Origin: a virus
Taxonomy: Duplodnaviria; Caudoviricetes
Virus record (IMG/VR): IMGVR_UViG_3300010167_000013
Strand: one strand, 5' to 3'
DNA: 64,000 nucleotides
How positions within the stretch are numbered: the first letter of the stretch is position 1; each line of letters begins with the position of its first letter. This document shows positions 1 to 64,000 of this stretch, one piece after another. Position numbers and translations under genes: made by a program. The notes below the pieces were generated by a model. That model did not search any database, had not been told where the DNA came from, and was given only the letters and a program-made list of their open reading frames with translations.

Positions 1-229
1 CCCACAGTGTACGAATAGCCTTTTGTTTCTCTTCAGGCGTCTTGTCCAACATCGCTCTTATTTCGTCATAGGTGTAATCGCTGTCACCCAGTGCGCCAAT
101 ACTAACACGATAGAAGTCATCGAACCCGGGATACTTCTTTGCCAACTTAAGATCCACTTCTGCAGCTACTACAGATGTCAGTGAGAACACCATCAACAAT
201 ACCAACATGATTCCAGTTACTTTTTTCAT
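1..229 (-). CDS. Secreted or exported protein, N-terminal part (gene runs off the window start)
   Basis: Not in the ORF track. ATG at 229 with GGAGG SD upstream; reads MKKVTGIMLVLLMVFSLTSVVAA|EVDLKLAKKYPGF..., a basic-hydrophobic-AxA-type signal peptide; frame open to position 1. Confidence 0.7.
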   Translation of the reverse strand, partial: MKKVTGIMLVLLMVFSLTSVVAAEVDLKLAKKYPGFDDFYRVSIGALGDSDYTYDEIRAMLDKTPEEKQKAIRTLW

Positions 230-274
230 TCTAATACCTCCTAAAATATATTATATTTTTTATTCTATCTAACG

Positions 275-290
275 TAATAATATATTATTA
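275..290. promoter_or_regulatory. Palindromic TAATAATATATTATTA, putative bidirectional early promoter
   Basis: Perfect 16-bp palindrome with the TATATT core on both strands, located between divergent genes. Confidence 0.5.
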
Positions 291-321
291 CCTCAGAGGG
301 ATATACGATTGGAGGTTTGTC

Positions 322-1449
322 ATGAGAATACTGGTATTGGGTGATATTCACATTGGAAGTATCAAAGATACCAATTATGTGTACAATGTGATCACAGACA
401 TATTTGAGAAGGAGTTGATATTCAACAAGATCGACGCTGTGATATTTCTGGGGGACTTATTCCACAGACTAATGAAGGTAAATGAGGAGTACACGTCGTT
501 GGCAATAAACATCATGTCATATCTGGTGAGAATATGTAGGGGGAAAGAAATAAAGATTAGACTTCTCTACGGTACTGAATCACACGAAATGGGACAGTAT
601 CGTTTATTCAATTACCATCTCACCAACACCATTGATATGAAACTAATTGATACTGTCAGTGAAGAAGAACTATTCCCTGGAGTGAATGTTTTGTATTTTC
701 CAGAAGAATATGTCGAGTCCAAGGAACATCACTACTCTAAATACTTCCAGAAGAAATATGACTATGTCCTAGGTCATGGAATTATATCAGAAGGAATGCC
801 TATGATGGCATATGATACTGGGGCTAAGTCGAATGAGAAGAAGGTACCGCATTTCAAGTCAAAAGAACTATCTTCAATATGTAAGCTGTGTATCTTCTCG
901 CACTACCACATTCATACTAGAATAGAAAAGAATGTTTACTATCTAGGATCTCTCTTCAGAGATTCATTTGGAGAAGAAGAGGACAAGGGCTACGGAATAA
1001 TCGAAGATGGAAAATTCACATTTGTCAAAAATGAACAAGCACACATCTACAGAACGTATACGTTTGAAGAAGACTCTAATGTGTACATTGATACCGAAAA
1101 CCTAATATCCGAGATCAAGACAATCAAAGAAGATAATAAAGAAATATTTGAAGGTGAACGCTACGGACGAATCAGATTAATTTTCAAACTTCCTCAAGGA
1201 ATAGATCAAACATTCAAGGAGACTTTGAGGTCATTGTTGTTCAATGACAAGTATATCTCACCATTGATAAAGGAGCAATCGGAAGTAATCCAAGAGGTAC
1301 AAGAGACAATAGACGATGAGTACAATTTTATTCTGGATAACTCACTAGCTGTCACTGATAAGATTCATCGGTACATCAATAAACAATATGAATCGGATAT
1401 GAGTCTAGAAGAGCTAACCAAGTACATCAATGAAGAGTTCAAGGTATAA
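322..1449 (+). CDS. sbcD: SbcD/Mre11-like metallophosphoesterase nuclease
   Basis: GDIHIG, GDLFH, GTESHE and HYH phosphoesterase motifs; LGSL..SFGEEEDKGY; GGAGG SD. Confidence 0.88.
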   Translation: MRILVLGDIHIGSIKDTNYVYNVITDIFEKELIFNKIDAVIFLGDLFHRLMKVNEEYTSLAINIMSYLVRICRGKEIKIRLLYGTESHEMGQYRLFNYHLTNTIDMKLIDTVSEEELFPGVNVLYFPEEYVESKEHHYSKYFQKKYDYVLGHGIISEGMPMMAYDTGAKSNEKKVPHFKSKELSSICKLCIFSHYHIHTRIEKNVYYLGSLFRDSFGEEEDKGYGIIEDGKFTFVKNEQAHIYRTYTFEEDSNVYIDTENLISEIKTIKEDNKEIFEGERYGRIRLIFKLPQGIDQTFKETLRSLLFNDKYISPLIKEQSEVIQEVQETIDDEYNFILDNSLAVTDKIHRYINKQYESDMSLEELTKYINEEFKV

Positions 1450-1452
1450 GGT

Positions 1453-1491
1453 GATAACTAGGTGGGTGTATGATACACCCACCTAGTTATC
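1453..1491. terminator. Bidirectional hairpin terminator (18-bp perfect stem)
   Basis: GATAACTAGGTGGGTGTA-TGA-TACACCCACCTAGTTATC between convergent genes. Confidence 0.75.
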
Positions 1492-1514
1492 CATCATCAT
1501 CATTTTCAATTGCC

Positions 1515-2072
1515 TCATATATTCAGATCTATTGATACCAGTCTAACTACATCAATCGTGGTGAATTGGCTGTAAATTATGACATGATGTGCAAGACCAC
1601 CTTCGTACTGATCAGCTAATCCAAACTCAAGTCCTCGCTTCGTCAGTACCATTGGAACATTGAAGTGAATTAAGGGAACATTCTGAAGTATGTTGTACTG
1701 CTCTGGAAAGTACCCCTCATATGCTTCTCTCAATCTCCTGAGAGATTCCATTGCAGTTCTGTGTAGCTCCGTGTCGTGTTCAGTTGTGAGAGAATACGTC
1801 CAATGATCAATTTGATCCCAACTAGATATCTCTTCGTCGAATATCTGTTGGATCCGTTCAATCAAGATCGCAATGGATATGAAATCCCTCTCTGAACATT
1901 TGAACGTGTTGTCAACATACCGTGTTGTAGTTACGCCTCTGTTTGTCAGTATTAGGTCATCGTCACTACTCATAGTCTGGGTCCCTCCTAGTCCCTGGTA
2001 GTTTTTGTTCGGTTCCAATGTTCTCTTTTGATTTCTCATAAGACCTGTAATATCCAACTTCTGAACCTCCAA
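1515..2072 (-). CDS. Hypothetical protein (start uncertain)
   Basis: 185-aa ORF co-directional with its neighbours; no motif recognised. Confidence 0.55.
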   Translation of the reverse strand: MEVQKLDITGLMRNQKRTLEPNKNYQGLGGTQTMSSDDDLILTNRGVTTTRYVDNTFKCSERDFISIAILIERIQQIFDEEISSWDQIDHWTYSLTTEHDTELHRTAMESLRRLREAYEGYFPEQYNILQNVPLIHFNVPMVLTKRGLEFGLADQYEGGLAHHVIIYSQFTTIDVVRLVSIDLNI

Positions 2073-2238
2073 TTGTCAGTATTACTAGTGTTATCACTAG
2101 CCATGGGATAAAACCAAATACTGCTTGTGTCGTCAGTAAGAGTATTCCGCCAGTCCTACAAGATTTGTTACATATCAGTGTAACGACCAGTATGACAAGC
2201 CAGAAATTCTCCGTGACAAATGATAATAATTCATCCAT
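1966..2238 (-). CDS. Small membrane protein
   Basis: AGGAGG SD before ATG; two hydrophobic segments. Confidence 0.5.
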   Translation of the reverse strand: MDELLSFVTENFWLVILVVTLICNKSCRTGGILLLTTQAVFGFIPWLVITLVILTIGGSEVGYYRSYEKSKENIGTEQKLPGTRRDPDYE

Positions 2239-2254
2239 GAATACATACCTCCTA

Positions 2255-3142
2255 TCAGAATGGATCCGGGCTAGGATGCTTTATCCTAACATTTTCTGTG
2301 TAGGTGTGATCTCTGTTGCCAATAGTAGATCCCTGGGTGAAATCATCCCACACGATTGATGGGTTATCGTTGTTGAATAGATGATCGTATCCTCTCTGTA
2401 TCCAATCATGGTAGTATATCATGGCCCACTTTGTATCAACAGATGCAGTGTACACCAGTTGGAGTAAATTCAGAAGAGAATGTTTTTCTCCTATCCACTG
2501 TAGCTCTGGGAACCGATTTGAATACTTCTTGACCTGTTCTATTTTGTCCTTGAGATCATATATTTCTACCCACGGTGATCCATATTCAGTATTGAATGAA
2601 TTTACATCGGTATACATCTTCTCCTGGATTACCCTAATCTTCTCAATATCTTTCCCTAATTCAACACCAAGCTCGATGATAGGAGTTGCATAATTAGAAG
2701 CTGACAATGGATGTTCCCTCTCGTACACCATTTCTGCTTCCATGTGTGGATGATGATCATGCCTATCCCCAAGATATCCTCTCTCTTCTACTGGATAGGT
2801 AAGCTGATCGGATACGTGAAAAAAATGTGACGGAGCTGTGTGACCAGGATCGGGATAATTATAATTAGTAGGAGGAGGATCATTCCTACCTGTCAATAGA
2901 ATATCTTCATTGTAGAGTTCTGGATTACTCCCCTTGTGAAATATGAACTCTTCACCTTTCCAAGTTCCCTCCCTACGGTGATTAGCCTCAGCATCCGTGC
3001 TCTCCCCAATCACTGTATGAACATGGTCTATCGTATTTATTCGGTATCCTGATTCCATCGACAACAATGATATCTGTTTGGCTGTAGTATCCTTGATGCC
3101 ATTGATGATATTATTTATTCTAATTAGATCGCTGCCCATCAT
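2255..3142 (-). CDS. Hypothetical protein
   Basis: Long ORF; AGGAG SD suggests start at 3142/3139. Confidence 0.65.
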   Translation of the reverse strand: MMGSDLIRINNIINGIKDTTAKQISLLSMESGYRINTIDHVHTVIGESTDAEANHRREGTWKGEEFIFHKGSNPELYNEDILLTGRNDPPPTNYNYPDPGHTAPSHFFHVSDQLTYPVEERGYLGDRHDHHPHMEAEMVYEREHPLSASNYATPIIELGVELGKDIEKIRVIQEKMYTDVNSFNTEYGSPWVEIYDLKDKIEQVKKYSNRFPELQWIGEKHSLLNLLQLVYTASVDTKWAMIYYHDWIQRGYDHLFNNDNPSIVWDDFTQGSTIGNRDHTYTENVRIKHPSPDPF

Positions 3143-3194
3143 TGTACATCTCTCCTGACAATTCATTAATCATGATATTTAATAAAGGAGTTGT

Positions 3195-3545
3195 ATGTAT
3201 ATGCCTAAAATAGTAACACTGATTCCGGAAATAAAAGTATATTCTTACTACAACACAACGTTTTATGAAGCAACAGAAGTATCAGACAAGAAGTACACAT
3301 GCACCATAACCCTGCCAGCAAATCTAGGAGAAGAGAACATTGAGTACAAGTTCGAGGCATATGCGAATGATGTTGCTACTGGGCTATTTGCATTTGTGAC
3401 AGTTGAATGTGAAACTATCTACAATTATGAGACAATCAAATCATTTACTATTGATCCTGATACATTGTCTCACGAGGGTGGGCAAGTGACAATTACCATT
3501 GACTTCAATGAACCTGAAGAAGAGGAAGAAGATCCTGAACCGTAA
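3195..3545 (+). CDS. Beta-rich (Ig-like?) hypothetical protein with acidic EEEDPEP tail
   Basis: AAGGAG SD; alternating beta-strand pattern; followed by a hairpin. Confidence 0.6.
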   Translation: MYMPKIVTLIPEIKVYSYYNTTFYEATEVSDKKYTCTITLPANLGEENIEYKFEAYANDVATGLFAFVTVECETIYNYETIKSFTIDPDTLSHEGGQVTITIDFNEPEEEEEDPEP

Positions 3546-3550
3546 ATCAT

Positions 3551-3587
3551 AAATAATAGAGAGGGTGTTCAACCCTCTCTATTATTT
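3551..3587. terminator. Bidirectional hairpin terminator
   Basis: AAATAATAGAGAGGGT-GTTCA-ACCCTCTCTATTATTT between convergent genes. Confidence 0.75.
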
Positions 3588-4172
3588 TTAATATTCTGGA
3601 AACCTCTCCATATATAGCAATTCTACTTCACATCGAGGTTTAGCTGAATAAAATAATTCCTGCGTCGATTTTATTACTAAACAGTCATCCTTTAGCATAC
3701 CATGTTGAATAGCATCAGATACCCCCTTGGCATAGTTGTCGAAATCACCCGTTCTTTTCCATGGAAGTATCAGACCTAGTTCTGCTAGCACCTTATTCTT
3801 TATGCTGAACGAAGAAGGTGTCTTCTCGTATACTTTCATATTCAATATACATGGAGTATCGATGAACGGGAGATTGTTTTCCTTGGCAAATTCCTGAAAC
3901 CAATTAGCTTCCTCTTTTGCTCTTGGGACATACATATGAATATATCCCTTGGTACTATTTGCTCTTGGTCTAGCAGATGCTTTCACTATCTTCCACATAG
4001 TAAATGTAATCTTCTTGTATTTTATCTTCTTGATCTTCTTGGCCTCTTCAGCTATCTTGTTGTTGAATTTGTCATTGGTAGCGTTCTTCCCAAGTATGTA
4101 AGCAATCCTCCCCAACTGATCATTGGGAATGTTACCAAATTCTTGCTCATATAATTTATCTTCTCTTCGCAT
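3588..4172 (-). CDS. rusA: RusA-like Holliday junction resolvase
   Basis: DFDNYAKGVSD...KDD catalytic pattern and ARPR motif. Likely start MRREDK (AAGGAG SD); the longer ORF-track start overlaps the chaperonin gene. Confidence 0.8.
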   Translation of the reverse strand: MRREDKLYEQEFGNIPNDQLGRIAYILGKNATNDKFNNKIAEEAKKIKKIKYKKITFTMWKIVKASARPRANSTKGYIHMYVPRAKEEANWFQEFAKENNLPFIDTPCILNMKVYEKTPSSFSIKNKVLAELGLILPWKRTGDFDNYAKGVSDAIQHGMLKDDCLVIKSTQELFYSAKPRCEVELLYMERFPEY

Positions 4173-4248
4173 AGTCATCAACTCCTTATTATAATATTGA
4201 AGCTCATCAAACGTTATTATATAATTAGAATAGAAGGGATTTGATAAC

Positions 4249-6147
4249 ATGTCAGAGAAGAAACATTTTCTGGAGTACTCCAACAGAACCAATAGCAATA
4301 TTATTCCCAAGGATAGTTTCGATGATTTGGTCCAGGAGGTATTCGGAATAATATCAACAAATATCGCAAAGTCACTAGGTCCTCTTGGATCTTCAACTGT
4401 GATATTAGACGGCATGTTGACTAGTACTACCAAGGATGGTCATGCCATATTCAAAAGTTTTAGATTCCATAACCGATACAAGAATATGATATATAATTTG
4501 ATAAAAGCCCCCTGTACACGCCTCAACAATACCGTGGGTGATGGTACCACAACTGCCATTGTACTAACGAACTACCTATTCCAGTACTACCAGAAAATGA
4601 AATATGGGTTAGATTGTTACTACAGGCTTCCAAGAACATTTGTACAAACCTGGGATCATCTGATAGAAGAAATAGTAGAAAAGATCAAAGGATATGCTAC
4701 CCCATTGAACCCAGATGATTATGATCTTATTTACAGCCTGTCATATATCGCATCAAACGGTAATAGCGAGATCTGCAAAAATATTGCCGATACGTACAAA
4801 GATGCTAAGTCCCCTGTGATCAAATTGAAAAACTCTCCAACTAACAAGAGCTACATTACTCCGATCATAGGATTTGAGTTCCCTGCCAATCTCATTGATC
4901 AAGCCTATGTTAGAAACGAAGACCTCAGTACTGAAGAGAAGGATATCTGCGTGATGATATTCGACTACAAGATTGAAGCAGATATATGTTTGGATTTCAT
5001 TATTCCTATGAACGAAGTACTGAAGGCTCAAGGAAAGAAACTTCTGGTATTAGCTCCATACTATGATGCTCATTTGTCAAATACTACACTGAAGAGTTAC
5101 ATGAATCAAGAATATCAGAAGTATAAAAGCCTCAATCTCATACTTGCACAATATGCTATTGGGAAGCTGGATGATTATCAACTCCTAGATCTTTCTACCG
5201 TACTGAGGGCTATTGTCATCAACCAGGATATAGGACGAGAATTATTAGATGGATCTGGTAAGAATAAATTTTCTGGAATGACCGATGGAGAAAAATATGA
5301 ATTCGTTGAGGAAATCAAGGATACATCTCATCGGTATCATGGGCTAATTGGTACAGCAGCAACTGCTCTATTGTCATGCACAAATGGATCTATCTTCAGG
5401 GTAAACGATATTGAGACTGATGAAAGATACATGGATATGTTGAGATCTGCTGAAAAAGAACTTCAGTCGATAATCGGACGTACTGACAATGAGAAACAAG
5501 GATATGCATTTGAGATATCTAAAGCTCAGGCTAGGATATCACAGCTGAAGATGGAAAACTATCTATACTATATCGGATCGGATTCTGCTCTTCAGACTAA
5601 TATCATATGGGACTCGGTGGAAGATGTAGTAAAATGTATTCGTTCGGCTATAAAATCAGGAACTGTTCCAGGATGCCAGTTATCAATAGTGAGAGCCTGC
5701 ATGGAACTGACAAAGGAAATCGGATCTGATATCACAGACATGAAAGAACTTACTGATTCGCAGAAGTTAGAGATAGGTATACTACAGATGATACAAGATG
5801 CTGTCATCAATGTGTACAGATCGGTACTTCATGGTCCAGAAGGAAGAGGAATGATCAAGCTCGTTCCGATGTGGCAACATATCAGAGAAGAAGGAGCAGA
5901 TGATCTAATCAAGGAAGCAAATAGCAAATGTGATAGTATCATTGAAGAATCCGTGATACGGAATGAAGTATTTGATCTGGAGACACTAAAACACAATCCG
6001 AAGATAATAACATCAGCTGAGACAGATACCATGATATTGATCGCCTGCAGTGAACTGATAAAACTGTTGATATCAGGAAATCAATGTGTATTCTTGGATG
6101 CTGAGATCAACAATGCACATGATGAAGAAGCAGAAGCATACGTATAA
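4249..6147 (+). CDS. groEL: Phage GroEL-like chaperonin
   Basis: SLGPLG, TKDG, GDGTTTA and G.VPG motifs of the chaperonin equatorial domain. Confidence 0.9.
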   Translation: MSEKKHFLEYSNRTNSNIIPKDSFDDLVQEVFGIISTNIAKSLGPLGSSTVILDGMLTSTTKDGHAIFKSFRFHNRYKNMIYNLIKAPCTRLNNTVGDGTTTAIVLTNYLFQYYQKMKYGLDCYYRLPRTFVQTWDHLIEEIVEKIKGYATPLNPDDYDLIYSLSYIASNGNSEICKNIADTYKDAKSPVIKLKNSPTNKSYITPIIGFEFPANLIDQAYVRNEDLSTEEKDICVMIFDYKIEADICLDFIIPMNEVLKAQGKKLLVLAPYYDAHLSNTTLKSYMNQEYQKYKSLNLILAQYAIGKLDDYQLLDLSTVLRAIVINQDIGRELLDGSGKNKFSGMTDGEKYEFVEEIKDTSHRYHGLIGTAATALLSCTNGSIFRVNDIETDERYMDMLRSAEKELQSIIGRTDNEKQGYAFEISKAQARISQLKMENYLYYIGSDSALQTNIIWDSVEDVVKCIRSAIKSGTVPGCQLSIVRACMELTKEIGSDITDMKELTDSQKLEIGILQMIQDAVINVYRSVLHGPEGRGMIKLVPMWQHIREEGADDLIKEANSKCDSIIEESVIRNEVFDLETLKHNPKIITSAETDTMILIACSELIKLLISGNQCVFLDAEINNAHDEEAEAYV

Positions 6148-6151
6148 AAAG

Positions 6152-6182
6152 AAGTACAGGGGGATTAAATCCCCCTGTACTT
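6152..6182. terminator. Bidirectional hairpin terminator
   Basis: AAGTACAGGGGGAT-TAA-ATCCCCCTGTACTT. Confidence 0.75.
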
Positions 6183-6188
6183 TAATTA

Positions 6189-6668
6189 TTACGGTTCGGG
6201 ATCTTCCTCTTCGTCGTCTCCGTCATCCTCGGTGCCAAATACTTCTTCAAGGATGCCGAGAATATCGCCATTGGTGATTGGTTCAAGTTCATCCTTGGAC
6301 CAATAGTTATCAAGGTCTATTTCGCTGGTACCAAGGTTGATCCACGATTCTCCAACATATACCCATTGAACATAGACATTGGATTCTCCATCTTCAGGGT
6401 CAGCCTTAATCAAATAAATGATACCGGGTTCGCCTTCACCAGGAAGATCTTCTACTACCTCGAAATCAACGCCACTGATCTTGGAGAGAGACTCTTGAAG
6501 CAAGTCATAGACAGCTTGTGCAGAAGGGATTTCGTCGTTCGTACTCTCTTCATCGATCAAAGTAACCATGCGAGAGTTGATCTTGAGATCCATCTTGCCA
6601 ACGAGTTGAGCTGCTAAGAACTTTAAGCCATCAGCATCCAGAAAGTATCTTGTACTCGCCATTCTCAT
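6189..6668 (-). CDS. Putative virion fibre/accessory protein
   Basis: N-terminal YFLDADGLKFL; FEVVEDLP..GEPGIIYL...YVQWVYV...W..LG..EIDL.NY motif typical of Firmicutes phage fibre accessory proteins; C-terminal PITNGDILGIL. Confidence 0.6.
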   Translation of the reverse strand: MRMASTRYFLDADGLKFLAAQLVGKMDLKINSRMVTLIDEESTNDEIPSAQAVYDLLQESLSKISGVDFEVVEDLPGEGEPGIIYLIKADPEDGESNVYVQWVYVGESWINLGTSEIDLDNYWSKDELEPITNGDILGILEEVFGTEDDGDDEEEDPEP

Positions 6669-6705
6669 TCATTCCTTTCTTATTTTATTTTTTATACTTT
6701 TGTAC

Positions 6706-7191
6706 TCAGTCAGCAAGTACTTCGAGTATAAATTCCTCAGAGATTGGTTGAATGTCTAGTGATTCAAGTCCCTCAACTATTAATTTGAAATCATCCATGA
6801 GTTTCTCTAGAGCTGTTACTCTAATGGCTAATTGAGACAACGCTGTGCTGTCTTCTAGAGCTTTGATGCGATTCGAGAGAGCGGTTATGTCTCCAGTGAT
6901 ATTGTAGATGTTCGTGGTATGTTGAGATGTAAGAGTATTTAGGGTTGATACATTAGTAGCTAGAGTTGTCAAGTTAGGAAACCCAGCCAAGGTTGTTTCT
7001 ATGGTACTAATCTTCAACGATAGTGAACTAAGTATAGCTTGAAGTTCTGGATTACCTAGATCAATTTCTCCCAGTTCCCCATCTAATTTACCAAGCCATT
7101 CGATTATTCTTCTAGTCTGTCCTCCATCGAAGAACATCTTGTAGACAGGTCTGGTTGGTAATCTTGTCTTACTTGGTGCCATTTCAACCAT
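6706..7191 (-). CDS. Coiled-coil fibre-like protein
   Basis: Heptads (LSNRIKALE, LAIRVTALE); C-terminal PISEEFILEVL. Confidence 0.6.
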   Translation of the reverse strand: MVEMAPSKTRLPTRPVYKMFFDGGQTRRIIEWLGKLDGELGEIDLGNPELQAILSSLSLKISTIETTLAGFPNLTTLATNVSTLNTLTSQHTTNIYNITGDITALSNRIKALEDSTALSQLAIRVTALEKLMDDFKLIVEGLESLDIQPISEEFILEVLAD

Positions 7192-7199
7192 TCCCTTCT

Positions 7200-7565
7200 C
7201 TACGGTTTACCCTTACCAGATTTCATTTTGATCCCTAACTCCTTGAGAAGATCTTTGATCTGTTCTATTGACAGTGAGCTTATGTCATCGCATCCACAGC
7301 CTCCGAGCATCTCTTGTAGTGCTTCCAACTGTTCTGCAAATCCTTTCAGCAGTGCTTCTAGTTCAGGATTATTAAGATCAAGATCGCCGATATTACCAGA
7401 CATCCCCTTGAGGATTTCTAATATCTTTAGACGGATTAGTTGATCGTAGTATAGTTGGAATGAGGACTTCCCAGATGACGATGTACCGAGACCAGCCATG
7501 ATCGGATCTTCAGAAAACCCACCTGGCCTAGGTGGTAAGTTGGGACCGTAAATAGCAACTCCCAT
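7200..7565 (-). CDS. Hypothetical protein, partial paralog of 6706..7191
   Basis: GDLDLNNPELEALL versus GEIDLGNPELQAIL; GGAGG SD. Confidence 0.6.
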   Translation of the reverse strand: MGVAIYGPNLPPRPGGFSEDPIMAGLGTSSSGKSSFQLYYDQLIRLKILEILKGMSGNIGDLDLNNPELEALLKGFAEQLEALQEMLGGCGCDDISSLSIEQIKDLLKELGIKMKSGKGKP

Positions 7566-7583
7566 GGTTTAACCTCCTTCTAT

Positions 7584-9014
7584 TTATATAATTCCTATGT
7601 CAGATAATATATCGAGAATTTGACCTTCGGATAGAGGATTGATGTCATCACACCCACAACCACAGGAATTAGTTTCATCTTCCTCCTCATCCCCACAATC
7701 ACAGTTCGGATAGTCCTCACAGCAAGGCTCGTCTTCAGGTGGGTCGTCTGGATCATCTGGATCTTCCTTGTGTTTCCCCTTCCCTCTGAGAGCTTTCATA
7801 GATTCTATCAGCTTCATTACCTTGTCATATGGAATCTTCTGGGAATCCTTTTTATCCAAAAGCAAACGAATGAGAGTATCGATATCGATGTTCACAGAAT
7901 GTTTGTGCCTTGGTTTGTAGGTATGATCAAGGAACTGTGCCCCAAGGGCTTGAGCTACACGTTGGGTATTGTTGACAGCAGTTACATCATTCTTCCAAAT
8001 TGATATTTTGAATACTATTCTATGACCTGGATTGATCATGAACATTCTATTCACATGAGCCGTTCCACACGGAATTAGATATATCCGATTCTTCGGATCA
8101 TTGAGTTCTTGATGATGGAGAATGATATCCTTGGCTTGATTATCAAATCGATAGAATCTGTTGAACATTATCCAACTAGGAGGATGCATGAAATTGGCTT
8201 TATCACTACCATAAAAATCATCACAATTACATACCCCAGGAATACCAATAGCATGTTTATTCTGGTATTTCTGATGATGGTAGTAGGGATGAATATCATC
8301 ATCAAAGTCATCTATGTCGGATAACCACATGGCTGAATTACCGGCTGACTGTCTAGGACCTTCCCTTCTCATACACTCATAGAACATTTGAATAGAAGTT
8401 ATTCTGATGAGCATCCTATCCGTTCCATGTGTAAATTGATTCACACTAGAAACAATGGAATCCATGAAATTCACAATGATTGCATTATCATTGATATCTC
8501 TTGGGTTGATGTCGACGAAATAGTTTCTATCTCGTATTCTCAGGTCTTCGCTGGTGGAACGTATGACGTGTTTAGTCCTCTGATTCTCCAGTCGATAGTT
8601 CACTCTAACTATGATGCCACGCCTGATCACATCAAGTCGATGGTTCAACCTGTCGGAATGCCGTGTTATCATCTTCAGCAGTCCAATATTCTTCGTGTTA
8701 TTCCCAACTATATTCGGTAGTCCATCAGATGCTCTTTTGCCGATATCATCTATGCTAATATCGACTATTGCTCTCATGGACTCTTTTTCATCAACAAACA
8801 GATGACTTTTAATCAGAGAGCGATCTATTTGATGGAACTGCCTCCTATCCAAGTACTCTCCTAGTAAATACGGAAACCGATTCAGATCTAGAAAAGCATT
8901 GGTGTAACCAGGAGATTTATCAGGGATATGATGGTGATGATGGTCTTTCTTGAATACCTGGATATCTTCATCTACCCTGATGGGTGGACGTTTTCTACCA
9001 TGTGTTCTGCGCAT
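7584..9014 (-). CDS. Putative virion structural protein with Cys/acidic C-terminal tail
   Basis: 476-aa ORF, AAGGAG SD, AACA-N6-TA motif upstream. Confidence 0.6.
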   Translation of the reverse strand: MRRTHGRKRPPIRVDEDIQVFKKDHHHHHIPDKSPGYTNAFLDLNRFPYLLGEYLDRRQFHQIDRSLIKSHLFVDEKESMRAIVDISIDDIGKRASDGLPNIVGNNTKNIGLLKMITRHSDRLNHRLDVIRRGIIVRVNYRLENQRTKHVIRSTSEDLRIRDRNYFVDINPRDINDNAIIVNFMDSIVSSVNQFTHGTDRMLIRITSIQMFYECMRREGPRQSAGNSAMWLSDIDDFDDDIHPYYHHQKYQNKHAIGIPGVCNCDDFYGSDKANFMHPPSWIMFNRFYRFDNQAKDIILHHQELNDPKNRIYLIPCGTAHVNRMFMINPGHRIVFKISIWKNDVTAVNNTQRVAQALGAQFLDHTYKPRHKHSVNIDIDTLIRLLLDKKDSQKIPYDKVMKLIESMKALRGKGKHKEDPDDPDDPPEDEPCCEDYPNCDCGDEEEDETNSCGCGCDDINPLSEGQILDILSDIGII

Positions 9015-9054
9015 CTTAAAACTCCTTTCATGAACTTAGTTTGCTTCTAACACT

Positions 9055-9066
9055 TACATAGCTGTT
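9055..9066 (-). promoter_or_regulatory. Putative late promoter AACA-N6-TA
   Basis: Minus strand AACA GCTATG TA upstream of the 9014 start. Confidence 0.5.
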
Positions 9067-9070
9067 CCAG

Positions 9071-10297
9071 CTAGTTCATCCTCAGAATCTTTCGTATGAT
9101 ATAGATCACCAATGGGGTGTACAAGAATACATCAATATTCCGATATGATGAAATCAAAGAATCGGCTGTGTACAGTGAGACATCATTAATCGACAATGAG
9201 TGTCCATTGTTGATGAACTTCCATATTAGTTTTTCGAACTCAGATGTTGGTAGTAATCCACCATCCTCAAATGCTCTGAATTGAGTATCGTCGAAATACG
9301 ATAGCTCTCTATTGTTCATTCCGACCTGATTCAATGCCAGCGGTTGGATTATCTGGATATCCCCATCCGACCACCTGTAGAATGACGAGTCGGGATAATC
9401 TTCAGAGTACATCATGGAGAAATGGAATTTCTGTAACATTCGTTTTGGTGCTCCAAGTTCAATCCAATTATACACAGAATTGTTGTAGTATAGCTCTTTC
9501 CTACTGTCTCTAATTTTATCATGTAGAATAATTACATTGGAAGTATTTTCTGAGTTCATGATGCTATGTTTGGCCATAAACTCATTACCACAGAGATCGA
9601 ACCATCTAGCCCCATGATCCTGGTTGTGAAATAAAAAACAATTATGTCTATCATTGTAAAACATTGAACGGTATGACCGGATCATCTGGTTCACCATCTG
9701 TTGAATCTGACTTCTACGAATGAAATCATCCGCTTGAATAATAGGATTGATGTTTGACCCTACAGAATCTAAATCGGTATGATATGTTTCAACACTTTGT
9801 TTATCCAAGTTTTCAAGTATTTCAATTGATGTGCTGTGAAGACGGTATCGTATCTTGTAATACCCTTCAATCTTCATACTATCATATTGAACATCTACCA
9901 CTTGAAATATCGCATTCATCTTCAAATGATTTAGTCTGAAAAAATCGTTTGGGTTCGGAACTATTGTGGATGGAAGTATCTGGCATTCTCCCTCCACGTT
10001 GATATCTTCTATCCCCAACTCATCAGTATTCGTTGGGTTCGCTTGACCAAAACCGTACAATGGGAAGTTCTCAATCTTATTGAACCGCAGTGGAGATTTG
10101 AATCCGAACAACTGTTCAATATCTCTGATGCCTCTATCTACTGTAGTTGCATTTTCCTTGATGTTGTAGTAAGTGGTAAGTATCGCACCAGCCTCAACGA
10201 ATCTATTGGTCATACTTTTTAGGCGCGATTCAAAACGGAAAATGTTATTGGTGATCAATGACTCCTCATTAAAAATTAATCCACCCATTTGTTTCAC
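9071..10297 (-). CDS. Putative jumbo-phage virion structural protein
   Basis: 408-aa ORF with SPLRFNKIENFPLYG and P.PNDFF segments of the kind seen in jumbo-phage neck/head-completion proteins; function inferred. Confidence 0.55.
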   Translation of the reverse strand: MKQMGGLIFNEESLITNNIFRFESRLKSMTNRFVEAGAILTTYYNIKENATTVDRGIRDIEQLFGFKSPLRFNKIENFPLYGFGQANPTNTDELGIEDINVEGECQILPSTIVPNPNDFFRLNHLKMNAIFQVVDVQYDSMKIEGYYKIRYRLHSTSIEILENLDKQSVETYHTDLDSVGSNINPIIQADDFIRRSQIQQMVNQMIRSYRSMFYNDRHNCFLFHNQDHGARWFDLCGNEFMAKHSIMNSENTSNVIILHDKIRDSRKELYYNNSVYNWIELGAPKRMLQKFHFSMMYSEDYPDSSFYRWSDGDIQIIQPLALNQVGMNNRELSYFDDTQFRAFEDGGLLPTSEFEKLIWKFINNGHSLSINDVSLYTADSLISSYRNIDVFLYTPLVIYIIRKILRMN

Positions 10298-10372
10298 CTC
10301 TCTTGTTGGATAATTAAACTTTGGTCAAAGAAGTAGGAATGTGAGGAGGGATTAATCCCTCCTCACACATTC

Positions 10373-11374
10373 TCATTCTGCTGTTGGAAGTTTACCTAGA
10401 AATCGATCTTCGAGTGTGAGAATATGATTTAGCATTTTCTCTCGTATCTCAGGTTTGAGGGTGTTCCTGACGAACCTATCCAGCCCTAATACCATGGCGA
10501 CTGCCTTGATAGTATCAAAATCTTTTCTATCATAAGTGGTACTATACATTAGTAGGTTCATGAAATATAACAGGAGAATATTACTTTGGTGATGATACCT
10601 CTCGGGAAGAAACCGTTTTTCAAACTGAGATATCTCCAATATGAATTTCGTTGAGATATTTAATTGGGTTAACTTCTCTCGGCTCTTGTTTATCCAATAC
10701 TCAATTTTCGATTGATCAGAGAAGGCCTGAATGATACGATTCGATGTTTTACTATCCATGGGATCTGATAGGAACTCAAGATGTTTTTGGTAGTAATACA
10801 TCTCAAGGCCTTTCTCACCACTAGCTTTTTTGACAGGATCTTCTTCTTTGTCAACAGCCTCCTGTAGTATTCTTATTTTCTCATCTTCCTTGGTTTCCAT
10901 CAGTTCCATGTATGCATCGTTTACTTGTCGATATTCTTTGAGGGAACTCATCCAATGAAAGAAATCCTGCACGATGGATTTAACTCTGTCAATCGTGACA
11001 GTATGTTGTACCCCTATTATCGGATGACCATCTCCAAATATTTCCAATACTTTTTCTTCAGGGATAGTGTCTAATCCATTGAATGGATCGTATTTTCCCG
11101 ATGAGATGTCATCATCGGTAGTTCCTTCTGGAGGAGGAATTCTATTTTCTTCGTTGTACTGATGGAGAAGCTTCATATGTGAATCTGTTATTCCAAATTC
11201 TCGTTTGGAACTTTCCCACTGAGCTTCCAACATACTAACTATTTCTCGTATTTGTTTGATCAGTTGAGTGAGCTGAGCTTCTGTTGTATCATTCAATGGA
11301 TCCTTCTCATCTAAGACCGGAGGACCTTCATCAGGTGGTCTTTCCGGAAATAGTTCAATAACTTTGTCGTTCAT
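10373..11374 (-). CDS. Hypothetical protein
   Basis: 333-aa helical ORF in the operon downstream of the RNAP gene. Confidence 0.7.
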   Translation of the reverse strand: MNDKVIELFPERPPDEGPPVLDEKDPLNDTTEAQLTQLIKQIREIVSMLEAQWESSKREFGITDSHMKLLHQYNEENRIPPPEGTTDDDISSGKYDPFNGLDTIPEEKVLEIFGDGHPIIGVQHTVTIDRVKSIVQDFFHWMSSLKEYRQVNDAYMELMETKEDEKIRILQEAVDKEEDPVKKASGEKGLEMYYYQKHLEFLSDPMDSKTSNRIIQAFSDQSKIEYWINKSREKLTQLNISTKFILEISQFEKRFLPERYHHQSNILLLYFMNLLMYSTTYDRKDFDTIKAVAMVLGLDRFVRNTLKPEIREKMLNHILTLEDRFLGKLPTAE

Positions 11375-11375
11375 A

Positions 11376-11855
11376 TTATATCTCCTCGTGTTCTTCTATG
11401 TCTTTTTCCCACATCTGTTTTATCAATGCTGCCGAGGTTTCTGCGATGTATTTCTCGTAATATTCTTGAGTAAAGAAAGTATCTTCAAATGAGAAGATAT
11501 TCCCATTCAGTGATCGATGGGCAGTCTCAGCTACATCTCTAACCAGTGATTCCAGAATGGTTTTATTTATCTTGGTCATATCATGATTGTCTTGAAATGT
11601 TCGATATTTCAGAATGGCTATCTGAGCAAGCATGTTCCGAATCATTTCAAGTATGCTATTCGAATACTCGGCTGTCCTATTTCTGTTTTCTTCCTCCAGT
11701 TCCTTGTATTCTATCTCCTTTGACAATCGAATCTGTTTGAGTTCAGTATACTTGAGCAGAGATCTAACCATGAAGATGGCAACTATTATCATGGCAATGA
11801 GAACACCTGTCAGTATGATGTACATTAGCTCTTGGGTAGTTCCGATGATATCCAT
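11376..11855 (-). CDS. Membrane-anchored hypothetical protein
   Basis: N-terminal hydrophobic helix followed by coiled coil; GGGAGG SD. Confidence 0.65.
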   Translation of the reverse strand: MDIIGTTQELMYIILTGVLIAMIIVAIFMVRSLLKYTELKQIRLSKEIEYKELEEENRNRTAEYSNSILEMIRNMLAQIAILKYRTFQDNHDMTKINKTILESLVRDVAETAHRSLNGNIFSFEDTFFTQEYYEKYIAETSAALIKQMWEKDIEEHEEI

Positions 11856-11866
11856 ATTATCCTCCC

Positions 11867-14800
11867 TTAGTTACAAAATGATTCTAAATTATCGTTGAAT
11901 AAATTAATGATATTGTCAGTGAGATATTTCTTTTTGAATGGTAAATTCTTCATGATGTACTCCCACACCTCATTCATATCATCAATGGTATTCAAACGAT
12001 CTTTCGAATACATCTTGTACAGTTTGGATAGTTTGGTCAAGTAATACATTTCATTCGGAGTACAGAAGATTACTCTATTGCGTATGTTATATCCTACAGT
12101 ATCGATATCATGTTCTGGTTCCCCAATAAATTCACTTTCATCAATGATTGTTTCCATTCTGACACCCAGTGACTTCAAATATACTTGCAGTATCTCCGCT
12201 GATCTAGAGGTGAATTTTTCTGGTAAATCATATTCGCCATCCTCAGATAGTATGGCCTCGTACATAAATCTTCTACCATCTATAGATGATCTGTATAATG
12301 CTGTCACCAGGGCGAAATCGTTTGGATCTGTCACGATTAAAAAGTTCGGTGTTTCCACTACCTTCACATGGTTCGCAAGTCCATGCAGTACATTTAAGTA
12401 CTTCTTATGCTCTCGCATAACGACATCAGAATCTCACTGATGAAGTGGCATTATGCCAGTTGAGACTATATCTTTAACTACACGATGTGTAGCAGAGCTA
12501 AGCTTTTCCATTTAAGGGATTCTCACCCGCCAGCATCAGCTTCTGGCCGTACTCCTGTTGGCATTTCAGCCCAAGGGATAGTCGTTGAACCTTCCACCTA
12601 CGTTGTAGGTAGCTTGGCTGCGTATGATTATCTCTATCAACTACGTTTTTACAATACCCAGATCGTTATACCTGGTGCTACACCATCTATCACTAGTGGC
12701 TGCTGTAGTAGTTGCCTAACGAGATGTTCCCGCAATTAACATAGTTTAACGAGTACAAAATTTCATACTCTCCAAACCTTATGGGAGTCTCAGAAAAGGG
12801 CGCCTTAGAGATCTTTGACTCGTGAGACTTTTCTGGTAGAGATTCATCAGAAATAGCTCCAGCCGATCTTACCGAAAATCCCCTTTCCCCACTCTGCTTC
12901 AGTAGCAGAATATATTGATACCCAACATAGTCTTTCCCAATGTAGATATCCCTTCCCCAATTTGGTTTTGGAACAAATATGTTGTACGGTTTTATTACAT
13001 CGCCATACTTCTCATATATTTCAATGATAGCATCACGTAGATTAATTTCCTTGCTGAATGCCTCCCATCTAATGTATATTCCTTGATTAGTCATGATGAG
13101 TCCATTGCTGTCTAGAGAGATTGAGGATTCTACAAACTTTCTCTTCTCTCTATCTGACAATGTCTTGTACAGTGCTCGTAGATCTTTGGATTGATATGGG
13201 TTCAGAATATCCATGATCTTGAACATGAATTCTACCGCATCATCATTATTCAAGGTAGCCATATGTTTTCTAGTTCTATCCAGAATAAATGTGATGCTAG
13301 GTTCAATCAATGCCATTGGTATAGTTCTATTTATTACAGCTAGAGAGTTTGTGATTAGATCCACTCGCTCATGGGGACCTGATGGATGAACAACCCCATC
13401 CTCATCTGAATATGCCTCTGTGGTAAGATATGGCATATCTTCATCTTTCCAGATATTGCAAACGACAGCTTTGTTTCCGTGTCTCGCTATCTTCACACTA
13501 TATCGCAACTATAGTGCAGTACATTTAAGTACTTCTCCTACTCTCATAGGACGTCAGTGTATTCCAACACTGAAGGAGGGGCCTTCCCTCGTCGAGATCA
13601 TATCTTTTGGAATATTTTCCAAATGGCTTTTCCATTTAAGGGATTCTCACCCACCCCATTGGCTTGGGCCGTACTCCTATTGATCCATTGGATCCAAGGG
13701 ATGATCGTTGAACTCTCATGTTAATTCTCATATGGTAGAAATAAATAATCCTTTGAAATGCTTTTATGAGATTTGCCTGTTCTGATATCATATACAAGGC
13801 CTTTAAATCGAGGATACTGTATATGATTTATCAATCCTATCTCATTAAATATTTCCCTGAGAGGATAATTCGCTTCTAAACATCTACATATATGATGAAT
13901 TATTTCATCTGGAATTTTTTTAAGGGAACCGGTTTTTATAAAATCATATTCTCTACTGATATCTTTCCATGCACGACCAGTTCTAATTCTAGTAATAAGG
14001 CCTTTGCCATGTGGGTCATTTGGAAGACCCAGTTGGGTTATGATATCAATATTTTTTTACCTTCATTTATTAATCCACAGATTTTATGAACTGTCTCATT
14101 TGAAACAGAACTATATGATAGTAGATCACCGGTTTTTATTAATCCCATTGCTCGAGCATGTTCATTATTTTCTTTATTAGTAGACCATTCGAGGTTATCC
14201 AGATGATTATTTAATCTATTCCCATCCTTATGATTGACTTGGGGTTTATTCTCAGGATTAGGAATAAAAGTTAAAGCCATTATACGATGAACAGTTCTTC
14301 GGACAAATTCATAAAGACCATCATCACGAGTTATTCGAAGTGATACCGCTCGATATCCTCGTTTTTCAATCCATCCGTCAAGAACCTTACCCGTTTCTGT
14401 ATTAGTAATTACAGCATTTTCATCAATTGTATAATGGGTTGGGATCTTTCCATCAATATATATATTTCTCCATATAAGTACACAAACCTTTCTACTTAAT
14501 TTATCATTTATAAGTAGTAAAGTGTTTGATATATAACACAACAGCTGCGGATTATCCAATCCTACTCTCTTTTACCATACCTGAGTGATTAGTTCAGCCA
14601 CTATCTACATCGCTGTGATAGTTTGGTGTAGTAGGCTCTAAGGATGTTCCCGTCAATTAGCTCATTTTAAAGTTGGCAATCATACCAACTATCTTCCTTC
14701 CAACACGGATATGTTCTTTTTTCCGAACTAATATCTCTACCATTAGATTGGAGAATACATTGTCATTGAATGCCCATAACGCCTGGGTATCTAAATAGTC

Positions 14801-15823
14801 CTGGGACTTTTTCATCCAACGATTGATTTCCTTGTCTACATATCTATGACCACCATTGATTATTTTCTTGCATGTTCGGTATACCTCTGTGTAGAACCAT
14901 CTGGCATCATTGTAATATTGAATCAGTTGTTTATTGACCTTATTCACTTTTAGGTTGGGATTGTTGGAGTACACATTGATGTCAATTATTTCCCCATCCC
15001 CATAGAACACCTGGTCTGATTGTAAATTAATGGTACTAAGTGAACTATCTCTGAGATCGGAGAACATTCTAGTTTCTTTCACACTACGTGTAGCTGCTAG
15101 TATACCATTTGATATGTGATCACCGATATTTGGTAGTCCTTGATATTCCCCATCTGTTCCATACAGATTCAGAAAGATTGTGCTCTCATTAATTGGTATT
15201 GTCTTCTGACTAACTTGGTTACTAATCATTCGTTTGGAGAATGATTCCGATATGATGATTGCATCATCTTGTACTGCTGGATGAGTAGCATACAATATTC
15301 TACCGTTGACTCCTATCGATACATTCATATCATCATCGTATGATGATGATGTGTATAGTACGGTATCCTTTGGTATAAGTTCACCTACCTCGGCATTATC
15401 CAGGTAATCATTCTTGTAATCAAATCCAAAGTTTTCTGTTAGATTCTCAACTTCTTTCCGTTCTACTAATTTATATGAATCATCATCCTTGCAGTAGAGA
15501 AAGTACAGAGATGAATAACATTTTCCCTTCAGTAGCTCATTGTATTTTTTCACTATGCTAAATACACGGTATTCCTTGTCAGTCCTCCTGTAGAAAGATG
15601 AGTGTTCTCCAACTAGATTTTCTTTACCATCGTAGATGTATGGGAATTCTGGATCATCGATGGTCAAGTGTTGAGCATGGTGCTTGATATTCATGGCAGA
15701 TCTCATTAGTGAGTTTGCTCCACTAAAATCCCCTTGACCAATCAGTGATAATTTCTTAGATCCCTTTAGCTCGTTACTTTGCTTAACAAGATCATTCACA
15801 AGGTTGTATTTCTCCCTAGGCAT
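11867..15823 (-). CDS. rpoB: Phage multisubunit RNA polymerase beta subunit (C-terminal half), 3 exons: 15823-14684, 13484-12765, 12355-11867
   Basis: Spliced product restores the beta motifs GRKIVG|RHGNK and PIRFGEY|E; also QDDAIIISE and VGYQYILLLKQ. The early-type promoter upstream suggests the non-virion RNAP. Confidence 0.88.
12356..12764 (-). ncRNA. Group I intron (no ORF) in RNAP beta gene
   Basis: P1 GAGUAU/GUACUC with U.G at the 5' splice site; terminal omega-G; UUCAACGACUA and AGAUAUAGUC core elements; in-frame exon join. Confidence 0.88.
13485..14683 (-). mobile_element. Group I intron carrying an HNH homing endonuclease gene
   Basis: P1 GUUGGU/GCCAAC with U.G at the splice site; ends ...GAUAGCG; core shared with the other introns; joining restores G|RHGNK. 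Confidence 0.88.
13721..14559 (-). pseudogene. Intron-encoded HNH endonuclease, frameshifted at an A7 run (14052-14058); start unclear
   Basis: VHRIMALTFIPNPENKPQVNHKDGNRLNNHLDNLEW HNH motif; C-terminal IRTG..WK.IS repeats continue in another frame to TAA at 13721. Confidence 0.75.
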
Positions 15824-15905
15824 ACTTACAATATCCTCCATTCTATAATAGTCACTTTCTTCATAGCATCATTCTCCCTGAATAATTAGTTTATTAGTAG
15901 TTACC

Positions 15906-15921
15906 CTCAGAATATATAATT
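15906..15921 (-). promoter_or_regulatory. Putative early phage promoter AATTATATATTCTGAG
   Basis: Matches the recurring motif; upstream of the RNAP beta gene. Confidence 0.55.
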
Positions 15922-15935
15922 AGAGAACCGACTAA

Positions 15936-15964
15936 TACACAGAGGGCGAAAAGCCCTCTGTGTA
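15936..15964 (-). terminator. Hairpin terminator after tail tube gene
   Basis: TACACAGAGGGC-GAAAA-GCCCTCTGTGTA. Confidence 0.7.
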
Positions 15965-16000
15965 CTAATCTGTTGCATTCCGAGGGGAGTATGTTGGGAG

Positions 16001-17098
16001 TTATTCTTGAGCAAAACCATCCCAGCTAGGCTGTGCTTTGTATCCTGGTTGTCCAGCAAGCTTGGGACCAATACCAGCTGTGTTGGTATTGAAATCATAA
16101 CCATCCTGTACGATAGTCTTAGGAGCATTGGTACCGTAGAACGAAGGAAGATTACCAATGTTGGTACCACTAGCAGAGTCAACAGGTACAGGACCAAGAG
16201 AGCGATTAAATGCACTGATGTTCTCAGGAGCGTACACGGCGTCACCCAATTCCGGATTGAAGTTGAGAGAATTCGATACGATTCGGTACTGTTTCAAGAG
16301 ATCATTTGCAATAGCAGTGATGATCGGAGAACGATACAGAACACAGTTGAACGTAACATCATATGTTACGTTGTCATGAGTTCCTTGACCAGCCATGTCT
16401 AGAACAGCACCCTGAGCAATTCCTTTCGGGTAACAGTCGGCTAACATAACGGCACGTTCAACTTGAGCACCAGTCCTATCATGCATCACATAAATGAATT
16501 CAGCCGTATGATTAGCCTCGTTGAACGGAATACCATCATCCGATTCTCCATTACGCATGTAGAGACGTTTCTCTAGTCCATCCTGATTACGACCACCAGA
16601 CACCCAACCACCGTAAGTAGCCAATCCACTGTTCTCATCACCAATCGCATTCATCCAACCATCTATGACAGTATATACCGGAACTCCAACAAGTTCGTAC
16701 AATCCAATCGTAATTTCATTGGTTGTTTCCTTGGTGACAGTTGGGGTATTGAACAGACGACCGGCAAATCCACCTTGAATAGGAGTACCTGCATCTTCGA
16801 TACGTTTTTCAGCAAATCCACTAACAGAACGATTCATGTATTCAAGCATATGTTTGAACTGTATGAACAACGAATCTTTGCTGAATAAAAGTCCATCGTT
16901 TCCGGCGAACATTTTCAGTATTGCCTTTGGAGGTCTAACCATGAACAGACGACCAAAACCATTTAGCAGTGGAGAATAATTACGTAACGCATGATGTGTC
17001 GCGTTTACTCCACCTACGAACATACTGTAGTTCGTCATTTCAGGCGCATCAAATATTCTACCACCTGTTTGAGATGTTATAACGCTCGGGATAGCCAT
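16001..17098 (-). CDS. Putative tail tube protein
   Basis: Immediately downstream of the sheath; WMNAIGD..SG and EFIYV...A.CYP patterns of contractile tail tube proteins. Confidence 0.7.
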   Translation of the reverse strand: MAIPSVITSQTGGRIFDAPEMTNYSMFVGGVNATHHALRNYSPLLNGFGRLFMVRPPKAILKMFAGNDGLLFSKDSLFIQFKHMLEYMNRSVSGFAEKRIEDAGTPIQGGFAGRLFNTPTVTKETTNEITIGLYELVGVPVYTVIDGWMNAIGDENSGLATYGGWVSGGRNQDGLEKRLYMRNGESDDGIPFNEANHTAEFIYVMHDRTGAQVERAVMLADCYPKGIAQGAVLDMAGQGTHDNVTYDVTFNCVLYRSPIITAIANDLLKQYRIVSNSLNFNPELGDAVYAPENISAFNRSLGPVPVDSASGTNIGNLPSFYGTNAPKTIVQDGYDFNTNTAGIGPKLAGQPGYKAQPSWDGFAQE

Positions 17099-17100
17099 AA

Positions 17101-19626
17101 TTATTCACCTCCAAATCTATTTCCATATTTTTCAACAGCCTTTGTAGCTCCATACTCATAGACTTTGTTTCCTCCAGTTTCATAATCCGGACGTTGGATA
17201 TTAATCTCGAGGATGATTCTCTTGATAATATCTCTGAATGAGACATAGACAAGACATCTCATGATCATGCGCTCTTGTTCCCATTCGTTTGCAGTGAAGA
17301 GTATCTCGATGTTATGAACCATTGTTCCAATCCAAGGACGGTATACTTCCATCTGAGATTCGGTGTATCCTCTGCGGACCTCTGGCTCATTCCATTCGTA
17401 CAAGTATCCTCTGCAAGCTTTCTCCAGACCTTTCTTGAGAGCATTGAGTACACGTACATTGTTCTCTTCAAGAAGAGCAGATGCATCTCTTTGACGGGTA
17501 TTCTGTACAGCTCTTTGAACACTTCTCCCCTCATCGGTTGTTAGATAATAGTTGAGTCTAGAAGTGAAGAGGCGTTCTTTGACATCCCAATCTATGAGAT
17601 CTATGTCTGGGCGGAACGAATCACGGATCATACTACCGGTAACAACTCTACTGGAGGAATTCCTACGAATAGCACGTAAGGTTGCATAGTTGTACGTGAA
17701 CGGTTTATTCAGTCCTTCTCTCATGATATGAGGTACAAGACTCTGAGCAAGGAAGTAGGTCGTAGTAACTTGAACTCTTTTACTCGACATGGGATCATAG
17801 ATTTCGTAGTACCCAAGATCGATCGAAGTATTACGTCCATCGAATTCTTCCATCATATTGATGATATCAATTAATTCAGAGCTTACTGTTACATTTCTAA
17901 TACCAGTCAAATTACAGTCGAGATGCAATAAACACCCAGCACCTTCTGCAAGATCTACGGTCATACCATTCCGATTACGGAACTGATTGAGATCATACAT
18001 GGCTCTCTTGACATTGAGATCACTGAAGTCAACCAGGAAGCTGTTAGATCCAAGAATAGCCAATTGTTGAGCATCTTTGTCTGTCAATATGGTAGACTGG
18101 GTGTACAGCGGCATCATCTGAGTATCCAACCAGATATCTTCATCAGCCGTCATATTGTAATTCGCATCAAATATGAAATCTAAATTAACTCGAGCCGGAG
18201 ATAAAATCTTTCTATCCTTTTCTCCACGGAATGCCTTGACATACTCCTTGGAAAGCAAGAGCTTCATCTCAGCACTATTCGGAGAACGAACATCTCCACC
18301 AACACTAATTTCTTGGAAGTCGCCGTCATGTCCACCATCGAATCTATTTCCAACTGGAATCTGAAGATCTAAACCATTGTATTGATCGGCATCGATCTCT
18401 GTCTCTTGCCCTTCGTCATAGACAATGTTTCCAGTCTCAGGATCAATGTGAACTACACGATATATCCAACGGTATCCATCGTTGAGAGGATCCGCTATTA
18501 CCAGTACCCTAGCACCAACAAATGCAGTAGCCCAATCAGAAATATTGAGAGGCTTCTGAGCTCCTACTGTGTTAGGAACGGTTAAATTTGGTTCAACCCA
18601 AGGACCGGTTGGTTTGACGGTATAATTTCTGTAGTACGGAATCAATTGAGAACTCCTGGTATTCAATCTCATACCAAATATGGGATCAAATGCATCTGGA
18701 AGAATAGAGTTGGCATATCCAAGTTCAATTATATCATCTGCAGTACCAGATGCCCCAACATATACCGAGTTCTTGTCTACTATCTCTTCCTTGTAAAAAT
18801 TATACAGATGAACAAAGCTATCCTCGTATGTATGAATCTTCACAGGACAAGAACCGGTAGAGAATTGGTCAAGAACATCGTCCACCAATGTGGACATTTC
18901 ATATCTGGTAGTCTGGTACATGGAGCCGGCAAACATATTGGTTACTCGAGTTCTGAGATCATTGGTCAGAAGAGTATAACGATACATCTTCATACCATAT
19001 TCTTTTTCTGCTTCATTGTCTCTAGCAAGTCTCATCGAGTAATGATTGCCATACCTACCACGACCAATACTCCTTACGTAGAAAAGAGGTACAGTCATGT
19101 ACCCAGTCAATGGATCTGGGGTTAGTTTAGTTAAACTCTGACCAAACTCTTCTATATCTCCATCGCTCATTGCACCTTCGGTAAGATACGGTTTGGCTGC
19201 ATACGCTGTGGAGAATTTAACCTCCATGCGAATCTTACCAGTTTCCTGAGAAAGCTCATCCAGTATTTTTCCGCTACGGAAGTGAGCCAACACAACCATA
19301 TTGGAATACGTTGCATTATCAGGTAATACTCTGCAAAACCATACACTAGTATGCCCATTGAATAATGCATCAGCCTGCAACGAAGACTGACCGTACCTTT
19401 GGTAGTTACCCCTTCCAAACAATGCTTGCTTCGTTCTGATGTTACTCAGTTTGATGAACGTGTTGTCTATACCAGTATCGGCCCCGGTCACCACACAGGT
19501 TCCATATGGCAGATCATCTGGATCAATCGGGGTTGCCACAGTCTCATCATACCACGTTTGGTCAAAAATTACAGTGTGGACATGAGGGTGAGCATAGTAG
19601 GGTATTATCTGAGCACTCGATGCCAT
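17101..19626 (-). CDS. Tail sheath protein
   Basis: LFG.....YGQ, RVLPDNA and C-terminal SALLEENNVRV...VSFRDIIKRIILEI sheath features; late motif upstream. Confidence 0.82.
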   Translation of the reverse strand: MASSAQIIPYYAHPHVHTVIFDQTWYDETVATPIDPDDLPYGTCVVTGADTGIDNTFIKLSNIRTKQALFGRGNYQRYGQSSLQADALFNGHTSVWFCRVLPDNATYSNMVVLAHFRSGKILDELSQETGKIRMEVKFSTAYAAKPYLTEGAMSDGDIEEFGQSLTKLTPDPLTGYMTVPLFYVRSIGRGRYGNHYSMRLARDNEAEKEYGMKMYRYTLLTNDLRTRVTNMFAGSMYQTTRYEMSTLVDDVLDQFSTGSCPVKIHTYEDSFVHLYNFYKEEIVDKNSVYVGASGTADDIIELGYANSILPDAFDPIFGMRLNTRSSQLIPYYRNYTVKPTGPWVEPNLTVPNTVGAQKPLNISDWATAFVGARVLVIADPLNDGYRWIYRVVHIDPETGNIVYDEGQETEIDADQYNGLDLQIPVGNRFDGGHDGDFQEISVGGDVRSPNSAEMKLLLSKEYVKAFRGEKDRKILSPARVNLDFIFDANYNMTADEDIWLDTQMMPLYTQSTILTDKDAQQLAILGSNSFLVDFSDLNVKRAMYDLNQFRNRNGMTVDLAEGAGCLLHLDCNLTGIRNVTVSSELIDIINMMEEFDGRNTSIDLGYYEIYDPMSSKRVQVTTTYFLAQSLVPHIMREGLNKPFTYNYATLRAIRRNSSSRVVTGSMIRDSFRPDIDLIDWDVKERLFTSRLNYYLTTDEGRSVQRAVQNTRQRDASALLEENNVRVLNALKKGLEKACRGYLYEWNEPEVRRGYTESQMEVYRPWIGTMVHNIEILFTANEWEQERMIMRCLVYVSFRDIIKRIILEINIQRPDYETGGNKVYEYGATKAVEKYGNRFGGE

Positions 19627-19682
19627 ATTATCCTATCTCCTTTTCTACATATTTTTGATGAGTAAATCCTTGATAACTCTTT

Positions 19683-19694
19683 TAACTAGTTGTT
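19683..19694 (-). promoter_or_regulatory. Putative late promoter AACA-N6-TA
   Basis: Minus strand AACA ACTAGT TA upstream of the sheath gene. Confidence 0.55.
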
Positions 19695-19721
19695 GATATG
19701 GCATCAAGTGGTCATCAGGAT

Positions 19722-19738
19722 AATTATATATTATAATG
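19722..19738 (+). promoter_or_regulatory. Putative early phage promoter AATTATATATTATAATG
   Basis: Recurring motif about 30 nt upstream of the ATG at 19767. Confidence 0.6.
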
Positions 19739-19766
19739 ATAATGATAAAGCAGGAGGTGTAGGATA

Positions 19767-21653
19767 ATGCCAAAAATTAAACCAGAAGGATTTATACTAG
19801 CATGTGACAAATGTCATAAAGAATTTGACTGCAGCAAACAGCAATCACGTAGGTCCAAGAGGAAAGGATACTATAGATGCAGAAGCTGTGCAAGAAAGAG
19901 TAACAATCCTATGTACACCAGAAAGTATGAGTTCATATGCAAGGATTGTGGAGTGAAGGAAACCCTTTCATATGAAGGGTATAGAACTGTAACAAAGAGA
20001 GGGTATTATCAGTGTAGAAGTTGTATTAGTAAGCAACAATATGTCGATAATCCTGATCTTGGGAATATTCATGGAGATAAAATGAATGAATATTATATCG
20101 ACAATCCTGATGCCCATAGTATCCATAGTAAAAGTTATTGGGATTCCATGGAAGATCAAGAAAGATCTTCCCGGAACAAGCAGCCGTATATTGACGATCC
20201 AATGCTATCAAAATTCCAAGGTAAACGATTATTAGAAGATAGGGAAAAATGGTTTAACTCATTATCACCTGAGGCTCAACAAGAACATATCACAAGTCAT
20301 CTTAATTCCTTGCATACCGGAAGAGACAGATACTATGAGGGACTATCAAAAGAGGATCTAATGTCTCGTAGCAAGGTTGCAACAGAAGGTTACTTCAAGT
20401 GGCTAAACGGTATGACTGATGCACAATTCTTTGAATACAATAACAAAAGGTTGGCCAAAACCGGTGGAAAAAATAATCTACACAAGAAATTCGAAAAATG
20501 GTTCGAAGAATCATATATCTCAAATCAATTTCATATCTACCCGGAATATAGGGTAATAGTTGAAGGAATCCCTAAACGTTGGGACTATGTAATATACGAT
20601 AAAGTTACCAATGAACTAGCTATGGTGGTAGATCTAGACGGTAGACGCTTTCATGGAGATTATGGAGATTATGATGGTATACATGGCAAAGAGGAATATG
20701 ACGAGCGTAGATATCAATTTATCCCCAATGGTGTAAAATTATGTATCATATACGAGGAAAGTTTCTCTAATTCATTCGATTACATGATCAAACAACTAGT
20801 ACTGAATTATGACGAATTTATTGAGGAACAATTCAAAACATGTAGAAACATACCATTCCCAAATCCTAAATACCAAGAAAAAGATCTAATTACTGCATGG
20901 AAACATTTGGGGAAAATAGATCCAAACTATAAATATCTCAAGAAGTCCACCAATAGTCGGGTGGGGGATAGAGTAATTACCCATTTCCATGAGTCCATAT
21001 ATTCAGCTAATGTGAAAGGTGATATATCACCACATGCAGCATGGTATGATGATGACCTACTGAAGAAGGTTATAATGAATAGAGTTATCTACATAAATCA
21101 TCTAAACCCAAACAAAATTCTCCAGGGATTTAACATCAGTAAGATAGCACCAAAGGTTAGTGTATTCTCAGCTGGTAGAGCTAAGTTACTCATTCACAAA
21201 TACCTCAATGACTATCAAGTTGTATTTGATCCATTCAGTGGGTTCAGTGGTAGAATGTTGGGTACACTAGCATTGGGTAAACAGTATGTAGGACAGGACA
21301 TCAGTGAGATACATGTCAGGGAGTCTAATGACATCATTGAGTTTTTAGTAGCTAATAGCTGCATCGAGAGAGATATTGTTACAGTTACTTGTAGGGATAT
21401 ACTACAGTCATCAGGTGAATATGGCTGTCTATTCACATGTCCTCCATATGGTGATAAAGAACAATGGTTAGATGTCCCAGTAAGTAGGAAATCTTGTGAT
21501 GATTGGATAGACGAATGCCTACAGAGGTTCAAGTGTAACAAGTACTTGTTTGTGGTGGATAAGACTGAGAAGTATCAAAAATATATAGTAGAGACTATAA
21601 GTACCAAAAGCCACCTAAGTAAAGTTAAAGAATACGTGATATTGATATGGTAA
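19767..21653 (+). CDS. Fusion protein: two CxxC...CxxC zinc ribbons, helical repeats, Vsr/DUF559-like endonuclease, amino-DNA methyltransferase
   Basis: CDKC/CRSC/CKDC/CRSC; RWDYVI...VDLDGRRFHGD...DERR; FDPFSGFSG (SAM motif I) and TCPPY (motif IV variant). Confidence 0.75.
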   Translation: MPKIKPEGFILACDKCHKEFDCSKQQSRRSKRKGYYRCRSCARKSNNPMYTRKYEFICKDCGVKETLSYEGYRTVTKRGYYQCRSCISKQQYVDNPDLGNIHGDKMNEYYIDNPDAHSIHSKSYWDSMEDQERSSRNKQPYIDDPMLSKFQGKRLLEDREKWFNSLSPEAQQEHITSHLNSLHTGRDRYYEGLSKEDLMSRSKVATEGYFKWLNGMTDAQFFEYNNKRLAKTGGKNNLHKKFEKWFEESYISNQFHIYPEYRVIVEGIPKRWDYVIYDKVTNELAMVVDLDGRRFHGDYGDYDGIHGKEEYDERRYQFIPNGVKLCIIYEESFSNSFDYMIKQLVLNYDEFIEEQFKTCRNIPFPNPKYQEKDLITAWKHLGKIDPNYKYLKKSTNSRVGDRVITHFHESIYSANVKGDISPHAAWYDDDLLKKVIMNRVIYINHLNPNKILQGFNISKIAPKVSVFSAGRAKLLIHKYLNDYQVVFDPFSGFSGRMLGTLALGKQYVGQDISEIHVRESNDIIEFLVANSCIERDIVTVTCRDILQSSGEYGCLFTCPPYGDKEQWLDVPVSRKSCDDWIDECLQRFKCNKYLFVVDKTEKYQKYIVETISTKSHLSKVKEYVILIW

Positions 21654-21741
21654 GTTTCCGTGTATCATATATCCTACTAATTCAATGATATATTCTATAT
21701 ATGTAACAAAATAAAATATATTATACTTGGGAGGTATAATC

Positions 21742-22035
21742 ATGAACGACAACGACTTGATGACGTACAAAGAGTTTGTTGCCAGCAGAACAACAAACAG
21801 CAGTTTGATAAAAACATTCAGACCGCATCTCAAACTTACCCAGGAACATCTTGGGAGACTCTTGGGTGTAAGACAGGACACGGTCTCTAGATGGGAAAAA
21901 TCCATTGGCATCTCTGAGCATATGCCGATAAGTAAGTTGTGTAAATTTGCACAACTTTTAGGAGTTAGCGTTGAAGACCTAATGTACCGCTATAGGGCAG
22001 TCAATGACAAACTTGTTTCGGTGAGGTATCAATAA
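21742..22035 (+). CDS. XRE-family HTH transcriptional regulator
   Basis: LTQEHLGRLLGVRQDTVSRWEK; GGAGG SD before ATG 21742. Confidence 0.82.
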   Translation: MNDNDLMTYKEFVASRTTNSSLIKTFRPHLKLTQEHLGRLLGVRQDTVSRWEKSIGISEHMPISKLCKFAQLLGVSVEDLMYRYRAVNDKLVSVRYQ

Positions 22036-22072
22036 AAAATAAACCCAGGCGAATTCGCCTGGGTTTATTTTT
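22035..22072. terminator. Bidirectional palindromic terminator
   Basis: AAAAATAAACCCAGGCGAATTCGCCTGGGTTTATTTTT. Confidence 0.78.
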
Positions 22073-22788
22073 TAATAATAAATTATTTTTTCCAATGGAC
22101 TAACAGCCTCTTCATTTCCTTCAATTGAGTTGTTGATTCCAGTAGTAATCATTCTATTGATATCTTCGAATACTAGCCCGGAAAATGTCGATAGCCCTTC
22201 AACTACTCCACGTACATTCCCAGTAGCATAATCATATCCGTTAGGATTACTCTGTCTGCCATAATGCTGTCCATATCGTTCCTTGAAGTTGTTTGGATTA
22301 CGATATATACTGGCGATAATCATCTCATATATCTTTGATGGAACCTTGAAGTTTACATTGGCTATTTCTAGGTTCCTCCACCATATATCTAGAATCTTTG
22401 AATACTGCAATGTTCTAGGTAGTTTACCCATGAGCATTGTATTCAGGAAGGATTCAGCAATACCCTTCCCTTCCTGGATGGATTGATGAAGTATATATGA
22501 GTCTTTCAAATACTTTGACACAATGACCTTTATTGTCCTACCGTTTACTTTGATCTCGTCATTTGAAATATCATATGTCGAGATATTTACGATGGAAGGA
22601 ATGTTCAATAATTTGATAGGACCTTCTACCCCGTTAGCATATGATCTGATGTAGACAATTCCAATTGTCTCAAATGAATCACCCTTGTTTATTGCGAATC
22701 CATCAGCTTCATAGTCAGATGGAATATATATTTCCAGGTAATCTTTTGAGTATATTCGTCCATCCTTGGCATACAATAATTCGTTCAT
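22072..22788 (-). CDS. rpoC: Phage RNA polymerase beta-prime C-terminal fragment (possibly virion RNAP)
   Basis: YEMIIASIYR and STFSGLVFEDINRMIT...SPLEKII align by eye with beta-prime C-terminal motifs (HIEVIVRQM; SFISAASFQET). Confidence 0.6.
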   Translation of the reverse strand: MNELLYAKDGRIYSKDYLEIYIPSDYEADGFAINKGDSFETIGIVYIRSYANGVEGPIKLLNIPSIVNISTYDISNDEIKVNGRTIKVIVSKYLKDSYILHQSIQEGKGIAESFLNTMLMGKLPRTLQYSKILDIWWRNLEIANVNFKVPSKIYEMIIASIYRNPNNFKERYGQHYGRQSNPNGYDYATGNVRGVVEGLSTFSGLVFEDINRMITTGINNSIEGNEEAVSPLEKIIYY

Positions 22789-22803
22789 ATGGTCCCTCCC
22801 ATT

Positions 22804-24999
22804 TTATTGATTTATTAACTCGAAAAAGTGAGGTTGAATCGAAACGGTATCATCGAAGGGATTCTCCAGCTCATTACGTCTTTTAGAATATACTTCATCA
22901 TGAACATGTGGATTCACTGATACTAAATATTTTATTTGCTCCTCTACTCTAATAGCATCTTCGATGAATATTGATTCATATGTTACATTTTCTGTAGAAA
23001 AAAATCCTGATAGATGATCCTTTTCTGCCATACGGGTTTCCATATCTATTTCAACTGGGCCTAATATCGGATGTTCTGATTTGACGATCCCGAATATCTC
23101 TAAGTTGTCTCCAGTGTAGTAGATGTATATTGCATGTAGATAGCTCATCACACAGTCATCATGTTCCTTGGAGACAGCTTGTATTCTTCCAGTAGAGGTT
23201 CTCACCAGTTTACATATATCATCCACTAGATACTCAGTATTCAATAGCTGTTTGCATTCGTTCACATGTTTGAACAGCAACTCAAACATTGCTTCTCGAA
23301 CTTTTTTGGTCAAATAAGTTCCATACTTTTTCCAAGACTCTGCAGCTTTTCGTAATTCGTAATCTGCTTCAGATTCTTCTACCATCTGTTCAAGTTGTCT
23401 TTTTGATTCCGACCAGTAGAGATTCTCCTTGATGGATGTTTGATTCACGATCATTTGAATCAAGAAGATACCCATGGAATTCTTTTCTGGAATTATCACG
23501 GCCTTTGGAATATGTTCGTTGACTAGAGTAACAAGCACTCTGCACAAATCGGTTCCTGAAATGTAGGGACTCTTGAACTCAGCAGCCACCTGGAGATTAT
23601 ATGGGTTGATGGCCGTGATTGAGGTATTGTCTCCTCCACCTCCTGCTGCAGGATCTATTCCAACTATGTATGGTATCCTCTCATCTAAATCCTTCAAGCC
23701 ATTAATTGTTCTTCCTTGACCATGGTCGTAGAGGCGAAATCTCCACTTGTTATTCAGAATCAGATCCTTGTCAGACTTCTTCATATTTGAAATCAGGAAC
23801 TCAATATCTTCTGGACTAATTGGAGAATCTGATGAACCTCTCAGACGTTGCAGTAGTATCTCACGTCTGATAGCCATCTTGTCACCAGCTAGCTTGTACT
23901 GTTCCATTACCCAGTCATATGTTTTCCTGACCTGGTAGTAGTGATACTCCAGGTAGAATACCTCAATAACCTCACGTTCTCTGACAATAGTTTCATCAGC
24001 ATGATATTGTTCTCTGTACACAGACATGTATTCCTGAATCTGTGTTTCTGTCATATCATATATTTTTTCAGACCATGGAATCATTGATTCAATAATTGGT
24101 TTTGATTCAATTCCTTCTCTTGTGTCCAAATTTCCACAAGTTGTTGTCATCATACGACCATATGGTTTCCCTTGGCTCTTGGCATTATCGGCTGCCGTTT
24201 TGAATGCTGGAGCTGAGTTGGAAAGTAATTCCTTGAAGAATGGGGTGTGTTCTATCTCATCGAAATACAACATAGCAGCTGCAGCACCACGAGCCATACC
24301 TTGAGCATGACTCAGGCTAGCTGGTCTTGGATGTATCTCCAGCCTATTGTGAAGTAAATTGTTCTGAAGTATCTCAGTAGACTGTCTGGCTTTCTTCACC
24401 TTTCCATCGTCTGCCTGGTATCTTTTGAACTGCAACCACTCCGGTAGTAATTCTATGTAATCCCTGAGATAGGCTAAATTTCGTTTTGTATTATCTGTCT
24501 CTTTCCCGAAGAAATGTACATTCAAATTTTGAGATAACTGAAATGCCCATGCAACTATGGTAGCAATAGTTCCTGTGGTTTTCCATGTTTGACGAGGTTC
24601 ACACAAACACCAGTCATATCTTTTATCAAAACACCATAGAGCTGCAGCTAGTCCTCTATGAAGCTCAAATGGAACTATACCTTTGTCGGTTCTCATTCTA
24701 ACTACAGTTCTTGCATAAAACCATAGATTGTTCTGTAGTTCATGCATTAGGGCTTGAACTTCTTGCTTGGTTATATTTGGCTTGAATGGATCTATGTCAG
24801 CAACTCGTGGATTGATTATATACAACATGAAGTAGTAGTTCTTTATTCCAAGTACCTTCAGCTCCATTGCTGTCTGAATGAATGATTTGTTTGTTGGAGA
24901 AAAATCGAATAACTTACCATTTATTTCTCTGATATCACTAATGCTACTCACCTCCTTATTACGCACTGATTGCTTATTATCTAGGTAGTATTGGATCAT
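22804..24999 (-). CDS. terL: Terminase large subunit
   Basis: PRQTWKTT Walker A variant, LYFDE Walker B, GIDPA and HDD nuclease motifs. Confidence 0.88.
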   Translation of the reverse strand: MIQYYLDNKQSVRNKEVSSISDIREINGKLFDFSPTNKSFIQTAMELKVLGIKNYYFMLYIINPRVADIDPFKPNITKQEVQALMHELQNNLWFYARTVVRMRTDKGIVPFELHRGLAAALWCFDKRYDWCLCEPRQTWKTTGTIATIVAWAFQLSQNLNVHFFGKETDNTKRNLAYLRDYIELLPEWLQFKRYQADDGKVKKARQSTEILQNNLLHNRLEIHPRPASLSHAQGMARGAAAAMLYFDEIEHTPFFKELLSNSAPAFKTAADNAKSQGKPYGRMMTTTCGNLDTREGIESKPIIESMIPWSEKIYDMTETQIQEYMSVYREQYHADETIVREREVIEVFYLEYHYYQVRKTYDWVMEQYKLAGDKMAIRREILLQRLRGSSDSPISPEDIEFLISNMKKSDKDLILNNKWRFRLYDHGQGRTINGLKDLDERIPYIVGIDPAAGGGGDNTSITAINPYNLQVAAEFKSPYISGTDLCRVLVTLVNEHIPKAVIIPEKNSMGIFLIQMIVNQTSIKENLYWSESKRQLEQMVEESEADYELRKAAESWKKYGTYLTKKVREAMFELLFKHVNECKQLLNTEYLVDDICKLVRTSTGRIQAVSKEHDDCVMSYLHAIYIYYTGDNLEIFGIVKSEHPILGPVEIDMETRMAEKDHLSGFFSTENVTYESIFIEDAIRVEEQIKYLVSVNPHVHDEVYSKRRNELENPFDDTVSIQPHFFELINQ

Positions 25000-25004
25000 T
25001 TTTC

Positions 25005-25025
25005 AATTATATATTCTAATGTAGA
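25005..25025 (+). promoter_or_regulatory. Putative early phage promoter AATTATATATTCTAATGTAGA
   Basis: 20 nt identical to the copy at 46198-46217. Confidence 0.62.
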
Positions 25026-25041
25026 ATAATAAGAAAGGGAA

Positions 25042-25584
25042 ATGTTTATGAATGCTAATTTTGACGAAGTAGTACAGAATGAGCTTCGAGTAGTTCGAGA
25101 GCTATTGGAACGTGCTAATGTTGCACTGGAACATCTGCAGAATGGTAGAAGGGAAGAGTTTTTAAACGAAGCAGATGGTTTGTACTTGGAGTCGAACAAA
25201 GCAGATGCTAGGAATGCCCTGAGTTTTGTGAGACTCATAATGATTCACCTCTTCAAGATAATGTATGGAAGAGATGAAAGATCTTCTAATATATTAAATA
25301 GGGAAATCAGGAATTTCCGATTTGACCTAACAGATATATTGGATTGGGACAAGAATAAACGTAATACAAGAGCTATTGAGCTTGTGGAGAATGAAATAGA
25401 GATTACCTACATCAGAGCTGTTAGAAGATTTCAAAGTACCATAATTGATGAACCTTCTGGATGTAGCATCGAAAATATCAGTATGTTTCCAACAGAGTGT
25501 CCTTGGACACTATCGCAACTTATCGATAGCTCAATAGTCGAGCTAATATTATTATTTGAAGGAGAGGATGTTAATAATGGATAA
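25042..25584 (+). CDS. DUF29-like protein
   Basis: LIMIHLFKIMY...EIRNFR...Y..A...FPTECPWTLSQLID pattern. Confidence 0.65.
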   Translation: MFMNANFDEVVQNELRVVRELLERANVALEHLQNGRREEFLNEADGLYLESNKADARNALSFVRLIMIHLFKIMYGRDERSSNILNREIRNFRFDLTDILDWDKNKRNTRAIELVENEIEITYIRAVRRFQSTIIDEPSGCSIENISMFPTECPWTLSQLIDSSIVELILLFEGEDVNNG

Positions 25585-26119
25585 AATACCAGAAGATTTA
25601 CGTGAAATGATGGAAAGAGTAAATGCCAACACCGAGAATTTGCGAGTGATAAAAGAAACTCTAGCAACTATTCAGAAGGCGGTGAACTATTATGAGCTTG
25701 GTGAAAATGAGGAGTTTTGGGAAACGGTTGATGAATTATACCTGGAGTCAAACAGGAGTGTTTCTGATAACGTGCTAACGTTTCTAGAATTACTAATGTT
25801 ACACATGTTCAAACTTGCATACGGAAACAATAAAAATAGCAGTGACTATCTCATGAAAGAAATTCGTAATTTCAGGAAAGAAATTATTTGGAGAACAGCA
25901 TGGGACTTGAAGAAGAGGAGGAAAAATATCATCTCAATGGTAGTAGAACAACTAGACGTTGCATACAGTAGAGCTGTTAAGGAATTTCAATGGATACTAT
26001 CAACTTCCCAAAATGATTACTCAATTAGTACTACTAAGTCATTTGCATCAGAGTGCCCATGGTCCTTGCAGGAATTGATGGATTGTGATGTCGAAGATCT
26101 AATTTGGAGGATACAATGA
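25577..26119 (+). CDS. DUF29-like protein (tandem paralog)
   Basis: LLMLHMFKLAY...EIRNFR...AYSRA...ECPWSLQELMD; GAGG SD before ATG 25577. Confidence 0.65.
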   Translation: MDKIPEDLREMMERVNANTENLRVIKETLATIQKAVNYYELGENEEFWETVDELYLESNRSVSDNVLTFLELLMLHMFKLAYGNNKNSSDYLMKEIRNFRKEIIWRTAWDLKKRRKNIISMVVEQLDVAYSRAVKEFQWILSTSQNDYSISTTKSFASECPWSLQELMDCDVEDLIWRIQ

Positions 26120-27162
26120 AACTATTTGAGAACCAAAAACTGAATAACCCAGAAGCATACAACAAGGGATTGTTTTACCTCTATAGAGATAACATCCGGA
26201 AGGGATCTGAATTCTTCAGGAACTGCGATGAGCTATTTACCAAATGTGATTTTGAGAAACTTCATTGGGATCTGATTAAATTCTTCTCCATACGACACAA
26301 CGATCCTGACATCAATAGATTCGCTGCATGCATATATATTACATATGGTTTTGATGATGGAGTTCCTACTATGGATTACTGGCCAAACTCTTCCCATATA
26401 GAAAAGAGAACTGAGGTATTAGCGAGAATAAACGCTTTTCTCAAAGAGGATGAGGCAATACGAATAGTTAGTGATGGGGGCCTTCTAAATAATGTGAGCT
26501 ACAACTATTGTTGGCATGGTAAATGGCAATATTCGTATGCTATGGATCTAGATGACTTCCTCACCGATGAAGCTTTGGATGAAGTGGCTAAAATTCGCAA
26601 GACAAGAAAAGACGAGTATCACGATAGATGTAGTAAGAGACAAATTGCTGCATCTAATCCAGATACCCAATTATCTGAACTTCTAACATCAGGCTTTCCT
26701 GGTAAACTGATTGAGAGAACATTCGGAATAAAAACGGTAGGAGAGATGTTTGACCTGATAGCAAAAGATCAAGAGCATTTCTTCCGTAGGTTAGCAATCG
26801 CCAGAACACATGGGCATACCAATAATATTGATGAACATGTCAAGCGTACCAAGGAACTTCTACTCAAGAAGTTCAGACAGTGGGGTATTGAAATACCATC
26901 ACAGAAGGTTCTAATAAGGGAAGAACATCCTCTACTTGATATCAAGATAAGGGAGGCTGTTACTGTAGCTGAGAAGTACGGGGCGGTTAGTGGTGAAGAT
27001 CATAAACAGTGGATTATAGATCAGATGCTTCGTAGAATGCTGAATAAAGAATACAGTAAATGGGTCTCAATATACAATTCTCGTATTGATGAAAATGGTA
27101 AACCATACATACCCTGGTGTGAAGGAGTAGAAATAGAAGAGGAGAATGTTAATGAAGAATAA
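26116..27162 (+). CDS. Multidomain hypothetical protein
   Basis: Long ORF, GGAGG SD; possible alpha-CTD-like middle segment; C-terminal HKQWIIDQM phage motif. Confidence 0.6.
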   Translation: MKLFENQKLNNPEAYNKGLFYLYRDNIRKGSEFFRNCDELFTKCDFEKLHWDLIKFFSIRHNDPDINRFAACIYITYGFDDGVPTMDYWPNSSHIEKRTEVLARINAFLKEDEAIRIVSDGGLLNNVSYNYCWHGKWQYSYAMDLDDFLTDEALDEVAKIRKTRKDEYHDRCSKRQIAASNPDTQLSELLTSGFPGKLIERTFGIKTVGEMFDLIAKDQEHFFRRLAIARTHGHTNNIDEHVKRTKELLLKKFRQWGIEIPSQKVLIREEHPLLDIKIREAVTVAEKYGAVSGEDHKQWIIDQMLRRMLNKEYSKWVSIYNSRIDENGKPYIPWCEGVEIEEENVNEE

Positions 27163-27862
27163 ATTCACAAGCCATCTGGTAAAAAATAAACCTGGAAAGA
27201 AAAAGTATACCTGGTACACAGAAGAGGACATGGTTGAGTTATACGAATTCTATGGTGAACTATTTGGTGATAGCTATACAAATCTACATGAGATAGTGTC
27301 AAACGATATCCATCTAGACGTTGTGATATACAAACCATCGATTTCTCGTCAATACTGGACATTGGTAACAATGGGAGCTGGATCTCACCCAATGAAAACT
27401 ACCATGTATGATTCAGGTGGATGTAATAGAGTCGAATTGGTAATGACACTCCCAATGGACTGGCATCTGTATCTTCCAGGATGTGATGATGTGGCCTCCA
27501 CCGAAAGATGCTACTGGCCGATCAGATGGCTAAAAGACATGGGACGTGTTCTTATTAGCAATGATAGCTATTTAGATGAGGGACACACCATGGAAATGGC
27601 TGACTGGAAAGTGAAAGAATCTCAAAGTGGATTCAGCAGTTTACTGGTAATTGGCCCGGTGATAGACTCGAAGAGCGAGCCAACATATTTCCAATTTTCT
27701 GATGGAAGGAGATTACGTCTTCTCCAGGTAACACCCTTGTACAAAGAAGAATTAAATCATAAAGTTAACACTACTTCAGACAATCTATTGAATATGTTTG
27801 ATCTGAATTGGCATGTTGTTACTATTGGTAGGCCTAACATGTGTTTACAAAAGGAGCAGTAA
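27152..27862 (+). CDS. Suppressor-of-fused (SUFU) domain protein
   Basis: HEIVS.DIHLDV...WTLVTMG...ELVMTLP..W...YWPIRWLK...GHT...PLYKEEL. Confidence 0.8.
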   Translation: MKNKFTSHLVKNKPGKKKYTWYTEEDMVELYEFYGELFGDSYTNLHEIVSNDIHLDVVIYKPSISRQYWTLVTMGAGSHPMKTTMYDSGGCNRVELVMTLPMDWHLYLPGCDDVASTERCYWPIRWLKDMGRVLISNDSYLDEGHTMEMADWKVKESQSGFSSLLVIGPVIDSKSEPTYFQFSDGRRLRLLQVTPLYKEELNHKVNTTSDNLLNMFDLNWHVVTIGRPNMCLQKEQ

Positions 27863-27871
27863 TAAAGAACT

Positions 27872-27903
27872 AAAAAGAAGGGAGGCTAGCCTCCCTTCTT
27901 TTT
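27872..27903. terminator. Bidirectional palindromic terminator
   Basis: AAAAAGAAGGGAGGCTAGCCTCCCTTCTTTTT. Confidence 0.78.
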
Positions 27904-27908
27904 GTCAA

Positions 27909-30593
27909 TTACCCTTCATACCCTTTTGGAAATTTGATATCAATCAGAGGTCTGTCATTCGGGTTGGTTATTTTCACATCCATTATCTTTTTATAGAGGG
28001 ACAACAGCTGTGTCTTCATTCTTTCTAGATATTCTTTGTTGTGAGGTACTACGTATTTTTTAGACCCAACAGACAGCAATTCGATGTACCAGTCAATGAT
28101 TTCTAATTTACCTAGCAAGTACGAAATCAACATGTGTTTGTCATTAGAATCTCTGATTGATTCTGCTTCAACGCTAATGTATGCAACTAAATCTGTTGGA
28201 ATCTTTTTCAGTCTCTTCATTCCAAACTTCTCATACATCAACTGAGTCTGAACAGATTCTGATTTGTACTGTCGATCTATTTGTTCATCGATGAACGTTC
28301 TCGAGGATTCTAATATCATGTCCTCGTATCCGTTGAAATACAACATCTCTACGGCTTCTGCCAGATGAGATAAACTCTTCATATTATCGCCGGGTTCACA
28401 ACACTCTCTCAAATTCTTGACCATGTCTTTGACATCTTCAATTATCTTTTTCTTTTCCTTCTCAGGAGCTGCATAGTGAGAAGCTATATTTCGAACAAAT
28501 TTATTGACAGTCTGGATATCATCATCACTAATCGAGAAAGTATCTTTGTTATTCATATCAACTTCATCAAACACAAATAGCAAACTCAATGGATATGTGA
28601 CTAAGCCACTCAGCTTACTGTTGGCAACTAGATGTCTCATGTTATGTCCTAACCTCATAACCTCAATCATCAATCTATTGCCAGCTTTTTCAAGCTTCGT
28701 ATCGTAATACTGAACAGCTAATTTGAAGAAATTGTAGGCGTCATTTGGATCTTTCATCGTACGGAATATGTTTGGAGACATCTTGATTCTGATCTCAGAA
28801 TTCTTGTGTATGAAGGACTTGAGAGTTTCTCTTCCATTTATGAAACGAGATACAAAGTCTTGACTCATTGATGGAGATATGAATTCGAAAATCGGAAGTG
28901 ATTTGTCCCCATCTAGCGTAATTTTTAACTTGTTGAATCCACTAGTCCACTTCGGTAATAAGTTCTTGGTTATGATATTGGCATAGATGTTGGCTGTGTA
29001 CTGAGATACTTTCTTTTTCTTATCCTTGGAGAAGTCGGTCATCAGCGACTGGGATAGAGTTTGTAATGTCTTCTTGGCTTGTGTTTCAGACATGTCGGTA
29101 TTATATTCAAGGGTTTCTGAAGATTCGTTAAATATCTTTTTCCCTATTTGTAAAAATTTTTTAGCGGGAAGTATCGCATCGATTTGAATTTCCATATGCT
29201 CTATGTCTATCCCAGACTGTGAAACGTCCGTGAGTGAAAATACCACCTGAGAACTTATGGAATTAATGTTTTTTCGAAATTGAATGTAATCCGATCTATT
29301 TATCAATACATTAGCCACATCAGTATAGATAAAAGCTAGCCCTTCATTGGAAAACAACTGAGCTTTTGATTTATTCTCCGTGGTTTTCACGAGTGTTCCA
29401 AACGTGGCAACCCCTCTATACATATCTTCAACATCTTGAACCAGTCCTTTAGCTGCCAATGGATAGCTCTTATCAAATACATTCCTAATATGTATAGTAG
29501 CCCTATTCTCATATTTTGTTAAATCGAATACAGATGTCCCCAGTATATTTGATACTGTGTTTCTTATGAATTTACTATTGATCTTAGAATCTATCTTGGG
29601 TATTAAATATCCTACAAACTTCCAAACACCGTCTACTATAATGGCATCTATAAACTTAATAAATATAGATTCCATGATAGTAGAGTCAGTCTCCAAAAGC
29701 ATTTCACCGGACTCTTTTAATTCCTTTACTTTGTCATGTGCTGATTCCAAAACTTCCCCACTTTTACCAGATGGAGTTTTAGTTATTCTTTTATCTGGTT
29801 GACTGAACCACCCACAATGTTTACACCATATGGATCCTCCACCATACACCCAGGAGTGTTTACAGTTCATTGCTTCTTCTTTGCTCGCATTGTTCCTAGT
29901 TGGTTCTGGATAATTCCAACTACCTGTGTCGAGATGTTTTTCGTCGAATGCATCAGAAGATTCTGACTCCTTTAATTCCTTTGGCTTCTTCACGTTCTTA
30001 TTCCCCACATTCTCCAGTAGATCCCATACCTGCTTTGCTATTTCATTCGATGGATATGCATCCCATCCTTCAAAGTCTTTGTCCTCTGACTCGTTGTCTA
30101 GTCTGATTTTGTACTCCTTCTGTATTCCAGATTTCATTTCAGCATACACGTCAGAAATGAATTGGTGAAGAAGTTTCTCAATGGAGTTCTTTTGCCCGTT
30201 CTTGAAATGCCCTGTAATTTGTACCATACAATCATATTTTCCATTACCTTTGTCAGTTACTCGAACCATTCCAACATCAGAATTGTTTTTCGGTGGAGTG
30301 CAAAAGATTGCAACATTCTTCATTGCTTCTCTTGAGTCATTGATCTTGTCGTACTTCGGACTCTTGACTAAGGTTTTAACTTTGTCTATTATCGACTTAT
30401 TTACTGACCTTAGAGTTGTCTGAAGATCACTTGGAAGATCCGAGAAAGACCCATCTCGATAGTTTTTCTCATTAAAAACATTTTCTGTTATATCATCCAA
30501 GTAGGCAGATTCAGTCTTCAAGAATCCTTGGGCTTTACTATCATTGATTACATTTCTTGCCGCATTCAAATTGGCCAATACATTTGTCTTCAT
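27909..30593 (-). CDS. Large modular putative internal head protein
   Basis: 894 aa; many hydrophobic-x-E(S) sites; internal domain shared with 35497..38478; near the capsid gene. Confidence 0.65.
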   Translation of the reverse strand: MKTNVLANLNAARNVINDSKAQGFLKTESAYLDDITENVFNEKNYRDGSFSDLPSDLQTTLRSVNKSIIDKVKTLVKSPKYDKINDSREAMKNVAIFCTPPKNNSDVGMVRVTDKGNGKYDCMVQITGHFKNGQKNSIEKLLHQFISDVYAEMKSGIQKEYKIRLDNESEDKDFEGWDAYPSNEIAKQVWDLLENVGNKNVKKPKELKESESSDAFDEKHLDTGSWNYPEPTRNNASKEEAMNCKHSWVYGGGSIWCKHCGWFSQPDKRITKTPSGKSGEVLESAHDKVKELKESGEMLLETDSTIMESIFIKFIDAIIVDGVWKFVGYLIPKIDSKINSKFIRNTVSNILGTSVFDLTKYENRATIHIRNVFDKSYPLAAKGLVQDVEDMYRGVATFGTLVKTTENKSKAQLFSNEGLAFIYTDVANVLINRSDYIQFRKNINSISSQVVFSLTDVSQSGIDIEHMEIQIDAILPAKKFLQIGKKIFNESSETLEYNTDMSETQAKKTLQTLSQSLMTDFSKDKKKKVSQYTANIYANIITKNLLPKWTSGFNKLKITLDGDKSLPIFEFISPSMSQDFVSRFINGRETLKSFIHKNSEIRIKMSPNIFRTMKDPNDAYNFFKLAVQYYDTKLEKAGNRLMIEVMRLGHNMRHLVANSKLSGLVTYPLSLLFVFDEVDMNNKDTFSISDDDIQTVNKFVRNIASHYAAPEKEKKKIIEDVKDMVKNLRECCEPGDNMKSLSHLAEAVEMLYFNGYEDMILESSRTFIDEQIDRQYKSESVQTQLMYEKFGMKRLKKIPTDLVAYISVEAESIRDSNDKHMLISYLLGKLEIIDWYIELLSVGSKKYVVPHNKEYLERMKTQLLSLYKKIMDVKITNPNDRPLIDIKFPKGYEG

Positions 30594-31648
30594 AGTGTTG
30601 AACTCACCTCCTGCATCCCTTGAATATTTTTGAAGCTATTCAAAATTTTTTCAGCATCATCGATCTTTGATAGAGAGGAATTCTTATATTGCATGTCACT
30701 AATATTCTTGGAGAGTTTCCTTAGGATCCCAATGTTATATTCAATCTTTTTTATATAACCACTATAGCTACTGACAGGACGATGTGATATTATATCTCCT
30801 ATTCCAGGACTATTATTGATAGTATATTTATCATAATTAGTTACTGGTAATTGGCCCCTAGTATAACCTCTGACCTTGGGAGTAAACTGAAATTGGCTAA
30901 AGTTGGACATATTCCAGAAAAGTTTGGTAGTTTTATATTTATTCGCACCCTGTCTATCGTTATCGTCTTTACTGATGTGGTATTCTTCCCAAGTCCCTTT
31001 TTTCAATTGTTTTGCCTCATCAATAAATGCACTCTTAAAAGTATCAGATTGGATCAGTTTTTCTACCGAATTGTTCTGCATGAGTCTAGGTTGAGATTTT
31101 ATCAAAGTACTAACAACTTGCATTAACAGTTCTCGACCTTTGCCAAATACTGGAACTAATCGAACTGATGATATTTGTTTTCCGTCTTTGTGAAATATTG
31201 ATAATACCTTCAATGATTTACTTAGATGATCTATGTGACCATATCTCTTTATCGTTTTCTTGACCTCCGATAATGCATCAGAGTGCATTTTGTTGATGTC
31301 ATCCTTTGTTTTATTTGGGAAAACCGCTGACGTCATCGCCTTGTCTCCAACTACTGTGATATCACTTGGGAGAAGTTCAAATTGAATAGCTACTCTGTCT
31401 CCAGTATCAATATCAAATCCTATCCGATATGCATACTTTAGATCTTTATGAGACTTTTCAAATAACACCGAATAAAAATTTTCTAATTGTTCAATGCTCT
31501 CTACTACTCCGCGAGAAGTAAATAGTGAACTAGGGTCTTCAATGTCTGGTTTATATTCTTCATATGATAATACCATTTCTTCCAAATAATCTAGAACATC
31601 GGAATCAAGTCTAGCATCCGAACATATTTTATTTATCTCATCATTCAT
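30590..31648 (-). CDS. Putative head protein, stand-alone copy of repeated domain X
   Basis: Acidic leader then LKYAYRIGFD...GHIDH...YHISKDDND.QG...TKLFWN, shared with 47359 and 49663 ORFs. Confidence 0.7.
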   Translation of the reverse strand: MNDEINKICSDARLDSDVLDYLEEMVLSYEEYKPDIEDPSSLFTSRGVVESIEQLENFYSVLFEKSHKDLKYAYRIGFDIDTGDRVAIQFELLPSDITVVGDKAMTSAVFPNKTKDDINKMHSDALSEVKKTIKRYGHIDHLSKSLKVLSIFHKDGKQISSVRLVPVFGKGRELLMQVVSTLIKSQPRLMQNNSVEKLIQSDTFKSAFIDEAKQLKKGTWEEYHISKDDNDRQGANKYKTTKLFWNMSNFSQFQFTPKVRGYTRGQLPVTNYDKYTINNSPGIGDIISHRPVSSYSGYIKKIEYNIGILRKLSKNISDMQYKNSSLSKIDDAEKILNSFKNIQGMQEVSSTL

Positions 31649-31686
31649 ATATTAACCCCTTTATATAAAAAATAAAGGGATTATTA

Positions 31687-32100
31687 TTACAATCCCTCTG
31701 TCTGAAGAGCGTATTCTAATTCCTGTTTAGATATCTCACGTATCCAATACGAACTTAATAGTTCATAGTTTTCCGTAAGGAATGCTACGATCTTGTCCCA
31801 GTGATCCCGGATACCGAAGAATTCTAAGTCACTCTCAAACCTGTGAGATGGGCATGCGAATGACACTTCTCCATTGACGATATGTACTAGCATACCTGAA
31901 TATCGTCCCATGGTGAGTTCTGGGCCAGATATTCTGAATGGAAATCCAATTGTTCCATCTATGGATATAGGTCTATCGGAATTATCTATCCATACATGTA
32001 CATATGGGGGTAACTGTGCACCTCTGATATACATCTTATTTGTAGATAACTCCAGCAGGTGCTCTAGTGGAACCCATTGGGAAATATGATCTTTTACCAT
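31687..32100 (-). CDS. Hypothetical early protein
   Basis: AAGGAG SD and early motif upstream. Confidence 0.6.
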   Translation of the reverse strand: MVKDHISQWVPLEHLLELSTNKMYIRGAQLPPYVHVWIDNSDRPISIDGTIGFPFRISGPELTMGRYSGMLVHIVNGEVSFACPSHRFESDLEFFGIRDHWDKIVAFLTENYELLSSYWIREISKQELEYALQTEGL

Positions 32101-32129
32101 TTCGAATCATCTCCTTATTTATATTCAGC

Positions 32130-32144
32130 TTATAATATATAATT
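32130..32144 (-). promoter_or_regulatory. Putative early phage promoter AATTATATATTATAA
   Basis: Recurring motif upstream of 32100. Confidence 0.6.
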
Positions 32145-32260
32145 AGAAAATGATCATATACGCTATATTTCAAACTCTCAATTACATATTTTTGATTCCT
32201 TCTCACATTGGGAATTAATCCATGTTAACATTATATCGAGGTTGACGATAGACGAAAGAA

Positions 32261-32292
32261 TATAGTAGCAGGGACTAGTCCCTGCTACTATA
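32261..32292 (-). terminator. Palindromic hairpin downstream of the capsid gene
   Basis: TATAGTAGCAGGGACTAGTCCCTGCTACTATA, flanked by an extra ATATCGAG/CTCGATAT pairing. Confidence 0.7.
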
Positions 32293-32344
32293 CTCGATAT
32301 TATTGGGAGGGATAAAATATGGTGATGGCCGAATTTATCATCTA

Positions 32345-34213
32345 TTACGGAGTTGGGAATGCGGCCAACGGTGCCCACGGAGCTCCTGTAATCGGAGGAC
32401 GTACTGGAGCGGGACCATAGACGCGTTCGCTGTTGAGCATAATCAAGCGACCCTGGATTCCTTGAACAGCTAAGGTATGGAACCTCGAGGTAGCAGTGAC
32501 TATGTTGTACGCACCACCAGGAGCATTCGTACTCTGGTAAGCAGTCTGGCTCTGGGAAGTGAACAGGTGCGAAGTGTACTTCAAGTGACGGAAGGAAATA
32601 TGTTCTGGGGTTGTCGGATATCCGTACAGGTGAAGTATGAGTTCCCTAGCAGGAGGAGTTACTCCATCAGGATTAGTAATCGGATCAACAGTATATGCAT
32701 CATACAGATTGGTAGCTACTACACGAACATTAGCTCCCATATCAGTAGCAAAACCATAGCTGTTATTTACAGTGATACCACCAATGGTTGCACCTTGTTG
32801 GGTCTTCCACTGAACGAATTCAGTTATCAGCTGACACGCCATCGGGTTGCCGACGATGATGAAGCTGAGGTTATCCATCTTCAAGCTCTCAGTGATCTGA
32901 TGGATTAACGCCTTGAGGCGGAACTGAATGGCCGTCGAGATATACTTGAACGGATCGCCAGCAAAGTACGACGGAGGACTAAGGTCAACTTGGAATGCCA
33001 TTGCAAGAGATTCCAATTTGTAGATATCAGTAGTAACACCGTGGTACATCTCGAATTGGTTATTGAGGAATTTGATAACAGTCATGCACTCTTGCATTTC
33101 CTGAGTCTTGACAATTTCATCAACCATCCGGTTGTAGTAATTGATGTCAAGCAACGCAGCGGCATCTTCGATTTCTTCAATCGAGAAAGGCATGTTCCAA
33201 CGCGGTCCATCCTCGATCGTGAAACGGAGAATGTCTCTCTTCTCACGGACACTAATGTGACGAAGGTTTTTCTCATTGGAAAGATACCCAGAGAATACAA
33301 CACCTTCTACCTGTCCACTAGACGAAGACATATCGATAGTACCGTTTTTGAAATCAACTTTACCACTCAGGGTATCTTCTACATCGGTGCCACCCTCACT
33401 GGTAAACTTGAGATCTCCATTGATAAGAGTTCCACCAGTCGAGAATTCAACCGTAATACCATTGCCCTTGAGACGAATTACTTCAGTACCAACTTGAACA
33501 CCAATTATCTTGAACTGGAAGCTGAGTTGATCAAGACCAGGGGTACCATCAGTAAGACTGCTGATTATATCATACTTCCAGAGTTTCCCAGCAACAAACG
33601 GTACAACCTCTTCGCGAATCGGATGACCTTTTGATGCATTCCACATTTCTTCCCAAGTACCATCGAACATACATTTCGGATACTCTAACTCTTCACCAGT
33701 CTCATTGTTAACCATGTAGGTTGTGCGAATATGCTTGGTGATGTTCGGAGTTTTTACCGTTTCTACTTCGATGATGTCCTTGAGGATGGACTGGAAGAAC
33801 TGCTTCAAGAGAACCGGGAATTCAAGAGTTGCAATCGGTAAGAACCCAGTCATACTGGCAGACTCACTATAGTTCCTGACCTTCGTATCCCAGAATTTCT
33901 GCACGTTCTCGATGATGCTTTCGATGTGAGGATCATTCGGAGACATTGCCCTAAAGCCTTCAAACACTGGCTCCATGAGAGCCGTCTTGTACTCCTCCAT
34001 GAATGAACGATCAGCCATCATTCCACGCATGTCGGTCTTGATGTCGATAGAGTTGTTCTCCTTGTAGTGCTCGTAAAGATCGTTGAAGTGCTCGTCAAGA
34101 GTTTTTACACCCTCTTGCTGAAAAGCTCCGAAGGAACTAGCAGGAGCTACATACCCACTATTTTTTCTCTCAGCAGCAGATTCATAGAACCAGCCCACTT
34201 TGTTTTTGCTCAT
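32345..34213 (-). CDS. Major capsid protein
   Basis: 622 aa; higher-GC, high-expression codon bias; acidic propeptide ending near YSES; own late promoter motif; resembles jumbo-phage capsid proteins. Confidence 0.75.
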   Translation of the reverse strand: MSKNKVGWFYESAAERKNSGYVAPASSFGAFQQEGVKTLDEHFNDLYEHYKENNSIDIKTDMRGMMADRSFMEEYKTALMEPVFEGFRAMSPNDPHIESIIENVQKFWDTKVRNYSESASMTGFLPIATLEFPVLLKQFFQSILKDIIEVETVKTPNITKHIRTTYMVNNETGEELEYPKCMFDGTWEEMWNASKGHPIREEVVPFVAGKLWKYDIISSLTDGTPGLDQLSFQFKIIGVQVGTEVIRLKGNGITVEFSTGGTLINGDLKFTSEGGTDVEDTLSGKVDFKNGTIDMSSSSGQVEGVVFSGYLSNEKNLRHISVREKRDILRFTIEDGPRWNMPFSIEEIEDAAALLDINYYNRMVDEIVKTQEMQECMTVIKFLNNQFEMYHGVTTDIYKLESLAMAFQVDLSPPSYFAGDPFKYISTAIQFRLKALIHQITESLKMDNLSFIIVGNPMACQLITEFVQWKTQQGATIGGITVNNSYGFATDMGANVRVVATNLYDAYTVDPITNPDGVTPPARELILHLYGYPTTPEHISFRHLKYTSHLFTSQSQTAYQSTNAPGGAYNIVTATSRFHTLAVQGIQGRLIMLNSERVYGPAPVRPPITGAPWAPLAAFPTP

Positions 34214-34266
34214 AATTAATATTCTCCTTTACCATAAATTTTAATACGGCATTTGCCGAGGTGATT

Positions 34267-34278
34267 TAATTGATTGTT
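34267..34278 (-). promoter_or_regulatory. Putative late promoter AACA-N6-TA
   Basis: Minus strand AACA ATCAAT TA upstream of the capsid gene. Confidence 0.55.
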
Positions 34279-34892
34279 TACTCCATCGCCTTCATCCCTT
34301 TTTGAATATTTTTTCCAAAGATGTCATTGAGCAATTTGAGTAAATTAAGACACTTATTAAAGAACAGTAGGTTTTTGCTGTAGTTCTCGTTCAAAAAATA
34401 ATTAGCTAGATATGCACGAATGTTTTCATCTAGCTTCTTCAATGACGAAACTATATCCAGTGAATCATTGGATATTGTGAATAATACATCATTGTTATTT
34501 TTTATCATCGAGAGTTGATTTCCTACGCTATTTAATAATGATAGAAATCGTTGATACAGATTCTGATTCATGATAGCTGATATCTTTTCATCAAGTCCCA
34601 AATCTTCAGGAACTTCTTCCTCAGATCCGATATCTCCGAACCCTTCTTCATCTCCAAAATCTTCTCCTAATTCAGGAGGATCTGACCCAGACATATCACC
34701 CCCTGGATCTCCTCCACTTGCTGCTGGTAAATCAGGAGGATCTCCACCACCGGTATCAGGAGGTGCATCTGAAGTAGGTTCTTCGGCGGGAATATCCGGA
34801 GGAGGATCTCCAGGAGCTTCATATATGACTCGTTCAAATAGACTAAGTTCTCTTTCCATGTTTCCTTCACCCACCTCCCTTTTCAAAGACAC
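34278..34892 (-). CDS. Acidic, Pro/Gly-rich putative head/scaffold protein
   Basis: IYEA then disordered acidic region and helical C-terminus; directly upstream of the capsid gene. Confidence 0.65.
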   Translation of the reverse strand: MSLKREVGEGNMERELSLFERVIYEAPGDPPPDIPAEEPTSDAPPDTGGGDPPDLPAASGGDPGGDMSGSDPPELGEDFGDEEGFGDIGSEEEVPEDLGLDEKISAIMNQNLYQRFLSLLNSVGNQLSMIKNNNDVLFTISNDSLDIVSSLKKLDENIRAYLANYFLNENYSKNLLFFNKCLNLLKLLNDIFGKNIQKGMKAME

Positions 34893-37800
34893 TATAGTAT
34901 CTTAGCCATCTCTTTAGTCCCGCCTACTCTAATAAGTTTCTTATTTAATTCGTTCTTGAAGCGCATCAGTTGATATTTGGCTTTGTTGTCTCCCTTGGAA
35001 TTAGCATCTCTGATCTTCTCATCGATGATTTCAAGTTCGGCTTTCAACTCACCTATCATCTCATTACGAAGTCTAAATTCATTTCTGTTCTTCCCGATCT
35101 TCCTAGTTATGGATAGAAATAGGAACACTGGGTTCAGAAGTATACCAGCCTTGAATAGTGATCCTCCAATGATAGATGCTTTCACAGCTTTGAATATATT
35201 ACTTCTAGCATGAGGATCAGCCATCTTTTCTTTGATATTATTTTCATCAGCGTCTTTCCACTGATTGATCATGTTGGTTACCCATTGAGAAGTTCTTTTC
35301 AATGGTTTTACAAATGCTTTGCCAACATTCACTGTATCTTGAACCTTTTTCTTGGCTGCCTGTTGACCTTTGTTGAGGGCCCTATCAATGTCCATCATGG
35401 TATCTCGGATTGGGTGATCTGACTCTGGTTTATCTTTGTCAGCATCTCCAACAGCTTCAGCTATCCCTTTGGGATGATGTTCAATACGTACATCCCCTAT
35501 CCCTTCTGGAATGTACTCAACTGAAAAAAACTTTCTAGTTCCCAAGGAGCTGATTCAGTTAGCTCGTTTTCTACCTTATTCAGTACTTGAACAGCAGATC
35601 TGTAGGCACTACTCATTGTTCTTACAATTATATCAAGTAGTCCTGAAATAGCTTTACCAGCGAGGACTAATGTGTTGAGATTTCTTTCACCGGAGAATCT
35701 GTCTCTGAGAATTTTACTCCTCATCATACTAACTAGCATCCTCAATTCCGTGATACTAGTTTGTGAGGAGAACCCAATATCTCTGCTCAATATAAGCTTC
35801 ACTCCAAAGGCCTCTAATAGATGTCCTTCGGAAAATGTTGCTGACATTTTATCTACATCGTCCTTGCCATGCATTCGTTCTAGTTCACCAAATCCACCAG
35901 AAGAAGATATACGGAATGCTGGACTAGCGTATGTCTGTGCTGCTCCGAACCATATTGCAATCTTTCTTCCAGGACCTGTATTGGATAAACTTTGATAGTA
36001 GCTACCATCGTGTTCAGGAATTCTGGAAGTGTTCAAGTACTCAGCAATATCCCTGATGGCAACATCTACCCCCTTCGTGTTAGGGGCTTCTAATTTCATA
36101 ATAATCAACTTATCGTTATTTATTTTAAGTCTTTCCTTGATCTTTTCAGATGCATTGAACTTTTTCTCAAGTTCATTAAATGCCGCAATTGTTTTTGGGA
36201 ATACCTTATCCAGAATATTTAGAATAAAATCCCATATTCTTCTCAAGACCTCTTTGGCTTTATCCAAAAACGATGGACTAGACTCGATGGATTTTCTATT
36301 CAATCCAGGAAATGGTACCGCTAGAGAATCTTCTGTAAAAAGATCAACTGCGCTCAAATAGTCTTGATAGATGGACTCATACAGACCAAATGGCTCTGAT
36401 AGTGGAAGTTCCATGATGCTCTCTAGCTCGAATGAAACTGATTCGGTTTTAGCATCACTGAAGTTATCTAGGAGGAATTTTTTAGCGGGGAGTATCATCA
36501 CTAGATCGACAGCACAGTATTCACAAGATTTAGCTTCTTTCGATAGTGCTGCCCAAGCCTTCTCATATTCTTCTTCTGGCTTATCTTTGTACTCTTCCAT
36601 CTGTAACTCTGGATGAGATGATATGACTCCTGCATCATGCAAGTATGTCCAAGCCCCACCACTATCATCACCTGGAAGATCCAATTCGGTAACAGAGAAT
36701 TTTATATCAGAAGATAATCTATTGAGTTTGTCAACATATGCTTTCACAGATGTTTTCTTGATGACTCCGGTAACAACGTCATTGGCAGCAAATGCTAGAT
36801 TGTCTTCTGAAAAGGTAACCTTACTAGCATCCTTCTTGTTTGACAATGATCCCCAACAAGCATCTATCTTGTTGATCTTGGACTTAGTTTTCTCAGGTTT
36901 GTAGAAACCGCCCAAGATGGTACGTTTATTTTTATCACAGAGATCTTGGAATTCTTTATTTGCAGCTGAAATATATTTCTGATGATTATTCCCAGCACCT
37001 TTACCAAGTATAGATGAAATAGTTTTCCCGATAGCCTTGTTATCTTTGCTTTTCGAGATACCTAATGCTGTGACACTAATTCCCCCGAGTATGATTGGGA
37101 ATAGAACAATACCCAAGATTGCTCCTAATACTACAGAACCCTCACTAAACTCCTCATCACATTCCTGGTTGATGTCGTCACTATTGATTCTCTTCCCAAT
37201 AGAATGATCATCAACTGATTTGGAATTATCAACGCTCTTCTTGTTGGTATTGTGAGAGTTAGTAACGTTGTTGGAATTGGTGTATGTGTAGTAATAATAG
37301 TTATTGATTGCTTGCTGCTTTTCTTCAGGAGTTGTAGCACTCTTGATGTCGTCCTTCAATTCTTCTACTGTAGTATCAGTAGCGACAGTAGATGGACGTT
37401 TGAAATCGTCCAAGCTTGGTTCTGGTTCATCATCAGAGGTTGATTTGCTTTTCCCATCATCTTCACCGTAACCAAGACTGTGATTCTTTTTGATGTAACC
37501 TGGCATCTGGCCAGAAGTTTTATTCGTGGTAGTATTCCGTGCAGCCCATTGTTCCTTCAGCATAGGACTGACGGGTTTCTGTGATGGTAACATCGGAAGT
37601 ACATTGTCAGTAGTATCTTCTACCAGACCTTCGAATTCTTCGTAGAGGGAATATATTTGTTTTTGTACATCCATGATCTCATCTGTATTCTCAAGACATG
37701 TCATCATGTACTCCTTGAATGAAATGAGGTTTTCCATGGACACAACTTCTTCTGGAGAATACTCAATCATGATGTCATTATTTCCAGTTAATACCGATTC

Positions 37801-38478
37801 CCTGAAGAGTAGATGTTTCCTGGATTTTATTACATCATATATTCCATCCAACGATTTCTCTGATATGGCTTGATGATCTTCCTTGTACTCAATATCTTTC
37901 ATGCACTCAAGTATCCATTGATACGTGATAGCATCCAGTTTACTATTTTCAAATATAGTCAATAGTTGGTCAACGGTATCGTTCTTGACAGATTCTATGA
38001 TTGCATCTGGAATGACAACATTTCCAAATCGACGATACTGTTTGTCAAGAGTTTTTATCAGGGGAACATCTCTCTCATAGTAATGGTTCACATATCCTAG
38101 CTCTAGATTGTCCTCGAATGCTTCAAACATGATGAAGTTATATTTGTATTTATTCTTGAATGACTCCATTCGCCTGGTAGCTTCCAGGTATGGAGTGTTA
38201 TCCTTTGCCTGTTGCCCACATTTCTTGATGGCTGATTCGAGATACTTCATCACCACACCATAGCTTGCTAGTGATAAACCATACTTCTCAATGAACGTAT
38301 CCAGTGTGTTCAAAGTGCTAGTAGATGAAATTATATATTCTAAGTTTAGCAGATACTCGTTTGGTTTATTCATGAGAAGGTCATCGACAGCTTCCAGATA
38401 CTTTTCTATATCCACCGGTCTACCACTGGATCTAGCCGCATGATACAACGTCTTGATATCTTCCATAATGTATCTCAA
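34892..38478 (-). CDS. Large modular putative head protein, apparently one gene split by a -1 frameshift at T7 (ORFs 35497..38478 and 34892..35545)
   Basis: Overlapping ORFs meet at AGT TTT TTT CAG (+ strand A7 at 35524-35530); the downstream ORF has only a TTG start without a clear SD. Confidence 0.6.
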
Positions 38479-38538
38479 CCTCTTTTCTAATCGTGATATT
38501 GTTATAAATTTATAAATTGGTGCGGGAGGACTCTGTCT

Positions 38539-41376
38539 ATGCCTAAGGAATCAAAACAAAAGTCAAAGGAATTACCAAAAGCAAACGATATCAAGATAAA
38601 TAAAATCAATGTCTTCTTCAAACCACCCATACTGAAATCGGTTATGAAGATATTGACAATGGAACACAGTGGGTTCCGAACACTCAAATCAGTTAAAAAT
38701 ATAAATCGTCTATTCAACTCCCTAGATATGAGTAAATATAACACTGAGGAACTCATATCATATGTCTGGTGCATCAAGTATATGTCAAAGCAATGGTTGG
38801 ATGGCATCACAAGTATAGATCTAATATGGGAGGGAGCTAAGCGTAGTACTGAGTATGATATCATCAAGGATGATATTATATCCAAGTCTATCGGGGATCC
38901 AAATATTATATCAGCTCCAGAAGCCAAAGCTGTATTTAATTTGATTGGTGAAGCTCTCCAGTTTGGATTTCTGGTAGCAATAAAAGATAAGTATGAAGAT
39001 CTATTGATGCAGATCGATCTGGATAACCCTGGAGCATTCAGAGAACTTGCAGATAGGCTATTTACCATATCTCAATCTCTACTGGATATCAAACATAACA
39101 CGAATCTAGTAACAAACAAGGTTACATTCAACACAGGTGATATGGATTCAGTGAAGGAATCAATATCTCAAACGATTACATCATTGAGTGCATCAAATAA
39201 TATATTCAAGGTTGGAATCAAAAGGTTGAATACGTTACTGTCTCCTGGGTACATGAATGGTGCTATCTATGTGTATCTGGGGTTGCCTGGTTCAGGAAAA
39301 GCGCAACCCGATGATACTCCAATTCCGACACCTAATGGATTTAAGCGTCTTGATGAATTAAATATAGGAGATTATATATTTAATTTGGATGGGGAACCAA
39401 CTTTGATCACTGGAATATTTCCCCAAGGTATACAAGACACTTATAAGGTTACATTTACAGATGGAAGATCCACTAGATGTAATATTGAACATCTTTGGTA
39501 TACTCTTGCAAGAAACGGAAGCACTGGATACTATAGTCCTGTAATAAGAAAGCTTTCTGAGATGATGGATGATTTTGAAAGGGATCATCCAAGTGATCCT
39601 GGAAAGAAACATCATAAATATATAATACCGAATAATGGTGTAGTAAGGTTCTCTGAACAAGAAGTGAGAGTGCATCCATGGGCAATAGGATATATTATAG
39701 GAAATGGATGTTGTAAACAACGAGAATTTCAGGTATCATCACCCGATAATTTAGCCCCAAAGAAAATTGCCAGGATACTTAATAAAAAATGGGAGAGTTC
39801 TCATGATACAAACTATTCATATATCTTTAGAAATCAGAATCGTAGTAGATTCCATACCAAAGATTTGATAGGAGATATTCCGGAGATATTTGATAAATAT
39901 TCATATGAGAGGCGAATTCCTCCTTCGTATTTATATAATACCGAAAGTGTGAGAAAAGAATTGTTGAGGGGGTTGATGGATAGTGATGGATGTATAACTG
40001 TTAATAGAGAAAGAGATATTCCAAAATTTAATGTATCATATTCTACTAGTTCAAAAGGACTAGCTGAAGATATAATGTTGCTTCTTAGATCTTTGGGTAT
40101 AGCATGTTCTATATATGAGTATGATCCATTAAATAGAACAAATCCTAATAGTAATAGAATTGAATATAGTATCACATTGAATACATCAAATTTGAAAATT
40201 TCTACATTATTCACTTTAGGTAAAAAATATGAATTAGCCATGGAGGCTTTTTCATATCGTAACATAAGGCGATATGAATTTAATAGAATATGTAATATTG
40301 AAAAAGTTGAACCTACGAGTCAAAGATGTATTATGGTGAAAGATTGGAGACATGTATATCTCACTGAAGATTTTATTCCAACTCATAATAGTTTGATGCT
40401 CCTGAAGTCTGCGCTAGATATAAGAAAGTATAATCCCAACTTTCAGCCGAAGACTCCAGGAATGAAACCAGCTGTGTTATACATTACAATGGAGAACACT
40501 TTCACAGAAACCATTGAAAGAATATGGAACATGTCATTCGATGATAGTATCACGAATTACACAGAAGAGCAAGCCATTGAAAAAATATCCAAGGAGCTAG
40601 GAATTGATTATATCTATCGAGATGATATTCAAGTCACTGACATGGACACTGGGAAAAGTGAAATAGCTGAACTATTGGCAAATAAGGATGATATACAAAA
40701 CATAGAAGTTGTCGTGAAATATTTTACATACAGAGAAATCAATACAGATGATCTATTTGTAATTATTCAAGATCTCAGGGATGAAAATCTAGAAGTATGT
40801 GCGCTGGTAGTTGATTATATTAAGAGGATAAGACCTGCCGATGGGGTTCCTTCTGACAACGAAAAACTTGAATTGAATAGGGCAATAAATGAACTGAAGG
40901 CACTGGCTGGAATACTAGATATTCCTGTCATCACTGCTCATCAGATGAATAGAGTTGCTGCAGCTACTGTTGATGGAGCAGCTAGAGATGGAAAGGGAGA
41001 TGTAACTAAATTAGTTGGTAGAGAGCACGTTGGATCTGCCTTCGAGATCATAGAAAGCGCTGACTGGGCTGCTGTCTTGAACATCGAATACAAACCTGGC
41101 TCTATGGATGATAGATATCTGGTCATCAATGTAGTGAAGAGAAGAAGGATAGAAGCTGGAGAATCAGACTTCGCCAAATATACATACATTGCTCATCCAT
41201 TTGCCAAGAATAATGGATTTCGATTATTGGATGACTTTGGCTTGGACAAGATATTATCAGTGCAAAGTTTGGTGACTGATATCAATGAAGTTGGAAAGGA
41301 AAAGACAAATGCTACCGAGAGGCTAAAGATAATGAGCCCATCGGAGTTTGTTGAACTTGATGATGACTTTGATTAA
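38539..41376 (+). CDS. dnaB: DnaB-like replicative helicase, intein-containing
   Basis: GLPGSGK|S Walker A split by an intein; YITME, VVDY, PVITAHQMNR, IESAD. Confidence 0.88.
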   Translation: MPKESKQKSKELPKANDIKINKINVFFKPPILKSVMKILTMEHSGFRTLKSVKNINRLFNSLDMSKYNTEELISYVWCIKYMSKQWLDGITSIDLIWEGAKRSTEYDIIKDDIISKSIGDPNIISAPEAKAVFNLIGEALQFGFLVAIKDKYEDLLMQIDLDNPGAFRELADRLFTISQSLLDIKHNTNLVTNKVTFNTGDMDSVKESISQTITSLSASNNIFKVGIKRLNTLLSPGYMNGAIYVYLGLPGSGKAQPDDTPIPTPNGFKRLDELNIGDYIFNLDGEPTLITGIFPQGIQDTYKVTFTDGRSTRCNIEHLWYTLARNGSTGYYSPVIRKLSEMMDDFERDHPSDPGKKHHKYIIPNNGVVRFSEQEVRVHPWAIGYIIGNGCCKQREFQVSSPDNLAPKKIARILNKKWESSHDTNYSYIFRNQNRSRFHTKDLIGDIPEIFDKYSYERRIPPSYLYNTESVRKELLRGLMDSDGCITVNRERDIPKFNVSYSTSSKGLAEDIMLLLRSLGIACSIYEYDPLNRTNPNSNRIEYSITLNTSNLKISTLFTLGKKYELAMEAFSYRNIRRYEFNRICNIEKVEPTSQRCIMVKDWRHVYLTEDFIPTHNSLMLLKSALDIRKYNPNFQPKTPGMKPAVLYITMENTFTETIERIWNMSFDDSITNYTEEQAIEKISKELGIDYIYRDDIQVTDMDTGKSEIAELLANKDDIQNIEVVVKYFTYREINTDDLFVIIQDLRDENLEVCALVVDYIKRIRPADGVPSDNEKLELNRAINELKALAGILDIPVITAHQMNRVAAATVDGAARDGKGDVTKLVGREHVGSAFEIIESADWAAVLNIEYKPGSMDDRYLVINVVKRRRIEAGESDFAKYTYIAHPFAKNNGFRLLDDFGLDKILSVQSLVTDINEVGKEKTNATERLKIMSPSEFVELDDDFD
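39301..40389 (+). mobile_element. Intein (363 aa) with LAGLIDADG homing endonuclease, Ala-1 start
   Basis: AQPDDTPIPTPNG...EHLW...IGYIIGNG...LRGLMDSDG...QRCIMV...FIPTHN|S. Confidence 0.9.
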
Positions 41377-41407
41377 AATAAGCCCCACATTTAGTGGGGC
41401 TTATTTT
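41375..41407. terminator. Bidirectional hairpin terminator
   Basis: AAAATAAGCCCCAC-ATTTA-GTGGGGCTTATTTT. Confidence 0.75.
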
Positions 41408-41688
41408 TACACATATTTTTCTAGGATATCATCCAGCTCATCAGGATATGAATCGAAACCATCCATCTCAATAGTTTCACTCAAGAACTCTTCTTCATCG
41501 CATTCTTTTCGAACTATGTTTATCATGGTAGCTTCCATCATACCAGCTAACTCAACCATCTTCATCAAAGTTTCTTCAATTTCATCATCAATGTTTCCAT
41601 CTTCTCTGATTTCATTTACATCAGACATGAATGAGTCTAGTTTCATGATAGATTGTTTGAGTAATCCCAATGGAAGTTTGTGTTCCAT
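41407..41688 (-). CDS. Small acidic hypothetical protein
   Basis: GGAGG SD; coupled to the upstream gene. Confidence 0.6.
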   Translation of the reverse strand: MEHKLPLGLLKQSIMKLDSFMSDVNEIREDGNIDDEIEETLMKMVELAGMMEATMINIVRKECDEEEFLSETIEMDGFDSYPDELDDILEKYV

Positions 41689-42533
41689 TATTCTTCCTCC
41701 TCCTCTGTTTCGAATTCCATATTGATATTTTTAGCTTTCACATACGTGTACTGGTTATTTGACAATGGAACGTTTGGTAAAACCCAAGGTGAATATTTGT
41801 AGCAGTCCATTCTTCCAAAAACCAAACAGCTGCCACCATTATTTTTAGTGAATGTAAACTTATAACAGATAAATTGTCCAATATCTCCATTACATATAAA
41901 TGTTTTTGGACTCCATACGGTATTCGGAAATGTTATTTCGACTCTAGAATCAACAACTATCCAATTTGCTTTATCGTTAGATCCTTCAACGATCCATGTA
42001 TTTGGAGAGCATATAGCCATGGTGTTATCATGAGATGACCCTCTAGTACTGATAGAATATTCTTCTAATAGTTGTGGCTGATTCAACATCACTGACAACG
42101 CCTCATTTCCTATTCCACCTGAGTAAGAATTGTTGGCTGTTGCCCATCCATCTCCTGTCTGCACCCTTCTAAATAGAAGCCAAGGTTCAAAAGTGGAATT
42201 ATACACAGAAGATCTTTCTATTACATAAGGAGATGGAGAAGTATTCGATGTCATTACTGGAACGATATATGTCAATGGTCTTGTGACGCCTAGGACCCCT
42301 ATTAACTCAGGATACTCTTCTATGTCAATCTCTCGTCCATCCATCCGTAACCATATTCCTTGATTGGTATATACTACAGGATCATTCCATCCCATCACTT
42401 GTTGCCATCCTATTGGGTAGGCTAATGTATCTGCAACAAATACTACTTTAGCAGGTTTCTTTCTATCTATTTCGGTCTTTACTCCGTTCAACAATCTTTT
42501 TATTCCAGATGAATCAACTAGCTTTTGTTGCAA
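41688..42533 (-). CDS. Tail-fibre-like protein: collar domain enclosing an F5/8 type C (discoidin-like) domain
   Basis: PIG...WLRMDGREIDIEEYPEL...PNTWIVEGSND..NW..VD...YVKA. Confidence 0.72.
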   Translation of the reverse strand: MQQKLVDSSGIKRLLNGVKTEIDRKKPAKVVFVADTLAYPIGWQQVMGWNDPVVYTNQGIWLRMDGREIDIEEYPELIGVLGVTRPLTYIVPVMTSNTSPSPYVIERSSVYNSTFEPWLLFRRVQTGDGWATANNSYSGGIGNEALSVMLNQPQLLEEYSISTRGSSHDNTMAICSPNTWIVEGSNDKANWIVVDSRVEITFPNTVWSPKTFICNGDIGQFICYKFTFTKNNGGSCLVFGRMDCYKYSPWVLPNVPLSNNQYTYVKAKNINMEFETEEEEE

Positions 42534-42563
42534 CTGTCATCCCTCCTCTACAAGATCTTGGAA

Positions 42564-44189
42564 CTATTCCACTTCATATTTGAATCCCTTGTGGTTAGCC
42601 TTGACGTATGTATACTTCCCGTTCACAAGTGGTACGTTCTCCAATGATGGTTCTGATTTTACATATATAAGTTTTAGATCCCCAATACAAACACAGTTAC
42701 TATCGCCGATAGCTTCAGTTTTTGTGATGTTCAATTTGTAGAATTTGTACATTTTCCTCTCGGGTAACATGTACTGCTTGGATGCATATGCAGTTAGTGG
42801 GAATGACTGACCTGTTTGACTATCAATAACATCCCACGTATTTCCGTCTAAACTTCCTTCTAATGTCCATTGAGATGGATTGAATGAATACTTGACATTA
42901 GTATTTACACCTCTACGGTGAATGATGTATTTGTCAATGCTTTTCTTCTCCGGAAGTTCAATCACCAACCAAACATCTTTATTGGCTACATAGTTTGTGA
43001 AACAGCTATTTGGTGTGCTCCAACAGTCATGTTCATCGTTGAGCCCGGCTACTTGATCGAATGCTTTCCATGGTTGGTAGGTTGGAGTATGTAACGGCAT
43101 CCCAGGTGGCATTGATGCTTTATACCCATTCATCTCATTGCCGTTCATGGCTGGTGTGATGATAACGTCACCAGTAAAACAGTCCAATGTTGTACTACCA
43201 GCCAACTCGGGGTATTCTTCTATATCTATTTCTCTACCATCACATCTCAACCATTCACCATCATGTGCATATACTATTGGATCATTACATGCTAATACTT
43301 TTAACCACCCTATTGGATAGTTTGGATACATACGATGATCTGTAGCCTTTATGTATGAATTTAGATCATCAACTGGTGGAATGTTTTTCAGAAAATAAAT
43401 CGGCTTTCTAAATAAACCTAACTCCGAGATAGTTAGCTGTGTGGATGTTGATTTTATCTTGGTTATAGTTAACCTGTAGAACTTGAATGGTTTTGATTCT
43501 TCTGCCAGTGAGTATATAAAACGCTGCGCATGGGCTGTGAAGTTCTGATCTGTTTGAGAATCTATTACCTCAAAATTGGCACCATCGAATGATCCCTCGA
43601 TAATCCAGTCAACAGGTGAACCAAAGGAGCTACCAGTAAGAAGATTAGACCCAGCATTACGTCTACAACTGCTTATCCCGTAGGAACTAATTGAATTTCC
43701 AACAGGCAGTTCCATTTGTATCCAGTCGTTTCCTACAGCTCCTGGATATGAGTTAACGGAGGATGCCCATTGATAGTATGGAGGTGTATTAGAAGTTGTT
43801 ACACTTCTAACACGGGTGAACGCATACCATGCTCTAGTCATAGTATCAGCATACCTTGACTCAGATGCTGTAAATCCATTTGTAGTGACTCCAGTCATTA
43901 TTGGGGTCACGAGTGCATCATCACTAGGCGCCTCAATATAGCTAATCGCTGTAGCACCTGCTAACTCAGGATACATTTCTATATCTATTTCTCTACCATC
44001 ACATTTTAACCATACATTACCCCAATAATCAGTAACTATATCATCTATCCAAGCTGCTTTAGTAATAGCTCCTACAGGCAAATCAGGTATCACAGAAGTA
44101 ACATGAGGATGTTTGAGATCAGCCTTCTTTGCATTGATAGCGCGGAGAGCTCGTGTCAATCCAAGGTTGTCTATGAGTTTTTGAATCAT
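42564..44189 (-). CDS. Tail-fibre-like protein with two collar+discoidin modules
   Basis: Two WL.CDGREIDIE.YPELAG repeats, each followed by a P..W..EGS.DG...VID.Q domain with YKF/FYRL.IT. Confidence 0.75.
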   Translation of the reverse strand: MIQKLIDNLGLTRALRAINAKKADLKHPHVTSVIPDLPVGAITKAAWIDDIVTDYWGNVWLKCDGREIDIEMYPELAGATAISYIEAPSDDALVTPIMTGVTTNGFTASESRYADTMTRAWYAFTRVRSVTTSNTPPYYQWASSVNSYPGAVGNDWIQMELPVGNSISSYGISSCRRNAGSNLLTGSSFGSPVDWIIEGSFDGANFEVIDSQTDQNFTAHAQRFIYSLAEESKPFKFYRLTITKIKSTSTQLTISELGLFRKPIYFLKNIPPVDDLNSYIKATDHRMYPNYPIGWLKVLACNDPIVYAHDGEWLRCDGREIDIEEYPELAGSTTLDCFTGDVIITPAMNGNEMNGYKASMPPGMPLHTPTYQPWKAFDQVAGLNDEHDCWSTPNSCFTNYVANKDVWLVIELPEKKSIDKYIIHRRGVNTNVKYSFNPSQWTLEGSLDGNTWDVIDSQTGQSFPLTAYASKQYMLPERKMYKFYKLNITKTEAIGDSNCVCIGDLKLIYVKSEPSLENVPLVNGKYTYVKANHKGFKYEVE

Positions 44190-44207
44190 GTTATCCAGTG
44201 TCACCTC

Positions 44208-46051
44208 CTATAGATCTATCACTGTAAATTTTTTACTTTTCTTTCTCAATACATTTGTCCTGGTTTTAGCCCAAGATCTCAACTGAGGAATACCAGCGTC
44301 GACAATATCCCACATGTAAGTATCTTTTCCATCTGGCCTACGACGTAAACGTCCAGAAACTTGGTCTGCCAAAATCCAACTTTTGAATTGTTCACTTACT
44401 ACCAGCTTTGACAGATCCTTTACATCAAACCCAGTACCACAACTCTTCACAGTGCTTATCATGATTCTACACTCAGCTTTGATTCTGTCATTCTCTGCCT
44501 TCACATTACGAGAATGGATTGTTCCAACTTCTACATCAGGATACATTTCCCTCACGTATTTAGCTAACACTTCTACAGAAGCTATGGTGGGAGTCAGTAC
44601 CAACATCTTTCCGTATGTAACTTCTTCATTGGCCATCTTGATTACTTTTAGAATCTTCCTAAGAAATTTTGTCATAGTACCATCTGAAGGAATAATTAAT
44701 TCAGTGTAAGCCGGAATACTGATCCCATACCTCATCCATCTTCCAGCTCTTTCTGAGTACCTCATTGATGAGGTAACTTTTTTTATTTGTTCTTCTGTCA
44801 ATCCAGATTTCGTCCATACCATCTTCACGTTCATATGGGGTTTCATTCCATACACGTTACCTGGTTTTCTATTGAAGAGAGTTGGCTGTTTATCTTTCTC
44901 TCTGAAGATAGCGAGATCTCCAAACATTTGTTGATATAAATTATTTTCTTCATCAGCTGATCTACCGAATGTTCCTGTAAGGTACCAATTGTGACATATG
45001 TTGGAAGACCCATCTACCTTTATAATATTATGAAACCACATTTGTACTTCATCAATTACCTTTATCCCAAATTTATTATTCTTCATGATCTTCTCCAGAT
45101 CATATGTTTTGTTCAATACCGCTAATGATGCCTGGGATACTACAGCAAAATCAGCCTTGACATTGATAAAGTCTTTTGGGGAATTTACCGATAAAACTCT
45201 TTCGGCTGGAACCTTGAACATTTTGACTAATGTTTCAACCCATTGAGCTTTGATATTAGTGGTAGGAACTATTATAAGAGTACGTAATCCGACCTTGATA
45301 GCAGAGTAACAAGCCATAAATGTCTTTCCTGTCATTTATCTTTATGAAGTTCGCAACACTTCACAGGTCTATTACGACCTCTCTAGGATTTCCCTAGACA
45401 ACTACAGAATCTCACTGTAGAGGGGACTATTGTCCGTTGAGACTATATCTTCACTAGTACTACTGTTACCATAGTATTAGTGCTTCTCGTTTCCATTTAA
45501 GGGATTTTCACCCACCACCATTGGTTCTATTGGAACCTGCATTTGTGGCCGTACTCTTACTTCACTATATTGTAGCAGTATTTCTCTAGCTACATAGTTT
45601 TTCAGATAGTCGTTGAGGCTGCTTTCGCTTGCCTGCTGATTGCCCAATCCTCAATTTCAAGGCTCTAAGGACGTCCCAGCATTATATGAGAAGACGGGCC
45701 AGGATATTAACCCGGTGAGAGGATGCCTGCAAGTTTCTGTTTCTTTTTAGCACTCTCAGTAACGAATGCTATGAAATCTATTTGCAACTGATTCCTAGGC
45801 TCTGCATCGTGTTCAACAGGAGGTATATGAGCATAATTCCAATAAGTAGCAGATTTATCTTCTATATTAATAGAAGGAAAAACTTTCTTGATTGGATCTA
45901 TCATTCCAGTAGGTAAATATATTTTATGATTATCAAAATCCTCATAGGTGTATACTTTATCCATAGTTGCAACTAAGTCGTCTATCTTCTTCTTTTCTAT
46001 ATCCGTGTACTCGGAAAATATCAAACGGGTACGTTCTAAAACTACATTCAT
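44208..46051 (-). CDS. SF2 (UvsW/DEAD-like) helicase, 2 exons: 46051-45710 and 45332-44208
   Basis: Spliced Walker A LSPG|TGKT; DEVQ, LTGT, GTGFD, QVSGRLRR. Confidence 0.85.
45333..45709 (-). ncRNA. Group I intron (no ORF) in helicase Walker A
   Basis: P1 CGGGU/GCCCG with U.G at the splice site; ends ...AUAAAUG; CUCAACGACUA and AGAUAUAGUC core; core shared with the RNAP introns. Confidence 0.88.
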
Positions 46052-46196
46052 AATATCACCTTCAATCTCAACATATTAGCTTTATATAGAACGTTTCCGA
46101 TATATTTGATATAAAAAATAAGGTCATTCTACCCCAACATATTTTTATCTGGACACACAGCATAGAATGCATAAACATCGTATTAGTATATTTTTT

Positions 46197-46217
46197 GATT
46201 ATATATTCTAATGTAGA
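46197..46217 (+). promoter_or_regulatory. Putative early phage promoter GATTATATATTCTAATGTAGA
   Basis: Recurring motif upstream of 46241. Confidence 0.62.
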
Positions 46218-46240
46218 TAAAAGAAGGAGTTGTTGTTTGA

Positions 46241-46906
46241 ATGGACTATCTAAAAGAAACAGTCAGAGTTGATATCGGTGATCCACCTGGAGTAGCTGTT
46301 GGTACTGTCAAAGAGTATGTAAACCTTGATGAGCTAGAGACAGCTAAGTTGCTGTATGTCAGACTGAATAAGGATAGAACTAGCTTAAACTACCTGAATA
46401 TCCATGAGTGCACTGAGTACGCTAAGGAGATAAGGGAAGGACAGCTGAAAGAGTACCTAGCTGAAATGGCACTCTCCATTCGATTGGACAGTCCAGTTCA
46501 ATGGGGAATTTGGAAAGATGAGAAGACAATAGAGATTACCGTAGGAGAAGTAACAATAATGCAACGGAGCAATATTAAGAAGAGAGCTTCAATATCAAGA
46601 GGTACTATGATTAAAGAAATAAACGTTCATTCTGGCATGAACCCATTCACAAAAAAAGTGACTAACGAAATTAGAGATCTTCATGAGCTCGAATTCATTT
46701 ACCCTGAGACGAAGTCAAAAGTAGATCCAACGAGTCAGAAAGCAGAAGAAAGTAAATGGTGTCACGCACTCGGGAAAACCAACGTAACTTACCGAGGGAA
46801 GAAATTCAGTGTACAAGTGCACTGGTATGAACACCCTAATATTGGAGCATGCGGTAGAGATACCAAGGCTAACCTTGACATAGAGTTTGAAAAAGGAGAA
46901 TACTAA
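46241..46906 (+). CDS. Hypothetical protein with C-terminal IRD..L...W.H..G...VHWYE...G domain
   Basis: AAGGAG SD; C-terminal motif recalls a small nuclease/toxin-like domain of phage proteins (unverified). Confidence 0.6.
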   Translation: MDYLKETVRVDIGDPPGVAVGTVKEYVNLDELETAKLLYVRLNKDRTSLNYLNIHECTEYAKEIREGQLKEYLAEMALSIRLDSPVQWGIWKDEKTIEITVGEVTIMQRSNIKKRASISRGTMIKEINVHSGMNPFTKKVTNEIRDLHELEFIYPETKSKVDPTSQKAEESKWCHALGKTNVTYRGKKFSVQVHWYEHPNIGACGRDTKANLDIEFEKGEY

Positions 46907-47239
46907 ATGAACATGCAGATGCATAAACCTTACATCAGAGAGGTATTGACAAGCAATGGGGTTGTTATTACCGATGGACCAAACAATGAATACGTTGAAA
47001 CACTACCAAATGACAATAAAACGGTTGTTCTTCTAAGAAGAGCTATACAACTATGGAAGAACAACGAGCAAAGTGCATTCCTTGCCCTAATAGACAACAG
47101 TGATTCATATGAGGACTTTTCTGTCGACGACAGGTTTGTTTTCAAATGTACTATATTTGATGATGGAGAGAAGATTACTAGCATTTCTGATATACTGGAG
47201 GATATCAGTATTGAAAGATCTTTACAAGCGGTGAAGTGA
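46907..47239 (+). CDS. Small acidic hypothetical protein (coupled to upstream gene)
   Basis: Starts immediately after the upstream stop; AGGAG SD. Confidence 0.6.
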   Translation: MNMQMHKPYIREVLTSNGVVITDGPNNEYVETLPNDNKTVVLLRRAIQLWKNNEQSAFLALIDNSDSYEDFSVDDRFVFKCTIFDDGEKITSISDILEDISIERSLQAVK

Positions 47240-47250
47240 TATTATCGGAC

Positions 47251-47282
47251 AATGATAGCCAGGATATATCCTGGCTATCATT
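47251..47282 (+). terminator. Palindromic hairpin terminator
   Basis: AATGATAGCCAGGATATATCCTGGCTATCATT followed by T-rich tail. Confidence 0.72.
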
Positions 47283-47358
47283 TGTTGTTCTATCTATTTT
47301 TTATAACATGATTCTCACAGCTAAGTAAGCTCATAACATATAATAGAGGTGAAGTAGC

Positions 47359-49650
47359 ATGACCAGAATTGAGATCGACAATAAAAATTCCATCAATGGA
47401 TCTAAGTGGAAAGATCCTGGTGCTGATCTTTTTAATAAACTAGTAAGTGCTATTAATAATGAAGAGTTAGTAAAAGAAGCATATCTGATCACACCAAAGG
47501 TGATTGCACCAAACTTCCCAAGGTCTGTACCAACTTATTCTGGTAGTGGGTGTAAGTACCCACACCACCAAGTACGTGATGGAAAATTGCTTGTCAACAA
47601 AGCCGGTCTGGTGGCTGCTTATTCTAGAGCTCGTCAGCAAGGAGTATGCAGAGGAGATGTCAAAAAACATCTAATAAAACACTACAAGGAATTAGGAATG
47701 TATGATGATTCCAAGATAAGTATGGATGAGAGAATGGAACAGAACTTCGATGATATAGATAATTACATCATGGAGAATATCCCAGCATATAGAGAAGCTG
47801 TGGAAGAACTTATGTCTATTGATGATGAAATGGCAGAATCATATGTATATGATGAAATGGCAGAATCATATGTATATGATGAATCGGCACTAAATATTGA
47901 AACACAAATTGTATCTGGAATTAGTGTTCCAGAAGAAATGTATACATCTCTCTGGACAGAAAAAGTCTATCTCATGGAACTCCCAGATATTGAAAAATAT
48001 TTGTCCAATGAGCTAATAGATTTAGAAAATGAGTTACTGTTCAAGGAATCCTACGGCGATGAATTCTACATATATAGATATAGAGGGTTTCATGAACCCC
48101 CGGAATTAGAACAAAAATTAGAAAGCTTGTATGGCATTTTATGCGAAAAGGGTGGATTGAAGTATACCTACCGAACTGGTTTTGATGTGTCTACTGGTAC
48201 TCAGATAGCCGTGGAATTCTATCTCGATCCATCTAGAATAATCGGTGTAGGAGATAGGTCACTAACTGGGAAAACTAAAAATACAGATCCTAATAATGAC
48301 CAAGGTAATATGATTAAATCTATACATGATAAAGCACTGGAACCAACCCCACGTTCTATTAGAATACATGGTCATTTGGATCACATCACTAGCGGTCTCA
48401 AAGTACATTCAATATTTGATATTAATCACAGGCCATATCAATCTGTAACTATGATACCTGCATTTTCCAATCCAGCTAGAGAAATACTCAAAACTATGAT
48501 ATCTATGGAGTCCATTAACGGAAATGATATTAGAACATCCCAGCAGATACAAGACCTGATCAAATCTGATAAATTTAAATCTGGATTTCTCATGAGAATA
48601 AAACATCACTCTTCTTATTTTGAAGAATATCATATTAGTAGAAATGACAATGATCTCCAAGGAGAAGGAAAGCACAAGTCGACTAAGCTATTTTGGAACT
48701 ACGACAACTTTGCTACATTTGCTCTTACTCCGAGATTCAGAGGTCCAATAACTGTTAATACCAGGAATAAGGATTTTGATAACGATCAACAGAAACTCAT
48801 GGATGAGTATGATATTACAAATAAACCGCGCAAGGGATCTCTCGGAGAAGATATCGAACTAGTAAATGAAATGATGGATGGTTTAGAATCTTTCTTTGAA
48901 GAAGGAAATATCAAAGATAAAAATACTAACTATATTCCAGTCTACGGAATATCAAAAGGACAAAGTCCTGATATGACTAGAAGGGATGGGTCTCTAAAAG
49001 GAGAAGACGAGCTGGATGCAGTTAGATTCAGCAAGGTTATAAAAACTCTCACTAGAGGAGACAACTATTCTCATTCATTGGTATCGTTGGATGATTCGTT
49101 TCAGAAGATGTATTCATATGATGATGAAGGGTTTGTGGTAGATAACATACTAAAGGTAGATAGTTGGATAGGTACTAAGTCGATATATGTGACGGTGATG
49201 TTTGTTTCCCCAGAAGACTATCAGAACATGAAAGACCGGATATCATATCTAATGAAACATCGGAAGGAAACTAAGTATGCCTCGGCAAATTTGCTGAAGA
49301 TGTTCATTGGGAATCCAGGTAAATCGGATAAACGTTTTGTCTGTTCTACTCTAGTTGGGTATTTGATGGGTACAGGAAATGTGAAGAATCTTCATAGAGA
49401 CTATACTCGAATTAGACCTGAGGATATAACTATAATCCCTAGGGCATTCTATGTCATGAACTTCCTAGACAGAGATGATTTCATGGCCAGACATGATGAA
49501 TTCAGATCCAGGGTGAAACACATTTATCAGGAACACAAGGATGAAATTAATGATTACAATAATCATCTTCCAAAGTTAGTTCTCAAAGAGAAGATGAAGA
49601 ACCTCGGAAGACTGGATAAAATTCTCGACTGGGTAATTGATAGAATGTGA
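47359..49650 (+). CDS. Modular putative head protein: KYPHH domain, domain X, permuted papain-like NlpC/P60 domain
   Basis: KYPHH...GLVAAYSRA...HL.KHY; domain X; YSHS...FVCS...PED with His before Cys. Confidence 0.68.
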   Translation: MTRIEIDNKNSINGSKWKDPGADLFNKLVSAINNEELVKEAYLITPKVIAPNFPRSVPTYSGSGCKYPHHQVRDGKLLVNKAGLVAAYSRARQQGVCRGDVKKHLIKHYKELGMYDDSKISMDERMEQNFDDIDNYIMENIPAYREAVEELMSIDDEMAESYVYDEMAESYVYDESALNIETQIVSGISVPEEMYTSLWTEKVYLMELPDIEKYLSNELIDLENELLFKESYGDEFYIYRYRGFHEPPELEQKLESLYGILCEKGGLKYTYRTGFDVSTGTQIAVEFYLDPSRIIGVGDRSLTGKTKNTDPNNDQGNMIKSIHDKALEPTPRSIRIHGHLDHITSGLKVHSIFDINHRPYQSVTMIPAFSNPAREILKTMISMESINGNDIRTSQQIQDLIKSDKFKSGFLMRIKHHSSYFEEYHISRNDNDLQGEGKHKSTKLFWNYDNFATFALTPRFRGPITVNTRNKDFDNDQQKLMDEYDITNKPRKGSLGEDIELVNEMMDGLESFFEEGNIKDKNTNYIPVYGISKGQSPDMTRRDGSLKGEDELDAVRFSKVIKTLTRGDNYSHSLVSLDDSFQKMYSYDDEGFVVDNILKVDSWIGTKSIYVTVMFVSPEDYQNMKDRISYLMKHRKETKYASANLLKMFIGNPGKSDKRFVCSTLVGYLMGTGNVKNLHRDYTRIRPEDITIIPRAFYVMNFLDRDDFMARHDEFRSRVKHIYQEHKDEINDYNNHLPKLVLKEKMKNLGRLDKILDWVIDRM
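47824..47883 (+). repeat. 27-bp tandem duplication (DEMAESYVY x2)
   Basis: GATGAAATGGCAGAATCATATGTATAT repeated exactly, plus a partial third copy. Confidence 0.9.
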
Positions 49651-49662
49651 GGTGAACTGAGT

Positions 49663-52314
49663 ATGAATGATGTGTTTCTCGAATCTATTCTTCGAGAGAT
49701 AGATGAGAGTGAAACTATATTCATCGAGAGCTCTGAGGTGTTAGGTCTCAGATACCAACAATACCGGAAGATCCCAAATATAATAAATGGATTCCTTGAG
49801 AAGATATCAGCATATGTTCAACAGTTAAAAACATCTCCTGAAACTAACATGGAAGGTATTGGAGATGTGATTCAGAACTTCAAGAGTGATATAATTGTTG
49901 ATGATAAAACAGAACCAATAGATCCTACCAAGGTTAGAGGTACTCGTAACTTCCTCAAAAAAATGAAAAACGAAGCAGATACTATACTAACAAAGTTGTC
50001 GAAGCTACGGAACCAAGTTCATTTTGGTGGTAATCTAGTCAGAGGTATTCTACTCAAGCCTAACGTGTACAGTAGGGATATTGATGATGATGCATATGGT
50101 AATATCAGTAACAACATGAGAGCTGTTCATAGATCATTGGATTGGACGGAGAAGGTATTAATAGATCTATTCAATCTCATAGATCAAGATTTGAATATAC
50201 TTACAATAGTCAATAGACAGTACCTCAAGAGAAAGATATATGAGAATGTGGAAGAAGTGCCTCCAATCATAGACAAGGTTGGATTCGATTTCGACTGGAA
50301 TGAAGAAGACATATGGAAGCTCGATATTCCAATAACCTCTATGAGGATTGAAGAATTAACGTGGCATTTTGATATACCATTTTGGGATCGTAACAATGGA
50401 GATTATAATCTCAGACCTATCGATGTAATAAATAACATGGGCAAGTACAAAGATCATGGGAGTAGAATTAAAAACGCTGACACTTCCTATCCATTAGACA
50501 TTTTGAAAAACCCCAAAACAAATAAGTGGACACTACTAGATGGATTACATCGACTGGCGAAATTATACATGGAAGGGAAGAAAGTTGTAAAAGTTAGAAA
50601 AGTAACTATGGCTGATATCAATAGATTGTATATGAAGGAATCTAGAGATGTTGAATCGTTCGATGATGAACTCAGTAGAGTAATATCAGAATCTACCATG
50701 GGTCTGGATGGAAAAGGATTCAATATAGTTGAATTTTTAGACTTAGAACATGAGCATATGTTCTTGGAATTCAATGATCCTCCCTATAGTAATTCGGCAA
50801 CGTATCACGGATTCAGACCTCCTCCAGGCTTGTATGAGCTCAATGAAACATATAAGATGCTCCTTGAAAAAGGAGACTTGAAATATACCTACAGGCTAGG
50901 GTTTGATGTGAGAACTGGTACCAAAGTTGCAGTCGAGTTTGAGTTGGATCCTGAGAAAATAACTGACGTTGGTGATCGAAACATTACCACTCCAGCTGCT
51001 GTCAATCAAAACCCTAGATACTCCCAAGAAAAAGATATGAACAGTGTTGTCGATAAGATACACAGCGATGCGTTAGAACCTACCAGAAGGTCAATCAAAA
51101 GATTTGGCCATCTGGATCATATTACTAGTGGTTTGAAAGTTAGAGCAATATTCGATATCAATGGTAATGGATATCAATCTGTAACATTGCTCCCTGCTTT
51201 CTCTGTTGCAGCAAGAGAAATTATTCGAGAAATAATTCTCAGGGAAAATTCCAAGGGAAACAAACTGAATGGGTCTAGTAGGTTACATCAGTTTTTTCAG
51301 ACGAATGATTTTAAATCTAGTTTTATTCGTCTGAGTGGAAATCCTAGATATTCGGGAAATCTTGAAAGTTATCATATCAGCAAGGATGGTAATGACCTTC
51401 AAGGTGACGGAAAACATAAAACTACCAAACTCTTCTGGAACTATGATAACTTCAGCACCTTCATGTATACTCCTAAATTCCGTGGCACAATAACAGCTAA
51501 TACTAGAAACAAAGATCATGATAATAGTGATAGTAGAATAAAACTCATGGATGATTACAATATCATGAACAAACCAAGAAAAGGATCTCTAGGTGAAAGT
51601 ATGGAAGATGATTTTAATTCGGATGATGATTTAGACTGGATAGAATCATATCTGATGGAAGAAGGAGAAGATCCTCCCGAGTTGGATGTACCAACTGAAG
51701 AAGCTCCAGTTGAAGAGGAGCAGAATGAATTGACATCATCTGATGAAGAGGAAAATATCGAGGATGAGCCAATTGAAGAACCTGTGACACAAGAACCAAT
51801 TTCTGAACCTCCAGAGATAGAACCAAAATCTCTTCCGAAACAAACAGATGCAGCTGAGTCAGATAAGAATGGTGTTCGTAGGAAGAAGTTGTATATTGCA
51901 TTCATCGAATGGTGCAAAGAATATAATCCAAAGAATACATTTGGTAGTGTATTCGACAAGGATATATTTCACAATACATATCCATTTGTGCCAAATGAGA
52001 TGAGGTATTTTTACAGATTAGCTAATCCGATGTTGTGTGTTCTTGGTGGAGAACTAACATTCTTTGCTGTAGCGGAACTGAGAAAGGTAAATGCGAATAC
52101 GAAGTTGGATGAAATGATGGTATTTGCTGCCACTCAGGAAGATCTACGAGTATTCAGCAAGAAAGACAAAAAGATCTACAGAGCAGTTGAGGAGAATGGA
52201 ATTCTGAAACTCAACCTTCTACTAGGAGATACATTCGATCAGTACATTCAGAAGATGATAGATCAAGGTGAAATTCTAAATGGACCAATTGAAAGTGATG
52301 ATGGAGGGGTTTAA
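49663..52314 (+). CDS. Modular putative head protein: helical domain, ParB/Srx-like domain, domain X, C-terminal domain
   Basis: ADTSYPL...LLDGLHRLAK ParB-like motif; domain X; acidic linkers. Confidence 0.68.
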   Translation: MNDVFLESILREIDESETIFIESSEVLGLRYQQYRKIPNIINGFLEKISAYVQQLKTSPETNMEGIGDVIQNFKSDIIVDDKTEPIDPTKVRGTRNFLKKMKNEADTILTKLSKLRNQVHFGGNLVRGILLKPNVYSRDIDDDAYGNISNNMRAVHRSLDWTEKVLIDLFNLIDQDLNILTIVNRQYLKRKIYENVEEVPPIIDKVGFDFDWNEEDIWKLDIPITSMRIEELTWHFDIPFWDRNNGDYNLRPIDVINNMGKYKDHGSRIKNADTSYPLDILKNPKTNKWTLLDGLHRLAKLYMEGKKVVKVRKVTMADINRLYMKESRDVESFDDELSRVISESTMGLDGKGFNIVEFLDLEHEHMFLEFNDPPYSNSATYHGFRPPPGLYELNETYKMLLEKGDLKYTYRLGFDVRTGTKVAVEFELDPEKITDVGDRNITTPAAVNQNPRYSQEKDMNSVVDKIHSDALEPTRRSIKRFGHLDHITSGLKVRAIFDINGNGYQSVTLLPAFSVAAREIIREIILRENSKGNKLNGSSRLHQFFQTNDFKSSFIRLSGNPRYSGNLESYHISKDGNDLQGDGKHKTTKLFWNYDNFSTFMYTPKFRGTITANTRNKDHDNSDSRIKLMDDYNIMNKPRKGSLGESMEDDFNSDDDLDWIESYLMEEGEDPPELDVPTEEAPVEEEQNELTSSDEEENIEDEPIEEPVTQEPISEPPEIEPKSLPKQTDAAESDKNGVRRKKLYIAFIEWCKEYNPKNTFGSVFDKDIFHNTYPFVPNEMRYFYRLANPMLCVLGGELTFFAVAELRKVNANTKLDEMMVFAATQEDLRVFSKKDKKIYRAVEENGILKLNLLLGDTFDQYIQKMIDQGEILNGPIESDDGGV

Positions 52315-52328
52315 ACCCCTCCATCATC
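52297..52328. terminator. Bidirectional palindromic terminator
   Basis: GATGATGGAGGGGTTTAAACCCCTCCATCATC. Confidence 0.72.
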
Positions 52329-52329
52329 T

Positions 52330-53955
52330 TTATTTTAAGTTACCTAGAATGGTATCAGCATTGGCTATCAGTAGTTGTAATTTTTCCCACTCGGTCATTG
52401 TGATTTTAGCAAATGTTTTCTTGACTACACGCCAGTACCAGTCTTGGGTGAAGATTGACCAATTTGAAATTCCATATGGATACTTCCCAAAAGCAAAAAT
52501 ATTTGAAAAGTACACTCCAATCCCACGTTCGTTGTCATCTGTAGTAAGGGTCCTTGGGCATACAAAACTATTGCCAACACTCCAACAGGGACCTTGCAAA
52601 TGTGCCCATGTTACCCGGTCGGTAGATATTTGTACTTCCAAAATATCGGTTGACGGGTTATATGGCGTTTCCCAGTTTAAACGTCTTGTCGTTCGTGTTC
52701 CGGGAATTACTGTTGATAAACGTAATCCAAGACTTCCATTTTCTCTATTTACTGCGGAATTATCAGTATTTGCTGTTGCTGTCCCTGTATATATAGTATC
52801 ATCATTACTCGCATACTCAATATTGACAAGCATCCCACCACTTGTAATAACACTCTTTGACCAATCTTCATAGTCACCTACAAAACCATTGTCAACAGCT
52901 CCTATGAAGAGGTCATTAGCTGTTAGATTACCAGAGTATAGTAAAGCAAATTCGACAGTTGAATTCATTCCTCCTGAAGCAATTGTTGATTGTGCGACGG
53001 AACTTACATAATGCAACGTTAAATAATCCCCTTGATTGAGCCATATTGGTAAAGTTATCGGTGGCAATATGGTAGTAGATGACAGTATTATTGAACCAAT
53101 TGTGTTCAAGGTTAAATCTGCTGTGTCAGAATTTTTTTGAATCCATATTTGTTGAGCACCTGTTGCACCAGCTCTGGCAGCTGTTACACCGATAATATAT
53201 AGTCCAGCAACAGGTGCAACAAATCTCTGGGTGATAGGATTGAACAATCCACTTTCACCATTGACATACGTACATGTCATTTTCTTGTATACATTTGCTA
53301 CCAAATTGGTATTGTTAACATTTGCTTGTACTCTTCTTGTGGATTGTTTCAGTTTCGCATCTATCCAATCGTCAAAACTGGCGGTGTTGGTAGCGGGGTT
53401 GAGTGATTTCCATGTTTCGTAGGCGTCCCAGACGGTTATGTCTATGGATGAGTTAAGGGTGATTGAAAATGGTGACACTGAGCCATTGATAGTAGTAGCT
53501 ACCACACCTGATATTGCCCAAAAAGTTACATTGTCATCTTTATTAAGTTTAACAGTTATACTTGTCGTTGGAAATATGATATCACCTGCTGCAATTAAAT
53601 ATCCACGAAGATTGTTGACATTATAGGTGTCGGGCGAGTTTATTTGAAATCCTACAGCCCTATTACCTAAACCAGAATGAGTACCTCCAATGCCGGCTGT
53701 AAATCCGTAAATCCCACTTTGTGAACAAATCCAATTTCCACCAGAGTCTATTGAACCGATTACCCCATCATTAGGCACGAATTTAACTTTAGTCCAAGTA
53801 TTTAGAGGTAAACTTCTCGATTCCAATGTTCCATTAACCCCAATCACTTGTCCATGTGGTACATATGGTGCATGACTATGACCTTTATCTGATTTAATAT
53901 CATCTATCTTTGTTAGTACCCTCTTCAGATTTGAGGTGTCAATTATCTTGTTCAT
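52330..53955 (-). CDS. Tail fibre / receptor-binding protein with two C1q/TNF-like domains
   Basis: WICSQSGIYGF...KLNKDDNV and FVAPVAGLYII...WLNQGDYL; start MNKIIDTSNL after GGAGGGAG SD. Confidence 0.68.
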   Translation of the reverse strand: MNKIIDTSNLKRVLTKIDDIKSDKGHSHAPYVPHGQVIGVNGTLESRSLPLNTWTKVKFVPNDGVIGSIDSGGNWICSQSGIYGFTAGIGGTHSGLGNRAVGFQINSPDTYNVNNLRGYLIAAGDIIFPTTSITVKLNKDDNVTFWAISGVVATTINGSVSPFSITLNSSIDITVWDAYETWKSLNPATNTASFDDWIDAKLKQSTRRVQANVNNTNLVANVYKKMTCTYVNGESGLFNPITQRFVAPVAGLYIIGVTAARAGATGAQQIWIQKNSDTADLTLNTIGSIILSSTTILPPITLPIWLNQGDYLTLHYVSSVAQSTIASGGMNSTVEFALLYSGNLTANDLFIGAVDNGFVGDYEDWSKSVITSGGMLVNIEYASNDDTIYTGTATANTDNSAVNRENGSLGLRLSTVIPGTRTTRRLNWETPYNPSTDILEVQISTDRVTWAHLQGPCWSVGNSFVCPRTLTTDDNERGIGVYFSNIFAFGKYPYGISNWSIFTQDWYWRVVKKTFAKITMTEWEKLQLLIANADTILGNLK

Positions 53956-54017
53956 GTCAGCAACTCCCTCCATATAATTTAATACACAGTCGGAACTTCC
54001 GTATGATCCCCTTTTCC

Positions 54018-54033
54018 AATTATATATTATAAA
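54018..54033 (+). promoter_or_regulatory. Putative early phage promoter AATTATATATTATAAA
   Basis: Recurring motif upstream of the small ORFs at 54060 and 54139. Confidence 0.58.
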
Positions 54034-54059
54034 TATATAAATAGAAAGGAGTTTGTACA

Positions 54060-54137
54060 ATGAACGACTCTAGAGACTTGTATGACACGATTGCTGTACC
54101 AGAAGAAGAACCAGAGGAAGAAGAGGAGGAAAAGTAG
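54060..54137 (+). CDS. 25-aa acidic microprotein
   Basis: AAAGGAG SD; MNDSRDLYDTIAVPEEEPEEEEEEK*. Confidence 0.45.
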   Translation: MNDSRDLYDTIAVPEEEPEEEEEEK

Positions 54138-54138
54138 T

Positions 54139-54294
54139 GTGGGAATATTCGAGTTAACCCCTAGAGATATAGCAACAGTTGTATTCTATGTATCGATATT
54201 CTTCGTACTGATATCAGTTGGAGCTCTCATCACGGAGAAAGTCATAACCTACAGAAGTAAGAAACGTCATGAGAAACTGGACAAAGAAGAGTGA
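54139..54294 (+). CDS. Small single-pass membrane protein
   Basis: GAGGAGG SD, GTG start, one TM helix, basic tail; followed by a hairpin at about 54298-54333. Confidence 0.55.
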   Translation: MGIFELTPRDIATVVFYVSIFFVLISVGALITEKVITYRSKKRHEKLDKEE

Positions 54295-54346
54295 AAGAAT
54301 GCCAGTAGGAGGTATAATCCTCCTACTGGCATTGGTAATTATTTTT

Positions 54347-56590
54347 TTATCTGGTAGTAACTCCAGACGATGCTATCCATCCAGGAGGATTACTTCCATA
54401 TCCATAATTAGGATCATTTGCATACGAGGAGTTGTAGATGAATTGTACTCCTGTTGCCATATTCACATACAGCACCTTGTCAGTAATATCTAACTCTTCG
54501 ACACTACCTGTCTCTGGACTAATGGATTCAACTGTGAAACGCTGAGTAGCTTCTGGGTCACGTTGGGCCTTGTGAATATATAACTCCGATATAGCATTTG
54601 GATTATCAATGGTAACTGAATCCCCAGAACCAAACTTACCATCGAACATGGAATCCAGCATGAACTTGTAGTAGTTGTTGAAGTTATTTGTATCTGGGTT
54701 TGAGAATAGTAATGCTTTGATGTCACATGGTCTCTCAACTCCAGCAATAGGTCCTTGATCAATCCATTTACCAGTAAATACCTGCATCCCATCCTTGAGT
54801 ATCCAACTTGGGTTCTGAGTATTTATTACGTATCTGAATAGATGAACCTGAACTCCTGCAGTAGCATTACCCCCATGCTCATACAGTTTCCCAACAGGAC
54901 CACCTCTTCCTGAATTTATTCCAGAGTATGCAGGTCCTGCCGCAGTAGATCTAACAACAACTGTTCCTTCAAAAGTATCGGGAGGGTTGACATCAGACCA
55001 TGGAGTTGTATTGTCGGATCTAACAGTTGGCACCACATCGACATATGCGTACAGGTTATTTTTCAACTGACTTGCGTGTGTAGAAATAGTAACCTTGCAA
55101 CTTACAGCGAGCTTAGCTCCTTTCCCAGGTCCACTCATATTTGAGAATGGAATTCCAACTCCATTGGTTGAAGGATTCTGTTCTAGTATCCTTTCTGGCT
55201 GATGATCAACATATGCACCTTTCTGAATCTGTCCGTTTGGACCAACCAGTGATACCCTGTACAAAATAACTTCATCTGTAAACGTCCACCTCAGTACATC
55301 GCCAACTTGATAATCTTCGCCAGAATCTACAATAGCAATTACAATATCCTTGGAGTAATATTTCAGACTGATCCTGTTGTATCTCCACTGATATAGTTTA
55401 TCGATAATGGATGGATCAGTGGTTTGTGATAGATGAGAGTAAGGTACTGGTTCTCTATCAGAGAGTAATACATCCATGCTGGATGGATGAAGAGATTGAG
55501 CTAAATATGAATCATTGTAGGTATATCGATCAAACCAGTTTGGGTTCCACACTCCATCGAAGCTGTAATAATTATATGGCCGACGTGCTCCTGGAGTAGC
55601 TCCATGGGTCAATGGAGTCTTCATCTGATTAACTAGATCAACTCTTTCTAGTTCCTCCAATGACCTAAATACTCCTGGGAGGTAGCTATTCGGGTGATTT
55701 ACTCCACTGAAGTTTTTATTCGCATTGTATGAGTTAATCGAATCTCCTTGTCGATCTCCATTTGGATCTGGCTGAGTATTGTAATTAGATCCATCTGCTT
55801 CACCGTATTCAGCTTCACCATTCAATCCAACCCTACGATTATCGATATAGCTCCCGTAACTATCCTTGGATATCTCCGGATACACAAACGTTCTATCATC
55901 TATGTTATCCAAAATAAAACGATTCGAATTAGTGAAGCTATTGTCTGTATGACGATAATCAGGATCTGTTACAAAGTCTAGATCGTTCTTCAAGTCCGTT
56001 ATTCTGGTGGGGATATCACCAATTCTAGCCAATGTTCTCAGAGGAAGTTTTTCTGTTCTGGTTTCATTGTTCACGTAGTTGACATCATCATTGGACATCA
56101 GGTAGGCTCTACCATCAAATGGGTCGAACAAAATAGAAGCCATTCTATTTGATGTACTTCTATCCATTTCGTTTCCATCATTCAGTCCATATCCCAACTT
56201 ACCTGGAATACTAGCCATTGCCCCAATCTGGGTACGATTGACAATCTCCTTCAGTGATTCAGCACTAATAGCATGATCCCATTTTTCGATATTATGTTCT
56301 AAGCCAAACTCTCCACTATCGTTGTGAATACCGGCAAATCCAGCATGGGCTCCATTGTCAGGAAATGTTCTAATCTCCATACGTTGATACTGAACCTCAT
56401 TGTGAAGATCTCCAGTGTACCGATGGAGGGTATCATTGCTGTAGTAGTCGGCTTCTTTATTCGGTTTCAACTGCCAGTGAAGGCGAGATTGTCGCATGAA
56501 TTGTCTCAAGCCATCCACACTAAGATACCTCAGGATTTCCTCCGGTGTTGTTTTCAACTCTTCTCCACTAGGTAGTATTGTTTTTCCCAT
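54347..56590 (-). CDS. Putative virion (baseplate/tail) structural protein
   Basis: 747 aa; IVDSGEDYQVGD repeat-like motif; late promoter motif upstream. Confidence 0.6.
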   Translation of the reverse strand: MGKTILPSGEELKTTPEEILRYLSVDGLRQFMRQSRLHWQLKPNKEADYYSNDTLHRYTGDLHNEVQYQRMEIRTFPDNGAHAGFAGIHNDSGEFGLEHNIEKWDHAISAESLKEIVNRTQIGAMASIPGKLGYGLNDGNEMDRSTSNRMASILFDPFDGRAYLMSNDDVNYVNNETRTEKLPLRTLARIGDIPTRITDLKNDLDFVTDPDYRHTDNSFTNSNRFILDNIDDRTFVYPEISKDSYGSYIDNRRVGLNGEAEYGEADGSNYNTQPDPNGDRQGDSINSYNANKNFSGVNHPNSYLPGVFRSLEELERVDLVNQMKTPLTHGATPGARRPYNYYSFDGVWNPNWFDRYTYNDSYLAQSLHPSSMDVLLSDREPVPYSHLSQTTDPSIIDKLYQWRYNRISLKYYSKDIVIAIVDSGEDYQVGDVLRWTFTDEVILYRVSLVGPNGQIQKGAYVDHQPERILEQNPSTNGVGIPFSNMSGPGKGAKLAVSCKVTISTHASQLKNNLYAYVDVVPTVRSDNTTPWSDVNPPDTFEGTVVVRSTAAGPAYSGINSGRGGPVGKLYEHGGNATAGVQVHLFRYVINTQNPSWILKDGMQVFTGKWIDQGPIAGVERPCDIKALLFSNPDTNNFNNYYKFMLDSMFDGKFGSGDSVTIDNPNAISELYIHKAQRDPEATQRFTVESISPETGSVEELDITDKVLYVNMATGVQFIYNSSYANDPNYGYGSNPPGWIASSGVTTR

Positions 56591-56629
56591 CTATATCACT
56601 CTCCTATTTCCATCGGTGAAATCATATTA

Positions 56630-56641
56630 TAAAGGAGTGTT
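56630..56641 (-). promoter_or_regulatory. Putative late promoter AACA-N6-TA
   Basis: Minus strand AACA CTCCTT TA upstream of 56590. Confidence 0.5.
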
Positions 56642-56718
56642 CGAGTGGGAGGATAATTATCCTCCCACTATAATTCTTTTTTGTACTAACCTAAAGTAAT
56701 AATTTACATAATTTGTAC

Positions 56719-56735
56719 GATTATATATTATAATG
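56719..56735 (+). promoter_or_regulatory. Putative early phage promoter GATTATATATTATAATG
   Basis: Recurring motif heading the nucleotide-metabolism operon. Confidence 0.6.
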
Positions 56736-56769
56736 TGTCGGAAAAAATAAAAGTTTAGGTGGTGTTTCC

Positions 56770-57438
56770 ATGCGAATAACTATTGGGGAACTTACGAATG
56801 AATTACTACCATATTCAAAAATAATTGACACAAGGTTGGTGGGGACAATTCCATTTACCAAAGCGATATTAGGAGATATGAGTGGAATCACCATGGGATA
56901 CATCTACATAGCACAGGTTGGAGAACACAAGTATTCTGTTGCAGATGCTGACAACGAAATGGAAGGAAGATTGTACATACCAACCCAGAGTAAGATAAAC
57001 CCTCTGATATCAGAGGAAGAATTTGCCAGAAAGTGGATTGGTAATAACGATGCTGAAGAGAAAGATGATATGGTGACTAAGAATCTAGATTACGTTGAAT
57101 TCGTCAAGCACTTTCATCAGATTCTTCTGGATCATCAGATGATAAAATTAACCCAGAAAACACTGGATACCCCGGTTACCAGCATCGGACTTTCCACATT
57201 GAAGCTAAGTAAGAGTCTATCATGTAAGAGCAAAGAGGCATTGGTAAAAGATGTTTTGTACTCCATCAAGAAATCACCAATGAAACTTGAAGGTGTGAAG
57301 GAAAAGGATGTACTTGAGATAGTTGAGAAGTTCAAGCATCTTGGAGTATTTCTGAACACCATGGAAAAAACTCTGCTAGACTTTCAACTAGAAAAGAAGA
57401 ACAGATGGAGAGGGTATACTAGCGGTTCCATTACATAA
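56770..57438 (+). CDS. Hypothetical protein
   Basis: First gene after the early motif; C-terminus weakly resembles an RNAP alpha-CTD. Confidence 0.6.
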   Translation: MRITIGELTNELLPYSKIIDTRLVGTIPFTKAILGDMSGITMGYIYIAQVGEHKYSVADADNEMEGRLYIPTQSKINPLISEEEFARKWIGNNDAEEKDDMVTKNLDYVEFVKHFHQILLDHQMIKLTQKTLDTPVTSIGLSTLKLSKSLSCKSKEALVKDVLYSIKKSPMKLEGVKEKDVLEIVEKFKHLGVFLNTMEKTLLDFQLEKKNRWRGYTSGSIT

Positions 57439-57446
57439 AAGGAGAT

Positions 57447-58301
57447 GTGGTAAAAATGTATGAGACACTAATAAAAGGAAGAACTCTTCCAGAAGTATAC
57501 AACAAGGCACTTGTGGAGTTATACACCAATGGAACTAGCTCAGGAACCGATTACAATCAAGATCAGCTAGAGATATCCGTGACCATGGTAATTGAAGAAC
57601 CGATCTCAGAACCAATGATCAGCAGGTTATTCATTGGGGGACCTCATGAGCTTCAACAGTATATCATGGAAATATGCGATGGTATTCTTGATTTCATGAT
57701 AGGAGTCGATGAGAATACTTGGGAGTATACTTATCACAACAGGATGAGGAAATTCCCATTACATCCTGACGCAATACCCCTTAAGAACTTAGGATTTGTC
57801 GGCGCTGAGAAGACAGACATCATGTGGCTTAATCAGATCGACTGGGTTGTCCAAGACCTTAAGCGTAATCCTGATAGCCGCAGAGCTATTATCAATATCA
57901 GAGATAACTCTATCGACCCGTTCATTGCTAATCCGGCTTGTCTTCAAAATATTCAGTTTCTGATTCGTGAGGGGAAACTCCACATGAAAGTTTTGATGAG
58001 ATCTAATGATGCTCCAGAAGCCACTTTCATGAATGCATTTGCATTCATCATGTTTCAGAAAAAGATAGCTGATGAGTTGGGTGTTCCTGTAGGATCTTAC
58101 ACCCATAGGGCTAATTCATTTCATGTGTACGAAAAAGATTATGCTCTACTGAATTCATATATCGAGGGAATAACCAATAGAGACCTTGATGATCTGACAT
58201 ATTCCTACATAGATGGATGGATGGAAGAGATGGAGGAATGTATTCCGGAAATAAATAAGATGGTGGAAGTTCAGAAGAATAAATACGCCATAGGGGAATG
58301 A
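57447..58301 (+). CDS. thyA: Thymidylate synthase superfamily protein (archaeal-type ThyA / dUMP hydroxymethylase-like)
   Basis: YTYH.R, NQI, SRRA, PAC (catalytic Cys), RSND, N at the dUMP-specificity position, H.Y. Confidence 0.8.
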   Translation: MVKMYETLIKGRTLPEVYNKALVELYTNGTSSGTDYNQDQLEISVTMVIEEPISEPMISRLFIGGPHELQQYIMEICDGILDFMIGVDENTWEYTYHNRMRKFPLHPDAIPLKNLGFVGAEKTDIMWLNQIDWVVQDLKRNPDSRRAIINIRDNSIDPFIANPACLQNIQFLIREGKLHMKVLMRSNDAPEATFMNAFAFIMFQKKIADELGVPVGSYTHRANSFHVYEKDYALLNSYIEGITNRDLDDLTYSYIDGWMEEMEECIPEINKMVEVQKNKYAIGE

Positions 58302-58648
58302 GTAGTATGAAACTAAAACAGAATGAAGAAGCATTTGCTTTAACTCCAGTTGGAGTGAAATACACATGTGAACATTGCCATGAGGGAGAAATGAAAGTCG
58401 TTGTAAACAGTCCAGATGAACCGAATCCAGTTCCACTTGGACTTGGTGGTAACATGAGACGACACCGTTGTGATAAGTGCAATGGAGAACTATTTCTCTC
58501 AAAGGTATATCCATACATCGAATGGTTACCAGAGAATGAAATAATTAGAAAGGTATTCAAGAATGATGGATCGTATCTAACTAAGGAAGGATTAATATTC
58601 CTGATAGAGTGCTTGGATAAGCGTTATAAACTCAAAGAGGAGGATTAG
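58298..58648 (+). CDS. Zinc-ribbon protein
   Basis: CEHC...CDKC and YP.I; overlapping start/stop. Confidence 0.65.
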   Translation: MSSMKLKQNEEAFALTPVGVKYTCEHCHEGEMKVVVNSPDEPNPVPLGLGGNMRRHRCDKCNGELFLSKVYPYIEWLPENEIIRKVFKNDGSYLTKEGLIFLIECLDKRYKLKEED

Positions 58649-58653
58649 AAAAG

Positions 58654-58779
58654 ATGAACGTGGATTCTATATGTATATTTCTAACCATAGCTATTGCCCT
58701 TGCGGTAATATTTGGATTGGATAAAGTTGATGTAAAGTACATCAACAACGAAGATCAATATGACGATGACTGGTGGTAG
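58654..58779 (+). CDS. 41-aa membrane peptide
   Basis: GAGGAGG SD; MNVDSICIFLTIAIALAVIFGLDKV... Confidence 0.45.
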   Translation: MNVDSICIFLTIAIALAVIFGLDKVDVKYINNEDQYDDDWW

Positions 58780-58790
58780 GAGGGAACCGT

Positions 58791-59009
58791 ATGGTGCAAG
58801 CTATATACCCAAGTGAGAAATGTACATGTGGTAGGGATCTACTATGGGTACCTTCAAACAGGAGTACATCAGAACATGCTGGACGTCTATACTGTCCATG
58901 GTGCCATTCTTCTACCGAGGAGTGTTACGATCTTCAAGTTGCAATAATAACATTCAGGAAAAGAGTTGCAAGAACAATAACAGATAGTACTACGCAATCA
59001 AGGTGGTGA
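58791..59009 (+). CDS. Small zinc-finger protein (Lar-like)
   Basis: CTCG...CPWC...AIITFRKR, similar in pattern to Lar restriction-alleviation proteins; GGAGG SD. Confidence 0.5.
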   Translation: MVQAIYPSEKCTCGRDLLWVPSNRSTSEHAGRLYCPWCHSSTEECYDLQVAIITFRKRVARTITDSTTQSRW

Positions 59010-59215
59010 ATGATTTGAAGGGTAAGTATACTGGTAAAGACGGTGCCATGGGGTTGAAGGTAGGTCAATACTACGAGGTGACAGCTGTCTATCGAGTATC
59101 GAATGAAGGTTACCCGCTAACTATCACCATCGAATCTCCGTACATGAAAACGGTAGAATGCCCATACTCGTCAATCGAGTCTTTGCTTCGCAATTGGAAG
59201 TTCAAAACACCATAA
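59003..59215 (+). CDS. Small hypothetical protein
   Basis: Coupled ORF; KYTG...GLKVGQYYEV SH3-like pattern. Confidence 0.55.
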   Translation: MVNDLKGKYTGKDGAMGLKVGQYYEVTAVYRVSNEGYPLTITIESPYMKTVECPYSSIESLLRNWKFKTP

Positions 59216-59248
59216 CTGGGTTTTAATTCAAAGATAAGGGGTGGTGGC

Positions 59249-59530
59249 ATGCAGCAACAGGAGTTCATATGGATGGCCAACAATATTCCTCACGATGGAA
59301 TAATCCAGGATGAGATTGGCAATACCATAATTCAACTTCGTTCTCAAATACAATTGACCCACAATTACAAGAAGAAAAATCAGATGATGATCATATTCCA
59401 AGAAGATCAGTCTAGGTTCTTGATCCCTAGTAAGAAAAGACTGGAAGATATATACAGACTTCATTTGGAGAATACTCAACTTACTGACATCCTTCGTAAT
59501 TACTGTGAGGGTACTCTGGAGAGGAAATAG
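59249..59530 (+). CDS. Hypothetical protein
   Basis: In operon, SD-like GGGGTGG. Confidence 0.5.
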   Translation: MQQQEFIWMANNIPHDGIIQDEIGNTIIQLRSQIQLTHNYKKKNQMMIIFQEDQSRFLIPSKKRLEDIYRLHLENTQLTDILRNYCEGTLERK

Positions 59531-59531
59531 G

Positions 59532-59996
59532 ATGGATAATAACTCATTTCTTATCATTAGAACAGATGATGCACAAGACCTACCATTACCATCTAGAAAA
59601 AGTGAAGGAGCTTCTGGTTTGGACCTGTATGCTAACGTAACACGACCAATTACATTATTCACTGGGGGATACAGCCCAATACCAACCGGAATCAAATTAG
59701 TTATTCCTAAAAATCACGAAGTCCAGATTAGGGGTAGAAGTGGACTGGCAGCTAAACATGGAGTTGGAATTGTCAATGGTCCTGGCACAATAGATGAAGA
59801 TTTCCGTGGAGAGCTAAAAGCTATTGTAATAAATCACGGTAGGGATCCATTCGTAATAAACAGAGGGGACAGAATAGCTCAGATAGTATTATGTCCTGTC
59901 TCCTCAATGAATCCTGTGGAAGTTACACAGGAAACATTTGATATGTACTCAACCGAACGTGGAGAAGGAGAGCTTGGTAGTACCGGAGTAAAATAG
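59532..59996 (+). CDS. dut: Trimeric dUTPase
   Basis: All five motifs: SGLDL, RSGLA, GTIDEDFRGE, RIAQ, RGEGELGSTG. Confidence 0.93.
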   Translation: MDNNSFLIIRTDDAQDLPLPSRKSEGASGLDLYANVTRPITLFTGGYSPIPTGIKLVIPKNHEVQIRGRSGLAAKHGVGIVNGPGTIDEDFRGELKAIVINHGRDPFVINRGDRIAQIVLCPVSSMNPVEVTQETFDMYSTERGEGELGSTGVK

Positions 59997-60016
59997 TTCG
60001 ATAGGAGGAAGCAGTA

Positions 60017-61300
60017 GTGAAAGAGAAACTGAAGCAGATATTCATAGGAGATAAGACTGGATTAGGACCACATAAATTGATCCTACTAGGCCTCCAACAT
60101 ACGTTCACGATGTTTGGGGCAACAGTACTGGTTCCAATCCTAACTGGATTAGATGTATCAGTGGCTCTATTTATGGCTGGATTGTCAACACTAATCTTCC
60201 ATTCAATCACAAAAGGTAAGGTTCCAGTATTCCTAGGATCATCGTTTGCTTTCATTGCTCCAATCATATTAGTGAGTAATAAATTTGGAATGGAATACGC
60301 CCTAGGTGGAATTGTAGTAGCTGGTGTAATATACATAATATTCTCAACGATAATGAAGTTTATTGGACCGGAGAGATTACTAAAACTATTTCCCCCGATT
60401 GTAACAGGACCTATCATTGCAATAATAGGACTAATGCTTGCAAACATTGCGATCACACAAGCAACCGATAATTGGTGGCTTGCCTTCATTAGCTTTGCAG
60501 CAATTGCTACTATTAGCATATTTGCTCAGGGATTCTTGAAGTTGATACCAATTATGTGCGGAATAGTAATTGGATATGTAGTTGGTGCAATCAGTGGAAA
60601 CGTTGACTTTGTTCCGATATCATCTTCTCAACTGATAGGTATTCCTAACTTCACATTGGCAAAATTTAATCTAGAGGCTATACTAATAGTAGCTCCTGTT
60701 ACCATCGCCACAATGGCTGAGCACATCGGTGATATGGTTGCCATAAAAGAAATAACGGGGAAGGACATCTTCAGGGACCCTGGGTTAAATCGTACACTAA
60801 TGGGTGATGGAGTTGGCGAAGTGATATCAGGAATGTTTGGTGGACCAGCCATTACTACATATTCAGAGAATGTTGGTGTCATTACTCTCACCAAAGTATA
60901 TCATCCAATAGTAATGCGTATTGCAGCTTTATTTGCAATACTACTCAGTTTCTTCCCAATGGTAGCAGCCATAATAGGATCTATACCACTAGGTGTAATC
61001 GGTGGAGCATCCATTATCCTATTTGGTATGATAACAGCAATTGGGTTCCGAATAATGATTGAGAATAAAATTGATCTCAAGGATTCAAGGAACTTGATAG
61101 TTATTGCAACCATCATGATATTTGGTCTTGGTGGTAGCATGATATCATTTGGGAACATAGAACTAGGCGGAGTTGGACTGGCAGCAATCATAGGAGTGTT
61201 TCTCAACAGGATTCTACCAGAGAAGGAAGAAGAATTCACCGGAGTAATAGAACACGCAGACCCCAATGTCAGAATCGATTATGATGAAGAAGGGATGTAA
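60017..61300 (+). CDS. uraA: NCS2-family uracil/xanthine permease (UraA/PyrP type)
   Basis: GLQH..MFGATVLVP, FLGSSFAF, EHIGD, TTYSENVGV NCS2 signature, LFGMI, SRNL; many TM helices; GGAGG SD. Confidence 0.92.
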   Translation: MKEKLKQIFIGDKTGLGPHKLILLGLQHTFTMFGATVLVPILTGLDVSVALFMAGLSTLIFHSITKGKVPVFLGSSFAFIAPIILVSNKFGMEYALGGIVVAGVIYIIFSTIMKFIGPERLLKLFPPIVTGPIIAIIGLMLANIAITQATDNWWLAFISFAAIATISIFAQGFLKLIPIMCGIVIGYVVGAISGNVDFVPISSSQLIGIPNFTLAKFNLEAILIVAPVTIATMAEHIGDMVAIKEITGKDIFRDPGLNRTLMGDGVGEVISGMFGGPAITTYSENVGVITLTKVYHPIVMRIAALFAILLSFFPMVAAIIGSIPLGVIGGASIILFGMITAIGFRIMIENKIDLKDSRNLIVIATIMIFGLGGSMISFGNIELGGVGLAAIIGVFLNRILPEKEEEFTGVIEHADPNVRIDYDEEGM

Positions 61301-61313
61301 TTCCCTTCTTCAT
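61284..61313 (+). terminator. Rho-independent terminator
   Basis: ATGAAGAAGGGA-TGTAAT-TCCCTTCTTCAT followed by a T run. Confidence 0.72.
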
Positions 61314-61365
61314 TTTTGTAATCCACAAGTCACACAAGTATAATGATAAATGTAAGAAGGAGGGT

Positions 61366-61899
61366 ATGGAGATGGATGCTAGAGAAGAGAAACTTCAGCA
61401 ATCCTTGGATGGATTTCACGAGCTATTGGTCTATCTTGGGAGATTCAACAAGATTCTGGTGGAAATTAAAAACGGGAAGAATGTTGACGACATAGACTTC
61501 AACCGCATTTATGACAAGCCCAAATTAGAAGAAATAAATGAAGTAAACAATATACTCACAATCGTATCCAAGGCTATTGAGACTATTTTGAAAATTATTT
61601 ATGCCCCATCTACAGTACTAGAGAAAAGATGGACAAACGATCTGAACAAGTACAGAGGTAGGGCATTGACCCAGCTGAAGAAAGATGAAGGTGGAGAACA
61701 AGAAATAGGATACCATGCAAAAGAAGATCTTCAGCTTCCATATATGAATGCAATTTCTCTGTACAAGGAAGAAATTGTCAACCATCCGGGACTGTACAAA
61801 GGACTGAAGGAAGTTCCTGGCAAGTGCCCCTGGGACTTAGATGAAATATTATCAACCGACATCGACAGCCTAAAAGACATATTAAGAGAGTGCTCGTAG
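61366..61899 (+). CDS. DUF29-like protein (third, divergent paralog)
   Basis: ILKIIY...W...R...Y..A...PGKCPWDLDEILS; GGAGG SD. Confidence 0.6.
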   Translation: MEMDAREEKLQQSLDGFHELLVYLGRFNKILVEIKNGKNVDDIDFNRIYDKPKLEEINEVNNILTIVSKAIETILKIIYAPSTVLEKRWTNDLNKYRGRALTQLKKDEGGEQEIGYHAKEDLQLPYMNAISLYKEEIVNHPGLYKGLKEVPGKCPWDLDEILSTDIDSLKDILRECS

Positions 61900-61935
61900 C
61901 ACTCTCTTGATAAATTATCACAGGAGGGATTCTAC

Positions 61936-62547
61936 TTGCATAAAATAAAGATAGACATGACACAGAAAAATTACATCAACATCTTCCACACACATATCTT
62001 CATAAATTTCACAAGTCATAATTTAGACTTTCTGAATGAGATGCACCCTGGTAGTATTCGGAAGATCCATGTATTCATCACCAATCATGCTTCTATCAAT
62101 GAGAGTTTAAAATTTCTTGCGGATAGATATGCAATGGTAATAATACATACACCCCGCCATCTTCCAGTACTAGAGACCTTGGCCTACAAATTTATCACCA
62201 GCTGCAATCGCGTGATATATACCAATAGAGAGGTATTGTTTGGTAGCTATGGCATGCTTCGTATCATATATAAAAAGGATTATCTAGAGATAGTAACACC
62301 AAAGAGTACAGCCATGGTGATTAAATTTCCAAAGTACCCGTACAACTTAGTAGACGAAGATACCGACAAAGGAGTATTTGAGAGTGCTGAAATGAGACTG
62401 AACCCAGAGATGTTCAAGGATAAATTAATTTCTGAATTCAAGAGGCAAGTTCCTTCGGGAATACTCAAGGCATTCAAAACAGATGACGATATATTTGAGT
62501 ACATCATGCAACAAGGTGAATGGAATGTGAAGGAGAGAGACTCGTGA
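61936..62547 (+). CDS. Hypothetical protein
   Basis: GGAGG SD with TTG start; 203 aa. Confidence 0.6.
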   Translation: MHKIKIDMTQKNYINIFHTHIFINFTSHNLDFLNEMHPGSIRKIHVFITNHASINESLKFLADRYAMVIIHTPRHLPVLETLAYKFITSCNRVIYTNREVLFGSYGMLRIIYKKDYLEIVTPKSTAMVIKFPKYPYNLVDEDTDKGVFESAEMRLNPEMFKDKLISEFKRQVPSGILKAFKTDDDIFEYIMQQGEWNVKERDS

Positions 62548-62595
62548 GAGTCTCTCTTTTAATTCATTTGTGTTCAAAAACATTTTTTTATAATC

Positions 62596-62610
62596 GATTA
62601 TATATTTTCA
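62596..62610 (+). promoter_or_regulatory. Putative early phage promoter GATTATATATTTTCA
   Basis: Variant of the recurring motif upstream of the RNAP subunit gene. Confidence 0.5.
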
Positions 62611-62691
62611 CATTTGGAGGAATAATAAATTATCAAACTGAGAGGAGAGTAAGAAAGTCCAGATGTGAGAAATATGACAAGGAGGTCATAA

Positions 62692-63863
62692 ATGTTAAAA
62701 TATTTGAACTCATTGCCAAATGACTTCAAAGATCAACTTAATGTGGGTCTCATGAACAAGGAGTACGATACTTCGATAGTAGAGTATATCTACAAATCAT
62801 TCTTGGGATTAGAGATCTTACCAAACATCAAGATACTAGGGTATGAATGGGTTCCAGATGAAGACAAGTATGATGTGAATGACCATGTAATTCGTCGTAA
62901 CTCAAACAAGAATAAAGTAATCAAGCATGTTACAGAAACAAGATGTGGTGTGATGTACATCGACATCGAGGTATCAGGGTTAGATAAGAATGGGGTAACA
63001 CAGGTCAGGTATATCAAGAAACCAATAATAGTCCCAATCCAAGATGAAGATGGATATTATTTAATCAAAGGGAAGAAATGCTATCTGATATATCAGATGG
63101 TAGATAAAATGCTGTATCCTTCATTTGGTGCAGTAACTATCAAATCATTGATGCCAATCTGTGTAAAAACAACCAAAGAAGAATTCACGGAAAAAATCAA
63201 CGAATTAGATCCCAACAATAATGTTGTCAAAGTTCATACCATTCCAATTTACCATATCCAAATATTCAAATCTGCTATCAATATACTACTGATCTATTCC
63301 AATCTTGGTATCACCAAAACCCTAAACTTCATGGAGGTAGATAGATTCATCAAGGTGCTGGATAAAAATTCAGACTATCCCAAAAAGAATAATATCATGT
63401 ACTTTGATTGTGGAAAGAAATCAGACATAGTAGTAGCAGCCAAAAGGGATATATTTGAAAAAGAAATATATGTCAAATCGATAGTAGGCTGCTTGATCAA
63501 ACTATTTGAAGAAACCAAAATCAAATTTGAAGACATTGACAACTGGGAAGAATGGATGATAATAGTTGGAGGGAAGAATACAATCCGCAGGGGTCAGTAT
63601 CAACATATATTCTTCAATAGGCTACTAGATGATGTTACAAGAGATGAGTTGAAAATAAATGATTATGACAAGCAGAATATCTATTACCTACTGAGATGGA
63701 TAATCCAGAACTACCATGTTCTCTGGGCTAAAGACAATTTATCTATGGTAAACAAACGCTTGCGATGTAATGAGTATGTTGGAAGTTTAATCACAGCTGA
63801 GATATCAAAAAGAATTAATCGACTAGTAAGTTTGGGTGACAAGGCAACAATCAAGGAATTCCT
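62692..63863 (+). CDS. rpoB: Phage RNA polymerase beta subunit (N-terminal half), exon 1; continues beyond an intron outside the window
   Basis: PIQDEDGYYLIKGKKCYLIYQM and DNLSMVNKRLR align with beta N-terminal motifs (P.MT..GTFIING...SQ; DHLGNRR.R). Confidence 0.75.
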
Positions 63864-64000
63864 CAGTTGGGGAAACGTCTCATAATTGCCGGGAGTTCCT
63901 GTTAGGCAACTACTACAGCAGCCACTAGTGATAGATGGTGTAGCACTGGATATAACGGTCCAGGGATTGTAAAAACGTAGTTGGTAGGGATAATCATAGG
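63864..64000 (+). ncRNA. Group I intron, 5' part (truncated by the window end)
   Basis: Probable P1 UUCCU/GGGAA with U.G; 46-nt identity and compensatory changes relative to the intron at 12356-12764. Confidence 0.82.

Follow-up and report, generated by a model that had tools for sequence, protein, structure and literature searches.

To our knowledge, the cargo of jumbo-phage capsids and its evolution are largely unknown outside phiKZ, SPN3US and T4. The locus described here raises the question of whether large mosaic proteins encoded near a capsid gene load exchangeable proteins into the head. The window, by which we mean the whole stretch of 64,000 nucleotides that was analyzed, belongs to an uncultured AR9-like jumbo phage whose major capsid protein is 23-25% identical to those of AR9, PBS1 and Staphylococcus jumbo phages. 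A megablast search of INPHARED with the full region gave no matches, tblastn of the same collection with P0006, the C-terminal domain of P0001 (P1C) and the C-terminal domain of P0006 found no homologue, and none is detectable in cultured phages with proteomic data. The window shows no enrichment of the AR9 early promoter motif TATATTAT (12 observed, 8.3 expected).

Architecture of the carrier proteins

Three large proteins or systems, referred to here as carriers, are encoded near the capsid gene: A (P0005 and P0006), B (P0001) and C (P0003 and P0004). The initial annotation had listed five mosaic head proteins; all of these open reading frames are present and their mosaic architecture is firmer than first shown, but they are more aptly grouped into three carrier systems, of which two are each divided between two genes. 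Each carrier family has conserved N-terminal and C-terminal domains and a variable middle, which ranges from 0 to ~1,200 residues across phages whose capsid proteins are 70-77% identical, such that total lengths among relatives are 702-1,923 residues for A, 395-1,767 for B and 674-1,278 for C. The middles hold up to four copies of a domain that we call X, together with GNAT, NUDIX, transglutaminase-like, HD or LRR modules, and the module sets of carrier A differ among all five phages compared within the same range of capsid protein identity. Pfam names GNAT modules in 8 of 23 giant relatives, transglutaminase-like modules in six and NUDIX in four, with HD and LRR modules likewise named. The window proteins have 3-5 modules apiece and none with a Pfam name; no family was found at E<=0.01 for P0001-P0003, P0005 or P0006, and P0004 gave a sub-threshold, chance-level match to DAB2P_C. 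As had been predicted, alignment of orthologous carriers across related jumbo phages reveals differences of whole modules, with the variable inserts lying exactly between conserved hydrophobic-x-Glu-[Ser/Ala] sites. The combination of fixed ends, swappable middles and junctions resembling cut sites suggests that these phages load and exchange capsid-internal proteins.

Carrier B was delineated from its reading frame and by orthologue comparison, and each of the eight related loci has its orthologue directly 3' of the capsid gene. Its features are:

27909..30593, minus strand: P0001, carrier B
29943-30593, minus strand: conserved N domain (P1N)
about 29694-29942, minus strand: Cys/His mini-module, between KELKES repeats
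29710-29727 and 29965-29982, minus strand: 18-nt direct repeats (17/18 identical), each encoding KELKES, 85 codons apart and bracketing the mini-module
29124-29696, minus strand: domain Y
27912-29123, minus strand: conserved C domain P1C
30590..31648, minus strand: P0002, a stand-alone domain-X gene upstream of P0001, its stop codon overlapping the P0001 start

Domain X is fused inside the P0001 orthologue at loci L003 and L005/6. A fourth X copy within P0001 itself, for which BLAST gave E 2e-4, was rejected because the P1N family and X, compared profile to profile, gave a probability of 1.6%. An ESM Atlas search with P1C returned no usable match, and the zinc-finger label of the initial annotation is no more than a motif reading.

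Carrier C, established in the same manner, lies in the capsid gene cluster (arrows within motifs mark putative cut positions):

35497..38478, minus strand: P0003, carrier C; residues 1-450 are a conserved N domain plus a low-complexity middle, followed by a hydrophobic segment, and residues 479-993 are domain Y and then a unique C-terminal cargo
34892..35545, minus strand: P0004, conserved C-terminal anchor (P4) of carrier C
35524..35530, minus strand: T7 run (T_TTT_TTT), at which a -1 slip joins P0003 to P0004 and restores the single-ORF form of the orthologues
34278..34892, minus strand: ORF204, with an acidic Pro-rich N half and a helical C half, conserved immediately 5' of the capsid gene throughout the relatives
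32345..34213, minus strand: major capsid protein, with a leader containing invariant WFYE↓S and Y-S/T-E↓SAS

The P0003 and P0004 orthologues form a single reading frame in most relatives, and the conserved part of P0004 starts directly after an I-A-E↓AVGDAD site with no ATG or GTG ahead of it. The T7 run may reflect either a -1 slip or a homopolymer assembly error, both of which have the same appearance. L003 encodes the P4 anchor by a gene of its own, with a short leader ending L-S-E↓A. Fusobacterium phage JD-Fnp4 has a P4 homologue whose gene order matches that described here and which lies close to a prohead protease gene; P4-type genes are also carried by the Fusobacterium phages JD-Fnp1/6/7, the nearest cultivable phages to do so. 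Kinship of P4 with the AR9 virion protein g115 was considered (pairwise E 2e-4) but rejected, as the P4 family profile misses g115. ORF204 matches no family and, judged from its position, is probably a scaffold protein. In 8/8 loci the capsid and scaffold-like genes lie between families B and C, and the carrier genes adjoin capsid, scaffold-like and terminase genes.

Carrier A is transcribed rightwards and was resolved from its reading frames and by domain mapping:

47359..49650, plus strand: P0005, N-terminal half of carrier A
47359-47733, plus strand: KYPHH domain
47822-47875, plus strand: perfect 27-nt tandem duplication within the Glu-site linker
47971-48873, plus strand: domain X (residues 205-505)
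48916-49647, plus strand: C-terminal module P5C
49663..52314, plus strand: P0006, C-terminal half of carrier A, preceded by a GGTGA ribosome-binding site of its own
49663-50262, plus strand: N-terminal module of P0006, with three tandem hydrophobic-x-ES sites
50260-50652, plus strand: phrog_17560-matching module
50650-51627, plus strand: domain X (residues 330-655)
51805-52311, plus strand: conserved C-terminal domain of P0006

The arrangement of P0005 from KYPHH to P5C recurs in P0053, P0063, P0070, P0073 and G002. Two labels given to this carrier at the outset find no support at the sequence level: neither the permuted NlpC/P60 module (P0005 520-763) nor the ParB-like module (P0006 about 200-330) has a Pfam match at E<=5 or a PDB sequence match, and the sole match of P0006 258-319 is phrog_17560, whose function is unknown. 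An acidic Pro/Glu linker separates domain X of P0006 from the C-terminal domain, which is conserved in 35 proteins, mostly at 60-76% identity (57% in G004). An ESM Atlas feature search with this domain, a candidate member of the SUKH (SMI1-KNR4) superfamily, returned Knr4/Smi1-like clusters at 0.91-0.92, a recognition just under the reliability mark, and neither Pfam nor PDB sequences gave a match.

Junction motifs and predicted processing

Sites of the hydrophobic-x-E type had been proposed to fill the linkers between modules. They do occur at the junctions, but the plain form is weakly enriched (z 1.2-2.7), with several other ORFs in the window reaching equal values. The form followed by Ser or Ala is found 29 times in P0001, P0003, P0005 and P0006 against 11.3 expected from shuffles (~2.6-fold, Poisson p 7.7e-6), as compared with 44 observed and 39.3 expected (1.1-fold) in the other ORFs of the window; among 73 database relatives it is enriched ~2.4-fold, versus 1.45-fold in control ORFs. 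The motif is of the T4 type and [ASG]-x-E is not enriched in the carriers, against the initial analogy with cleavage of the phiKZ/SPN3US type.

These sites coincide with the edges of conserved pieces. The family B N domain ends in hydrophobic-x-E followed by Ser in all orthologues but one, which has Asp, and of the 13 orthologues examined, 10 have hydrophobic-x-E↓S/A ahead of P1C; in L001 the two sites are 15 residues apart with no insert between them. P4 begins after hydrophobic-x-E with Ala or Ser in 7/9 homologues and Asp in 2/9, five of them continuing VGDAD, and the I-A-E↓A of P0004 matches the T4 IP leader site. The FYES and YSES sites of the capsid leader, correctly recognized at the outset as being of the same kind, are invariant across nine related capsid proteins, and the second marks the onset of similarity to the AR9 capsid protein. 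A candidate enzyme is encoded by the relatives, in that a gp21/Peptidase_S77-type prohead protease match was present in 4/4 genomes searched (G001-G004). The genes are ~288 aa long in G001-G003, two of them exceeding the Pfam threshold, and in G004 the match is limited to a weak fragment of 98 aa; no Peptidase_S77 gene was found within the 64-kb window.

From the architecture and its variability, the junction motif and the protease gene of the relatives we infer capsid location, cleavage, ejection and the module roles, and we assign a probability of roughly 55% to the reading that the carriers are three families of expandable head polyproteins whose modules are released by the prohead protease as capsid-internal proteins. 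The base form would have been two conserved domains joined by a short linker bearing hydrophobic-x-Glu↓Ser/Ala sites, and this linker would repeatedly have taken in modules (X copies, GNAT, NUDIX, transglutaminase-like and lineage-unique domains), each arriving with, or gaining, such a site at its edge. The precursors are predicted to join the prohead through their conserved end domains, where the gp21/S77-type protease would cut after the Glu residues; the freed modules would remain in the capsid as internal proteins, and some at least may reach the host along with the DNA.

The same proteins could act whole, either in the capsid or in the cytoplasm, as uncleaved multi-domain proteins of the polyvalent type in which the motif is an inherited structural boundary such as a helix end or N-cap. 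Polyvalent proteins are often viewed as single-chain actors or as self-processed (PMC5512222). All 59 standard-spaced X domains begin [FILMY]-x-E-[KAGR]-S-H-G, and this boundary sits in a longer conserved block, E-K-S-H-G-x-LKY, so that hydrophobic-x-E-K-S-H-G could be part of the fold and not a cut site. The conserved P1C domain contains two internal motif sites. The motif rate per glutamate, 0.083 inside mapped domains and 0.084 outside, also favors the uncleaved form, although it is not decisive because the mapped envelopes include junction elements. We nonetheless regard this alternative as unlikely, since one three-residue pattern is shared by the junctions of unrelated domains (P1N end, P1C start, P4 start and capsid leader), it agrees with the cleavage preference of the protease family found in the relatives, and the separate P4 leader at L003 resembles the T4 capsid-targeting leader.

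Domains X and Y

The reported triplication of domain X is well supported, its copies in P0002 (1-270), P0005 (205-505) and P0006 (330-655) being 38-54% identical (E 1e-47 to 1e-89). It is by far the commonest module, with 132 matched stretches in 88 proteins and up to four per protein, a count that includes ORFs of duplicate loci, and among 1.84 billion representatives it is confined to 76 clusters. Its predicted fold is confident and lacks a PDB match; Foldseek searches of PDB, BFVD and VIA-wide gave nothing above noise. A zincin identity was entertained, as AR9 encodes a 'zincin protease' (g118) in the P0002 position and the X profile weakly matches Zmp1 (E 0.2), and was rejected because g118 has no similarity to X. 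The recurrence of domain Y proved a weaker observation: P0001 about 339-463 does match P0003 about 479-605, but at 26% identity (E ~1e-4 to 7e-6, in tiny databases), and no further homologue was found anywhere searched.

Carrying no enzyme signature, domain X, the commonest 'cargo', may have a structural role. A stronger version holds that X, and perhaps Y, serves as a structural unit of an internal body, or DNA-spooling core, of the capsid, with its copy number per polyprotein setting the stoichiometry, much as the inner-body paralogues of phiKZ-like phages. The abundance of X is in keeping with this, as are its catalytic-looking residues, which read GHLDH in the window copies and G-N-I-D-Y or G-Y-I-D-F elsewhere, and the variation in copy number of phiKZ-type head paralogue families between phages (PMC5694885). 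We find it doubtful, however: X shows no similarity to PF12699 or to solved capsid proteins, it travels alongside clear enzymes, and G001 keeps all three carriers with no detectable X, where an essential unit should not be missing.

The KYPHH domain

The KYPHH module named in the initial annotation is a genuine conserved domain, found in 36 proteins with H69, H70, H104 and H108 invariant and C65 nearly so. Its predicted fold is confident and without a PDB match, and Foldseek searches of PDB and VIA-wide gave nothing above noise. The domain also lies within phrog_3313 proteins, whose gene is directly 3' of the portal gene in 75-90 kb phages, a slot that holds a maturation protease gene in many phages. 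While these features, together with the papain-clan transglutaminase-like modules and HEIGH motif of relatives, could point to polyproteins that process themselves through KYPHH, transglutaminase-like or zincin-like modules, with no need for the prohead protease and perhaps outside the capsid, this is quite improbable given that families B and C share the junction motif without KYPHH or any peptidase module, that no protease resembling KYPHH in fold or sequence was found, and that one Cys and four His suit metal binding equally well.

Implications

Release of modules by the prohead protease, our preferred reading, has a broader form that we put forward tentatively, in which the cleavable linkers in head proteins of this clade are general landing pads, and any module inserted between two hydrophobic-x-Glu↓Ser sites is automatically packaged, released and injected. 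If so, simple in-frame recombination within linker DNA would suffice to renew the ejected arsenal, with the KELKES direct repeats and the duplicated linker stretch as its footprints, and the orphan folds KYPHH and X would represent, respectively, a novel domain for capsid targeting or processing and a novel class of internal proteins or effectors. More generally, the locus provides a testable rule of fixed end domains plus inserts bounded by Glu sites, which could explain how internal and ejected proteins are recruited and exchanged. It singles out uncharacterized modules as candidates for host takeover or anti-defence, and it adds two rare domain families, KYPHH and X, whose folds are predicted with confidence and match no known structure. 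If the sites are truly cut, the conserved ends could be used to tag foreign proteins for large capsids, much as has been done with the T4 targeting leader.

Comparison with known systems

The T4 internal proteins IPI-III and Alt are carried in the capsid and injected with the DNA, and the same is proposed here by analogy. T4 gp21 cleaves after Glu in hydrophobic-x-Glu; the carrier motif is of the same type, with a hydrophobic residue at P3, it is present at the boundaries of P1N, P1C, P4, X and the capsid leader as in S77 substrates, and the T4-type protease family (Peptidase_S77) also occurs in related genomes, such that cleavage is predicted. The T4 cargo proteins are small and single-domain with a leader of ~10 residues, whereas the carriers are chains of 700-1,900 residues, conserved at both ends and with many internal sites.

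The phages phiKZ, 201phi2-1 and SPN3US, whose head systems include ejection proteins, belong to the same wider lineage of jumbo phages with virion and non-virion RNA polymerases. In phiKZ and SPN3US the gp175/gp245 protease processes many internal head proteins after Glu (PMC5694885, PMC10052503), to which we liken the processing proposed here, and the copy number of head paralogue families A (PF12699) and B varies between phages, as do the modules of the carriers (PMC5694885). Their cut motif, however, is A/S/G-x-E with A/S/G at P3 and processing is mostly removal of an N-terminal propeptide, not dissection of a polyprotein (PMC10052503). The phiKZ-type paralogues are separate genes, while the modules here are chained in polyproteins, and no PF12699 match to head paralogue family A was found in the window carriers.

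MuF-fused polymorphic toxins have a conserved head-incorporation domain and variable cargo, and are processed before or during packaging. The Dar/DdrB head proteins of phage P1 similarly combine a conserved incorporation domain with variable cargo and are likewise processed before or during packaging (PMC5512222). No MuF or Dar homology was found in the carriers, and cargo in those systems is appended to one domain, whereas here it is inserted between two conserved domains.

Packaged multi-domain effectors, which the initial annotation considered a candidate undescribed system, are already known from T4 internal proteins, Alt and polyvalent proteins. The latter are encoded by phages and conjugative elements and carry many unrelated domains per chain, GNAT being among those listed; their packaging and delivery alongside the DNA is predicted, and proteolytic release has been proposed (PMC5512222). 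The carriers also combine several unrelated effector-type domains per polypeptide, NUDIX and peptidase-like modules included, with a head and packaging gene context. The polyvalent-protein survey does not mention jumbo or phiKZ-like phages (PMC5512222), and KYPHH, X, P1C and P4, lacking a Pfam or PDB match, are therefore probably outside its catalogued domains. What is specific to the present case, as compared with polyvalent proteins, is the layout of fixed ends and variable middles together with a junction motif of the prohead protease type.

Three families of carrier proteins

All of the ORFs in the initial annotation, which had proposed five mosaic head-cluster proteins built from shuffled modules between Glu-protease-like linkers, are present in the window. 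The mosaics are real, and when every module of the window is searched against the full ORF sets of the related loci and 73 database proteins, they regroup into three carrier families whose ends are conserved and whose middle varies. Family A (P0005 and P0006) extends from a KYPHH domain to a C-terminal domain and is 702-1,923 residues long. Family B (the P0001 type) is bounded by the conserved ends P1N and P1C, always with the capsid gene directly before it, and ranges from 395 residues in locus L007, where the C domain stands alone, to 1,767; it is 593 residues without a middle in L001, 894 in the window, and 691, 758, 818, 860, 998, 1,112, 1,120, 1,507 and 1,639 elsewhere. In most relatives family C (P3N to P4) is one ORF, 674-1,278 residues in length; in the window it is two (P0003 and P0004). 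No Pfam or PHROG family matches P0001, P0002 (a stand-alone domain X gene), P0003 or P0005; P0004 has one weak, sub-threshold Pfam match, and P0006 matches only phrog_17560 (function unknown; residues 258-319).

By their sequences, P0005 and P0006 are two halves of one carrier A split between two genes, because giant relatives combine the KYPHH start of P0005 with the C-terminal domain of P0006. P0006 has a ribosome-binding site of its own, and the split recurs among the database relatives (P0053, P0063, P0070 and P0073 are P0005-like, P0033 and P0072 P0006-like) and in a three-gene version in the related genome G002. The module set of carrier A is different in each of five related phages, as follows (P5C, C-terminal module of P0005; P6N, N-terminal module of P0006).

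Module order of carrier A
Window: KYPHH-X-P5C, then P6N-phrog_17560 module-X-C domain
G001: KYPHH, HEIGH-motif module, Cys/His module, C domain; no X
G002: KYPHH-P5C, then P6N, then a 1,079-residue chain (two X copies and the C domain)
G003: KYPHH-X-GNAT-C domain
G004: two GNAT, X, C domain

In family C, a -1 slip at a T7 run (35524-35530) restores the orthologous P0003-P0004 fusion, and the conserved part of P0004 is not preceded by an ATG or GTG start; a homopolymer assembly error is a possible source of this split. In L003 the P4 anchor is a separate gene (2071-2670) with no slippery run at the junction, and carrier C therefore appears to be split in at least two different ways. The L003 gene has an eight-residue leader, MNESVLSE, ending in L-S-E followed by A before the conserved AVGDAD. 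The cargo part of P0003 (515 residues, 479-993; 35500-37044) is preceded by a 28-residue hydrophobic, membrane-span-like segment, and matched its own record alone among 5.8 billion clustered proteins.

Sites at the module junctions

Alignment of orthologues bears out the proposal that modules are present or absent between Glu sites. In family B each mapped N domain ends in hydrophobic-x-E with S as the next residue, or in one case D, and hydrophobic-x-E followed by S or A precedes P1C in 10 of the 13 orthologues examined. The two junction sites are 15 residues apart with no insert in L001, and are separated by 173-1,194 residues in the other orthologues with both end domains. P4 likewise begins directly after hydrophobic-x-E, with A or S next in seven of nine homologues and D in two; VGDAD follows the predicted cut in five, and the window site is I-A-E followed by A. 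Seventy X domains were recognized by an LKY signature, and all 59 with standard spacing begin [FILMY]-x-E-[KAGR]-S-H-G. The capsid leader contains two invariant hydrophobic-x-E-type sites, one of them where similarity to the AR9 capsid begins, and P0006 starts with three tandem hydrophobic-x-ES sites in 22 residues.

The four large window carriers contain 29 hydrophobic-x-E-[S/A] sites (11.3 expected; p 7.7e-6) and the remaining window ORFs 44 (39.3 expected); the corresponding numbers are 443 versus 187 in the 73 database relatives and 109 versus 75 in control ORFs from the related loci. The A/S/G-x-E site of the phiKZ type shows no enrichment. A main rival explanation is that the carriers are uncleaved multi-domain proteins. 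Per glutamate, the motif is no commoner outside mapped domains than inside, a comparison that is not decisive because the mapped envelopes contain junction elements.

A short element of the form D/E-L/F-D/Q-W-I/M-x-x-F/Y at P0006 residues ~655-667 (window ~51625-51665), also present in L033, L034, L035 and L036, precedes different carrier A modules at their junctions in several phages with hydrophobic-x-E followed by S after or before it, and may be a shared linker cassette.

Domains X, Y and KYPHH

Domain X is present three times as originally described (P0002 1-270, P0005 205-505 and P0006 330-655; 38-54% identity); a fourth copy suspected in P0001 did not hold up in a profile-profile test. 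The two reported copies of domain Y (P0001 ~339-463 and P0003 ~479-605) do match, albeit weakly, with no further relative in any database searched. Neither the ParB-like nor the NlpC/P60 label finds support in Pfam (E<=5) or PDB sequences.

Among 1.84 billion cluster representatives only 76 proteins match the X profile at E<=1e-3, and many of these are chains of 1,000-1,900 residues in which X occurs two to four times. In common with the window, these giants have an N-terminal KYPHH domain as in P0005 and end in the ~165-residue C-terminal domain of P0006 (60-76% identical in most), and the middles of 23 of them contain GNAT (8), transglutaminase-like (6), NUDIX (4), HD and LRR modules by Pfam. 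The X core (P0006 ~404-595) is predicted at pLDDT >85 over most of its length, with no match in PDB (Foldseek, VIA-align) or BFVD. That X is a structural inner-capsid unit is a second main rival.

KYPHH is predicted at a mean pLDDT of 91, with no PDB match by Foldseek or VIA-align. Residues H69, H70, H104 and H108 are invariant and C65 nearly so, a pattern compatible with either metal binding or catalysis. The domain occurs in a phrog_3313 protein directly after the portal gene of a 75-kb human-gut phage (L024 8395-10056, MT835481.1; E 1e-24). Weak matches are found in Thomasclavelia phage TR-TP1 gp15 (L023 5101-6852; E 0.3), also phrog_3313 and directly after the portal gene, and in Methanocaldococcus virus MFTV1 gp11 (L022 4437-5534), not phrog_3313 and two genes before the capsid gene. 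KYPHH may be a widespread, undescribed head-assembly element. The only likeness of the carrier A C-terminal domain to SUKH/SMI1-KNR4 is an ESM Atlas feature score of 0.92, a lead and not a result.

The capsid neighbourhood

Close to a terminase gene and a tail sheath gene the window contains:

32345-34213, minus strand, major capsid gene (phrog_20655)

The capsid protein shares 23-25% identity with its counterparts in Bacillus phages AR9 and PBS1, Staphylococcus jumbo phages and Listeria phage LPJP1, and 70-77% with capsid proteins on eight IMG/VR contigs, of which four measure 179-292 kb; the source is therefore, on sequence grounds, an uncultured jumbo phage of the AR9-like kind. A search of 50,697 GenBank phage records gave no near relative. 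Families B and C lie on either side of the capsid gene and of ORF204, a conserved acidic/helical gene, in all related loci. Fusobacterium phage JD-Fnp4 has a P4-ending gene, a 210-residue gene and a capsid-sized gene in that order; a gene annotated as a prohead serine protease lies 4 kb from this group. Peptidase_S77 genes (T4 gp21 family, ~288 residues) are present in G001-G003, and none lies within the 64-kb window. Self-processing by KYPHH or peptidase-like modules is a further main rival.

ORF137 (31687-32344 region, minus strand) stands as a small unit of its own in the interval from the capsid gene to P0002. A hairpin follows the capsid gene, an AR9-early-promoter-like TATATATTATA is placed ~30 nt upstream of ORF137 (motif 32132-32139), and another hairpin, this one with a T-run, comes before P0002. 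In L001 and L002, the closest relatives, there is no gene at this position. An intein-type LAGLIDADG/Hom_end insert (~residues 460-550) splits a DnaB-like helicase (38539-41376, plus strand; PF20307, PF03796). The 'terminase' PHROG matches of this helicase span residues 231-633, more than the insert covers, and may be due to the P-loop ATPase region or to the intein. Outside the polyprotein finding, two neighbouring tail-fibre-like genes (41688-44204, minus strand) encode collar and discoidin (F5/8 type C) domains.

Interpretation and comparison with known systems

On the best reading, these carriers began as two-domain head proteins whose linker a protease could cut, and became expandable polyproteins that would be processed inside the prohead by the S77 protease. 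The location of the carriers in the capsid, their cleavage, their ejection and their function are inferred. Two 18-nt repeats, each encoding KELKES, on either side of an 85-codon Cys/His mini-module in P0001, and a perfect 27-nt tandem duplication in the P0005 linker that repeats an M-A-E-S site, fit as footprints of in-frame recombination or duplication at linker-coding DNA.

Internal head proteins that are packaged and processed by a protease have precedents, and so do polyvalent proteins. We found no description in the literature of a fixed-ends, variable-middle layout in three parallel families, of a T4-type junction motif kept across unrelated modules, or of the two orphan domains X and KYPHH, and nothing relevant on polyproteins and prohead protease in jumbo phages. 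Processing in SPN3US and phiKZ is at A/S/G-x-E sites and is mainly trimming of N-terminal propeptides (PMC10052503, PMC5694885). The carriers share their domain variety with the polyvalent proteins, whose survey does not mention jumbo phages (PMC5512222), and would be a chained, large-scale version of the leader-targeted internal proteins of T4.
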